Assembly: GCF_004010195.1 (NCBI RefSeq)
Contig: NC_057719.1
Span: 16,573,532 to 16,637,531, forward strand
Source of the DNA: Chiloscyllium plagiosum
Lineage: Eukaryota
Reading direction: 5' to 3'
Length of the DNA: 64,000 nt
Shown here piece by piece: positions 1-64,000 of this stretch (its first letter is position 1; each line of letters begins with the position of its first letter). A model generated the notes under the pieces. It did no database searches, had not been told where the DNA came from, and saw only the letters and a list, made by a program, of their open reading frames with translations. The position numbers and the translations under genes were made by a program.

Positions 1-291
1 GCCTTCCTGACCTGTAGTCTTCTTCTTGACCTCTCCGCCTCCGTCCTACTCCGACCTATCACCCTCACCTTGACCTCTTTCCACCTATCACATTTCCAAC
101 TCCCCTCCTCCAAGTCCCTCCTCCCTACCTTTTATCTTCTCCTGCTGAACACTCTCTGCTCATTCCTGAAGAAGGGCCTGTGCCCGAAACGTCGAATCTC
201 CTGTTCCCTGGATGCTGCCTGACCTGCTGTGCTGTTCCAGCAATAAAGTTTCAACTTTGATCTCCAGCATCTGCAGACCTCACTTTCTCCT
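1..291 (+). mobile_element. Penelope-like element 3' end (family A), truncated by window start
   Basis: Pyrimidine-rich 3' region, then hammerhead motif and tail ...CAGCATCTGCAGACCTCACTTTCTCCT. Identical to 5948-6077 and homologous to the 3' end that follows a GIY-YIG C-terminus at 63227-63724. Confidence 0.8.
162..197 (+). ncRNA. Minimal type I hammerhead ribozyme motif (PLE family A)
   Basis: attc-CTGAAGA-A-GGGC(ctgt)GCCC-GAAA-CG-TC^gaat: conserved core boxes, 4-bp helix II, 4-bp helix I (ATTC/GAAT), palindromic ACGT in place of helix III. Confidence 0.75.
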
Positions 292-537
292 GGATAAGCC
301 AAACCCCCACAACTTGCGTTGTGTGTTCTGTCACAGTGCACTGCAATCCAGAGTACCCATCATGCAAGCCCGATTTCAAATAGATTACATGTTGCTTGAC
401 TGCACTGTGAGTATGCAACACTTTAAATGTGTATTTTAAATCTGCTGTTTATAGAAGTGGTACAACTGACCTGGTTGACCCTTGCTTGGCTAAGAGATAT
501 AATAGAGAAATGCCACAGACCCAAATTAATGATCATG

Positions 538-829
538 TTAGATTAGATTCCCTGCAGTGTGGAAACAGGCCCTTTGGCCCAACAAGTCCACACTGACCTG
601 CCAAAGAGTAACCCATCCCCCTCTGACTAATGCACCTGACACAATGGGCAATTTAGAATGGCCAATTCACCTGACCTGCACATCTTTAGACTGTGGGAGG
701 AAACCAAAGCAAACCCATACAGACACAAGGAGAATGTGCAAACTCCACACAGTCACCCAAGGCTGGAATTGAACCTGAGTCCCTGGTGCTGTGAGGCAGC
801 AGTGCTAACTACTGATCCACTGTACCACC
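538..829 (-). mobile_element. HE1-type tRNA-derived V-SINE
   Basis: Reverse complement has the GGTTAGCACTGCTGCCTCACAGC-like head, GTGGAGTTTGCACATTCTCC core and CCTGTTTCCACACTG...(AATCT)n tail. Confidence 0.9.
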
Positions 830-847
830 TAAGAGATTGCGCTTCAG

Positions 848-919
848 GGAGCCTGACACAATTTGATCTCACAACCTTCTGCTCTGGAGTCAGACGCGTT
901 ACCACTGCACCACAAACCC
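848..919 (-). pseudogene. tRNA-Trp(CCA)-derived pseudogene
   Basis: Reverse complement GGGTTTGTGGTGCAGTGGTAACGCGTCTGACTCCAGAGCAGAAGGTTGTGAGATCAAATTGTGTCAGGCTCC aligns without gaps to the 72-nt vertebrate tRNA-Trp(CCA) as recalled. T-arm and B-box are mutated. Confidence 0.75.
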
Positions 920-1239
920 ACATGTTAAATCACAAAGTTTTGTCTCCAATGCTTGGCTCTCAAGCTCTCACAATGCCTTGCCCTAACATGGAAGGTCATT
1001 CTTTGCAGAACCTCAGTCACCAGAATTGCCTCGTGTTTCTTACCATTTGACAGATCTGCTTCAGGATAATTTGCATTTATTTTTTATTCATTTGAAGAGC
1101 GGGGTCTCCAAAGTGCTTAATATGTACTTCCAACTGTTACCTCCATTGTCATTCTGTTAACCTGAGTTCAGAGCTAGCAATATATAGTCCCATGTAATAA
1201 TGCAAATAAGCTAGGCAGAGGAGTTGGACACTAGAAGTA

Positions 1240-1362
1240 ATGGTGAGTTAATGGTGTGCTATTGACTATTCAAATCAGGAAGATGCATTGTTTATCCCAT
1301 GCCTGAGTTGAGTTAGCCATTCTTGGCCTCAGAGACTGGAGAGGCAACAATTGCCTTCCTGA
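1240..1362 (+). mobile_element. Ancient degenerate SINE fragment (AmnSINE2-like)
   Basis: Weak recalled similarity: CAGGAAG...TGAGTTAGC...ACAATTGCCTTC. A similar stretch lies near 35520-35720. Confidence 0.3.
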
Positions 1363-1404
1363 TAATAAAAAAGTAGAAAATAAACCAAAGAAAATAGCTT
1401 CGCC

Positions 1405-1880
1405 ATCTAACTCAGTACAGTATTCCTGCTTTCTGTCCATACTCTTTGATCCCTTTAGGCCTAAAAATTATATCGAACTCCTTCTTGAAAATATTCAATG
1501 TTTTGGTCTCAACTGCTTTCCATGATAGAGAATTCCACAGGCTGACCATTCTCTGAAGAAATTCCTCCTCATCTCAGTCCTAAATGACCTACTGTGTATC
1601 CTTAGACTGTCACCCCTGATTCTGGACTCTCCAATCATCAGAAATATCTAACCTGCATTCACCTGATATAGCCCTGTTAGGTTTCTGCGTGACTCTCCTA
1701 ATTTTTCTAAACTCCAGTGACTATAATCCTAACTGATGCAGTCTCTCTCCATGAATCATTCTTGCCATCTCAGGAATTAGTCTCGTTAACATCTGTTAAA
1801 CTCACTCCATAGCCAGATTGTCCCTCAGATAAGGAAACCAAGCTACACATATGACTCCAGATGTAGTCTCACCATAGCTT
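1405..1880 (-). mobile_element. CR1-type LINE 3' fragment, degenerate
   Basis: Typical CR1 ORF2 C-terminal/3'UTR sequence (TTCCTCCTCATCTCAGTCCTAAATG, ACTCCAGATGTAGTCTCACC), homologous to 23270-23710. Confidence 0.8.
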
Positions 1881-2715
1881 CTGATGAACTGTTCGATATG
1901 TCCCACTTAATATCTTGTAAACTTTGATCAAGTTAGCCCTGACCTTTCTAAAGTCCAAACTACCTTAGTTTGTAGTATCAATCTTTACATTTATCTGAGG
2001 GGGCCAATCAGACTCCTTTAACATCTTAGCTGAAAGACAGTACCTCGGAAAGTGCTGCACTCATTCAGTACTGCATTCCACCCAGTAATAAACGCAGCAA
2101 CAGCATCTTCAAGCTAGCCAGAGGAGGAACAAAATTCAGTGGGGTTCCTACTCTGCTGTGCAGTGATCAAGGCAGCAGAACTAAACAATAAATCAATGTC
2201 TTGCTGAAGTAATCCTTGTGCTATAACAGGAGTTGGTAAAGGCAGTCTCACATGCTCCCAAGGTTTGCAGCCTGATTTGACTGATCTGCTGCAGTTCCCT
2301 CCACTGCTGAAGCATTTGCTCACTGCTAGCTATGAACAAACATGAACGCTGACGGTCTGCTTTGGTGGTGGCAGGATCCGTCACTTCCTTTCCCTGGATG
2401 AGTCAACACATACAAAGGAGAGGCAGGAGTAAGAGTAGTTTCAGATTGGTAAATGGAAAAAAGAACCATGTATTCAGAAGGGAAATAATTGCGTTTCTGT
2501 GTGGAAAATGTTAATGTTTGTGTCTATTGAGAATGATGTAGGGATGGGTATAGCATCTCTTTGGTCGCCTGTCTGTTGATGAAAAGTGTAATCTGATTAG
2601 CACCAAGAATCCAGAGCATGTACAGACTTCCTGCTTTTCTTTATCGTCTTCATGACAATTCCCAGCTATCTACACTACCTTACAATGTCCCTTTTGCTGA
2701 AATTACTTCATTTTA

Positions 2716-2979
2716 AAGAAACAAAGAAAATTTACAGCCCAGGAACAGGACCTTCGGCCCTCCAAGTCTGAGCCGATCCAAATCTATTGTCTAAACCTAT
2801 CGCCCAATTCCTAAGCATCTATATTCCTCTGCTCCCCACCTACTCATGCATCTGTCCAGACACTCCTTAAATGAATCTACCATGCCTGCCTCTACTACCT
2901 CTGCTGGCAACGCGTTCCAGGCACCTACCGCCCTATGTGTAAAGTACTTGCCATGTATATCCCCCTTAAACTTTTCACG
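2716..2979 (-). mobile_element. CR1 LINE 3' end (same family as 50556-55862)
   Basis: Reverse complement matches 55594-55860, including the GCCTGTTCCTGGGCTGTAA-like end and (TTTGTTTC)n-like tail. Confidence 0.85.
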
Positions 2980-3011
2980 TTTTAAAATGGAATAGGTCTA
3001 GTGACAGCTTC

Positions 3012-3104
3012 AAAATCAGGAACTGCTGGAAAAGCTTAGCCTGGCAGCATCTGTGGAGAGAAAGCAGAGTTAACATTTTGGGTCCAGTGACCCTTCCTCA
3101 GAAC
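3012..3104 (-). mobile_element. PLE family D terminal fragment with decayed hammerhead
   Basis: Reverse complement gtt-CTGAGGA-A-GGGTC(actg)GACCC-AAAA-TG-TT-aac, then CTCTCCACAGATGCTGCCAG. Homologous to the terminus of the RT-bearing PLE at 55863-57610. Confidence 0.75.
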
Positions 3105-3190
3105 CCTCAGGCAACTTATAGACAAAGTCCTAACAACTGAAAAGGTAGTCTTGACTCTAGTCCATGAGGAGTTATACATCCATTTTTAAG

Positions 3191-3345
3191 ATGTGGAGGA
3201 GCCAGAGTTGGACTGGAGTGGACAAATTTATAAATCACACAACACCAGGATATAGTCCAACATATTTATTTGGAAGCAGTAGCTTTTGGACCACTCCAAA
3301 TAAACCTGTTGAACTATAACCTGGTGTTGTGTGATTTTTAACTTT
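3191..3345. mobile_element. Fold-back PLE family B mini-insertion
   Basis: Inverted arms AAATCACACAACACCAGG...TTTATTTGGA / TCCAAATAAA...CCTGGTGTTGTGTGATTT. Tail on the left arm. Imperfect 13-bp TSD at 3178-3190 / 3346-3358 (11/13). Confidence 0.8.
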
Positions 3346-5149
3346 ATCCTTTATTAAGTTTTTGTTTTGCAGATTTATGTTCTCAATACCAAGTTGAAAA
3401 TAAGCTTTGATTGATTTTTGCATTACAGTTGCTCTGCTGTAACGTGCGTTTCATCAGTACAACTTGGCCATAAACCGATTGATGAATTGTTTGGATAGTA
3501 CAAACTTTCCACTGAATGAGTACAGCAATTTTCTATTAGCGATCTTCTACAGTGTGATTTTCTATAGCACAAGGTTACAGAGGAACACAACTGTCATTTT
3601 ATAGCAGAATGACCTAATGTGCATTTTTACTTGGCACATTTGCCATTTTGTCAATTCAAGAGAATATGCTCCCTCTTTTGTTTCATTGTGTCAACTTTTG
3701 TTCATGCAACAGGAAGACTCAGAGGCTACTGCCCATAAAGTTTTGTCTGTGCAATTTTATAATATCTATTGATTGTGGTGTCTGGCAGAAGCAACTATCA
3801 TGGATTTCCTGTGGCTGCTCACTATATTATTCTTGCTTAATCAATAAAATGTTTGCAGAAAATTCCACAATAATTCCTGTTGATTCACTCATTGAGATCA
3901 GACATAACATAATCCCCTTAAACATTAGTTATTATTAACAATTGATATTATTGGCAGTAAATCCTTTGGGTCTGTGATAAATAGTAATATTTTTGTTGTG
4001 TGTTTACATGTCTCAGGAGAAAGACTGAACTGATACAGCCGGAGTTGTAAATTGATAAATACATTTCAGGTTGCAGGGTTATGAAACCTTAAATCATCAG
4101 CATATATCCGACAGTATGTAAACTTGTGAATTTAGTGTCCTTACTTTATTACAGCTTACATTTATCTTTAACTTTTAAAATGTTTGTTGAAATTCTGCCT
4201 TAGTTGTGTTCTGGTAGCACAGGGCCTGAGTAATACACTAAGTGAGCCATTGACTTTTTTTTTAGCTTTGGTACTAAGGTTCAGGTCCAGGTTGAAATAG
4301 TGGTTACTGATATCTTTGTCTCCTTTTAGGAAATGATCATCTTGTCTTTAATATTTGTCCAATGTTTAGTGTGTAGCCAAAGCCTCCCTGAATTTGACAT
4401 TAGCATGACCATCTCAATCAGACAGTCTTTAAGGATAGCTGAAAGATGAGGAATGCTCATTTAAGGGTTCGACTAGAGCAGAGATCGAGGGAGCTTTACT
4501 TCTTGCTGTCCTGAATGTTTCTTTCCTGGGAATTGATGGATACTGAGGCTGTGTGTAAAGTTCCCAGCATCAACATCCCTCACTGAGTGCAGCATTTTGC
4601 AAAGCAAGTTTGTCCTGTTATTTCAGGAATTCTGGCTTCTCAGTCAAATTGCCATTGAGTGATCATACCCTAGACAAGAACAGTAGCTCCCAGCTAACAT
4701 TGACAGGAATCATCGATGCTCAGATCATAAAACAGTCCTCGAGGTAATCCTGACATTCCTGATGGTATAGTAAATCCAGCTCGTCACTGAGTCTCACAGG
4801 TTGTTGAAACACCTCCTGGTTGATGCTGCGTACAGGCAGCCGTTGACTGTGGATGTAAACAAAGTGTTGTGTGGATGTTGGTCTTCACTGTGATGACACT
4901 CTCCCAACCCGTGGTGGCATGTGACCACTAACGAACCTTTGGGTGTAAAGTAACCAATTGGATGAGATACAAGGCTGAGGAATCAACTGCAAACAAGAGT
5001 TTATGGCTTTGGAAGGAGAGGAGACACAAACTGCTTCAAAAGAATATTAATTTGAACCACAGTAAAACACGTCCACTACCTCTTGTGAACTTTGAGCACT
5101 TAGCATATCCCTGAAACTACTTGGTGACATTACTGAATCCTGTCATTTC

Positions 5150-5400
5150 AAAGCCCAGGAGCAGGCCATGCAGCCTTTCCAGCTGCTTCCAATTTCCAAG
5201 TGACTGATCTTTCTTTATCTTTGTTCCTTTTACCTGACTTAACTCAATATTTTCTAAACTACTACCCACCAGAAATTTCTCAATTTGTGTCTCAAACGTT
5301 TCAATTAACAGCATCCACAGCCTTTGCAGGAGAGTGCTACGCGTTGCCTTCTGTGTACTAATGTGTTTCGTGGCTGCTCTCATGAATGGCCATACTCCAA
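5150..5400 (-). mobile_element. Degenerate CR1 3' end
   Basis: GGAGCAGGCCATGCAGCC...ATCCACAGCCTTTGCAGGAGAG resembles other CR1 3' ends in the window. Confidence 0.55.
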
Positions 5401-5746
5401 TTCAAAAATTGGCCTGCTCTTCCACGTAAAATCTGCGTTTACTTGAGAAACTCGACAAGGACCAAATCCAGGCAGAATGCAGGGAGCTGCTCTTAAACCA
5501 GCTGAGTCAACTTGGGTCGAGTGTGTAACAGTGCTGCTTCATACGTTGTTTACAAGAATGTACATGTAGAACCACTATTTCTGTTACTCGCTTGTGGGAA
5601 TCTAACTGATCTGTTTCAAAGATGGGACACCCTGTTGGTTTGTGACATTTCCTACATGACACCAAATCATCCTGCTGTCAGCCTTCCAAAGTGAGTGAAA
5701 ATTAATTGAAGAGTGACGATGAGTGTAGGTTAATGGGACATATTAC

Positions 5747-5819
5747 AGCTGGCTAGGTCAGGTGCATTGTATACGAGATTCTGAAAGTCCAAGGTGTGGG
5801 TTTGAGCCCCGTGTTAAAC
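5747..5819 (+). pseudogene. Highly degenerate tRNA-Lys-like sequence or SINE head
   Basis: GCTGGCTAGGTCAG (A-box-like) ... GAGATTCT ... GTGGGTTTGAGCCCC (B-box-like), spaced as in tRNA-Lys. Confidence 0.3.
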
Positions 5820-5859
5820 TCCTGTTATTTGAGGAGCTGCTGTGATGTAGTGGTAGTAT

Positions 5860-6077
5860 GTTGAAACTTTATTGCTGGAACAGCACAGCAGGTCAGGCAG
5901 CATCCAGGGAACAGGAGATTCGACGTTTCGGACACAGGCCCTTCTTCATTCCTGAAGAAGGGCCTGTGCCCGAAACGTCGAATCTCCTGTTCCCTGGATG
6001 CTGCCTGACCTGCTGTGCTGTTCCAGCAATAAAGTTTCAACTTTGATCTCCAGCATCTGCAGACCTCACTTTCTCCT
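5860..6077. mobile_element. Fold-back PLE family A mini-insertion
   Basis: 89-bp inverted arms 5860-5948 and 5953-6041 (1 mismatch), 36-nt tail 6042-6077, exact 14-bp TSD TGTAGTGGTAGTAT at 5846-5859 / 6078-6091. Confidence 0.92.
5948..5983 (+). ncRNA. Minimal hammerhead ribozyme motif (family A)
   Basis: Identical to 162-197. Confidence 0.75.
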
Positions 6078-7781
6078 TGTAGTGGTAGTATCCCAGCCTT
6101 GGGCCCAGAAGGTCTGGATTCAAGTCCTACCTTCTATGAAGGTGTGTCTGAACAGGCTGATTTAATTTTATTATTAAACAGGGCACCTTGGAAGAAATGT
6201 TGGGTGTTTTATATGAAAGAAAAGGAAATTGACATATGTGTGAATTGAATGTTCCTTCCTCTCTTTCATCTTTCCCACCTTGTTCATTCTTATTACTTTT
6301 TCTGCCAGAAAAATCACAAATTGGTCTCAGAATTTAATCTCCTCGTGGCCGAAAGAGTTCACATTGTGCTAGATTTACAATGAAACATCAAGGCCAATTG
6401 GATACAATATTGGTTATGTATTGTAGGAACCACCTGCTCCCAGTTAAAGGCAGTATTCAGTGCATTATTGCCTGCTCAGCTTTACTTTTCAGATGCCACA
6501 CGTCTCTCAGAGAAAGAAGTAGATTATTTAGGACTGAGATGAGATGTTTCTTCAGTCAGATGATGGTCAATCTTTGGAATTTCTAACTTGGAGTACTTTG
6601 GAGACTCAGCCATGGTGTATATTCAAATCTGATCCTGGATATTAAAGTTATCAAGGGCAGCATTCCCTCTAAGCCGTGCAATCTCTGGGAAGCTCCATTC
6701 ATGCAGGTCAGTGAATCATTATGTAGTTTGTGCTTGTGGAAGTTGCTACCAAGCGGATCTTAGAGCTCTAAGCAGCAGCAGGAATTGGAGAAAAGTGGTT
6801 CAATGGGTATGGGTTTCAAGCTGGATCAATATCTGCCAGGAAAGAAATGACATTTGGAGTGGAATCTCCCTTCAAATAAACATTGAAAACGGCTATGGCA
6901 AATGGTGCTTTGCAAAGCATTACCACGTGTTCTGATTGAACTGTATGTGTTTCCTATTTTCTTTCAGATTTCCAGCTTTGCAGCTTTTTGTCTGTTATTT
7001 GAAAAAGAGTTGGGACATTGTGCGCATTAAATGTTTTCTGTGAAACATTGACTTCCAGGCCTGCATGGATTTTCAGACAGAGTTGGTGCCCTGCTTAAAT
7101 TGACATTGAACCCTGTCTCTGGAAGTTGCAATAAATATGCAAACAAAATAATGGCACTGTGAAAAGAAGACCAATCCTTTTTCTTAACAGGCAGGAGGAG
7201 TGATTCATCCACTTGTTGGTTTGTGTAAGGGGAGTGGTAACTCTTCAGGGAATTCTGGAAGCTTATAGCCATTTCCTCACGGTTTTTGATGAACAAATAC
7301 TATCTGATGACTCTTTTATATCTGAGGGCTGAAGTTGAAGTTAAAGGATGTGATCCCCCAGTGTTTTCAATTACTAGGCTGCCAAAACTCATCTCTGACT
7401 GAGTAACTGAAAATAGAAACACGCTTTGGCGTTTCTCAGTTCCCTGGGAGCCCATAGAATTGATGGCACCAATTCCAGAGAGAGAAAAAATTGAAGTGAT
7501 GGCTTCAAAATCTGATCAAAAAAATCATTGTTGTTTTAGCATGACTTTATCCCTCTTGTTACATCCTCCAATCAATGACCTTTAAAAAAGTCTTGTGCTA
7601 CACTCATACCCCTCACACCCGACAAGGGCAGTTTATTCAGCTTCTTGAGATTATATGGAAATGGATTTGACAAGGGTGTGGGCTTAGACATATCTGACTA
7701 AGACTTGCATCATGAGTAGATATGGTGGAGTTGCTGAGTTTTTTTTCTGCTCATTGTCATGTAGTCATCTGTTTGAAGCCC

Positions 7782-7782
<1 letters not shown>

Positions 7783-7821
<39 letters not shown>

Positions 7822-8043
7822 GTGTCTCCCTCTCTGCCTCTCTCACTTTCTTTCTATCTCTCTATCTGTTTATCCAGCTGTCTATATCTCTTTCTCTCTC
7901 TCTCTCTCCCCCCCTCTCTGTCTCCCTCTCTGCCTCTCTCACTTTCTTTCTATCTCTCTATCTGTTTATCCAGCTGTCTATATCTCTTTCTCTCTCTCTC
8001 TCTCCCCCCCTCTCTCCCCTCTCTCTCTCTCTCTCTCTCTCTC
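7783..8043. repeat. (CT)n-rich microsatellite containing a ~96-bp tandem duplication
   Basis: Unit TGTCTCCCTCTCTGCCTCTCTCACTTTC...CCAGCTGTCTATATCTC starts at 7823 and again at 7919. Confidence 0.95.
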
Positions 8044-8169
8044 ATGCTCTCGCACACTATTTTTTCCCCAAGCTTATCATGGCGATGATACAAGTTATTT
8101 ACTCCCTCCTTCCAGGATCTAAACAGTAACTTGTGTAGTGTCTTTACTGTAATTAAACACAGAGGGATA

Positions 8170-8525
8170 TTGACAGCTTGGTTGGGTGGGCACAGACTTG
8201 GCAGATGGAATACATGCGAAGTTATAAAGTTTGACGGGGAGAATGGATTGAGCTGAATGTTATTTAAATGGGGAAGGACTGCAGAAAGCTGCAGCACCCT
8301 CGTACATGAATCACAAAAAGCTAGTATCTAAGGGAAGGGAAATGGACTGGTGGCCTTTATTTCAAAGTGAATGATGTCTAAAAACAGGGAGGTCTTGCTA
8401 AACTATAAAAGACACTGGTCAAACCACATCTGGAATATGTAAACAGTTTTGGTTTCCTTATCAAAGGAAAGATAACTACATTGAAGGCCATTCAAAGGAG
8501 GGTTACTAGGTTGATTCAAATAGGT
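8170..8525 (+). mobile_element. CR1 RT-region fragment, degenerate
   Basis: GGCAGATGGAAT...GGTCAAACCACATCTGGAATAT (VRPHLEY-like)...GGGTTACTAGGTTGATT. Confidence 0.75.
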
Positions 8526-9170
8526 TGACCTATGCTTGGACTACATGCACATCTCTTACATTGATTATTCACGTTCCATGTGCTTAATGTCAGATCGGCA
8601 GAAATATCACAGAATATCTTGTACAGCTGACAGAGGCTTTCCAGCTCCTCTGCCTTTTCGTGGAGCCCAACATCACAGCTACATGATCCTAATTCTTTCC
8701 GTTGTGAGCAACCTCTTGCAGTCTATGCATTATATTCATCTACCTCCCTCTAGTCAAGATGCCTCCTCAGAATATGTTCTTCACTCTTTCTTGGTTTTAT
8801 GAGAGATGAGTGCTCATTGTCTGGTAACACAATGGAACTTGTGTCTTCTAAATGATTTACTTATGGACTTACATTTTCAATGGGTTTATTTTAACCTGTC
8901 ACGTTGGATTTGGATTATTCAGGTTTTGGATCTAAACTGCTTTGCCCGTTGAATTTGTTTTCTGGCCAATGAAGAAAAAAAAGCCTTCATTCCCTCGGTT
9001 GAGGATGGATTTGAGTTTCGTTTGCAGCAGCTGGAAGGAAAGTGTGCTATCTTACGGTAATACCAAGACACTGCACCGGCCTTCAATCAAAGCAATTTTG
9101 ACAATTCAACATCTCTTATTCACAACTGGTTTGTCTGGGGTAATGGACTTCACTTATACACAATGCAAAT

Positions 9171-9493
9171 GGGGTGGTACGGTGGCTCAATGGTTAGCAC
9201 TGTAGCCTCACAGCACCAGAGACCCAGGTTTGATTCCAGCCTTGGGCGACTGTCTGTATGGAATTTGCACATTCTCCCCGTGTCTGTGTGGGTTTCCTCT
9301 CGGTGCTCTGATTTCTTCCCATAATCAAAAGATGTGTAGGTCAGGTGAATTGGCTATGCTAAACTGCCTGTAGTCTTAGATAGGGGTACATATAGAGTAG
9401 GGGAATGGATCTGGGTAGGTTAGTCTCCGGAGGGTTGGTGTGGACTTGTTGGGCCAAAAGGCCTGTTTCCACACTGTCGGGAATCTAATAATC
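9171..9493 (+). mobile_element. HE1-type V-SINE
   Basis: Full head, core and GCCTGTTTCCACACTG...AATCTAA tail. Confidence 0.9.
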
Positions 9494-11363
9494 AAAAGTG
9501 CAGGATGAACGGCAATAACTTTCATTTATATGCACCCTCTAATGTATTAAAACACACCAAGGCACTTTACAAGAGTTTTCACAGAATGATTCATTAGAAC
9601 AGATGGCCAAAGATTTGGTCAAATGGTGTAGGAAATGAGGAAACAGTTTCCTGGACTTAAGGAGAATGATGGAGGAGAGCTTCATCATGAGCAGCAGCTC
9701 ATATGGCGTAGAGAGTTGACATGCCCATATGTAACAGTGCCTCCTCATTAGTTCTTCTTCAGGTTGCCTTGAGCTGATTCCTAGATTCCCACATCTGTGT
9801 TATTTGGAGTGTACTGTGGCCCCCTCACCTGCACCCTAAAAACCCCACCCCAAAAATCCAAGGTGGTTTAGACCATACAGCACAGCTGAGCAGGGGAGAA
9901 TGTGAGCTGCAGTCACTCAAGAGTTAAAAAGGCTTTGTGCTTTGCGAATCAAACTGTACAACCACACAATTCTGATGAGATATTCCCAGAAAAATGTTTG
10001 TAAATTGTCATGTGTTGCAAGGGTAATACACAAATTTAGCTTGAGTTCTGACGTACACTTAACTCCTTCTGATTTGAAGAAGCAGGTAAGTGAGTTGCTA
10101 GGAAACCTATCACATGAAATCAAACCCAATTTGCATGTACAACAAACAGGAGGCTTAGCAGGTCCAATCAAGTCCACTCTTGCACCGTAAATAAATCAGC
10201 AGCAGACAATCTAAATCATCAAAGGTTCGTGCAGAGTATTAGGAATCTGCAAAAGGATAATCTTTATTCCAGACTGCGTCTCCTTTGCAAATTAATGCGA
10301 CCTTCACTATTAAGGGTTTGGGCAGCATTATCCAAGCAGAATTCAACTTTAATGAGGCCAGTTAAATATTCTGTATATTCAACGATTTGAGTGTTCTGTC
10401 CATCCCACACCCCCCTTGCTGTATTCAGCATTGCGACTCGGGCAGTACGGTTGTCAATAACAGGTGCTGGAAATCTGAAATCAAAATGAAAAATACTAGA
10501 AACACTCAGCAGGCTTGTTCAGAAAAACAGAGGACTAATGAAAAGCCTGAGCTCTTTAAGAGGTGTGGATACTTGTAAATAGAGAGAGAAAGAATGCATT
10601 ATTTTTCCTCCAGCTGATTTACTCCCCTCCTGATGGGATATAGAACTACATAAATGTTACACAGGAGATGAGATAGTCAAATCCCCTACAATTTCCACCA
10701 ATATAGGGTAATTGCATTAAATGTGGGGCAATTGGGCATTGAGTCATACTGTCACCCCCTGATTTCCCTAAAACCCCTACTACTTGTTGCCCTGTTCCAC
10801 ACATTCTGGCAAGGATTGGGACCATTCTCTATTTTCTTATAACCCATTTCTTCCTGACAAGTCAATCAGAAGCCCCACCTGGGTTGTCATATTGGAGGGG
10901 TTCAGGTTAGCGGCAGTAAAGGGTTTAAGGTCTGTAATTGTAGATGAGAGTCAAGTGAAAGCCTTTGGGTTTTTCAGTTCTCTGGCCCACCCGCTCATAG
11001 ATACACACACCCCATGACCTGCACATCCTGCGTGCACTCACACACCTGCACCCACACACACTATCTGTTATTTCTGTTTAGGCCTTCAAGGCTCCTACCC
11101 CATTGACTCCTACTGAACTCTTATTTAACAGCTGACTGCCTTCTTCACGATGGTTTCAGCAGGATATTGGAGGAGGTTGGGGGAGATGAGAGTTCCTTTG
11201 TAAGATGGGAGGAAGCCTGTTAAAATACAGCTGTGCACCTTTAATGAACTCTGACCCTTGCCATTGTGACAGGGAAGGGGAAGCAGACAAAAACAAATGT
11301 CGCTACTCTGTCAGAAATAAGACCCAGGTGAAGCAATCAAGTTTCATACATCCTTATTCAATA

Positions 11364-11600
11364 GGGGTGGCAGAATGGCACAGTGGTTGGCACTCCTATC
11401 TCACAGTAACAGGAACCTAGGTTTGATTCCAGCTTGGCTGATTGTCTGTGTGGAGTTTGTATGTTCCTACCAGGTGCTCTGGTTTCCTCCCATAGTCCAA
11501 AGGCGTACAGGATTCTGTGGCACCCCTATTAGCAAGCTGGATGCAGACACCTTGGATGACTGGGATTAGAATAGTGATGTGGTTGTTTTTGATGAGTGCA
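11364..11600 (+). mobile_element. Degenerate HE1-related SINE
   Basis: TGGCACAGTGGTTGGCACT head, TGTCTGTGTGGAGTTTG core, GCAGACTCAATGGGCT tail remnant. Confidence 0.7.
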
Positions 11601-11741
11601 GACTCAATGGGCTAAAGACCGTAATGATTTCCTGTTTACTCTTAACTCACCCTAAAGCTAATGCCAGTTGCGAGGCTGAAACTCTTTGTGATCGACGAGC
11701 CCATCTGCTTTGTATGACTTTCCTGCAAAACAGCAGCATAT

Positions 11742-12100
11742 AATCTAGGCTGGCTGCCCAGTGTGATGATGAGACAGTGCTACACTGGAGGTGTCAGAGA
11801 TTTAAGGTCATGGGCTAAACAAAGACTGTCAAATGTAAACAAAACGTAAACTGTCCCAAGGTACTATTTTGAAGATGAGTAGAGGAGTTCTCCCTGGTGT
11901 CCTGGGCAATATTTCTCTCTCAAACAACATTACTAAAGAAACGAGATATCTGATCAACGTCACTTTGCTGTTTGTGGGAGGTAACTGTTGTGCAAACTTG
12001 ACTGCTGTGTTCCCTCCATCACAACAGTAATCACTCTCCATTCATTGTGGAGCTTTAAGATATCCTGAGGACATGCAAGATGAATATATAAATGAAATTC
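11742..12100 (+). mobile_element. DeuSINE (SacSINE1-like)
   Basis: CTATTTTGAAGA...GGAGTTCTCCCTGGTGTCCTGGGCAATATTT...GCTGTTTGTGGGAG Deu-domain-like sequence with an L2-like tail. Confidence 0.7.
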
Positions 12101-14225
12101 TAATGCCAGAGTGCACAGTGTTTTTACTCACTCGCCTTACCCAATATTATCTCTCAATATCAAAATTTCTCTCAATTTATGGTTTCATGTCATTGTGAAA
12201 ACTTACCTCAAGGTCCTACTTTCTGAACTTTCTCCTGTATGATTTGAGGTCTGTTTGACTGTTTAATTGAACCTAGTAACGTGCAACCAAAAGAAAAGTG
12301 GACTGCTGTAACAATTGATTCAACAGTTGCTTTATTAATTTATTCAGTGGACTCACACCACATGGCCAAGTAAGATAGTTGTACGTAGTTGTAAAAAGAG
12401 AATTGCATTAAATCAACAGCATGGAACAGATTGTTCTTTGCTCCACAAGGCCTGCCTCCCACCTTCCTTCATTTCATCCATGAACATAACTACCTGATTG
12501 CTTTCCCCTCTGTGTGTTAACCCAGCTTCTCCTTACCTGCATCTGTTATATTCATATCAACTACTCTGTGTGATAATATTTTCTTTCTCCACAATTTGCT
12601 GTTGTGTTTATTGGGGTTATCTTGTATTTATGGTTCTTCATTTTTGACTCCTTCCTAGATGTGGCTCCCTTTATGAACAAAAGTGTTCTATACTAACATA
12701 GCACTGGAGGTGAGTGATAGGATTACTAGTTTGTGTGCATTACCCTGCTTGCCCGTGTGAGAGTCCTCAGTCAGTCAAGCTGTCTAGAGGGTGATGAGAC
12801 AGAATGAGACGTGTAGAGTGCAATTGCAAGGAGTAATTGGGCTAAACATGTACATCACTCAAACTAAGAGTCTTAAAACTAGATTCAAAGGAGACTGAGA
12901 CCATGTCAGTGGAGGTATTCCCTCAACATTCACTGGATGTTGAGACAGAGCAGAAAAACCAGGATGAAAAGGTGTGCTGTTTGTTAATTTTGAGTTTGCA
13001 TGCAGGGTTTAAGAAAATACTTGTAAATTTACTACAACTTCCCATTTTACGGCTATGATTTTCTTCGTGAACAGCATGAACAATGACCTTACAGTGGACT
13101 CCTGTGTTCACTATTTTATCAATTAAGGGCAATGCTAATGAATGGAAACTCAGTTTGTACCCAGTACGCCCCGTAGATTGTGATGCTGTAGTAAACAAAC
13201 ACTTTACTGCTCATTAAAAATAAAAATTCAATCTTTGAGATGGTCCTTGTAAACAGGCGTCCGCTTGATTCCATTCCTGCTTTGATTGTTTATTTGGTGT
13301 TTGGCTAGTTTGGATTACGGGAAACCATGTCCACTTGCTCGCTCTCTGGGTATCTCCATTCTAGCAACCAGTTCAAATAATTGTTGAAAAGCAGGATCTT
13401 ATGCATGAGCTCCTGGTGATTTTTCTTTAGTTCGTTTTATGGGATATGGCATCTTGGCAAGGTCAACCCTTATTGCCCAGTTCTAATTGTCATTGAGAAT
13501 TGTGAATGTGTTGAAGTTTAAATGCCATTAACAGACAATGTATGTACAGCTAACTACTTTGCTTTTTGTTTTCTGAGCTACTCCCCAAGCATTTAATCCT
13601 TGAGATTCCAAGCATACCAGTACTTATTGCTTCCAATACTGAGGTCACTGTCAGGCTTAGGAGCAGTGCTCACATCATCATTTATCAGAAGACCTGTGTT
13701 TTGTCAGTTTGTAGTCTTGTTTGCAAGCACTGTCTCTGAGATTGCTACTCAGATTCACACAGGGTGGTCTAGAGTGGGTTTAATGTCAGGTTTCTGTCAA
13801 CGAATATATCGTGTTCCACCCAAGATCGTGATATATGGTCTACAAACCCTTACTTTTTTTAAAATAAGCCAACAGCAATTGATGCTTGTTATCTTTTCAT
13901 TTTACTACCAATTGTTGAATTCTCAAATGAAAGCTGATCTCAACTGGTGTAGAGTCCCCACTGAGTAGTGAGAGATTACTGTCTTGTGATACTTCCTGTG
14001 GGAGTTACCTGGATGATGAGAGGAAGATTTCATGCTCTGTGACCACCATGATCCCCATGTGAAAAGTAACAACTGGACCAGGCAAGGCGAAAGGAAAACT
14101 TGCACCTCTGTAATGTCTTCCACAGCTGAAGGAAGGATGTCTCAAAACAATTCATAAAAACATAAGCTACACTGGGGACAAATAGAAGCATGACCCAACA
14201 AGATGTCAGTGTCATCAGGAGAGAT

Positions 14226-14431
14226 ACAAAGTTAAAAATCACACAATACCAGGTTATAGTTCAACAGGTTTAAGTGGAAGCACTAACTGTCAGAGTGCTG
14301 TTCCTTATCACCACCTGATGAAGGAGCAGCGCTCTGAAAGCTAGTGCTTCCAATTAAACCTGTTGGACTATAACCTGGTATTGTGTGATTTTTAACTTTA
14401 TGCACCCCAGTCCAACATCGACATCTCCAAA
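14226..14431. mobile_element. Fold-back PLE family B mini-insertion
   Basis: Inverted arms meet near 14310. Right arm has the tail CCCCAGTCCAACATCGACATCTCCAAA. 14-bp TSD TCATYAGGAGAGAT at 14212-14225 / 14432-14445. Confidence 0.88.
14312..14346 (+). ncRNA. Minimal hammerhead ribozyme motif (family B)
   Basis: cac-CTGATGA-A-GGAGC(agc)GCTCT-GAAA-GC-TA^gtg. Helix I CAC/GTG, palindromic AGCT. Confidence 0.7.
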
Positions 14432-15797
14432 TCATTAGGAGAGATGACGGTGAACTAGATGAGGCTATAAGATACAACGTGTCGTCATTGGAATTGCTGA
14501 AACATTGAGCTTTTCTTTATTAAAACAAAACAAGTGAAAAGTTCATGAAGTTTAACATTTGATGGAAATCTGAAATTGAAGCACAAATTTCTGGAAATAC
14601 TGAGCAGGACTGGCTGCTTCTGCAGAGAGTGAAACCGAGGTTTTGTTTACGGACACGAATGTGGCTGAGGGCCCAGAAGTGAATGAGACAAGGATTGGTG
14701 GTCTTATCCTTTTGACTGTCCTCATTATCAAAGGGTCATGATTCAGTAATGCCAAAGTATCACAACCGGACAAGTTGAAGCAACAGGTTGCAACAGCCAC
14801 CTCTCCCTTTGTGAAGTATAACGTTTTAACTAGCTCGGTGTTATCAAGCACCACATTCTAACTAGCTGGGCTAACCTACCAGGATAGTTCGGGGGCGAGA
14901 GAAATTCACTGGCTCTATTTAGGTGGGCAGAATGGAAAGAAAAGATCCACAGAGGGGAATGCTGGAGAATCCTTGAAGGTGATTGACAAAGCCAACAACA
15001 ATCCTGAGAAAATAACAAGGCTTTCTATTCATGTGGACCAGATCCATAGATTCACTTCAGTGTTTTAGTATTTTGCTTCCAAAACCACAAAGATGCACAC
15101 CTTTTGATAATTAAGGTTCTTTAACATTATCTGTTTCTCTCCCTCCTTTACCAGTGGGACATGTGCTGAGCCTCTCAGTAGGGCGAAACCACAGTCATGC
15201 AGCAATTAGACGGCACCGGTGTGGAACATAAGGCTGTACTTATCCTGGTTTTTAAACACTGTGCTCAGCACAATAGCCTATTCCCAGTTAACTGCTCTCT
15301 AATCCAGTGTTGTTTTGGAGGATTAAGATCATGCAAACACCCAACCACAGGCATTCAAATCCCCAGGCTGAATGCAGTGGAAACCCTGATGGGGCATGTC
15401 TCGAGTGAATCCCACATCATCAGGGGACAGGCTGATCCAATTGCTCTGATTTACTTGTTTACTGAACAGACACAAACTCTCCAAATTTGAAATGACAGCG
15501 CATTGAAATTTTAAGTTGCCATTAATGCGGAAAGGAGGGAGATTTTAGCACCTGTCTCGGCCAGCGTCCATCTTCGATTCCTGACTGGATGTTGGATTCA
15601 GAGACCAATGGGCCTGACTTACTTTTGCATTGTTCCGTTGCTGGCCAAGGGAGCCTGCTGCCTTGATTCCTAATTATAATTATGATTGGATTTCAAAAGT
15701 ATTTGTTTGGCTGTAAGGGGCTTCAGGACATGCTGAAGTTGTCAAATCACCCTATGCTCAACTTTCATCAGCCCCCCCCAACCTTGTTGCTGATACC

Positions 15798-16099
15798 AGA
15801 TTAGATTAGACTCCCTACAGTGTGGAAACAGGCCCTTCAGCCCAACAAGTCCACATACCAACCCTCCGAAGAGTAACCCACCCAGACCCATTCACCTACT
15901 CCCTACTAATGCACGTATTACTATGGGCAATTCACCTGATCTGCACATCTTTGTGGAGGAAACCGGAGCACCCGGAGGAAACCCATGCAGACACAAAGCG
16001 AATGTCCAAATTCCACGCGAACAGTCACCTGAGGCTGGAATCGAACCCCGGTCCTTGGCACTGCGAGGCAGCAGTGCTAACCACTGAGCCACTGTGCCC
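15798..16099 (-). mobile_element. HE1-type V-SINE
   Basis: Same head, core and tail as the other copies. Confidence 0.9.
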
Positions 16100-16604
16100 T
16101 TGAATGTTTGCCTCCCACCTCAACAACTCAACACTCTTCTTCATTATTTCCCATCCACCTTTCTCCATAAATCTCCAACCAACCCAGCACTATAACATGT
16201 TACCCTGTCTCTCACAATCTCTCACTGGTTGGCCACCGACACTGACTACCCACTCCAAAACCCGACAAATGAAATTCACCATTGTTAACCTACATACCAC
16301 TCTGTAGCTTCTCATCACTCAGCCTGTCCAATTTCCTCCCAGCTATATCTCTCTTTCTGAGCACTGCCCATTTTGGCCCTGGATGTCTTCCTCTCTTAAG
16401 AGTCAGAAATCACAGGATACCATTTGACACAGTGCCCCATGCCAGCTTGGGAAGGTTATCCAAGCTTTGTTCCCTAGACCTTTAATCATTCCCCTGCGTG
16501 TTCTTTTCTCTATTCAGCTATATAACTAATACTTTACAAAAGAACCTTTTGAATCTACTTCTATCACACTTTCAAGCTGTTTTACTGCACTATTAGATTC
16601 TTTT

Positions 16605-17070
16605 TGTTTAATATCATCAATGGGACATGGGTGTCACAGGCTGGGTCAGCATTTATTGTTCAACCCTTGAGAAGATGGTGGTGAGCTGTTGCCTTGTACT
16701 ACTGCAGTTCATTTAGAATAGGTTCATAGACAACACTGTTCGAGAAGGAAAGAGAGAGCACCAGGATTTTAACCCAGTGATACTGAAGGAATGGCAATCT
16801 ATGTTCAAGTCAGGATGTTGAGTGGTTTGGAAGGGAACTAGCAGGTCTTGCAGCCCTTTTCCTTCAAGATGGAAGCGGTCATGGGTTTGGAAGGTACTTT
16901 CTAAGGAGTCTCTGTGAATATCTGCAGTATCTGCAGATAGTACACACTGCTGCTACTGCACATCAGTGGTGGAGGGAACAGACTATTGTGGATGTGGTGT
17001 CAATCAAGTAGACTGCTTTGTCCTGGTTGGTGTCAAGCTTCTTGAGTATTGTTAGGTGGGTCCTGCCTTC
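16605..17070 (-). mobile_element. LINE 3' fragment (CR1/L2-clade, GGCAATAAATGCTG-type tail)
   Basis: ATGGGACATGGGTGTCACAGGCTGGGTCAGCATTTATTG...TCAAGTCAGGATG...GCTTTGTCCTGG. Homologous to 25885-26250, 29870-31200 and 47950-48160. Confidence 0.7.
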
Positions 17071-18100
17071 TAAAAGGTTTTCCCCTAACCTGTAAAACTC
17101 CTGCTTGAACCATGTTTTGACGTTGCTTTCAAAGTCATCCTTCCTGACCTGTGCTTCTGGCTTGATGCCCAATTCCTTACGTCTATTTGTGAGGCATGTC
17201 TCTGTAAATGGGGGATGCTGCATAAAAAGCAAGTTGGCTGTTTCTAGCACTGTCTTTAAATTGCTGCAGTTATTACACAGACCCAGGAGTTTAACAGCAC
17301 CTCAAAGGGTGCAAGGCACCCTGCTGAGAATTCATGCCCAGAGAGCCGATAAAGAACACAGAGCTCCCAATGCTTTAAATCTGAAATGGAGACACAGATT
17401 GCTTGTAATATGGGTACTGGCCTGTACACAATTACAAGGAGAAAACAAATGTTTCAGGAAGGAGCCTTTCTGCAGCTTGGCTCCTGAGGTATTAACATGT
17501 TTTAACTCTTTTCAAATTCTCACTGGCTTGCTGAGTATTTCCAACATTTTCTACCTTATTTCTGATTCATAATTCACTGAATTCTCTCCATGTGGAGCAG
17601 CTTTGTTCGAGCAGGCAAGCTGTGCATGGTTTAGTTGCAAGAGCAGAACATCTCTTGAAGTGGTATTGAACTGCAAAACATTTTCACCCGTCTCTCGTTA
17701 TCTTTCTTGCGACATGGCGGTTTACATGATTTCTCAATTTCCCCCCCCTCTAAAGTCAAGTAAATACCCAACCCTGGTACAGTAATAGGACTTTAGCAGG
17801 CAATATCTTGGTATTGGCTCAGCTGTTCAGGGATCAGTCCACAGTAACTCAAGACAAAGGGTCAGACGTGAGCCTGGGTAAATATCTATCTTGTAATTCC
17901 ACCAGGGTGAAGTGTAATGGTTTTTGAACTCAAGCTATTACTTCCATAAGTCTTTGATTTCAGGATTATGACATCTCCTTGCAGCTTGTAAGGGAGGGTG
18001 TAGAAGGGGATTTGACGCCTGCATTCAGAGGCTAAACCCATAGCTTGCAGTAGCCAGATGGATAAGTAGTTAGAACGCAGGGCTCGAAGAATAAAAAGTC

Positions 18101-18319
18101 GAGTGTGGTGCTGGAAAAGCACAGCAGGTCAGGCAGCATTCAAGGAGCAGGAGAGTTGACGTTTCGGACAAAAGCCCTTCATCAGGCTTCATCTTTTCGG
18201 ATCTCGGGCTTTTGCCCGAAACGTCGATTTTCCTGCTCCTCGGATGCTGACTGACCTGCTGTGCTTTTCCAGCACCACACTCTACTCTAATCTCCAGCAT
18301 TTGCAGTCCTCACTTTTGC
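18101..18319. mobile_element. Fold-back PLE family A mini-insertion
   Basis: Inverted arms 18101-18186 / 18206-18282, 37-nt tail, exact 18-bp flanking duplication CTCGAAGAATAAAAAGTC at 18083-18100 / 18320-18337. Hammerhead core on the minus strand at 18158-18185. Confidence 0.9.
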
Positions 18320-18712
18320 CTCGAAGAATAAAAAGTCTCCAGCTAAACCTTGTGCATAGTGACCGTGGTTCAGTATGTGTTGGTCAACTCTTGCTGCATG
18401 TTTCATGCATTTTGTCCAAAGTTGAATCTCTAAAATCTGCCATAATGAAGGACCTTCCATCTCCTGTAGAAATTGATGAAAAAATTGTGTGTTGCCAAGC
18501 TATACTGTACAAACAATGCCTGAGATATAGGTGTTATAATTTGTACTATAATTATAATCCAGGTATTAGTTTTATGTTTTATTCATGAAGAAGAGAAAAT
18601 AGTTTTTCCAAAACGATACAATGAGATTGCACAAAGTTGTATGCTGGAAAGCAACTGAGATGGCACTTAAAAAGAATATATATTAGTGAGGGTCCATTAA
18701 AAACTGAAAACC

Positions 18713-18882
18713 AAAATACTCTGGATGCTGGAAATCAGAAACAAACTCATATTTCTGGAAAAACACAGCAGGTCTGGCAGCATCTGTGGAGAGAAAGCAG
18801 AGTTAAAATTTCGGGTCCAGTGACCCTTCTCCAATTCTGACAGACCTACTGAGTTATTCTTGCAAATTCTGATTTTGTTTCT
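18713..18882. mobile_element. Fold-back PLE family D mini-insertion, older
   Basis: Tail-bearing left arm (GATGCTGGAAATCAGAAACAAA...CAGCAGGTCTGGCAGCATCTGTGG...) plus a short inverted arm CAGACCTACTGAG...TTTTGTTTCT. Possible TSD ACTGAAAACC/ACTGGAAGCC. Confidence 0.7.
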
Positions 18883-19326
18883 ACTGGAAGCCTCGACTTG
18901 TGCATTGAAAATAAGTGCCTGCCAACTTGTGAATTGTAAGTAAATGGACCTTCTCATTACACTAATGTGTCCTCTCTAATACAGAGCTTGCCCCACCATA
19001 GCTGAGGCATTATTCCAGTTTAATGGGCTCGGTTTTGCTGCTCCCCTCTTCCTCCCTTCACCCACCTCCACATCACCATCCATCACTCTCAAACATACTG
19101 ACTCCTGCTGGTTACTCCTAGAAGCTTCAAGAGTACTTTGGCTTTCCTGAGGTCATGAAAGGTGCCATATAAATTCATTTTATGAATTTACTTATGTCTT
19201 TAAACATGATATTAAATAGTGGTTTTGATGAGGTGTACAATCCCAGGACTTGTCTTGGCCAGGGATCCCTAAGTCATCAGGATAGTCAAAACATAATTGT
19301 TAAGGGCAGTCTGGAGGGATTCTGAA

Positions 19327-19441
19327 ATATTTTTTAATCCACTTGCTCAGAGATGTTATTGTACACATTGGACCAGATAGGACTTGAACCCAGCCCTCCT
19401 GTTTCTGAGGTAAAGACACTACCACAGCACCATAAGAGACC
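19327..19441 (-). mobile_element. Short (~115 bp) tRNA-derived SINE
   Basis: Reverse complement: GGTCTCTTATGGTGCTGTGGTAGTGTC (A-box) ... GGGTTCAAGTCC (B-box) ... ATAACATCTCTGAGCAAGTGGATTAAAA. Confidence 0.65.
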
Positions 19442-19451
19442 TCCAGAGGGA

Positions 19452-19610
19452 TTGGTTTGGAGGAGCCAGTGTTGGACTGGGGTGGACAAAGTTAAAAATC
19501 ACACAACATCAGTTATTATCCAACAGGTTTATTTGGAAGCACTAGCTTTCGGAGCACTGTTCCTTCATCAGGTGCTTGTGGAGTATAAGATCGTAAGACA
19601 TAGAATTTAT
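19452..19610 (-). mobile_element. PLE family B 3' end, single arm, with hammerhead motif at 19540-19574(-)
   Basis: Reverse complement cac-CTGATGA-A-GGAAC(agt)GCTCC-GAAA-GC-TA-gtg, followed by the family B terminus and tail. Confidence 0.82.
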
Positions 19611-20721
19611 AGGATTCTGATATGCTGAGATAAAATATTGTGTATGTCAAGTGTGGGAATTGGCCACCTTTAGGCAATGGCTTTTCAATGTGTTTGATAA
19701 GCACAGGAATGAATGGCTTTGATGGCTGTTTCCATTGTTCTTTTTCACACAAACCTTTCGTAACATCTTGATGAAGATTACAACAAGTTGAAAAGATTTC
19801 CTGATCAAGCCATTAGATACTTAGCACCAGCAGGAAGGAGAGAGTCAGGCTGTCTTGATATTCATACACCCAGTTCCTGATAAATCAACAGTGTGTTGGT
19901 TGCAACGTGCTATTTGTATATACTGAACTCCCAAACCCTTTGTGTATTGCACCGGCCGTTTGGGGCCCAGTCAAACTGTGGGGTTTGTTTGAGGATAGGA
20001 TAAGCCTATGAACTTTTGACACAACTAAAGTTTTGCAGATCTTGCACACAAAAGGAAACTACTTACTGCAAAATGAGAAATGAGGGTGGTCAGTAAGCAG
20101 ATAAAAGCGCAGTGGACGGAAAGTGAACCTGTGTAACAGTGACTGCACTTCAAAGCAGTTTGTTGTATACACTTTGGGAGGTCTTGAGATACCTGATCAC
20201 TGAGCTTTTCTCTGGGGGAGGGGTCTGGAAAGGAGTTTGAATACAACTTGGAGCAAAAAAAGCTTTTTCAGATCTCATGGCTGGAAGGGTTTGATCAGAG
20301 TGACTGGTAGAATGGATAATGGCAAGCAGTAACCTGGAGCCAGAGTCATGTGGGAGGGTTCAGTGATATACAGCTGGGTAAGGTCACTTTGATAGACTGA
20401 AGCAAGAATATGGGGGAGTTTGAAAAACTGTTCCACAGCTGGGAGTATACAATTTTTGCAGCTTGAGGAACAGACAAGTGCCAGCACTGAAAGAAATCTT
20501 TAACTGTTTATTGTTTTAATAAATGATCTAGGTAAAAGCAGAGATAGAGTGCAAGTTAGAATATGACAGTAATGACGAAAGCAAATTGGTCCAAAGAAAT
20601 TTTCAGTGCTGTCGATAGTTCAATGGTTGTGGCATTGAGAATTAATATAGATAGAATCTAAACCTATGTATAGCACTAGTGAAACTTGGAAATCTTAGGT
20701 AAAGCTTTCTGTCACTGATCT

Positions 20722-21025
20722 CTGTAGGGTGGGGGTGTCAAGACCAGGGGGCATATTTTTAAAGTGAGAGGAGAAAGATTTGAAAAAGATACATGAGGGG
20801 CAATTTCTTTTACACAGAGCGGGGTTCACTTGTGGAATGAACTTCCAGAGGAAGCGGTGGTTGTGGGTACAGTTAAAATGTTTAAAAGACATTTAGAGAA
20901 GTACATGAATAAGAAATGTTTGGAGGGATATGGGCCATGCGCAGGCAGGTGGGACAAGTTTAGTTTGGGATTATCTCGGCATGGACTGGTTGAACCGAAG
21001 GGTCTGTATCCATGCTATATGACTT
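20722..21025 (+). mobile_element. CR1/HER1 LINE 3' end
   Basis: GTGGAATGAACTTCCAGAGGAAG (WNELPEE)...GAACCGAAGGGTCTGTATCCATGCT. Confidence 0.85.
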
Positions 21026-21665
21026 GCCATGTTATACTTAAAATGTATGCTTGCTATTTCGTTCAAAAACTGATTGAATGATTAGGCATTTCAGTAATTT
21101 CCTTATCATTTGTGTAAACTTTTTCTTTGGTTGGATCTGTAATCTGTGAATTAACCATCATCCTGGAACCAGACCTAGAATATTCCTCATCTACTTGCTA
21201 AAATCTGCAATAATACATTGAAGTAATCAGGACTGCTTATTAATATCAAACTGTTTGACAAGCAGACTTCACCTTCCTGCAGGGCAATTGCCTTTTGTAA
21301 AGATTACTGTGTAGGTCTATCAGGATGATACCAGAGATGAGAAACTAAAGGAATGGAAATCTTGAGATACCAAAACTTTCCAGTAAAACAGAGAAATAAG
21401 ATCGGAAACTAAATGATTTTTATTATTCAATTGCAAAAGGTTTATTCATGTTAGGGGAGAACATTTCATCTGTTGGAGAGTCCATGTGAGGAATCATCAT
21501 TTTAAAATGATAGACAGGGACTGAGGAGGGAAGTTAGGAGAAATCTCTTGAACAGTGTATTCTTGGAACAGCAAATGCTTTGACACAAAGGGTGCTTGAG
21601 GCAGGAACAGTTGCACCCAGTCAAGGAAAGTAGCACCAGCACAGATACGATGGGCCAAAAAGCCC

Positions 21666-21797
21666 CCTTCTGTACAATGAACATGATTCTAAGAGAGTTG
21701 CAGAGAGTGATAGGTCTTCAGTCTGGTGGTGGATAAACATTCTGAAGACCTATCACTCTCTGCAACTCTCTTAGAATCACGTTCATTGTACAGAAGG
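21666..21797. repeat. 56-bp near-perfect inverted duplication with a 20-nt spacer
   Basis: 21666-21721 is the reverse complement of 21742-21797 except for one A/G difference. Confidence 0.95.
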
Positions 21798-21810
21798 AGG
21801 AGGCTTTTGT

Positions 21811-21933
21811 GCATTTCTGCAATACTCTTTTTCAGTTCTGCAGTGAAGTGGCAGCCAAGATTTATGTTCAGGTCTTGTGGAGCAGGACTTGAATCCACTC
21901 CCTGGTACAAGTGCAGCCAGAGAGCCAAGCTGA
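21811..21933 (-). mobile_element. DeuSINE 5' (tRNA) portion
   Basis: TCAGTTCTGCAGTGAAGTGGCAGCCAAGATTTATG...GGACTTGAATCC, homologous to 45880-45992. Confidence 0.55.
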
Positions 21934-22427
21934 CAGTCAAAGGGAGTTTGAAAAGATAATTTTCTCCAAAACCTGCTTTTATCAGTTTCTGTAGTGTCAA
22001 TCATCAGGCAACAAGCTGTAGAAATTATTAAACAGCAAGTTTTCTATCATGAGCAGTCAGCCAACCTGATGAGTGTCTCCAGATTTTTTTGTGTGTTTTT
22101 ATTCTTTCAGAATTTTCAGTATCTGCACTGTTTGGCATTTCACTGATGGAGAGCTTCATTCCCAACTAGTCCTGGAACCTAAAGGGTCAAGATCATGATA
22201 GCTGGTTACTGAAGCCGAGTGGAAAATGCACGTTGAAGGGGTGTTTGAAGATAAGGAGTGGGAAAGCAAAAACTAAATAAACAGCCCCAAAGATATTGAA
22301 GTATAGAGCAATGCGATAAAGGTGCATTGCTGTAAGGGGCACCGTCTGTGATTAAAAACACTCTCAATGATTTCACCAGTGGAGTGTGTTTGCATTGTGG
22401 CTGTCTTGTGATGGAAACTCTGTTATG

Positions 22428-22980
22428 ATTTGGAATACTGCGAACAATTCTGGTTGACCTTCTACAGGAAGGATGTTGTTAAACTTGAGAGAGTGCAGAA
22501 TAGATTTACAAGGATGTTGCCAGGACTGGAAAGTTTGGGTTATAGGAAGAGGCTGAATAGGCTGGGACTTTTTTCTCCTGGAGCATTGCAGATTACGGAG
22601 TGACTTTATATAGGTTTATGAAATCATGAGGGGGATGGATATGGTGAATAGCCAAGGTCTTTCTCCTAGGGTAGGGGAGTCCAAACTAAAGGGCATAGGT
22701 TTAAGTGGGGGAGGGGGAGGGAGAGAGAGAAAGTTAAAAAGGGCCTGATGGGTAACTTTTTCACGCAGAGTATGGCGTGTATGGAATGAGCTGCAAGAGG
22801 AAGTGGTGCAGGCTGGTACAATTACAACATTTTAAAAACATTTGTATAGGTATATGAATAGGAAAGGTTTAAAGAGATATGGGCCAAATGCTGGCAAATG
22901 GGACTAGGTCAGATTGGGATGTCTGGTCGCACAGACGAATTGAACCGAAGGGTCTGTTTCTGGGTTGTACAACTCTCTGA
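22428..22980 (+). mobile_element. CR1/HER1 LINE 3' fragment
   Basis: TTGGAATACTGCGAACAATTCTGG (LEYC.QFW) through GAACCGAAGGGTCTGTTTC. Confidence 0.88.
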
Positions 22981-23191
22981 CATGTGATCTTTCATCTCAG
23001 TTTGATTTTTCCAGCATATCCCTGTCGCGTACTGGGATCGTTCAAATGTTGTTTTTGAAAGACTGAGTCTTCACCACCAATTTATGACATAATTTACCAC
23101 CAGTTGCTGTTGGCTGCGTCAGGTACCCACAGATTTGAATATTGAGTTTTGAATATGAGCTCATTGTGGTACCCATTGGACCGACATCCTT

Positions 23192-25386
23192 AGACAATAG
23201 GTGCAGGAGTAGGCCATTCTGCCCTTCGAGCCTGCACCACCATTCAATAAGATCATGGCTGATCATCCTTAATCAGTATCCAGTTCCTGCCTTATCTCCA
23301 TAACCTTTGATTCCACTATCCTTGAGAGCTCTATCCAACTCTTTCTTAAATGAATCCAGAAACTGGGCCTCCAATGCCCTCTGGGGCAGAGCATTCCACA
23401 CAGCCACCACTCTCTGGGTGAAGAAGTTTCTCCTCATCTCTGTCCTAAATGGTCTACCCCATATTTTTAAGCTGTGCCCTCCAGTGTCCAATCCTTTAAT
23501 AATCTTATATGTCTCAATCAGATCCCGTCTCAGTCTTCTAAACTCAAGGGTATACAAGCCCAGTCGCTCCAGTTTTTCAGCATAAGGTAGTCCCGCCATT
23601 TTAGGAATTGACCTCGTGAACCTATGCCGCACTCCCTCAATAGCCAGAATGTCTTTCCTCAAATTTGGAGACCAGAACTGCACACAGTACTCCAGGTGTG
23701 GTCTCACCAGGACCCTGTACAGCTGCAGAAGAACCTCTTTGCTTCTATACTCAATCCCTCTTGTTATGAAGGCCAGCATACTATTAGCCTTCTTCACTAC
23801 CTGCTGTACCTGCATGCTTACCTTCATTGACTGGTGTACAAGAACACCCAGATCTCTTTGTATTGCCCCTTTACCTAAATTGATTCCATTTAGGTAGTAA
23901 TCTGCCTTCCTTTTCTTGCCACCAAAATGGATAACCATACACATTTATCCACATTAAACTGCATCTGCCATGCATCTGGCCAGTCACCTAACCTGTCCAG
24001 ATCACCCTGTAATCTCCTAACATCCTCCTCACATTTCACCCTGCCACCCAGCTTAGTATCATCAGCAAATTTGCTAACGTTATTACTAATACCATCTTCT
24101 ATATCATTAACATATATTGTAAAAAGCTGCGGTCCCACCACTGATCCCTGCGGTACCCCACTGGTCACTGCCTGCCATTCCGAAATGGAGCCGTTTATCA
24201 ATACCCTTTGTTTCCTATCAGCCAACAAACTTTCAATCCAAGATAGTACTTTGCCCCCAATACCATGCGCCCTAATTTTGCTCACCAACCTCCTATGTGG
24301 GACTTTATCAAAAGCTTTCTGAAAGTCCAGGTACACTACATCTACTGGATCTCCCTCGTCCATCTTCAGAGTTACATCCTCAAAAAATTCCAGAAGATTA
24401 GTCAAGCATGATTTCCCCTTCATAAATCCATGCTGACTCTGACCTATCCTGTTACTACTATCCAAATGTGTCGTCACTTCATCCTTTATAATATACTCCA
24501 GCATCTTTCCCACCACTGAGGTCAGACTAACTTGTCTATAATTTTCTGCTTTCTTTCTCCCACCTTTCTTAAAAAGTGGTATAACATTAGCCACCCTCCA
24601 ATCCTCAGGAACCAACCCCGAATCTGTTGAACTCTGGAAAATAATCACCAATGCATCCACGATTTCCCGAGCCACCTCCTTCAGTGCCCTGGGATGTAGA
24701 CCATCAGGCCCCAGGGACTTACCAACCTTCAGACCTAACAGTCTCTCCAACACCAATTCCTGGCAAATATAAATTCCCGAAAGTTCAGGTCCTTCAGCCA
24801 CTGTTACCTCAGGGAGATTGCTTGTGTCTTCCCCAGTGAACACAGATCTGAAGTACCAATTCAATTCTTCTGCCATTTCTTTGTTCCCCGTAATATATTC
24901 CCCTGTTTCTGTCTTCAAGGGCCCAATTGCCTTTCACATGCCTAAAAAGGCTTTTACTATCCTCCTTTATATTTTTGGCCAGTTTACCTTCATACCTCAT
25001 TTTTTTCTCTGCGTATTTCCTTCTTAGTAATCCTCGGTTGTTCTTTAAAAGCTTCCCAGTCTTCCGTTTTCCAACTTATCTTTGCTATGTTATGCTTTTT
25101 CTCTTTTAACTTTATATTTTTCTTAACTTCCCTCGTGAGCCATGGCTTCCCATGCCTCCTCCTAGGATCTTTCTTCCTTTTTGGAATGAACTGATCCTGT
25201 ATTTTCTGCATTATGCACAGAAATATCCACCATTGTTCCTCCACTGTCATCCCTGCTAAGGTATTGCACCACTGAACTTTGGCCAGCTCCTCCCTCATAG
25301 CTCCATAGTTTCCTTTATTCAACAGAAATATTGTCACTTCCGATTGTACCCTCTCCCTCTCAAATTGCAGCTTGAAGCTTATTGTA
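23192..25386 (-). mobile_element. 5'-truncated CR1 LINE with a broken ORF2 (reverse transcriptase)
   Basis: ORFs 24990-25502, 23890-24918 and 23273-23944 give QHGFMKGKSCLTNLLEFF, YLDFQKAFDKVPH, GVPQGSVVGP, FADD and VRPHLEYCVQFW. Frameshifts and small internal deletions near 24927 and 23480. Confidence 0.95.
23273..24918 (-). pseudogene. CR1 ORF2 reverse transcriptase, frameshifted
   Basis: RT motifs split over two reading frames, with a shift near 23940. Confidence 0.9.
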
Positions 25387-25884
25387 GCAGATTGTGTTTG
25401 TAGTGCTGGCTCTGAGGCTAGTTTACAATGAGGACCTGTCATATACATGTTTATGTAACATGGTAATCCTGGCTGCTGTTGGCAGATGTTTTGGGATGTC
25501 ATTGCAGTCTAGGATTTGAGGGGGCTGTGGTGGGTGGAAAATTGCTGCGGACCACTGTTAGTCCAAGTTGTGTGCTGTGATGTGACTTCCTGCATTCTAA
25601 CCATGATGTTAAAACTTCCCTGTTGCCTATTCTAGTTTAAGTGTTGGTGTGCACTTTCTAATTTGTAAGCGCAGCTGTTACAGTAACTACTTAAGATCTT
25701 TTATGAGGTTGGGAAGGGTGGCCAATGTGGTTAGGAGCAAGGGCACGCTGGTGGAAGGTAGTGTAGGGGGATGGAGGATAAGGCAGAGACATTTGATGAT
25801 TGGTACTGGGAAATCAATAGACAACATTATACTTGACCAAAATGCTCTTGAGTTTAGTATAGATCCACAATCCCTTTCTTTTTA

Positions 25885-26250
25885 TATTCTTTAAGTGATC
25901 TTGGGCATCAAAGGATGAATCAGCATTTATTGCCTATCCCTAATTGCCTAGGATAAGGCAGTGGTGTGCTGGTTTCTTGTAGTCCATGAAATGTAGAGAC
26001 ACTGACAGTGCTGTTAGGAAGGGCCTTCCAAGATTTTGACCCAGCAATGGTGAGGAACAGTAATCTATTTCTAAGTCTGGGTGCATTGTGGCTCAGAGAA
26101 GTTGCAGCTGGCAGTGTTCCCATACTCCTGCTGTCCTTGCCCTTCTATGTGGTGCAGGTCATGAGCTTCAGAGTTGCTGCTGGCAGAGCCTTGGTGAGTT
26201 ATTGTAGTGCACCTTATAGTTGGGACACACCGGTGGCTTTGTGCATTTGG
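25885..26250 (-). mobile_element. LINE 3' fragment (GGCAATAAATGCTG-type tail)
   Basis: CAGCATTTATTGCCTATCCCTAATTGCC. The minus ORF has AGSKSWKALPNSTV, typical of an ORF2 C-terminus. Confidence 0.7.
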
Positions 26251-26926
26251 TATTTGGAGTTTTGAAGCCCTTCACTAAAACATACCTTAAACTTCCTAGG
26301 CTGTGAAAGGCTGGTTAGAGAGAGAATTGCCATGGTAGAGTTGGCAGTGGTGGCATATCTTCTTATACCTAAAATTCTCCTCCCAACCTGGCTAATATCT
26401 TTTGAATTCTTACTGTATACCTTCCATTGCTTGTATGCTCTTCATGCTCCCCTCTTGAACTAATCTCTACTGAGCATTACCATATAGGATTACATAAAGG
26501 CCGACTGTGAATACACATTAATTTAGCTGATCAAGGTGAGAGGAGCAGGGACATGCAAAGACTGCTGACTCTAGATAGCAGAAGCAGGAATTTCACACAA
26601 GACAATTATTTAAAACTTTCCCACTTTGAGGCAGGAGAGGCAGATGATAAACTCTGCGCATAAAGACGACTAAAACTGCTTCTGAAAATGCCACTTGTAT
26701 TTATCTCTGTGAGTGAACTCATAAACAGGTTGACAACTAAATGGGAGGAATAGTGTTACATTGAGGGATCATGTATCAATATGTAACCTGAGAAAAGGGA
26801 ACACTGACGTATACTCTGTTGGGCATAATTAAAAGAACCGCAAAGTTTATGACTGAATGGACAGCCTACATGTGGTATATCAGCCAATTATGGGGAATCT
26901 CTGTTATAATGCCACAGATTAAATCA

Positions 26927-27140
26927 TGATGTGAAGGTGCCGGTATTGGACTGGGTGGACAAAGTTAAAAATCACACAACACCAAGTTATAGTCCAACAG
27001 GTTTATTTGGGAATACTAGCTCTTTTCCTATAAATTCTGTGTCTATGATCCTGCCCCACTGATGAAGGAGCAGTGCTCCGATAGCTAGTGCTTCCAAATA
27101 AACCTGTTGGACTATAACCTGGTGTTGTGTTATTTTTAAC
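26927..27140. mobile_element. Fold-back PLE family B mini-insertion
   Basis: Tail-bearing left arm. The right arm has a hammerhead with GAAA mutated to GATA (27059-27090). Imperfect TSD CAGATTAAATCA / CAAATCAAATCA. Confidence 0.85.
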
Positions 27141-27995
27141 AAATCAAATCAGCTGAGCATTGTGGCCCATCCAGGTGCAGCCATAAAGTTTGTTTAGGAC
27201 AAACAGAGGAAAACTCTTGGGCATTATGTTGATGAATGCTGCACTCCATTCACCAAGGTAAAGAGAATGGATTAAGACCAGAGCAGAAGGTGAGGCTCAA
27301 TCCTTGTGGGTGTAATTTACACAGTGGGAGTCTGTCACTGCCACACCTCAATAGTGCTGGTCCCAGTGTCTACCTAACATTAGTGGACTTGGGCCAAGAT
27401 GTCATTGGTGAGGAAGGAGTTACACAACCCAGTGAACAGTTCCAAAGGTGAAACAAGGATTGAGATCTTACACTTATTTATTACAGTGGATTGTGGCAGC
27501 AATCTTATCAGCTGAAAGAGACAACATTTCAGTGGTGTGTCGCCAGGTCAACATTTTATAGCACCTTATATATTTGGAATATTCTTATCCGGCTTTGGTA
27601 TCTGACATGTAATACAGCATTTTCTACTGAACACAGTGTGTCTGATGTTAAACCAACAGACAAACAACAACACATTCCAGCACGTTACCTTTCAAGCCAT
27701 GTACCATCCTGATTTGGATCTATATCATGGAGGAGGTGGCTTGCCACCACCATCACCACCTCAAGGGGAATCAAGGAAGGGCAAGAAATGTTGGCCTCGT
27801 CAGCATTGTCCACACCCCGTGAAAGAATAAAAGTGTGCCAGTCACATTGGAAATACGTAATCAACATATTGCAGTGGAGTGAGTTTTTGTATTGACTTTC
27901 TGTTCTGTAAGGAACACGATGGTGCTGATTTTGATCTGTGTTGTTGAGGTGCTCAGTAGTTAACTCTTTTCAGAATAAATGCCTCTTGTCGCAGT

Positions 27996-28330
27996 GTGGC
28001 ATGGTGGTTCAGTACTTAGTGCTGCTGCCTCACAACACCAGGGACCTGGGTTCGATTCCAGTCTTGAGTGACTGTGTGGAGCTTGGCTGTTCTTCCTGTG
28101 TGGGTTTCCGCTAGATGCTCCAGCTTTTTCTCCCAGAGTCCAAAGATGTACGGGTTAAGTCAATTGGCCATGTTAAAATGTTCAGGGATGTGCAGACTCG
28201 GTGGATTAGCCATGGGAACTGCAGGGTTAAAGGGATAGAGTGAGGGGGATGCGTCTGGGTCGGATGCTCTTTGGAGAGTCAGTGTGGACTCAATGGGCTG
28301 AATGGTCTCTTTCTGCACTGTGAGGATTCG
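27996..28330 (+). mobile_element. HE1-related V-SINE (older subfamily)
   Basis: HE1 head and core plus the GGATTAGCCATGGGAACTGCAGGGTT variant segment also seen at 59902-60236. Confidence 0.85.
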
Positions 28331-29257
28331 AAAAACATAGATAATGGTCACATGGGTCTCTGTAACCTATTCGCCTTGGACAATGAATGGACAGTGTGGA
28401 CAGTGTCATTCAGGAGGCGGTTTGGGAGATGTGAATGGCAGGGGAAAAGCTGGCTAGGAGAAAAAAAAAACAATGGTGTAAATTTCTATTTACCATTGAC
28501 AGTAATCTGGTCAAACTTTATAAAACCTGTCCTGTTTTCATTCCATTCAAAAATTCAGTGAATTTGAAAATTCCTATTACAGCATAACTCAAATGTCTCT
28601 GAGATAAACAAAACGAGTAGAAACTGGGACTGATTTCCACTTGGCCAAGCAATTAATTTTTCTTTCTCAGATGCTAATCACTCTGCTGTACTTTTACACT
28701 TCTTATTTTGACATCAAAATAGGAAAGTCAGAGTTGCTGTGGCAGTTGTGTTTCATTTTGCCACTGTATTCTCGGAAGAGCTGATAAGTAGTTGAGGTAT
28801 TGTGGGGCAGATTCTCTGGAATTTTACCAGGAATGGGCCTTTCACTTCGGAAGGAAATCTTAGACATTCAGCATGTGTTTACATAATGGTTGAACAGATG
28901 AATTAATCACCAATCAAGACCTTTGAAGTTATTAAGGGTTAAGATCGGAATTTATTCTAACCCAACATCAGGATAGTGACGAGAGGGTTCAAGTTCAGAG
29001 TCACAAAAAAACTTGAAAGGGTGATTTGGAAACATTTACACAGAGGATAATTAGAGTATGGATCTCTCTTCATTCAGCTTTAACAACAGTTTAAGGCATC
29101 AATTTTCCATTAAAAGGGAATTTGATAGTTGCTTGGTAACAGGGAATGTTAAACAGTACAAGCATGAGGATGGAATTGGACCTGAGTGATGCAGACTTCC
29201 TGATTTAAATAGCCTGCTTCTGTGCTATATCATTCTGAATGTTCTTTGAGACCTTTA

Positions 29258-29480
29258 AAAAGAAAGGTTTACATTTAGATGACACCTTTCATGACCCCGA
29301 GTGTTCTGCAAATGCTTTTCCAGCCAATGAAATAATTCTGAAATGGATTCACTGTTGGCATGTAAGACATGTAGCAGACAATGTGTGCACATAGCAGACT
29401 CCCACAAACAACAATGTGATAATGAGCAGATAATCTGTTTTTATGATGTTTGTTGAGGGATAAATATTGGGCAGAACACC
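29258..29480 (-). mobile_element. DeuSINE 3' half
   Basis: CTCCCACAAACAACAATGTGATAATGAGCAGATAATCTG...GTTGAGGGATAAATATTGG. Confidence 0.75.
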
Positions 29481-30582
29481 ACCTGGAGACCCATAATGTA
29501 GGGTCAGAATAGTGTCCCAGTATAATGTGTGGTTGTTTTGCTTTGATAGATTTATTTATGTTATATTCTTCATTGTAAAAACCAAATTATATCTTTCATT
29601 GTCTGTGTGTACGTTCTGTGTTGCCATGGAGATGCTGAGACCTTTGTCATGTATTTCCCTGAATTAATTGATGCATGCCTTTCGATCATTCGTATTGCGG
29701 CATTTGTTCACTCTTCCACATGTGGGCCGATTAAATTAATTGGAAATTCTTAGAATTGTGGAATCAGACTGTACAGAAGAGGTTTGTTGGTCCATTGAGT
29801 CTGTCCTGTCAAAAATATACTACTAACTATTCTGGCAGAAGCCAAGCCCCTACCCCAGCAAAATAGTGTGATCTGGGCTGTGATTTATTGCTCATCCCTA
29901 GCTGTTCAACAGTAGGTGATGCAGAGCTGGCTGATTGAATGGCTGCAGTCCATGGTGTATAGGCGCATCCACTTCAAGAAGCATTGCTCGCACCCCCCAG
30001 CCACACCAAAACATTGCTGTTGCCCTCGGAGGTCTGCGCACAGGCAGAAGTTCAAGGGAACAGTGCTCACAAAGCTGTTAGGGAAGGAGTTCCAGGATTT
30101 TGATCCAGCAATTGTGAAAGAAGATAAATATATTTCCAAGCCAGGATGGCGAGTGGCCTGGAAAGGAACTTGCAGATGGTGGGCAGACTTTGAGAAGTCA
30201 GGAACTGAGTTAATTGTTTCTGACTTGCTCTTGTAGCATTTATATTTACATGCAGAGTCCAGTTCAGTTTCTGGTCAATGGTAACCCATGTCTTTGGTTG
30301 TAGAGGATTCAGCAATGGTAATCCCATTTAATGTTGAGTGGCAATGGTTTGGTTCGTTCTTGTTGGATATGGACATTGCCTGGCATTTATGTGTCATGAA
30401 TGTCACTTGCCACTGATCAGCTCCAGCCTGAATGTTTATTGTCTACATCTTGCTGCATTTGAACATGGAATACTTCAGTACCTGAGGAATCGTGAATGGT
30501 GCTGAACATTGTGCAATCATTGGTGAAGATCCCCACTTCTGACCTGATGATGGAGGGCAGGTCATTGATGAAGCAATGGAGG

Positions 30583-30752
30583 TTGGCTGTATGGCTGGTT
30601 TATTACACAGAATGACACAACGAACATGGGTTCAATTCCTACAGCAGTTGAGGTTACCAGGAGGATTCTCCTTCTCAACCTCTCCCATCACTTGAGGTAT
30701 GATGAGCCTAAGGTTAAACGACCACCAGTAGGACTATGGCAACTTTACCTTT
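30583..30752 (+). mobile_element. tRNA-derived SINE (distinct family)
   Basis: TGGGTTCAATTCC B-box, TCTCCTTCTCAACCTCTCCC body, GACTATGGCAACTTTACCTTTA tail. Host LINE sequence resumes after it. Confidence 0.6.
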
Positions 30753-30807
30753 AGCTATTGAAGCAGGTGAAAATAGTAGAGCCAAGGACTACTACCCAGA
30801 GGATCTC

Positions 30808-30922
30808 AGGTTCTTGTGGCACAATGGTATTGTTGCTACATCTTGATTAGAAGACCTAGCTTAAAGTACCACCCACTCCAGAGGTGTGTAATAACAGTTG
30901 TGAAGAGGTTAATTAGAAAAAA
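30808..30922 (+). mobile_element. Short tRNA-derived SINE
   Basis: GGTTCTTGTGGCACAATGGTATTG...CCAGAGGTGTGTAATAACA...GGTTAATTAGAAAA, homologous to 19327-19441. Confidence 0.6.
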
Positions 30923-32408
30923 AACATACAGAAGAACTCCTGCAGAGATGTCCTAGGGCTGATATGATTGATGTCTGATGACCACAGCCATCTTCCTTTT
31001 GTACTTAGTATGACTGTGACCCATGGAGGGTTCCTCCCCCAACAACCGGATTCCCATTGACTCCATTTTTGATGGGACTCTTTGAAGCCATACTCCATTA
31101 AATGTAGCCTTAGTGTCAAGGACAGTCACTATTCACTTATTTTTGGAATTCAGCTATTTATCCAAGTTTGAACAATGAGCGGTTGAGTAGACCTGATGAA
31201 ACCCAAACCCAAATTGTATCATCACAGTGGGATTCAAACCTGACTCTAAAGAATTTTGCTGGGTTCTCTGGATTAATGGGCTAGCAATGATACCACTAGG
31301 CCATTGCCTCCCTTTCAGCTTTTGAATTAGAGACCTTAAAGGGCTAAGGGGGAAAGGGTGGGGACGTAAAAGTAAATGATGTATTCTTGTATTGAAATGA
31401 ATGGACCAAATGATCTGCTATACCATTACCAAGCTATGGGTGTGGGTTCCGTTTACCCACACAATGCACCCCTTCCTTTTAACGCTGTTGGCATCAATCA
31501 CCTCCACAGAAAGCCCACCTCACCTCACATTACTGTTTTTGCCCCCACTGCATCCTATCTTCACTCTGCCCCTGTCGGCTGCCAACTCCATCCATTAATT
31601 CCCTCTTGCTGATATTCATACTGACCTACACCAGCTCGGCATCATTCAGTGCGTCAAATTCAAAATCCTTTTTTTACATCTCTTTTTTTTTTCATGACCT
31701 TGCCCAGCAACCCTGAAACCTTACAACACCCCATTCCTCTGGCTGACACCTCACTTCACTTGGGCACAGGGAACAAGGGGTTCTAGACCTTGCTTTTTTA
31801 AAATTGTCGATTCAGTTGAGGTTCCCTCTAATTAGCCACATGTCGGTCTTCCTTCCCTTTTTCTGGAACAAAGTCCAAAAGGGGGACATGCGCATGTACA
31901 GTTTTTTGAATGCTATTCAAAATTTGTGCATGCACTTGACAGTGCTATTTCCAAGGTGCAATCTATAAATGTTCTCCTGGAATTTATAGCAATCTTGTCA
32001 GTTTCCATTGACACGCCTCTCCCTCTCTCCAACCCCCTGTGAGCATACAGCTGTCTGGTTGATCCCTCCAAATATACATCCCATCTTACGTGTCGGGAGA
32101 GGAGTTACTCCTCTTTCAGAAACTCTTCCATTTTCAGTACACACACATTCAGCATAAATCACATCGTTGATACTTTTTTACACGAATATATTCAGGCTTC
32201 ATTCTGTTGCTATAATAAGCTAATTATACAGGCTCCAGGTCTCTGGAGAGAAGGCAATAAATGGTTTGTAAATCATAAATACGTGCTCACAGTATTTTAC
32301 AAAATGTATTTTCATTTCTCTCACTTCTTCTCTGTTTGAGATGTGGTTTATATTGTGTGCTGTATATCCAGACATTATAAATGTGCCTTTCTTTAAAAGG
32401 GTATCTTC

Positions 32409-32680
32409 GGGTGGCATGGTGGCTCAGTGGCTAGCACTGCTGCCTCACAGCGCCAGGGACCTGGGTTTGATTCCAGCCTCGGGTGACTGTCTGTGTGGAG
32501 TTTGCACATTCTCCCCGTGTCTGTGTGGGTTTCCTCCCACAGTCCAGAGGTATGTAGGTCAAATGAATTGGCCATGCTAAATTGCCCACAGTGTTAGGTT
32601 CATTAGTCAGGGGGAAATGGGTCACTGTTGATTTGCTGGGCTGAAGAGCCTGTTTCTACACTGTCGGGAATCTAATCTAA
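32409..32680 (+). mobile_element. HE1-type V-SINE
   Basis: Head, core and AATCTAATCTAA tail, with small internal deletions. Confidence 0.9.
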
Positions 32681-33702
32681 TGTTTATTATGAAATTTGTG
32701 TCCAACTTGCATGGAAAGATTTGCCTTTCCAACTTCACTTTGTTTTCCTCTAATGTGAAATGTTTTCTTTTATCCCTCACTCTGATTTGAGGTGTGTGGG
32801 CGCAACGAAGAAGATGAAATGAGTATTTTGGCTTTAAATGTATTTAGGATATTCTGAGGTTGCAAAAGGCACAATATAAACGCAAGTCATTTCTTCTGCC
32901 AAGACTTAATTGATTGAGAGTGCTTATCAAGGGTGGTGTTCAGCATGTACATGGTGTGCAAAGTCCAGAAGACAATAAATTCTGGCTAATCTGACTTTTG
33001 ATGCAAAGGACAGACCAAGCATTCAGGGTTACGTTGCCTAGATTGCCTTGTTTAGCATCCTTGAGTTTATTCCCTACATAGCGTAAATACATAAAAGATT
33101 GCATTCTTTCTGTTGTTGAGGACAGCTAAGCTATTCAGTAAATGTTACACAGCCTGTTGCTTATAGTTACTGCGTTCCAACTGGAAAAGAATGACTTGTG
33201 ATTGTAATTTATTGTTATATCAGCTTGAGCCCTCCTGATGGGGGGACAAGTGATAGTGGATGAGATTGTCCTCTCTTCCCACCTTCAGAATGAACAGTCT
33301 AACACCAGCATACCCAACATTGCTCTGGCTAAGATCTGCATATGTTTTCAATGTTTGTTTAATAAAAACCATGAGGTAACCCCTTCCACCTTACCAGCTT
33401 TGTCTTTAGAAATGCCAAAAGGCCTCCAAGCCACATTGCCTTTGGCTTCCAATCAAAGGGAAACTACCTTAATCTAATCTCCCTTTCTTCTTGTGTTTTT
33501 TTCCCCGGCATGGGTGTGTCGCAGATCCATGCTTTTCCACTGATATGTCTTTGATATGGAACGAGCAGGACCAGAACCAGAAAAGGAGCCCTTGACAAAT
33601 TGGTCCTGCGGAAAGCACAAAGCCAAATGCAAGCAGGCTTTGTAAAAATGCCAGCAAGCCCCCACGGTCTGTCAAACTGACTGAAGAGCATCAGTCACCT
33701 GA

Positions 33703-33928
33703 AGAAACTAAAGCGCTTTTGTGAAGCAACTTCCATGACCTCAAGGCACCTTGAAGTGCTTCACAGTTGAGAGAGTCAGTTTTGATGTAGAATGGTGCAA
33801 TGTAGGATACACAGCAGCCAGTTGGTGTACAGCAAGATCCCACAACAGTAATGAAGTAATGACCAGCTAATCTGTTTTGATGGTGCTTGTTGAGGGATGA
33901 ATATTTTAGCGAGACTTCTGGAGAGAAG
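33703..33928 (-). mobile_element. DeuSINE 3' half
   Basis: ACAGCAAGATCCCACAACAG...ATGACCAGCTAATCTGTTTT...GTTGAGGGATGAATATT. Confidence 0.7.
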
Positions 33929-33931
33929 TTG

Positions 33932-34252
33932 TTTTTATTCATTTATGGGATGTAGGCATCACTGGTTAGGCCAGCATTTTATTGCCCATCCCTAATTGCC
34001 CAGAGGGCAGATAAATGTCAACAACCTTGCTGTGGGTCTGGAATCACATATAGACCAGACCATGTAAGGATGACAGTTTCCTTCCCTAAAGAACATTAAT
34101 GAACCAGATGGATTTTTCTGACCATTGGCAATGATCACCACCAGACTCTTCATCCCAGACTTCTATTGAATTCAGGTTCCACTATCTGCTGTGGCAGGAT
34201 TTGAACCTGGGTCTCTGGATTAATAGCAATAATATCACTAGGCCAATGCCTT
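33932..34252 (-). mobile_element. tRNA-derived SINE sharing the GGGCAATTAGGGATGGGCAATAAATGCTGG tail
   Basis: Reverse complement has a TGGCCTAGTGATATT A-box-like and GGTTCAAATCC B-box head. Relatives at 34410-34690, 36310-36440, 42665-42930 and 46590-46925. Confidence 0.75.
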
Positions 34253-34409
34253 CCCTGTGACAAAATCTGTGACAAAAACTTGCATTTATAATATACTTTT
34301 CATGATCACAGGACATCTCCAAGGTGTTTTACAGTCAGTGACGTAGTTTTAGAGTGCAGTTAATATTTTAATGTAGAGCAGATGACAAATTCCCACAAAC
34401 AGCACTTTT

Positions 34410-34690
34410 TTTTTTGTTTGGTGGAATGTAGCCATCACTGACAAGGCCAGTGTTTGCTACCCATCCCTAATTACTCTTGAACTGAATGGCTTGTTGGACA
34501 ATGTCAGATGGCAGCTAAGAGTCTACCCATTGCTGTGGTTTTAGAGTCACATATAGACCAGACAGGGTCTGGATATCAGAGTTCCTCATCTAAAAGGCAT
34601 TACTGAGCCAAAGGCAATCAGTGATTGTTTCATGGTCACTGTCACTGAGTTAGCTTTCAGTTCCAGATTTTGATTTAATTAAATGAATGT
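34410..34690 (-). mobile_element. Same SINE family as 33932-34252
   Basis: CCCATCCCTAATT...CATTGCTGTGG...GAGTCACATATAGACCAGAC. Confidence 0.7.
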
Positions 34691-34721
34691 ATAGCCATTT
34701 GCTAGCACTGAACTTGAGCAT

Positions 34722-35300
34722 TGTTGACAAAAGACACGTTGTGTTGAAGTTTATCGTCTCACATTTATCAGGTCAGTTACCAAGAATGCCAATGTCAAAT
34801 GAAAACAATGTTTACACTGTATGAGTAAGGAGGGTGTCGATTGGCAAGTGGACTGTGATTGGCAGAGACGTTACCATGGAGAATGCACCAGTTAACTGAT
34901 TGACTGATAGTTAACTGCCAAGTTCTGTACAAATTTTAAACCAGGCAGGTTGATTTTGTTTGGTCAAGATATTATCCTGAGAATTGAGTCAGCGAATGAC
35001 TGTCACCTATACTCCTGAGTAGAAATAGAACCAGTGTGTGTACTGTTCAGTCTGCAAAGAATAGGGCTCTCTGTATTAAGTTTTGTAGCTTCCAGTGTGC
35101 CCAAATGTTCAAATCCATCCTAAATAAATTGCATGCATAATTTTTTGCACACTCAGGATTAATGCAACAAACATTGTCCAATCACAGAATTCCATCTATT
35201 GTTGAATGTTTGTGAGTTTTTGAAAGAGTGGTCTGGTTGGGTACAGTCAGTATCCTTGCTTGTTGCAAACAGCTGAAGGGATTTGTTGTTTCACCTAGCA
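34722..35300 (-). mobile_element. Degenerate PLE 3' region (family E)
   Basis: The minus strand gives a decayed GIY-YIG C-terminus (SVIGQCLL..NPECAKNY...LEATK..T.SPILCR). The terminus has a decayed hammerhead-like gac-CTGATAAA-TGTGAGAC-GATAAACTTC-aac. Confidence 0.55.
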
Positions 35301-36818
35301 ACTGGCTGTTCTTACCCTGTATAAGGAATTAAAATATTTCTCTCCATTTGCCTATCAGTGACAAATGCGTGAAAGTGCATAAGATTTGACAGGAATTAGT
35401 TGAGAGTTTTAAAATTTCTTTGTAAGTCAACATTAAATCCAATTACATTAGATACATTGAGTATATGGAAACTTTTCATTCTGCCATTTATTAAATGTGA
35501 AGCTTTCCTGTTGTTCACCTGGGAGTGGGTGGTACAGATCAATAAGGACTGGCATGTGCTTCCTGGCTAGTGTTAGCTTAGCTGCTACTCAATCAGTTGA
35601 TGTTAGGGGAGCAACACACTTGGCTTCCAACAAGAATGGGGTGGGAGACATCAGATAACAGTGGATCTTTACTGATTACCCTTCCCCACTATGTTGAAAC
35701 AGTTCAATCATGTATCTGAAGGCCAATTACTTGGGGTTGGGTATGTGCAAAGCTGAACCAGTCTTCTGGAGAGCAGATGGCAGCTAAAAGAAATCACTGT
35801 AAAACGTTAGACAGAAGGAATAGTGTTTTAAAGAGATGCGATATTACAATGCAGAGTGTCAGAAAACCTCAGTTATGTTAAATCCACCCACTGCTGTTGT
35901 GCCGGCTTCTGATGACAAAACATCGACCACGGAGGAGCATCAGTAATGTAGCCTTCTTTTCTCACGAGTATCAAAAATTAAAAATTAAAATTCAAATCTC
36001 CTCATCAATCTAGCAAACTGTCATAACGCACTGTCTTTCTTGAGTTTTCACATATTAGAAGAAGTCATATACATGCAAACAAAAATCTGGCTCAGTCTTA
36101 TTGCTTCTTGACATTTTTGTACTGAGTATGATCACACACCACAATGCCTCTTCACCTTGACTTCTCGATTTAAAAATAAACTTGAATCTGTTGATAGGAA
36201 ATAACTGTTGCAGAGTGTCTGTCTGCTCCTTGTTCCTTGCATTGTTGTATTGATTTTTTTTTAATACACTTTGTGGAAGCTTGAATGAAAAGCTAGCTAC
36301 ATTTAAATTAGTTATCAGGATGTGAATGTTGCTGGTAAGACTATCTTTCATTCTCCACCCACGTTTGTTACAGCTGAGTGACTTGCTCGGCCACTTCAGA
36401 GGGAAGTTTAGTCAATCACATTGGTATGCGATGTGAGTCACAAACTGCCCATGTTTTGTGTCTGTCAAGCTGAGGGATGTTCAGGCAGGGGACTCCACGG
36501 GTCCCAAGCACTCTATTATAACACAAGTGACCTCTGTCCTGCCCTGACTAAAAGGTTCTCTGTACCTTTCTCCCGTACCCTGGGCCATTTTGGTTTGCTC
36601 ATATTTTAATATATTTAATGTCAAATTGGAGTCAGTTTGTACTCTTGCCAGAGGTTAAAAGTCATCTAATAGCCCTGCATTGCACCATCCTTTACCTTAC
36701 TCTTTTTGCATAATTTTACGTGAGTCTGTTATGCTTTGAGAAGGAAACACAGCCACGGAGTAATGATATGATAGTTAACTTTGGCAATGGAATTCTCTGA
36801 GGGGGAGATAGATTTTTT

Positions 36819-37108
36819 TTAGATTAGATTCCTGACAGTATGGAAACAGGTCCACACCGACACTCTGAAGAGTAACCCACCCAGACCCATTCCCCTACCT
36901 TATATTTACCCCTGACTAACACTATGGGCAATTTAGGAGGGCCAATTCACCCAACCTGCACACCTTTGGATTGTGGGAGGAAACCAGAGCAAACCCACGC
37001 AGACACGGGGAGAATGTACAAACTCCACACAGACAGTTACCTGAAGTGGGACTCAAACCCAGGTCCCGAGCGCTGTGAGGCAGCAGTGCTAACCACTGTG
37101 CCACCCCC
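36819..37108 (-). mobile_element. HE1-type V-SINE
   Basis: Same head, core and tail as the other copies. Confidence 0.9.
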
Positions 37109-39371
37109 TTGCAGGAAGGGAAAAAGTATTATCTGGGATTGTTAAACAGTGTTCTTTAAATCTTCCTCACCTAACTGATTTGTGCAGACTTGTATTGGGT
37201 AAATCTTGGAAATAATTCTAATGTTTAGACAGCGTACAAGTTATCTTTTAATTTCCAGAAGAAATGTTTCAATGTTGGGAATATTGACACTTAGCAAATA
37301 CCGGAAGCAGAAGTGAATCTGAACTCCCATTGTAGCTCAACTAAAAGCTAACATCAGAGAAAGCAGCCTGACAACACCTGGGAGATGGCAAGGTTGAAAA
37401 ATTCTACTGGTGTCTGCATGGAAGATTGACTGCACATCTACGCTGGTGTCACTAAGATGCCCTCCAAGGAAATGAAGAAGTAACAGCGAATAAAGACCAT
37501 TATTGAAGAGTATTGGTTGCATATGCGTTAAACCATATGAGGGCAGTTCCAACACTTAATTTAGTATAGAAAGTATTGGAATAGAACATCAGAAATAAAA
37601 CCAAATAGGGAACATATCTTGAGTTCTGAATTCTCAAGAAAACAATATCATGAATATATGAACAAAGAGCAGAAGGAGGCCATTCAGCCCTTTAGGTAGG
37701 CTCTGTCAGTTAACAAAATCGTGGCTGATCTGATTCTAACAAATCCACATTTCTTCCTGTACCTGCTAGTCTTTCACCCTTTTGCTTAATGATAATCTAG
37801 TCACCTGTACCTTAAAAATATTTGAATATTCTGCTTTCACTATCTCTTCAGAAAGGGTTTCAAAGACCCACAGCCCTCTAAGACAATTAGCCATATTGAT
37901 GTTTTAAATGTGGAATATCTGATTTTTAAACAATGACCCCCTCATAGATTCTCCTTAAGAATGAACACTCTCTCCATACCTATCCTGTCAAGATCCCTCA
38001 GGATCCAAATATTTCAATCATGTTGTCTGTTAACCTTCTGAACTCCAGAGAATACTAACCTAGCCTGTCCAACCTCTCTTAATTAGACAGCCTGCTCATT
38101 CCTGGTATTATTCTGGTGAACCTTTTTTTGAATTGCTTCCAATGCATTCTGGTCCTTCCTTAAATATGCTGACCAATAAGGTTTATAATACTTGACTTGT
38201 GTTTTCACCAATTCCCTGTAAATCGAAGCATAGCTTCTCAATTTTTGCATTCAATTCCCTCCATGATAAACGATAACATTCTACTAACCTTCCAAGTTAT
38301 TTGCTGTACTGACATATTAACCTTTTTGTGATTCATGCATTAGGACAGCAAGATCCCTCTGCATCTAAGAGCTCTACAATCTCTGACCATTTGATAGTAT
38401 GCTTCTTTATAATTCTTCCCATCAAAAAAGACTGAGTTCACATTTTCCCATATTTATACTCCATTTATTAGATCTTTGCCCATGCACTTAACCTATCTAT
38501 ATCCCTCACCTTCTTAATGCCCTTTTTACAACTGAATTTCCTGTCTAACCTTTGTGAGCAGCAATTTCGACCACCATGCATTCTACTCCTTCATGCAAGT
38601 TATTTATATAAATTGTAAACACTTGAAGCCCAACCCCACTTGCCAACCTGAATAGACCCATTTATTCCAACTCTTTGCTTCCTGTTAGCCAGTCAATCTT
38701 CAATTCATGTAAACATTTTACACCCTACAGCATATTTTCTCTAATAGCATTTGATGTGGTAGTTCAGCAAATGTTGTTGCAAATTAGAAATCCAAATACA
38801 GTATATTCACAGATTCCCCTTCATCCATCACATGTGATACCTCCTCAAAGAAATTGATTTGTCAAACATGATTTTCCTTTTTATTAAGCCATGTTGGCTC
38901 TCTCTGATTACCTTGAACTTATCAGTGTCCTGCCATAACTTCTTGAATGATGATTTCTAAATAGTTAAAAATCACACAACACCAGGTTATAGTCCAACAG
39001 GTTTAATTGGAAGCACTAGCTTTCGGAACACCGCCCCTTCAGGTGATTGTGGAGGACACAATTGTAAGGCACAGAACTTATAGCAAAAGTTTACAGTGTG
39101 ATATAACTGAAATTATACACTGAAAAATACCTTGATTGTCTGTTGAGTCTTTCATCTGTTCGAATACCATGATAGTTTCACTTCTTTCATGTGTAAATCA
39201 CAAAACCTTTTTTTAAAAGTTGCATTCTCAGGTTAGCTGTAACAATTGGTGTTAGCTCAACTAGCTAACACCAATTGTTACAGCTAACCTGAGAATGCAA
39301 CTTTTAAAAACAGGTTTTGTGATTTACACATGAAAGAAGTGATTCTGTTCACCGAGCTGGGAATTTGTGTT

Positions 39372-39411
39372 GCAGACGTTTCGTCCCCTGTCTAGGTGAC
39401 ATCCTCAGTGC
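39372..39411 (-). ncRNA. Minimal hammerhead ribozyme motif (family C, left arm)
   Basis: Reverse complement is identical to 40614-40653. Confidence 0.75.
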
Positions 39412-39559
39412 TTGGGAGCTCCTTTGAAGCGCTTCTGTGATGTTTCCTCTGGCATTTGTAGTGGTTTGAATCTGCCGCTTCTGGTTGTCAGTTCCAGCTG
39501 TACACTACAGTGGTCGGTATATTGGGTCCAGGTCGATGTGCTTATTGATTGAATCTGTG

Positions 39560-40102
39560 GATGAGTGCCATGCCTCCTGGTTGTTCTCTTTTTGGCTTGT
39601 CCTATAATAGTAGTGTTGTCCCAGTCGAATTCATGTTGCTTGTCATCTGCGTGTGTGGCCAATAAGGATAGCTGGTTGTGTCATTTCGTGGTTAGTTGGT
39701 GTTCATGAATGCAGATCGTTAGCTGTCTTCCTGTTTGTCCTATGTAGTGTTTTGTGCAGTCCTTGCATGGGATTTTGTACACTACATTGGTTTTGCTCAT
39801 GCTGGGTTTCAGGTCCTTCGTTCTGGTGAGTTGTTGTCTGAGAGTGGCTGTTGGTTTGTGTGCTGTTATGAGTCCTAGTGGTCGCAGTAGTCTGGCTGTC
39901 AGTTCGGAAATGCTCTTGATGTATGGTAGTGTGGCTAGTCCTTTGGGTATGGCTAGTCCTCATTCCGTTCTCTTTCCCTTAGGCATCTGTTGATGAAATT
40001 GCGCGGGTATCCGTTTTTGGCGAATACATTGTATAGGTGTTCTTCTTCCTCTTTTTGCAGTTCTGGTGTACTGCAGTGTGTTGTGGCCCTTTTGAATAGT
40101 GT
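39560..40102 (-). pseudogene. PLE polyprotein fragment: RT thumb/linker plus GIY-YIG endonuclease
   Basis: TLFKRATTHCSTPELQKEEEEHLYNVFAKNGYPRNFINRCL ... LPYIKSISELTARLLRPLG ... NVVYKIPCKDCTKHYIGQTGR ... HEFDWDNTTII, with frameshifts. Confidence 0.88.
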
Positions 40103-40520
40103 CAAGAGCATTTCTGAACTGACAGCCAGACTACCACTAGGACTCATAACAGCACACAAACCAACAGCCACTCTCAGACAACAACTCACCAGAACGAAGG
40201 ACCTGAAACCCTTCATGAGCAAAACCAATGTAGTGTACAAAATCCCATGCAAGGGCTTCACAAAACACTACACAGGACAAACAGGAAGACAGCTAACGAT
40301 CCACATCCATGAACACCAACTAGCCACGAAACGACACAACCAGCTATCCTTAGTAGCCACACACGCAGATGACAAGCAACATGAATTCGACTGGGACAAC
40401 ACTACCATTATAGGACAAGCCAAACAGAGAACAGCCAGGGAATTCCTGAGGCATGGCACTCATCCACAGATTCAATCAATAAGCACATCGACCTGGACCC
40501 AATATACCGACCACTGCAAC
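40102..40520 (+). pseudogene. PLE GIY-YIG endonuclease fragment
   Basis: Within ORF 39990-40763: NVVYKIPCKGFTKHYTGQTGRQLTIHIHEH...LVATHADDKQHEFDWDNTTIIGQAKQRTAREFL. Confidence 0.9.
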
Positions 40521-40613
40521 GGACAGCTGGAACTGACAACCGGAAGCGGCAGATTCAAACCACTACAAATGCCAGAGGAAAGATCACAGAAGCACTTCAC
40601 AGGAGGCTCCCAA

Positions 40614-40653
40614 GCACTGAGGATGTCACCTAGACAGGGGACGAAACGTCTGC
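40614..40653 (+). ncRNA. Minimal hammerhead ribozyme motif (family C, right arm)
   Basis: gca-CTGAGGA-T-GTC(a)CCT(agac)AGG(g)GAC-GAAA-CG-TC^tgc. Confidence 0.75.
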
Positions 40654-42664
40654 AACACAAATTCCCAGCTCGGCGAACAGAACCACAACAACGAGCACCC
40701 GAGCTACAAATCTTCTCACAAACTATGAAAGAAGTGAAACTATCATGGTATTTGAACAGATGAAAGACTCAACAGACAATCAAGGTATTTTTCAATGTAT
40801 AATTTCAGTTACATCACACTGTAAACTTCTGCTATAAATTCTATGCCTTACATTGTGTCCTCCACAATCATCTGATGATGGAGCGGTGCTCTGAAAGCTA
40901 GTGCTTCCAATTAAACCTATTGGACTATAACCTGGTGTTGAGTGATTTTTAATTTTGTACACTCCAGTCCAACACCGGCATCTCCAAATCATGATTTCTA
41001 AATATTCCTTATGAGAGATACTAAGCTGACTGCCCTATGGTTTCCAGCTTTATGTGTCTCTTTTTGAATAGAGGAGTTATATTTTGCTACATTCCAATCT
41101 AATGGGACCTTCACAAAATCAAGTGAGTTTGGGAAAATTAAAATCAAAGCACCAACTCTCTGTAGTCTCTTAAGGTCTTAGAGGGAATTCCACTGGAAAC
41201 AGAGTCTGTTTCCATGCTATACATCTCTATGACCAGTGTAGGCCTCAGTAAATAGCCTTCACACACGCAGATGGACAAAAATTAACAAATCTCACAGCTT
41301 TTCTCTGTTATAGCAGGCCCCAGTGCCCTATTATTCCAACACATTGTCTCCATTTCAGTGTAAAGGGACAAAATTTGAATGTGGACTTTGTTGATGAGTT
41401 GCAGAAAATTACCTTTGGTTGTGATTTTGTCACAGGTTCATTTATTGTAATGCTCTTTTAGCCTTTAAGTGAAGTTTGCATTATAGCTGATGTATAGATC
41501 AAGAAAGACATTGTGAATGCACACTTTCAAGGGCAGTATTTTGACTGGATGTGCATTTTAGAGATTAAGCTGCATGCCTGTGTTCCCAAAACTGCCCCCC
41601 CCCCCAGTGAAGCACCCAGAAGGAGATAAAACTTATAAACCTAGCCCCAGTCTCTCTCTTTGCTTCATTTTTATCCATTGCAAAATCCTTCATTAGACAA
41701 TTGGATTTCTGGGCCGCATGGGAACTTGTCCCTCTGTTTAAAGCCAAGTTCCCAAGGAATCTGCACCTGGAGAACTTATGTTTGCCCACTCTCTTTCAAG
41801 GGCATCACACTTGCCAGCATCCAAGACAATTAATTAGGTACATGTTGGTCAAAGCAAGGTTTGAAGATCCTCAATGACGTTAGCTATCATGTTGGATTCA
41901 GCAGCAACACCTTGTCTTTTTTGTAGTCCTGATAGAATTATGAAACAAAACTTGGCACCAATCAATGTAGGGAACATCACTAAATCTTTGTTAATGTGGT
42001 AGATTTTAAGCATAATTTTGAAGGAGAAAAAAGGGAGCAAGCGAGTTCAAGTCGGTGAGGGAGGTAATTCCAAAGCTCGGAGCCTGACTAGCTGTGACCA
42101 CCAATACAGGAGGCTAGCTAAAATAGTGCTTCTGCCCACAGTGTTGGTAATCTTCCTGCTCTTAATCATATGAGGACCGCCACTATCCTTTTCTATTTGT
42201 TTGCAAATACTGGAGGAAGAACCACAGTAACTTCAAATTCTATTAATATGATGGATAGGTGAGACCCTCGTTCGCAGTGACATTGAATATTATAGAGCTG
42301 TCTTGGTCTGGTATGAGATTTTTGAGCTGCACAGAGCATTTCAAATGCACATTGTAAGTACCTTGATTCCAAAGGGACCTCACTTTGCCTCGCTGAGCCT
42401 CCAAAGGAATTAATTTGTTCTGATCTGAGATTGGAATGATGTATTGAAGATATGACCATACCGCAGCGACCTTCAATCGTTTTAACTTTACCTTTATTCG
42501 AACTTTTATTTAAATTTTACAAATAAAAATTTTAACTATTTGCAATTTAATGAAGTAGCTGTGAAGCAAGAGTGAGGCAAGACACAGATTATGGTGTCAT
42601 AGGAAGTCAAAATGTTTGGTTTGTGATTTGTATAATTTATTTGATCTATTTTCTCTCTCCCAGT

Positions 42665-42930
42665 TTTTTTTAACAATTCACTTTTGGGAAGTTGGTCTCT
42701 TTGGCTAGGCTGGCATTTATTGCTCATTCCCATTTACCCTGGGACCAAATAGCTTGCTCTGCCACTTCAGAGGGCAATTCAGAATCAACCACATTGCTGT
42801 GGGTCTGGAGTCACATGTAGGCAGGACCAAGTGTGGATAGTAGGTTATCTTCCCTTAAGTACATCAGTGAATAAGATGGATCTTTAGAAAAGTCTACAGT
42901 AGTGACAGAGTCACAATTAGGCTACTTTTT
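42665..42930 (-). mobile_element. Same SINE family as 33932-34252
   Basis: GGCATTTATTGCTCATTCCC...CAACCACATTGCTGTGGGTCTGGAGTCACATGTAGGC. Confidence 0.7.
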
Positions 42931-43779
42931 TTTAAATTGCAGAGTTTTGTTAGTCCACTGACATTACCACTGTACCACCATTTCCTCATTCAGTTGGCAG
43001 TGCTGATAACTCCAAAAGCTGCTTGCTTCTCCTTTGCATGGCAAAGTGCTTCTGTTGTGAGTGTTTTTGGAATGTCACTTGATGTGCTATGTCATAAATG
43101 TCAGGTATCGACCAGATTGGATCTGACACTCCTATTTCAACCTTGATTCCCAGCTTGGCCTTGCTGACCTGAGGGAGCTTTGTTTTGTGTTACGGGAGTT
43201 GTAAGTTGGGCTTGAGGTGAAATGGTTCAGAGGTTGAGCATTCCTTCAGAGGAGCGGGCAGGGAAGAGAAGGAGCTGACAGCTGATTGTTGAAGGAGCAA
43301 GTTAGACCTCGAGCAGCACATTTGTGTCTGTGTAAGGAAGCAGTCCAGCAATAAACAGTGACATATTGAGGGTATCAGTTGAAGACGACAACAAGGCAAC
43401 TTTGGATTTGCCTTTACGTGTTCTCATAGAATGGATGGTCACCTTTACTGCATATCTGCTCCAAGTTGAATGGCGTGGATTGAGAAGCAAAGTGTGCTAT
43501 TTTAAACTCTCCTCAGTACCAACCTGCTCCTTCACACAGTATCTGTCTGTTACTCGTGATTTAATTTTCCTCCCCCTTCTTGCACATGCTGACTCGATTT
43601 ATTTATTTGCTGATACCAAATCTAGATCTATTCAGAGAGCTTTCTAAAGAGTTAGCTGTTGCTCAGCTGTAAAGCACTCTTCCTGTGAATTGAGAGGTTG
43701 CAGGTTCAAAGTCCACTCGAGATTTGATGCAAAATATGTACTGAGCTGGTAGTGGGCTGACAGTGCCCTCTTTCGTGGG

Positions 43780-44930
43780 AAGTATTGGCAAAAATTTTAA
43801 GAATGCATGGACTAACTGCAAAAGTTATTCATCCCAGTCTGGCATAAAAGTAAAACCGGAAACATGGGCAAACAATGGCTAAGAAGAGAAAGTAAGGACA
43901 GGATTTCTGTGAGAGTCTTACAAATTAATCAAAAAAGCAATAGTCGTGAGGATTGGGAACAGCAAAGGGAGGCAAAAAGACTGATCAAAAGGGGGAAAAT
44001 AATGCATGAAACTAAGCTTGCTGGGAACTTTCAAACTGATAATAAGACCTTCTGTCGGAATGTGAAAGAAAGATAAGTAGGGGTGAATATATGTCCTTCA
44101 CAGTCAGAAACAGAGGAGTGTATACTGGGGAACAAAAAGATGGCAGACCAGATGCTGTAGGGAGGATGCAGAGAACCTTTGATATAATTTGGATAAGTTA
44201 AGTAAATAAATAAATTGCAGATGCCACAAGATGTGGATAAATGTTAGGTTATCCACTTGGGTAGAAAAAACAATCAAGTTGATTATGATTTGCTGACAAC
44301 AGATTGGGAAAGGAGGAGGTGCAGTGAGACCTCGGTATCCTTGTATACCAGTTGCTGAAAGTCAGCTGTTAGTCTTCATAGTCAGCAGGCGTGTCTTTCT
44401 ACAATTGTACGGGGCATTGGTAAGACCACAGCTGGAATATCTTGGGCAGTTTGGAGGGAGTGCAACAGACTTTTACCAGACTAATTCCTGGGTTGGCAGG
44501 ACTGATGTATGGGAAGAGACTGGATCAGTTAGGACTATATTCACCAGAGTTTAGAAGAATTAGGAGATCTCATAGAAATCTATGCAGTTCTAACAGGTAG
44601 ATGCAGGAAGGATGTCTGATAACTGAGGACTCTCGAACCAGGGGTTTCAATCTAAGGGTAAGGGGTAGGCCTTTTAGGACAGAGATGATGAATTTCTTCT
44701 TCCAGAGAGTGGTTAGCCTGTGCCACAGAAAGCAGCTGAGGCCAAAACATGGAAGATTTGCAAGAAAGATGTAAATATAGTTCTTCGAACTAAAGGGATC
44801 AAAGGGTACGGGGAGAAAACGGGAACAGGATCCTGAGTTAGATGATTAGTCACGATTGTATTGAATGATGAAACAGTCTTGAAGGGCTGAATGGCCTACA
44901 CTTGCTCCTACACTCTGTGTTTCTATGAGA
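43780..44930 (+). mobile_element. CR1 LINE with multiple internal deletions
   Basis: KQWLRRE..., ETKLAGN..TDNKTFCRNVK and LQLYGALVRPQLEY, then the 3'UTR GAAGGGCTGAATGGCCTAC...TTTCTATG. Related to 23192-25386. Confidence 0.82.
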
Positions 44931-45429
44931 CATTGCCAAGTCTCAACCAGTGCCACATAAATGCACATTGTCTTTCTTTTTACCTGCATCTACTGTTGCT
45001 GCACTCTGTACCTTGACAATCTGATAGGGAAATGCACATATTTAGGGAAACCAGGGTTCTTATACAGTTCACTGTCTCACATTTCTCAAACTCCAGCACT
45101 TGAAGCAATCAATATGTTGTTTTTTGAATACTTTGTTATTTTGGTGTAAAATAAGTAATCGTTTCTTTATGTCCTACTCGTCCTCTGAATTAGAGTTGTT
45201 GGCAAAAGTGCCTAAAGCAGACACTTGAAACCACGGTGGAATTATGGCGTGATGCCAAGTTAGCGTGTACAGTGCCTTCTTGATTCATTGTGGTTGGGAG
45301 GTGTTTTCTATCAAGTGTCTTTCATCTGTCAACCAAGTTAATTATAAGCAAAGAAACCTAGTGATGTTGCCTGTTTGCACTCTGACCTTCAGTGTAATGG
45401 GAAGAGTGCAAAGAACATGAAGTGTTTTT

Positions 45430-45995
45430 AAAAGAGAAAAGAAATTACTGTGCTTTTTGTAAGCACCGGACGCTTCACAGCACTTTCCAGCCATTGTAAT
45501 ATATTTGAAATGTAGTCACAGTTTAATGTGGGAAATGCAACAATCAATTTGTACATAGTAATCTTCCACAAACAGCATACGGTAATGATAAGATCGTTGA
45601 GGCATTCAAGAGGGCTTTGGATGGTTATTTGGATAGAAGTGGTTGGTAGGGAAATGGGGAAAAGGCAGGAGATTGGCACTATGTAATAGATCTGATACAG
45701 GCAGAATGGGCCTGTGATTCTAAAGTACTGTGTTTTTTGTGTGATGGTGGTTGAGGGTTGACATTGGCATAATGCTGAGGATGACTCTTCTGCTCTTCAA
45801 CAAAATAATATGATTGGGATCTTTTGCTTAAGAGGGAGCTTAATATCTTCTCCAAAAGACAACGCATCTATTATGTAGCACTCTGTCAGGACCGTGCTGT
45901 GTTGACCAGGATTTTTGATCCCCGGAGCTGGAGTGCACCTTGCAATTGGAACATTATGACTCTGAGGTGAGAGTGCTTCTGGCTAAACCACAGTC
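45430..45995 (-). mobile_element. DeuSINE interrupted by a short CR1 3' end (~45593-45722, +)
   Basis: CCACAAACAGCA...[GGCATTCAAGAGGGCTTTGGATG...GATTCTA]...GGTTGAGGG...TCTGCTCTTC...TGACTCTGAGGTGAGAGTGCT. Confidence 0.65.
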
Positions 45996-46294
45996 ATCAA
46001 CTGATACAGGCAGAATGGGCCTGTGATTCTAAAGTACTGTGTTTTTTGTGTGATGGTGGTTGAGGGTTGACATTGGCATAATGCTGAGGATGACTCTTCT
46101 GCTCTTCAACAAAATAATATGATTGGGATCTTTTGCTTAAGAGGGAGCTTAATATCTTCTCCAAAAGACAACGCATCTATTATGTAGCACTCTGTCAGGA
46201 CCGTGCTGTGTTGACCAGGAGCTGGAGTGCACCTTGCAATTGGAACATTATGACTCTGAGGTGAGAGTGCTTCTGGCTAAACCACAGTCATCAA
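45692..46294. repeat. Tandem duplication, 309 bp + 294 bp
   Basis: 45692-46000 and 46001-46294 appear identical except for 15 bp (TTTTTGATCCCCGGA) missing from copy 2. Confidence 0.95.
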
Positions 46295-46589
46295 AGCCAT
46301 AGTTCTGAGCAACTTCAATCTGTGTTGTGGCTAATGATGGGACTTGGGTTCAAATAGGGGCTTTAGTCATACTTGCCTTGTTGCATAGTGAACCCTAACC
46401 TAATCCTAGAATAAGTCCCATTTTAATGAAGGATAACTGAAGACTTTTTCCCCTAACTGACTGCTAAATCTTCATTTCCCTGTAGAACACATGAAAGTTA
46501 ACAACCCAGGTATATCCTGAGACAGTTGCTGTCAAGACTGAGATTGTTAAGCAAACAATTGTTTGATGAACTGTCAAAACACTTTTCAT

Positions 46590-46925
46590 TTGTTTTTCTC
46601 CATTGTTTTGTGGATGTGGGTATTGCTAGCCTTGTTGCCCATCCCTTATTGCTCTTCCCAGGCCATTGCAGAGATTATTTAAGAGCCACTCACATTGCTG
46701 TGGATCTGGAATTACATGCAGGCCAGATCAGGTAAGGATGGCAGATTACCGTCTCTAGATAGAATTAGTGAACTAGACTTTTACAACAATTGATTGTTCC
46801 ATACTCCTCATTCCTGGGACTAGTTTTCTGTTCCAGAATTATGAATGGCTTTTAAATTCCACAAGCAGACATGCTGGCTTTAACCCATGAGTCCAGAGCA
46901 TTAGCCTGAGTCCCTGGATTACAAA
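46590..46925 (-). mobile_element. Same SINE family as 33932-34252
   Basis: TTGCCCATCCCTTATTGC...CACATTGCTGTGGATCTGGA...GGTAAGGATGGCAGATT...CCCTGGATTAC. Confidence 0.7.
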
Positions 46926-47366
46926 ATTTGCTGACAATTTACATTGTTAAGCTCAGAGCACAAATACCCTAGGCTCTGTCCTGGGTGATCAGTCATGATG
47001 TTTGATTGGTAAAACAGGTTCAATGGGCTGAAGATCATATTCCTTTTGCTCTTCGTGGGGAATAGAAGAGATGTGAATGTGAGAGGATGTTTGTTTCAAG
47101 CAATATCGTACGCTTTATTAATCCCAATGAGATTAGCATAAGGAGCAGGGCATTGGTTACAGGAGTCACACTGTAACATGTCACAGACCATGATGTTGAG
47201 GTGCAGGTCATCCATGCTGTAATTGACTGATGGGGGTAGACTCAAGCATTTGAAAGGTTGGCTTCCTGTTCCTATGTTACTAGTTTTCAGAATTCAGAGT
47301 TCTGGTTGTTCATCTGAAAACCTGCAAAGGTTATAAGCCCACCACAGACAAGGTTCACATTGTTGA

Positions 47367-47574
47367 GACAGTATAGTGAGGAAAGCCACTTGCACTGTTC
47401 CTTATGCTCCAATAAGTGAGGTCCAGCCAGGTATGGTGTGATCTTGGAAAAGCGCAGCAGGTCAGGCAGCATCTAGGGAACAGGAGAATCAACGTTTCGA
47501 CAGTATAGTGAGGAAAGCCACTTGCACTGTTCCTTATGCTCCAATAAGTGAGGTCCAGCCAGGTATGGTGTGAT
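47367..47574. repeat. 76-bp direct duplication flanking a 56-bp PLE family A fragment
   Basis: 47367-47442 equals 47499-47574. Insert 47443-47498 is CTTGGAAAAGCGCAGCAGGTCAGGCAGCATCTAGGGAACAGGAGAATCAACGTTTC. Confidence 0.92.
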
Positions 47575-47949
47575 TTTGCTTGACTGGACAGTAAACCTGT
47601 CTTTGTTTAAACACTAAGTGTCTCTTCTCGCCCACACAGTCAGACAGCATTTTTCTTCCTCTCTCCAAATAATTTGAAAGCAATTCATTAAGAAATGTAT
47701 TGATAGACAAAGAAAAAATGCACAATTCCTTTGCAGTGCCCACAATGACTTTTGCGAGCTCTGGAGTTTGTGATCCCAGCACATTCATATTTAACTTCTG
47801 GAAGCTTTGAGATAATCCTGGAGGATTGGCAATGCTTATGGAGGTACTATATCTTGTGGAAGGTGAAGGACTTTGCAAACTCAACATATATTTAAAATCC
47901 ATTGGCAAATGTTGTGCAGTTTAATTGGTGAAAGTGGGAAGATGGCATT

Positions 47950-48160
47950 TTTAAAAGAAATTCACTCGTGGGATATGGGCATCACTGAAGGGTCAGCTTT
48001 TATTGCCCGTCTCTAGTTGCTCTCAAAAGGATGGTGGTGAACTTCCTTTTAGATGCAGTCGGTGTGCTGAGAATGAGCCAAAAGTGCTGTTGGGTAGAAA
48101 ATTCCAGGATTTTGACTCAACAACACTGAAGGAATGGCAATATATTTCCCAGTCAGGATG
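47950..48160 (-). mobile_element. LINE 3' end (GGCAATAAA-type tail)
   Basis: TTCACTCGTGGGATATGGGCATCACTG...TTTATTGCCC...TTCCAGGATTTTGAC...AGTCAGGATG. Confidence 0.7.
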
Positions 48161-48919
48161 ACTTACAATCACTAGTCTGAATGATGACTGTGCCTGTTCA
48201 AAAAGACATTGAGGAAATATTCCTGCTCACTTCAATTGCTACAAAAGAAATGTTATCAATCCTCAAACCTCCCTCAAATCTCCTAAACCATTGTTTATTT
48301 TGTTTCTCGTTTTGGAAAAAGAAAAATCTTAGTTTCCCAAGTGGGTTATTTCATAAAGGCAACTTCTGCAGCAGCTGTAGGCTGAAACACAGTGCAGGCA
48401 CTGCTGACATCTTTTGTATCCACTGATGGACTGAGTACATACCTATAGTTTTGTTTCCATTCATCAGCCTGGCTATATCTTCTCAAATCGTCAGAAAGGT
48501 CCTTGTGGCTTAAACGCAAACTCCTCATTTGTGGTTTGCAAACAATTGTGGTGTTGAATTTTCTTTTTGACTGTATAGAAGTCTCAAAAACAGAATGGCT
48601 TCCTTGCCATGGATGGTTTCCAAACTGGCTTATGAAGGACTGCGTTTGGGCAAAGGTGGCAAAAGTTATTTGACACTAGTTCCACATGTGGGTTGCAAAG
48701 TGTGTAGGTGCGTACCAACCTGAATTGAGTTAGGACAGAGACTTGGGAAAGGACTTATGAACCAAAGCAACGTAATCATTTTGAAATGGAAAACTATGTG
48801 GTGAAACTGAAAAGCAAAGAGAAAGTAAAACCAGTGTGTCTAGTCAGAACAGTGTTTTCACACATTAACTAGTGGTAGAGTCAGATGCACAGAAATTGAT
48901 TTCCCAGGAGAATCAGTGT

Positions 48920-49198
48920 TCGTAATCTTAAGATAATGGGTTCAAGACTGAGATGAGGAGAAATTTCTTCATGTGATTGTAACTTGTTGAAATTCCCTAT
49001 TCTGTGGGTTGTGAATGCTTAGTAATTCAGTTTGTTTAAGGCTGAGATGATAGATATTTGGTCTCTAAAGGAATGAAAGGATATAGGGATTAGGTGGGAA
49101 ATGGAGTTGGCGTGGAAGATCAGCTTTGATCTTATTGAATAGTGGAGCAGGCTCAAGAGGCGGTTTGGCTTACTGCTGCTCCTATTTCTTCAGTTCTT
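48920..49198 (+). mobile_element. CR1 3' end
   Basis: AGACTGAGATGAGGAGAAATTTCTTC...GGAGCAGGCTCAAGAGG...CTGCTCCTATTTCTT. Confidence 0.8.
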
Positions 49199-49795
49199 AA
49201 AGGCACAGAACAAGTCTTCAGAGGTTAGACTAAGGCTTCCTAATCCACCAGATCAACCACGTGAAGCACTGCATGCACTCCCGGGTCACTATACCATACC
49301 AATACCAACATAGATCTGGAGACGATAGTGTGGAAAACCTGCTATAAAGGGGATTAGCCTTGAAGAAATCTTTGAGGAAGCTGAGCTTGAGGATTGAGAA
49401 GGAAGGTGCTTAAGGCATACTTTGTGTAAAATATTCAGTAGCAGTGATGAATAATTTACCAAGCAAGATCGTGAGGGCCAAGATATAAGTTGGCTGGAAA
49501 TGAAAAGCAGGAAACATATAGCAGTGCAAAGTGAATCTGCAAAGGGGGATAAAGAATTGAACCTGACGTTTTGGGTGGGTACCCAAAGCCAACTAAAATA
49601 TTTGCTTCATTTTCTGCACTGTGGTTACGTTAGAATGCTTTATCAACATTTATTCTGCTTCAGGAAAGAATTTGAACTGGTTTGATGACCTCAAAGCATT
49701 AACATGCATTTTATTGGCAAACTGCATGAAACAGCAAAATGTAAAGGGTCCATAATGTACAGCAGCAGAAGTGACACTCTACTCATTGACCTGAT

Positions 49796-50104
49796 GGCGG
49801 CACGGTGGCACAGTGGTTAGCACTGCTGCCTCGCAGCGCCAGAGACCTGGGTTCAATTCCCGCCTCAGGCGACTGACTGTGTGGAGTTTGCACGTTCTCC
49901 CCGTGTCTGCGTGGGTTTCCTCTGGGTGCTCCGGTTTCCTCCCACAGTCCAAAGATGTGCAGGTTAGGTGAATTGGCCATACTAAATTGCCCGTAGTGTT
50001 AGGTAAGGGGTAAATGTAGGGGTATGGGTGGGTTTCGCTTCGGCGGGTCGGTGTGGACTTATTGGGCCGAAGGGCCTGTTTCCACACTGTAATCTAATCT
50101 AATC
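49796..50104 (+). mobile_element. Young HE1-type V-SINE
   Basis: Intact A/B boxes and CpGs, (AATCT)n tail, possible TSD CTGATG at 49791-49796 / 50104-50109. Confidence 0.93.
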
Positions 50105-50823
50105 TGATGTGATATGCAGCTGTTTGCACTCCATGTTCTCTTTTTTTTAAAGTGATGTCTACTCTGTTGTCTACTCATTATTCTAATGCAAGGGGAGTGT
50201 GTGTGTGTGAGGTCCAATTTCATCGGGAAATGTCAGAAGTTTAAAAAAAAACAGTACATTAGACTGTATCTGTGGGGAGAGAAAGAGCACTTCACCTGCT
50301 TTAGATCAGTCATCTTCCCACAGAATCAAGAGAAATGTAGAATTTCAAAGGCGTTTAGGAAGAAGAGAAAGGAAAGGAGGAAGGATAGGAATTACTACAT
50401 TACAAAATTGGTCATGGTTCCAGAACAAAGAGCAGTTATAATTGTGCAAGTAAATACAGTAAACTAGATTGAAAAAAATACAAGAAAGCATGAACAGTGA
50501 GATATGATGCACAGAAACAAAATCAGGAATTGCTGGGAAAACTCAGTAGGTCTGGGAGCAGCGGGAGACAGAGCAGAGGTGACATTGGAGACCAGGAGGT
50601 TGCCGGGAAGGTAAGGACTTGGTATGTATCTGAGCAGTGGCTAAACCCAGGATACTACACGTTAGTATTTCCCCCACTCCCACCTCTTCTCCCCCCCACC
50701 AACCCCCACCCCCACCCCCAACCAAAAGAAAAGGACTCTGTAAGGTAATGTTTACTTCTTTTCTTTCATATATTGAACTGCATTGTTTGTTATTAGTTAG
50801 TTGATATAAAGCTAAGGCTTACA

Positions 50824-51756
50824 ATGGCAGGGGACCTCGGACCCATGGCATGTGCCTCTTGCCTGATGTGGGAGCTCAGGAATGTGGCTGACGTCCCTGA
50901 CTCTTACACTTGCAAGAAGTGTGTCCAGCTGCAGCCCTTGTTTGACCGCATGTCGGCTCTGGAGCTGCGGATGGACTCACTGTGGAGCATCCGCGATGCT
51001 GAGGAGGTCGTGGATAGCACGTTTAGTGAATTGGTCACACCACAGGTTAGAATTGCTGAGGGAGACAGTGAATGGGTGACCAAAAGGCAGAGAAAGAGCA
51101 GGAAGGTAGTGCAGGTGTCCCTTGCGGTCATCTCCCTCCAAAACAGGTATGCAGTTTTAGATACCGCTGGGGGAGACGGCTCACCAGGGGAGGGCAGCAG
51201 TTGCCAGATCATGGCACCATGGCGGGCACTGCTGTTCAGAAGGGCAGGAAGTAGACTCATAGGGCCATAGTCATCGGGGATTCTATTGTAAGGGGAGTAG
51301 ATAGGTGGTTCTGTCACCGAAAATGAGACCCCTGGATGGTATGTTGCCTCCCAGGTGCTTGGGTCAGGGATGTCACCAATCGGCTGCAGAGCATTCTGAA
51401 AGGTAATGGTGAACAGTCAGTTGTCATGGTGCATATAGGCGTACAGTAAGAAACGAGGTGTGGTCCTGAAAGCAGAATTCAGGGAGCTAGGAGTGAAGTT
51501 AAAGAGGAGGACCTCAAAGGTAGTGATCTCAGGATTCATACCAGTGCCACATGCTAGCCAGGGTAGAAATGAATGAATAGGCAGGATGAACACGTTGCTT
51601 GAGGGATGGTGTAGGAGGGAGGGGTTCAGATTTGTGGGACATTGGGACTGGTTCTGGGGAAAGTGGGACTATTAAAAATTGGATGGTCTACCCCTGAACC
51701 AGACTGGGGTAGTTGGGGGAGTTTTTGCTACTGCTGATGTGGAGGTTTTAAACTAA
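50824..51756 (+). pseudogene. CR1 ORF1: zinc finger/leucine zipper plus SGNH (GDSL-like) esterase, frameshifted
   Basis: CASCLMWE...YTCKKCVQLQPLFDRMSALELRMDSL; then in another frame AIVIGDSIVRGVDR...MVCCLPGA...VVMVHIG. Confidence 0.85.
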
Positions 51757-53216
51757 TGTGGCAGGGGACTGGAAACCAGAGGAGAAGACTAGTAGACAGT
51801 GAAGTGGAAACCAGAGATTGTAAGGATCATAATGTTAGCATTACCAAGGGGAAGAGTAGGTAGAGGGCAGATGAAAGCCAAAGAACTGACTGCCTGAAGT
51901 GCATATACTTTAATGCAAGGAGTATAGTGGGTAAGGCAGGTGAACTTAGGGCTTGGATTGGTGCCTGGGAGTAAGATGTTATTGCAATCACAGAGATTTA
52001 GTTGAAGGAAGGGCATGGCTGGCAACAAAATGTTCCAGGATGTAGACGCTTCAGACAGGACCGGGAGGGAGGTAAAAGGGGGGGAGGAGTTTCAATGCTG
52101 GTCAGATATGATATCACGGCTGTGCTGAAGGAGGACACTATGGAAGGCTTGAGCAGTGAGGCATTATGGGTGGAGCTGAGAAATAAGAAGGATGCAATTA
52201 CATTGGTGGGGCTGTATTACAGGCCTCCCAACAGTGAGCGTGAGGTAGAAGAACAAATAGGTAAACAGATTATGGAAAGATGTAGCAGCAACAGGATGGT
52301 GGTGATGGGAGATTTTAATTTTTCCAACATTGACTCAGATATACTTAGTGTCAGAGGTCTGGATGGGGCAGAATTTGTAAGGAGCGTCCAGGAAAGTTTT
52401 CTAGGGCAGTATGTCAATAGTCCGACAAGGGAAGGGGCCATATTGGATCTAGTGTTAGGAAATAAGCCAAGCCAGGTGGTAGAAGTTGCAGAGGGGAATT
52501 TCTCTGGGAATAGTGACCACAATTCGGTAAGTTTTGGAATACTCATGGACAAAGATGAGAGTGGTCCTAAGGGAAGAGTACTAAACTGGGTTAAGGCCAA
52601 TTATATCAAAATTCAGCAGGAGCTGGGAAATGTGAATAGGGAGCAGCTAATTGAAGGAAAATCTACATTTGATATGTAGGAGGCTTTCAAAGATAGGTTG
52701 AAGATAGTGCAGGATAGGCATGTCCCGTTGAAAACAAGGGATAGGAAAGGCAAGATTCATGAACCATGGACAGGAGAAATCGTGCAACTAGCCAAGAGGA
52801 AAAGGGAAGCGTACATAAGGTCCAGACAGCTAAGAACAGAACAGGCTTTGGAGGACTGTCGGGAGAGTAGGACCAGTCTTAAACAAGGAATCAAGTGTGC
52901 TAAAAGGCGTCATGAAATAACTTTAGTGAGCAGAATTAAGGAGAATCTCAAGGCCTTTTATTCATATATAAGAAGCAAGAGGGTAACTAGAGAAAGGGTT
53001 GGTCCATTGAAGAATAAGGAAGGAAGGTTGTGTGTCGAACCTGAGAAAATAGGTGAGATTCTCAATGGTTACTTTGCATCAGTGTTCTTTGAGGAGAGAG
53101 ACATGATGAATGTTGAGATTAGAGATAGAAGTTTGTTTACTCTGGAACATGTTGACATAAGGAGGAAAGATGTGTTGAGTAGGGTAAAGGATATTAAGGT
53201 AGACAAATCCCAGGAC

Positions 53217-54061
53217 GAGATAGAGTCATATAGCATGGAAACAAACCCTTCGGTCCAACCCGTCCATGCCGACCAGATATCCCAACCCAATCTAGTCCCA
53301 CCTGCCAGCACCCAGCCCATATCCCTCCAAACCCTTCCTATTCATATACCCATCCAAATGCCTCTTAAATGTTGCAATTGTACCAGCCGCCACCACATCC
53401 TCTGGTAGCTCNNNNNNNNNNNNNNNNNNNNNNNNNNNNNNNNNNNNNNNNNNNNNNNNNNNNNNNNNNNNNNNNNNNNNNNNNNNNNNNNNNNNNNNNN
53501 NNNNNNNNNNNNNNNNNNNNNNNNNNNNNNNNNNNNNNNNNNNNNNNNNNNNNNNNNNNNNNNNNNNNNNNNNNNNNNNNNNNNNNNNNNNNNNNNNNTG
53601 CAACTCCACTTTCAAGGAGCTATGAACCTGCACTCCTAGGTGACTTTGTTCAGCAACACTCTCTAGGACCTTACCATTAAGCGTATAAGTCCTGCTAAGA
53701 TTTGCTTTCCCAAAATGCAGCGCCTTGCATTTATCTGAATTAAACTCCATCTGCCACTTCTCAGCCCAATGGCCCATCTGGTCTAGATCCTGTTGTAATC
53801 TGAGGTAACCCTCTTCACTGTCCACTACACCTCCAATTTTAATGTCATCTGCAAACTTACTAACTATACCTCTTATGCTCGCATCCAAATCATTTATGTA
53901 AATGACAAAAAAGTGGAGGGCCCAGCACTGATCCTTGTGGCACTCCACTGGTCACAGGCCTCCAGTCTGAAAAACAACCCTCCACCACCACCCTCTGTCT
54001 TTTACCTTTGAGCCAGTTCTGTATTCAAATGGCTAGTTCTCCCTGTGTTCCATGAGATCTA
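53217..54061 (-). mobile_element. CR1/HER1 LINE 3' fragment inserted antisense in the host CR1
   Basis: Minus [28 protein letters not shown]...ELPEDVVAAG; 3'UTR GGACCGAAGGGTTTGTTTCCATGCTATATGACTCTATCT. Confidence 0.9.
53412..53598. other. Assembly gap (187 N)
   Basis: Run of N. Confidence 1.
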
Positions 54062-54345
54062 ACAAAAAGCCCTTTGGCCCAACAAGTCCACACCCGACCC
54101 TCTGAAGAGTAACCCACCCAGAACCATTCCTCTCTGTCTAATGCACCTAACACTATGGGCAATTTAGAACGGCTAATTCACCTGACCTGCACATCTTTGG
54201 GCTGCGGGAGGAAACTGGAGCACCCGGAGGAAACTCACGCAGACACGGGGGGAACGTGTAAACTTCACACAGACAGTCACCAGAGGCTGGAATCGAACCT
54301 GGGACCCTGGTGCTGTGAGGCAGCAGTGCTAGCCACTGAGCCACC
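54062..54345 (-). mobile_element. HE1-type V-SINE lacking its normal 3' tail
   Basis: Full head and core. Ends at GGGCCAAAGGGCTTTTTGTT and abuts the 5' end of the antisense LINE fragment. Confidence 0.9.
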
Positions 54346-55887
54346 TATCTCAGGTTGCTGAGGGAGGCGAGAGAGGAAACAGCTGGGGCCCTGACTTTGT
54401 AGCATTCTTAAACACAGGTGAAGTGCCAGAGGACTGGAGGGTTGCTAATATTGTCCCCCTGTACAAGAAGGGCAGTAGGGATATTCCAGGTAACTTCTGA
54501 CCAGTGAGCCTGACGTCATTGGTGGGCAAGTTGCTGGAGAAGGTACTGAGGGATAAAATCTATTTATATTTGGAAAGGAATGGGTTTATTAGTGATAGGC
54601 AACATGGTTTTGTGTGAGGGAGATAGTTCCTTGCCAACTTAATAGAGTTCTTTGAGGAAGTGACCAAGTTAATTGATAAAGGAAGGGCTGTAGCTGTCAT
54701 ATACATGGATTTCAGTAAAGCATTTGATAAGGTTCCCTGGTAAACTAATGGAAAAAGTGAAGTCACATGGTGTGCAGGGTGTTCGAGCTAGGTGGATAAA
54801 GAATTGGTTGAGCAACAGGAGACAAACAGTAGTAGTTGAAGGGCATTTCTCGAAATGGAGAAAGGTGACCAGTGATGTTCCACCGGGATAAGTGCTGGGA
54901 CCACTGTTGTTTGTACTATGCATAAATGATCTGGAAGAGGGCACTTTTGGTCTGATCAGATGATACGAAGATTGGTGGAGTAGCAGAAAGCATAGGGGAC
55001 TGTCAACTAATACAGGAGAATATAGATAGATTGGAGAGTTGAGCGGAAAAGTAGCAAATGGAGTTCAATCCAGCCAAATGTGAGGTGATGCATTTTGTGA
55101 AGTCTAATTCTAGACCCAACTATACTGTAAACAGAAGATGCCTTGGGTAAAGTTGATGAGCAGAGAGATCTGGGAGTTCAGGTCATTGTACCCTGAAGGT
55201 GGCTGCACAGGTGCATAGAGTGTCTGCTTGCCTTCATTGGACGATGTACTGAGTATAAGAGCTGGCAAGTCATGTTAAAATTATAAAAGACTTTGGTTCG
55301 GCCGCATTTAGAACATTGTGTACAGTTCTGGTCGCCACATTATCAAAAGGATGTGGATGCTTTGGAGAGGGTGCAGAGAAGGTTTATGAGGATGTTGCCT
55401 GGTATGGAAGGTGCTAGCTATGAAGAGAGGTTGAGTAGGTTAGGTTTATTTTCGTTAGAAAAAAGGAGATTGGGCCGGGGGGAACCCGATCGAGGTCTAA
55501 ACATTCATGAAGGGTATAGACAGGTTGGATAGAGATCAGCTTTTTCCCCAGAGTGAGGGATTCAATAACGAGAAGTCACGCGTTCAAGGTGAGAGGTGAA
55601 AAGTTTAAGGGGGATACACGTGGAAAATACTTTACACAGAGGGTGGTAGGTGCCTAGAACGCGTTGCCAGCAGAGGTAGTAGAGGCAGGCATGGTAGATT
55701 CATTTATGATGCATCTGGACAGATGCATGAGTAGGTGGGGAGCAGAGGGATAATTAGGAATTGGGCGATAGGTTTAGACAGTGGATTTGAATCAGCACAC
55801 GCTTGGAGGGCCGAAGGGCCTGTTCCTGGGCTGTAAGTTTGTTTGTTCTTTCTTTGTTCTTTGTCTGGCAGCATCTATGGAGAGAAA

Positions 55888-55975
55888 AATGCGGTGCTGG
55901 AAAAACACAGCAGGCCAGGCAGCATTTGAGGAGCAGGAGAATCGACGTTTCGGACATAAGCCCTTCACTTTCTCC
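55888..55975. mobile_element. Extreme fold-back PLE family A mini-insertion inside PLE D
   Basis: 80-bp minus arm plus only TCACTTTCTCC of the tail. 14-bp TSD TCTRTGGAGAGAAA at 55874-55887 / 55976-55989. Confidence 0.82.
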
Positions 55976-57022
55976 TCTGTGGAGAGAAAGCAGAGTTAAC
56001 GTTTTGGCTCCAGTGACCCTTCATTAGAGCTGATTGTAACTAGGAAATGGTTGGTTTATACGCTGAAGATGAGTGGGAGAGGGGGAAGGAGCAAACGTTA
56101 GCTGGAGATGGAGCCCAAAGAGAAAGAACAGTTGAGCAGATTATGGAATGGGGAAAGATAAGTCTGGCAGATTGAAAAGCTGCCAAAGGGGACCATTAGT
56201 GGCTGGCAATAGGTTGGTTGTGGCAGCAGCCGATGTGATGACAAGGCCTGGTGTGTGGGGGTAGGGGTAAAGAAATGGCCCTAACATTATTGAACTTGAT
56301 ACTGAGTCCTGAAGGCTGCAGAGTTCCAAGGTGGAAAATGAGGTGCTGTTCTTACAGCTTGCGCTGAGCTTCACTGGAGCACTGCAGCAAGCCTGAGACA
56401 GAGCTGTTGGCCAGGGAACAGGGTGGTGTTTTGAAGTGGCAGGCAAATGGAAGCTCATGACAATTTTTGTACACAGAACATCAGTGTTCTGAAAAGCAGT
56501 CACCCAGTTTGTGTTTCATCACCCCAGTGTCGAGGAGACTATATTGTGAGCAGCAAATATGTAGGATAGATTGAGTGAAGTGCAGGTAAATCACTACATC
56601 ACCTGGAAGGTGTACCTGAAGTCATGAGTACTGAGGAGGGAGGAAGTAAATTGACAGGTGTTTCCACTTTCTGCAATTCCACGGGCGGGTGTCATGGTGG
56701 TGTGAGGAGGTCTTAGGAGTGGAGGAGGAGTGGACCAAGGTGTCCTGGAGGGAATGGTCCCTGTAAAAGGATGACAAGAGTGGACAGGGGAATATGTGTC
56801 TGGTGGAGATACCGCATTGGAGGAAGTAGAAGTGGTAGCTTTCAATCCTTAGGATGTGGACGTGGTGGGGTGGTAAGTGAGGACCTGGGAGACCACATCA
56901 CTTTTGTGAAAGGGTCAAAGTGTGGGAGAGGGGTTGGACCCTGATGAGGTTCCAGTCAACCACCATAGTGGATATCCTCTGTTAGGGAAGAAGATGGAAA
57001 CTTTCAAGCCCCCTTTAGAATC

Positions 57023-57319
57023 TGGCATCAGTGGCTCAGTGGTTAGCACTGCTGTCTCACAGCAGCAGGGTCCCAGGTTCGACTCCAGCCTCGGGTGACT
57101 GTCTGTGTGGAGTTTGGACATTCTCCCTGTGTCTGCATGGGTTTCCTCCCACAGTCCAAAGATGTGCAGATCAGGTGAATTGGCCATGCTAAATTGCCCA
57201 TAGTGCTAGGTCAGTTAGTCAGAGGGAAATGGGTCTGGGTGGGTTACTCTTCGGAGGGTCGGTGTGGACTGGTTGGGCTGAAGGGCGTGTTTCCACAGTG
57301 TGTAGGGAACCTAATCTAA
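57023..57319 (+). mobile_element. HE1-type V-SINE inserted in PLE D
   Basis: Head, core and CTAATCTAA tail; PLE coding remnant on both sides. Confidence 0.9.
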
Positions 57320-58441
57320 AACGGATGTGACAGAGATGGAGAAACTGGGAGAATAGAATGGAGTCTTTTACAGGAAGCAAGTTATGAGGATGTACAATCA
57401 AGGTGACTGTGGGAGTCGGTGGGTTTGCAGTGAAAATTAGTGGCCAACCTGTCCCCAGAAATGGAAACAGAGGTACCGAGGAAGGGAGAAGCGATGTCAG
57501 AGATAGGCCAGTTGAAGTAAGAGTGTGGTGGAAGTTGGAAGTTAAAATTGATAAACCTTTCCAACTCTGGAGGAGAGTGGGAAGCGATTGTGTCATAGAT
57601 GACATATATGTGTGTGAAAAATTGAATTTCCTCAGATTTTATTTTCAATAAACAGTTCCAGTCCTGTTTTGCAAAATCAAGGTGCCATAAAGAAGTTGGG
57701 AATTTCGACCAGTGTTTGGATAGACAAGTTTGTTTCTTCAATAGCAGAAGCGTGGGTCACTGAGTGTGAGCTAGTGGCAAGCTCATCAGTTTAAAGCAGC
57801 AAGCAGTCAGAGCCCTTTCCTGTATCCGCACCACTCTTCCTTTACATGTACTCTGCTGGAACAGCAATAACTTGCTGGAAGCAGGTTTTATGATTTAGTA
57901 ATGACAGTTTACTTAGTCTACACTGTCCTATCTGGTGCGCAGTGTACGTTTTATTTTTAGACGAACAAGCAGCCTTTCTGCTTTCCCCCATGTGGTGATC
58001 AGGTGCTCCGAAATCCTTTATTTTTAGAATTTGAGAAAAGATAAAGATCAAACATTTATAAACATTCCCAGTAGCCGTGTACTTGACTTTGAATGGCCCA
58101 TCCATACAGAAATATAGTTGTATGGCACACTCTCGTTTTTGAAGTGACAGTTCTTACACATGATAGAGAGAGATGGCACATATTAGGCACTCTGACGGAA
58201 ATGGGCCAAGTCTTTGTTGGCAAGTTTGGCAGAACACCGAGTATGTACTGAATCCAGTGACCCATTTCTTGCCACAGGAGTGTGAAGCTGTGCCAATGAA
58301 TTTGCCTTTCTGGTCACTGGTTCGATTCTGGCTGAAATATAAGTGTCTGAACAATCAGCTTCACAGTGCAGCCCAGGAGTCAGATGACCAGATGCACAAG
58401 TGATTACAGGGTCACGAGGAACGGAAAGAGGCTTAAAAACT

Positions 58442-58451
58442 GGGACTTTCC
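58442..58451 (+). promoter_or_regulatory. Canonical NF-kB site
   Basis: Exact GGGACTTTCC within a non-repetitive, CpG-retaining stretch. Function unproven. Confidence 0.3.
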
Positions 58452-58637
58452 TGATGTGTCCCGTTAACTCATTGTGGAGTGCACAGCACAGGCCTGATCT
58501 GGCCAAGTGCCATTAGTAATTCTACAAAGAGGAATGAATTGTAAAATATCTCTGGAATTCAAACTCCCTTGAATGAAGAGTTGTGCTGCTATCACCAGGT
58601 CCTGAAATAGACTCGGAAATCCTTTTCAAAAGGATGT

Positions 58638-58957
58638 GGGCAGCACGGTGGCACAGTGGTTAGCACTGCTGCCTCAAAGCGCCAGAGACCCGGGTTCAAT
58701 TCCCGCCTCAGGCAACTGACTGACTGTGTGGAGTTTGCACGTTCTCCCCGTGTCTGCGTGGGTTTCCTCCGGGTGCTCCGGTTTCCTCCCACAGTCCAAA
58801 GATGTTCAGGTCAGGTGAATTGGCCACGCTAAATTGCCCGAGTGTTAGGTAAGGGGTAAATGTAGGGGTATGGGTGGGTTGCGCTTCGGCGGGGCGGTGT
58901 GGACTTGTTGGGCCGAAGGGCCTGTTTCCACACTGTAAGTAATCTAATCTAATCTAA
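58638..58957 (+). mobile_element. Young HE1-type V-SINE
   Basis: Intact CpGs and (AATCT)n tail; very similar to 49796-50104. Confidence 0.93.
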
Positions 58958-59595
58958 AATTGCGATTGCATTTTTCAAAGGAAAGAAACTTGTGCTAATA
59001 AAGTGGCTTTCATGACCTTGGGATATCTCACAACTCATTTTACAGTCGATAAATTATTTCTGTAGTGTGCTCACCTATATCTGTCTTTGTGCCACTACTT
59101 TAAAATTGTCATTGATTCAAAAGAAGGATGCACTTTCTTTCCCTTCCCTGACCTGCCTTACCATTGAGTGAGAAGATAGACAGCGAGCCCTACTTAATGC
59201 CTGCTCCAGCCAGTTACAAAGAATTCACAGGAATTCTATGTGATAGTAGTGAGCTGCTTGGAGTGGAACTTCATGTCCTACACAATCTGTGAGCTGCTCA
59301 GATAAATACTTGCCCCTTTCAAGTGTGGAATTTCAATTCAGTGGCGCAGTAGGAAATTATATGACACTGTAGTACTAAAAATGTTGATTTTTTTTTGATT
59401 TACCATCATTCAGAAGGCTTGCAAAGACAGACTCGGAACTGGTGTGATCTCAATAGTGGTTTTATTTATAAGATGTCGGATATTCTGAATAGACTGTCTA
59501 AGGTTGGCCATACAAACATACTACACTGAATAGGAAAGAACAGCTGGACCAATAAGTTGCCACACACGCACGAAGGTTAAGCAGACCACAGAGTT

Positions 59596-59673
59596 CCTCC
59601 CTTCCCCTTCTCTTCTTTCACTCTCTCTCTCTCTTTCTCTCTCTCTCTGTCTGTCTGTCTCTCTCTCCTCTCC
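59596..59673. repeat. (CT)n/(CTGT)n microsatellite
   Basis: Seen directly in the sequence. Confidence 0.9.
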
Positions 59674-59901
59674 TTTAGCCGTATCTTTTCCTAAGCTTAG
59701 TAGTATCTTCAGGCACCGATGAGAAGTCATCTATGTAATCCTTAAGTTCTAGATCTTTTTATACAATTGCTCCATTATACTCTGTAATATGGTGATACTT
59801 GTGTGACCATTTTATAGGATTATTATATGTTTAAATGAATATTTGCTATGCTGTTTGGGCACTTCACAACATTTGAATAATGTGCAAGAGAAAATCTTGA
59901 C

Positions 59902-60236
59902 TGGCATGGGGACTTAGTGGTGAGCACTGCCGCCTCACAGCACCAGGGAGACGGGTTCGATTCCACCCTCGGATGACCGTTTGTGTGGAGTTTCCACGTT
60001 ATTCCTGTGTCTGCGTGGGTTTCCTTCAGGTGCTCTGGTTTCCTCCCACAGTTCAAAGATGTGCAGGTTAGGTGGTTGGCCATGCTAAATTGCCCGTAGT
60101 GTGCAGGCTAGATGGGTTAATTGGGGGAAATGCAGGGTTACAGAGTAGGAGAGTTGTATCCGGGTGGATGTTCTTCAGAGGGTTGTAGTGGGTTGAATGG
60201 ACTGAATGGCCTGCTTCTACACTGGATCTCTATGAT
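59902..60236 (+). mobile_element. HE1-related V-SINE (older subfamily)
   Basis: Head, core, GGAAATGCAGGGTTAC segment and CTCTATGAT tail. Confidence 0.88.
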
Positions 60237-62039
60237 CCCAGAGAGGTAGACAAACTATCACTGGACAAATAAAAGAATGAATCCTCTGGAAAAGGCCTCA
60301 GTTACCCCCTCAGGTAATTGAAGTCAATGAAGAGATCACGCAGACCAAGTCTTTTCTGTAAAGACATTATTGTTTGTTAGAATTAAGCAGCTGAGCTAAG
60401 TAGATGGAGTTAAGATCAGTCACAGTCCAATCGAATGATAGAAGATCAAGGAGCTGAATAGCTGACTCATATTCATCCATTCCTTACCTTCAAATATGAT
60501 GTGGATGTGATCTCTGCCTCTTGCTGGTTCAATTTTTAGCCATCATTCCCACATCATTTGGAATGTCTTCCAAATGATCTCCCAATTTTTTTCCTCCTTC
60601 ATTGCCATCAAAAGCTTATGAATGCAGGCCTGCCTTAGTTGGGAGCAGTCAGCCTAACATTCAAGTCAATGAAACAAAAGATCCCCTGAGGGCAAAAGAA
60701 AAGATCCCTTGTCCGGAACTCTGTTGCACACCCTGAATTGGTTTAGTGACGTTACTTCCACACAAACATTGATACTGCTGTCTACACGGTACCACTCAGG
60801 GAGGCACCAATATTATCATTCCTCCAATGACACCGCTTCTCTGGTGTTTAATATTCTTCACTTCTGATCCTGATCATCATGTGAGGATAAGCCAGTTACT
60901 AGTTTGTTGATACTCTCACTGTTAAGTATCTTCATGAAAGAAACCTGTCGAGAATCCCAGAAATGTAGCTGCTTGATGTTCAAGTCACAATATAATTAAT
61001 AAGTTCTGAAGAACCGTGGAAATCCACCCAGCAGAGGGAGGAGAAGAGAAGAAAAAAGTGAAATACAAAATTGCTGCTGCTCCAACTATACATACCCCAT
61101 GAATCAAAATGTTATAATTTTCAAGTAGGTGGTGCAGTTTGGTTTGTAGACCTTGCTTGCCATGATCTGGCATAAGTCAGCATTGCTATTCCACCTCACA
61201 CACCACCATTAACAAGATAATCTTATCACTTATCTTGCTCGCTGGGTGTGAAACGTCATGTACATTGTGGGCATTGTATTTGTCCATGTAACAATAGTGA
61301 ATTCATCTCAAAGGCATTTCATTGGTTATGAAGCAATTCAGCTATGCCCTGAGAATGTGGTCAGATACCTTTATCATTCTGGGTTCTTTCTCCCATTCCA
61401 TAAGAGCTCTTGAGTTCCACTCTGTCTTTAACTGCAGCCGTGACTGTACTATTAATGTTCATTCTGTACTTCGATTGTATCCCTTCCAGTGAAATGATGA
61501 GGCTTTTTTTTTTACAATTTCTGAACTCCCTAAGCCACACAAATACCTTATGACATTTTGTGCTGACCTACACCGAAGTGATTTGTTTTCATTGCCCTGC
61601 CTAAGGAACATAATGTTCAACCGAGTTCTGTGGCTGGGGTGTTATTAAAATGAAAACAGTCGATATTGCATCTCTATCACAGAAGAAAACCTATCAAGCT
61701 GTTCCTCAATTTGCAGAAAACAACATCCTTGATGCTTGCACAAATATCTCCCAGTTGTTATTGTCACGGGCTGGCTGGGTTTGGGGCAATACAATGAGAC
61801 TCCATACATTAGAAGGGCAGGAGAACTAAAAAGGGCAGGTTTGTTATTCCTGCTCACATTCCACGGAGCGTACTTGAGACTGCTGAATGAGAGCAGCATC
61901 CGCCCGATTATCAAGTTGCCAATTAGAAAATGTTTGGAATTAAAGCTCATGTTTGGAGGGGAGAGCTACATTGACTCTTTTACTGCACAGAATAGCACCA
62001 TTTAGCTGATCAGCCCATTGCCGGTGTTGTGCTGCACTC

Positions 62040-62620
62040 AGGTCAGACCACAGCTGGAATACTGTGAACTGTTCTGGGCCCCTGTATCTTAGCAAAGATA
62101 TACTGACATTGGAGTCAGTCCAGAGAATGTTCACAAGGCTGATACCAAGAAGAGAGGAGAGGATAAGTGAGTGGTACGAATAGAACTCGGAGTGTTGAAG
62201 AATGAGAGGTGACCTTATTGAAACATAGAGGTTACTTAGGGAACAATAAAACAAAGGATGACAGATGCTGAAGATCTGAAACAAAACCAGAACTTACCAG
62301 AGAAACTCAGCAGGTCTGGCAGCATCTGTGGAGAGAAAACAGTGTTAACACTTCAACTCCAGTGACTTTCTTCAGAACTCAGATTTTTAGGGGACTTGAC
62401 AGGGTAGATGTGGAAAAGTTGCCTCTATTTGTGGGTGGGTTCCATAACCAGAGAGCATAATCTCAGATTGAGGGATCACCCATCTAAGACAGACCTGAGG
62501 AGGAACTTCCTCTTCTCAGGAGGTAGTGAATCTGGAATTATATAACTCAGAGGGCTGTTGAGGCTGGGTTATTAAATCGATTTAGTACTGAGATAGGCAA
62601 ATTTTTATTTTGGGGATCTC
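62040..62620 (+). mobile_element. Degenerate CR1 3' fragment interrupted by a PLE D terminus
   Basis: GGTCAGACCACAGCTGGAATACTGTG...GAGGTGACCTTATTGAAAC...GACTTGACAGGGTAGATG. Confidence 0.8.
62245..62380 (-). mobile_element. PLE family D terminus with tail
   Basis: CAGATGCTGAAGATCTGAAACAAAA...CTCAGCAGGTCTGGCAGCATCTGTGGAGAG...CCAGTGACTTTCTTCAGAAC. Confidence 0.78.
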
Positions 62621-62654
62621 TGGGACACCCACACCAACCAACCCCACTGTCCGA

Positions 62655-63227
62655 TGGCTGTACAGGACATTTGTTAGGCCACTTTTGGAATATTGTGTGC
62701 AATTCTGGTCTCCTTCCAATCAGCAGGATGTTGTGGAACTTGAAAGAGTTCAGAAAAGATATACAAGGATGTTGCCAGGGTTGGAGGATTTGAGCTATGA
62801 GGAGAGGCTGAATATGCTGGGGCTGTTTTCCCTGGAGCGTCGGACTGAGGGTGACCTTACAGAGGTTTACAAAATTATGAGGGACATGGATAAGATAAAT
62901 AGACAAAGTCTTTTCCCAGAGGTTGGAGAGTCCAGAATTAGAGGGCATAGGTTTGGGGTGAGAGGGGAAAGATATAAAAGAGACCTAAGTGGCAAATTTT
63001 CATGCAGAGGGTGTATGTGTGTGGAATGAGCTGCCAAAGGAAGTGGTGGAGACTAGTACAATTGCAACATTTAAGAGGCATCTTGATAAGTATATGAATA
63101 GGAAGGGTTTGCAGGGATATGGGCTGGGTGCTGGCAAGGGACTAGATTGATTTGGGATATCTGGTTGGCATGAACGAGTTGGACCAAAGGGTCTGTTTCC
63201 ATGCTGTATATCTCTATGATTCTATGA
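62655..63227 (+). mobile_element. CR1/HER1 LINE 3' fragment
   Basis: LYRTFVRPLLEYCVQFWSP...LERVQKRYTRMLPG; tail TCTATGATTCTATGA. Confidence 0.9.
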
Positions 63228-63724
63228 CCGTATGAACTCCCCCTCCCACTCTGCCAAAGACATGCTGGTCCTGGGCCTCCTTCAGCAAACCCTAACCACC
63301 CAACGCCTGGAGGAAGAGCGCCTCATATTCCGCCTTGGGATGCTGCAACCACACAGGATCAATGTCGATTTCACCAGTTTCCTCATTTCCCCTTCACCCA
63401 TATTATCCCAGTCCCAAGCCGCCATTTCGGCACTGCCCTCTTGACCTGTCCATCACCTTTCCCATCTATCCGCTCCACCCTCCTCTCTGATCTATCACCT
63501 TCTTCCCCCACCTTCATCTATCTATGGCATTCTCAGCTACCTTCCCCCAATCCTACCCCCCTTCCATTTATCTCCCAGCCCCCAGCCCATGAGCCTCATT
63601 CCTGTTGAAGGGCTTGTGCACAAAACATCGATTCTCCTTCTCCTCGGATGCTGCCTGACCCGCCGTGCTTTTGCAGCACCACACTCTTGACTCTGATCTC
63701 CAGCATCTGCAGTCCTCACTTTTG
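63228..63724 (+). mobile_element. PLE family A 3' portion with GIY-YIG C-terminus and decayed hammerhead
   Basis: NSPSHSAKDMLVLGLL...QRLEEERLIFRLGMLQPHRINVDF; attc-CTGTTGA-A-GGGC...AAAA-CA-TC-gatt; family A tail. Confidence 0.85.
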
Positions 63725-64000
63725 GTATTGGATGGTGAACAGTCGTGCATGAAACAATACCACTCAGGAGAGAAATTGGTGGAATGGGCAGAAAGGGGTG
63801 GAATTTGGCAAAATAACCCTTTTCTTCTGACCTTTGGTGCCAAAACTTTGTCAGTAATGGGGGAGCTTTGACTTTTGCCTCACTTTTGAATCTCAATTTC
63901 TTGCCATTTGGTTGTGTGTTGCTGCTGAAATCACCATTCATGTTTTTAACCAGTGTTCTGGTTTGGTCGGGGTGGTGGGTAACTATTTTATGCGTAAAGA

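What the first reader, a model, noticed from the sequence alone, without database searches (positions are those of the whole stretch)
3178..55989. Recurrent fold-back ribozyme-bearing mini-insertions with a fixed one-sided tail and mostly 12-14 bp TSDs
Seen: nine insertions from four families (3191, 5860, 14226, 18101, 18713, 26927, 38964, 39343, 55888) share one architecture: TSD, inverted arm without tail, junction, direct arm plus a 30-42 nt tail (reduced to 11 nt at 55888), TSD. Junction positions vary widely, but the tailless arm starts at nearly the same offset within each family. Established: inverted pseudo-LTRs with a short tail are known for Penelope. Inference: both target strands are primed, at two fixed but different RNA positions. 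The short forms (about 90-220 bp) are essentially non-coding ribozyme hairpins. They may be truncation products or a separate non-autonomous class that mimics MITEs. This is my best candidate for an undescribed system here.
Basis: partly seen in the sequence, partly recalled or inferred. Interest (0 to 1): 0.7.

Follow-up and report, generated by a model that had tools for sequence, protein, structure and literature searches.

The report
Truncated fold-back Penelope retroelement insertions
The hairpin-shaped inserts are real, but they are the cut-short ends of Penelope-like jumping genes, laid down in the 'inverted copy plus one-sided tail' pattern already described for this class, not a separate mobile element.

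Summary
The architecture is real: 8 of 9 inserts have target-site duplications above chance (18713 does not), and a related species shows the empty site for 5860. All nine are 3' ends of Penelope-like elements (PLEs): inverted truncated copy, direct copy, tail on one side only. This layout is published (PMC8557442, PMC3846280). A MITE-like class is not supported: all nine junctions differ, and in raw reads over a family present in about 10^5 copies no listed junction between the arms of the youngest insert had more than 3 reads. A few short junctions do recur at roughly 6-33 copies in related species. 'Ribozyme-bearing' overstates: 4 of 9 keep a whole hammerhead motif, and the hairpin masks it in both inserts folded. 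One feature I did not find in print: 10 of 27 arms stop at the hammerhead's front edge, which explains the near-constant 207-220 bp length. The scan reported this pattern before on other pieces of this genome.

The parts
3178..3358 (-). Family A fold-back: TSD 3178-3190, tailed arm 3191-3294, tailless arm 3295-3345, TSD 3346-3358; no hammerhead core; old (arms 88%)
   Evidence: right boundary also present in organism B contig 10
5846..6091 (+). Family B fold-back: TSD 5846-5859, tailless inverted arm 5860-5948, direct arm 5946-6077 (tail 6042-6077), TSD 6078-6091; 3-nt overlap at the junction; complete hammerhead core at 5952-5979; young (arms 88/89)
   Evidence: empty site in organism C contig 23
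14212..14445 (+). Family A fold-back: inverted arm 14226-about 14309, direct arm about 14312-14432 with 31-nt tail; hammerhead core 14315-14343; TSD 13/14
18083..18337 (+). Family B (second subfamily) fold-back: inverted arm 18101-18186, 19-nt filler, direct arm 18206-about 18320; raw TSD 18 bp
18713..18882 (-). Family C fold-back, decayed (arms 81%); TSD not above chance
26914..27151 (-). Family A fold-back: tailed arm 26927-27021, tailless arm 27022-27140 (the longer arm); TSD 11/13
38950..41004 (+). Family A insertion with 294- and 335-bp arms, exact 14-bp TSD, interrupted by the family D element
39330..40737 (+). Family D insertion nested in the direct arm of 38964: inverted arm 39343-40103, direct arm 40102-40724, 42-nt tail, exact 13-bp TSD; both arms carry GIY-YIG-type coding sequence; ATG at 40623 at the start of hammerhead stem II
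   Evidence: the host's other arm shows the target once
55874..55989 (+). Family B insert in a family C pLTR: 80-nt tailless inverted arm plus only 11-12 nt of tail; TSD 13/14
   Evidence: three paralogous host copies show the target once
1..291 (+). One-armed family B copy, 132/132 identical to the direct arm of 5860, running upstream past the window start
63228..63724 (+). One-armed family B copy with a PLE-type endonuclease C-terminal reading frame upstream of the hammerhead
   Evidence: by eye; no Pfam hit
55863..57756 (-). Long broken family C copy: RT-thumb-like and endonuclease C-terminal fragments upstream of the pLTR; host of the 55888 insert

Best explanation
These are dead-on-arrival, 5'-truncated insertions of four endonuclease-bearing Penelope-like element (PLE) families. 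Step 1 (shown in vitro for another PLE; inferred here): the RT-endonuclease, probably a dimer, nicks both target strands. Step 2 (shown here by TSDs and empty sites): the nicks are staggered by about 12-14 nt. Step 3 (two internal start sites shown in vitro; ends seen here): each nick primes reverse transcription inside the RNA, one at the downstream site and one 31-42 nt upstream, so only one arm gets the tail. Step 4 (inferred): both cDNAs run towards the RNA 5' end over the same stretch and usually stop early, most often across the hammerhead and at its front edge. Step 5 (inferred from 1-3-nt overlaps and a 19-nt filler): the two cDNA ends are joined by end-joining repair. The inverted arm is therefore made anew at each insertion. 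The short copies lack the RNA beyond the tail, so they are unlikely to be templates again.
For: TSDs above chance in 8 of 9. True empty site for 5860: a 2,807-nt contig of organism C aligns to 3588-5845 and 6078-6400 with adjacent record positions, skipping the insert plus one TSD. Single target copy in the host's mirror arm for 39343 (114/116 match) and in three paralogs for 55888. Arm identity tracks TSD identity (Spearman 0.77, p=0.027, n=8); the youngest insert is the one absent from organism C and the 88% one is shared with organism B. Exactly one tail in 9 of 9 (p=0.002 if each strand chose freely). The tail end is fixed genome-wide: 21,477 raw reads leave the reference at 6077 into unrelated flanks (agreement 0.33), roughly 10^5 ends. 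Family D has PLE-type coding sequence (Atlas 0.98, top cluster 10% GIY-YIG) and the same start-codon-at-stem-II layout as the lizard element. Tail ends lie 74-98 nt past the hammerhead cut against 82-89 by my count in the lizard element. Both arms of 14226 share a letter absent from the six other family A arms. All 9 junctions differ. The lizard protein needs RNA to +172, about 55-60 nt past its start site at +111-118, which inserted copies do not carry.
Against: No Pfam family hit any of the protein fragments scanned; family A shows no coding sequence within the 335 nt available, so its parent could itself be non-autonomous. Short junctions recur in related species: 5905-6000 at about 33 and 18 single-copy depths in organisms C and B, three others at 6-14. 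One search showed 15 joints and withheld 903, and 1,432 of 165,128 raw reads lay wholly on the stretch, so the copy number of 5860's own junction is not bounded tightly. In vitro the two strands did not differ in start site, so the strict one-tail rule is not explained by that work. The +172 requirement was measured for another family. Only 1 of 9 inserts has a true orthologous empty site, from one contig; organism B's contigs break at that locus.
Confidence: 0.85

Rival explanations
1. Refinement of the best explanation: the short arms are not random truncations but run-off copies. The main template RNA begins 0-10 nt ahead of the hammerhead core (a transcription start or processed 5' end), and internal initiation about 100-130 nt downstream copies only that leader. 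Two such run-offs give a hairpin of near-constant length.
For: 10 of 27 arms in the window end at -9..+8 from the first core base, and 10 of the 19 that reach that zone stop in it; binomial p=2e-4 against the stop rate just downstream and 6e-10 against the rate upstream. For the nine inserts alone, whose ends are fixed by the junction, 8 of 13 (p=2e-4). Few arms end at the cut site. Four inserts are 207-220 bp.
Against: The zone was chosen after seeing the data and arms of one insert are not independent. Self-complementary letters around the core can favour joining there (3-nt overlap at 5860), and a protein-bound hammerhead could stall RT. At least 16,434 raw reads continue upstream of 5942/5946. 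In Drosophila Penelope the start site lies well upstream, ahead of an intron. No RNA data were examined.
Confidence: 0.35
2. A separate non-autonomous, MITE-mimicking class: a transcribed fold-back is copied again by the PLE protein. Because the first cDNA could cross the old junction and anneal to the second cDNA along the whole arm, the junction would be regenerated exactly.
For: Similar lengths of four inserts; a few junctions at 6-33 single-copy depths in related species, one of them (5905-6000) in three contig runs. Non-autonomous PLE derivatives exist (PMC8557442 passages; bioRxiv 2026.07.22.740005).
Against: 9 of 9 junctions distinct; best listed family B joint has 3 of 165,128 raw reads, about a dozen loci among about 10^5. 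Tens of repeats are expected when 10^5 arms are joined over about 10^4 position pairs with microhomology bias (inference). The fold-back RNA is one long hairpin that hides the hammerhead and the upstream start site and lacks the downstream RNA the lizard protein needs. Hairpin joints in contigs can also be library artefacts.
Confidence: 0.07
3. The inverted arm arises by self-priming (snap-back) or on an antisense template, as proposed for rotifer Penelopes, and not by priming from the second target strand.
For: Arkhipova et al. 2013 read junction palindromes as self-priming (PMC3846280 passages). 38964 has near-equal arms with a 5-nt loop, and 5860 a 4-nt loop.
Against: A snap-back does not explain why the outer end of the inverted arm is fixed 31-42 nt short of the other end. 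The tailless arm is the longer one at 26927 and 39343, and 55888 has an 80-nt inverted arm with almost no direct arm to copy. Both-strand extension is shown in vitro.
Confidence: 0.08
4. The short forms were inserted longer and collapsed later by deletion of the palindrome centre.
For: Long palindromes are unstable (general knowledge); two of the ten family A/B skips listed have 3- and 5-nt overlaps.
Against: The youngest insert (5860, arms 88/89, absent from organism C) is already short, while long ones with 95% arms persist. It may apply to some copies only.
Confidence: 0.1

Closest known systems
Insertion units of canonical endonuclease-positive PLEs (Penelope/Poseidon, Neptune): pLTR, adjacent inverted 5'-truncated copy, 30-40-bp tail (Craig et al. 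2021, PMC8557442; Arkhipova et al. 2013, PMC3846280; passages read)
   Same: Inverted truncated copy next to a direct copy, tail at one end only, TSD, hammerhead in the pLTR, strong 5' truncation.
   Different: TSDs here are mostly 12-14 bp against 8-10 bp in the rotifer examples read; many copies are cut down to 90-220 bp; copy number is about 10^5 for one family.
Poseidon of Anolis carolinensis, PAc (Frangieh et al. 2024, PMC11167929; parts 1-3 of 4 read; figures not seen)
   Same: Both strands nicked and extended; two internal RT start sites; tail equals the stretch between them; AT-rich targets (TSDs 69% AT against 57% for the window); start codon at stem II in family D.
   Different: In vitro the strands showed no difference in start site, whereas all nine inserts have one tail and one tailless end. 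The text read does not derive inverted products or TSD length from the mechanism.
Minimal type I hammerheads of metazoan PLEs (Cervera and de la Pena 2014, PMC4209133; passages read)
   Same: Core with an unpaired base before stem II, short stem I, palindromic positions in place of helix III; thousands of solo copies per genome.
   Different: Here often truncated, and masked by the antisense arm; pile-up of 5' ends at the front of the core was not in the passages read.
L1 twin and dual priming (Meyer et al. 2010, PMC2837659; passages read)
   Same: Two cDNAs primed from opposite target strands and joined, giving an inversion inside a TSD.
   Different: Twin priming copies non-overlapping parts and starts at a poly(A) tail; here both arms copy the same stretch from two fixed internal sites, as the normal outcome.
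Non-LTR retrozymes (bioRxiv 10.64898/2026.07.22.740005; part 1 of 5 and passages read)
   Same: Short, non-coding, hammerhead-bearing, PLE-derived; reported in the one cartilaginous fish sampled.
   Different: Retrozymes are head-to-tail tandem arrays with two or more whole ribozymes; these are head-to-head single inserts.

Membership tests
Endonuclease-positive PLE insertion | C-terminal GIY-YIG endonuclease coding sequence upstream of the pLTR | tested here: met
   Family D: open frames with the motif in both arms, Atlas 0.98 to a cluster with 10% GIY-YIG members; Pfam gave no hit
Endonuclease-positive PLE insertion | Same coding link for families A, B and C | tested here: inconclusive
   B and C: PLE-like C-terminal frames by eye; C fragment Atlas 0.95 unnamed, 0.93 to a cluster with 23% PF26215; A: no frame within 335 nt
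Endonuclease-positive PLE insertion | Minimal type I hammerhead in the pLTR | tested here: met
   4 strict hits in the window, 0 in 30 shuffles; Rfam has no match at gathering or E<=10
Endonuclease-positive PLE insertion | Adjacent inverted 5'-truncated copy | tested here: met
   9 of 9 have an inverted arm; 55888 has almost no direct arm
Endonuclease-positive PLE insertion | 30-40-bp tail at one end only | tested here: met
   31-42 nt in 7 of 9; 11-12 nt at 55888; 24-30 nt at 18713
Endonuclease-positive PLE insertion | Target-site duplication with single-copy empty site | tested here: met
   8 of 9 TSDs above chance; one orthologous empty site; two in-window proxies, a third proxy for 5860 found no paralog
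Endonuclease-positive PLE insertion | RT phylogeny placing each family in Penelope/Poseidon or Neptune | not tested
   No RT core in the window; no genome held
MITE (non-autonomous DNA transposon; definition recalled) | Terminal inverted repeats at both ends | tested here: not met
   One end is always tail sequence outside the inverted repeat
MITE (non-autonomous DNA transposon; definition recalled) | Many copies of uniform length and internal sequence | tested here: not met
   9 distinct junctions; best listed family B joint 3 raw reads; 903 joints not shown
Non-LTR retrozyme | Tandem direct units with two or more complete hammerheads | tested here: not met
   Arms are head to head; at most one complete sense-strand motif per transcript direction
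Active ribozyme | Self-cleavage | not testable with these tools
   Stem I and II pair probabilities are 0 in the fold-back RNAs of 5860 and 14226; stem II is 0.92-0.96 in the 5860 direct arm alone

The most novel reading that the evidence does not exclude
Some short fold-backs are a self-regenerating non-autonomous class: once transcribed, two-strand priming lets the cDNAs anneal along the arm and copy the junction exactly, giving MITE look-alikes that move through RNA; the junctions recurring at tens of copies in related species would be such lineages. A milder and likelier novelty (about 0.35) is that the stubs are run-off copies from an RNA 5' end at the hammerhead's front edge, with each subunit of the dimer tied to one of the two start sites.
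Probability: 0.07. Interest if true: 0.6.

Novelty: new member of a known kind. Interest (0 to 1): 0.25.

Why it matters
As it stands, this is a clean genomic record of a mechanism already shown in vitro. Its value is as material: about 10^5 copies of one family with sharp ends could fix the nick stagger (12-14 bp), test whether the two strands must use different start sites, and show whether the template RNA begins at the hammerhead. These are open steps of the PLE cycle. It also warns annotators that such hairpins can be mistaken for MITEs or microRNA precursors (the centre of 38964 scores against four Rfam microRNA entries below threshold).

Tried and rejected
Whole-genome census: no genome is held for this window, so junction counts rest on the window and one read-laying run. 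Rfam finds no hammerhead; its microRNA hits at 39209-39311 are below gathering score and reflect the hairpin. Pfam: 0 families for 5 fragment scans. Folding the isolated hammerhead motifs gave z-scores of -1.1 to +0.5, no evidence either way. An in-window paralog for the 5860 host was not found. Overall distances among family A arms do not separate same-insert from different-insert pairs; only single shared letters are informative. The 169-read opposite-strand joint at 3295 was not taken as one shared junction: it pools fold-backs with different loops. TSD at 18713 rejected. Literature searches listed no paper on a fold-back non-autonomous PLE class, on shark pLTRs, or on 5' ends piling at the hammerhead front; I judged most listings by title and abstract start, the library lacks most subscription papers, and Repbase/Dfam were not available. 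The text supplements of PMC11167929 held none of four terms; its figures, which give the second start site, were not visible.
Full report
Setting. No genome is held. Evidence comes from the window, one laying of public runs on 3100-6400 and papers.

Observation. Inverted repeats exist at the named places. Aligning each insert to intact copies in the window gave the arms, tails and junctions listed under parts. TSDs were scored against 1,500 random flank pairs with the same freedom: six inserts have p<=0.003, two p=0.02, and 18713 p=0.16. Several raw TSDs are lengthened by letters shared with the element ends, so 12-14 bp is a fair summary for eight inserts. Seven tails are 31-42 nt; 55888 keeps 11-12 nt and has essentially no direct arm; 18713 is uncertain. 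Two of the nine (38964, 39343) are not small.

Empty sites. In organism C a 2,807-nt contig at single-copy depth covers 3588-5845 and 6078-6400 with adjacent record positions, lacking exactly the 5860 insert and one TSD. A second individual of the window's species has a contig running 17 nt into the insert; organism B's contigs break at the locus and decide nothing. Organism B shares the right boundary of the older 3191 insert. Inside the window, removing 39343 and one TSD restores a 114/116 match to the host's mirror arm, and removing 55888 restores three paralogous host copies. Arm identity and TSD identity rise together (rho 0.77, p=0.027, n=8), as expected if both pairs were identical at insertion.

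Identity. Family D carries GIY-YIG-type coding sequence in both arms and an ATG at the start of hammerhead stem II followed by an open frame through the tail, the layout described for the lizard Poseidon element. Longer one-armed copies link families B and C to PLE-like C-terminal frames (by eye, lead only; Pfam blank). Family A has no coding link in the window. Strict minimal hammerheads occur 4 times against 0 in 30 shuffles.

Ribozyme claim. Four of nine inserts keep a complete motif, only two of them among the seven short forms. In the fold-back RNAs of 5860 and 14226 the hammerhead helices have zero pairing probability. Single minimal hammerheads showed no cleavage in vitro (PMC4209133 passage), and cleavage was not needed for insertion (PMC11167929). 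The motif is a passenger from the pLTR.

Fixed ends. In raw reads (about 4% of one run; unique depth about 0.33 from only about 5 reads, so counts are order-of-magnitude) family B arms reach depths of 23,500 and 47,900, and 21,477 reads leave the reference at 6077 into unrelated sequence: about 10^5 tail ends at one position. Family A contigs with unrelated flanks end at 3343-3346, matching the tailless start, though 3345 is mixed with tail-bearing ends. The tailless end of family B was not resolved because subfamilies diverge at 6028.

Junctions. All nine differ. Among 15 joints shown (903 withheld), the best family B joints have 3 raw reads, about a dozen loci. In contig runs of related species four short junctions stand at 6-33 single-copy depths. 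That is the main result against my reading. It is small beside 10^5 arms and can come from microhomology, centre deletion or library artefacts, but I could not test it further. The copy number of 5860's own junction is not listed, since such reads match the reference; 1,432 reads lay wholly on the stretch. Junctions in the window show short overlaps (3 nt at 5860, about 2 at 39343) or filler (19 nt at 18101, 5 nt at 38964).

Where arms stop. Following a lead from an earlier scan note, I mapped the 5' end of all 27 PLE arms seen: 8 stop more than 8 nt past the first core base, 10 stop at -9..+8, 9 run further upstream. The excess is p=2e-4 against the adjacent downstream rate, also for the nine inserts alone. 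The zone was picked afterwards, offsets of the long arms are approximate, and one-armed ends can be biased by subfamily divergence. Two arms ending there give 207-220 bp, which accounts for the MITE-like lengths of 5860, 14226 and 18101. An RNA 5' end, an RT stall, or joining through self-complementary letters could each cause it.

Mechanism. Shown elsewhere in vitro: both strands nicked and extended, two internal start sites, tail between them, RNA needed to +172. Shown here: stagger, fixed ends, one tail in 9 of 9, both arms from the same subfamily. Inferred: each strand uses a different site; the arms copy the same stretch, which needs strand displacement or two template copies; end-joining closes the gap; the product lacks the downstream RNA and is not remobilised.

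Comparison and verdict. The inverted truncated copy with a one-sided 30-40-bp tail is described as typical of PLEs, with TSD and empty-site examples. The finding is a new set of members of that kind. It fails the MITE and retrozyme tests. Earlier agents reached similar readings on other pieces of this genome; these are unchecked notes and were used as leads only. Interest 0.25.

Noticed in passing
window 47367-47578: A 55-60-nt one-armed family B piece, starting near the tailless site and ending in the hammerhead, sits between two copies of an 80-bp duplication (79/80); the target end resembles the element at the start site. Looks like priming of one strand only, finished by repair.
   Followed up: partly
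   Followed up: no
window 3343-3345 joined to 6077: Family A tailless ends abut family B tail ends in opposite orientation in 21 raw reads at 3345 and 10-30 contigs per run; may be B insertions into the AT-rich end of A, or chance given copy numbers.
   Followed up: no
upstream of window 5942 (loose-end consensus) and 63560-63580: A pyrimidine tract ending in AG lies about 25-30 nt ahead of the family B hammerhead; it resembles a 3' splice site, and in Drosophila Penelope an intron ends at helix I.
   Followed up: no
window 55863-57756: Long broken family C element interrupted by a SINE-like repeat (57023-57330) and by the 55888 insert; three of nine inserts sit in or host other PLEs.
   Followed up: partly
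window 45692-46294: Tandem duplication of about 300 bp at 95% identity.
   Followed up: no
window 3486-3615: Low-copy repeat: raw-read depth 35-100 against about 0.3 for unique DNA, and many contigs from other loci.
   Followed up: no
window within 53292-53951: An assembly gap shows as X in a LINE-like frame; the window holds 187 N in all.
   Followed up: no
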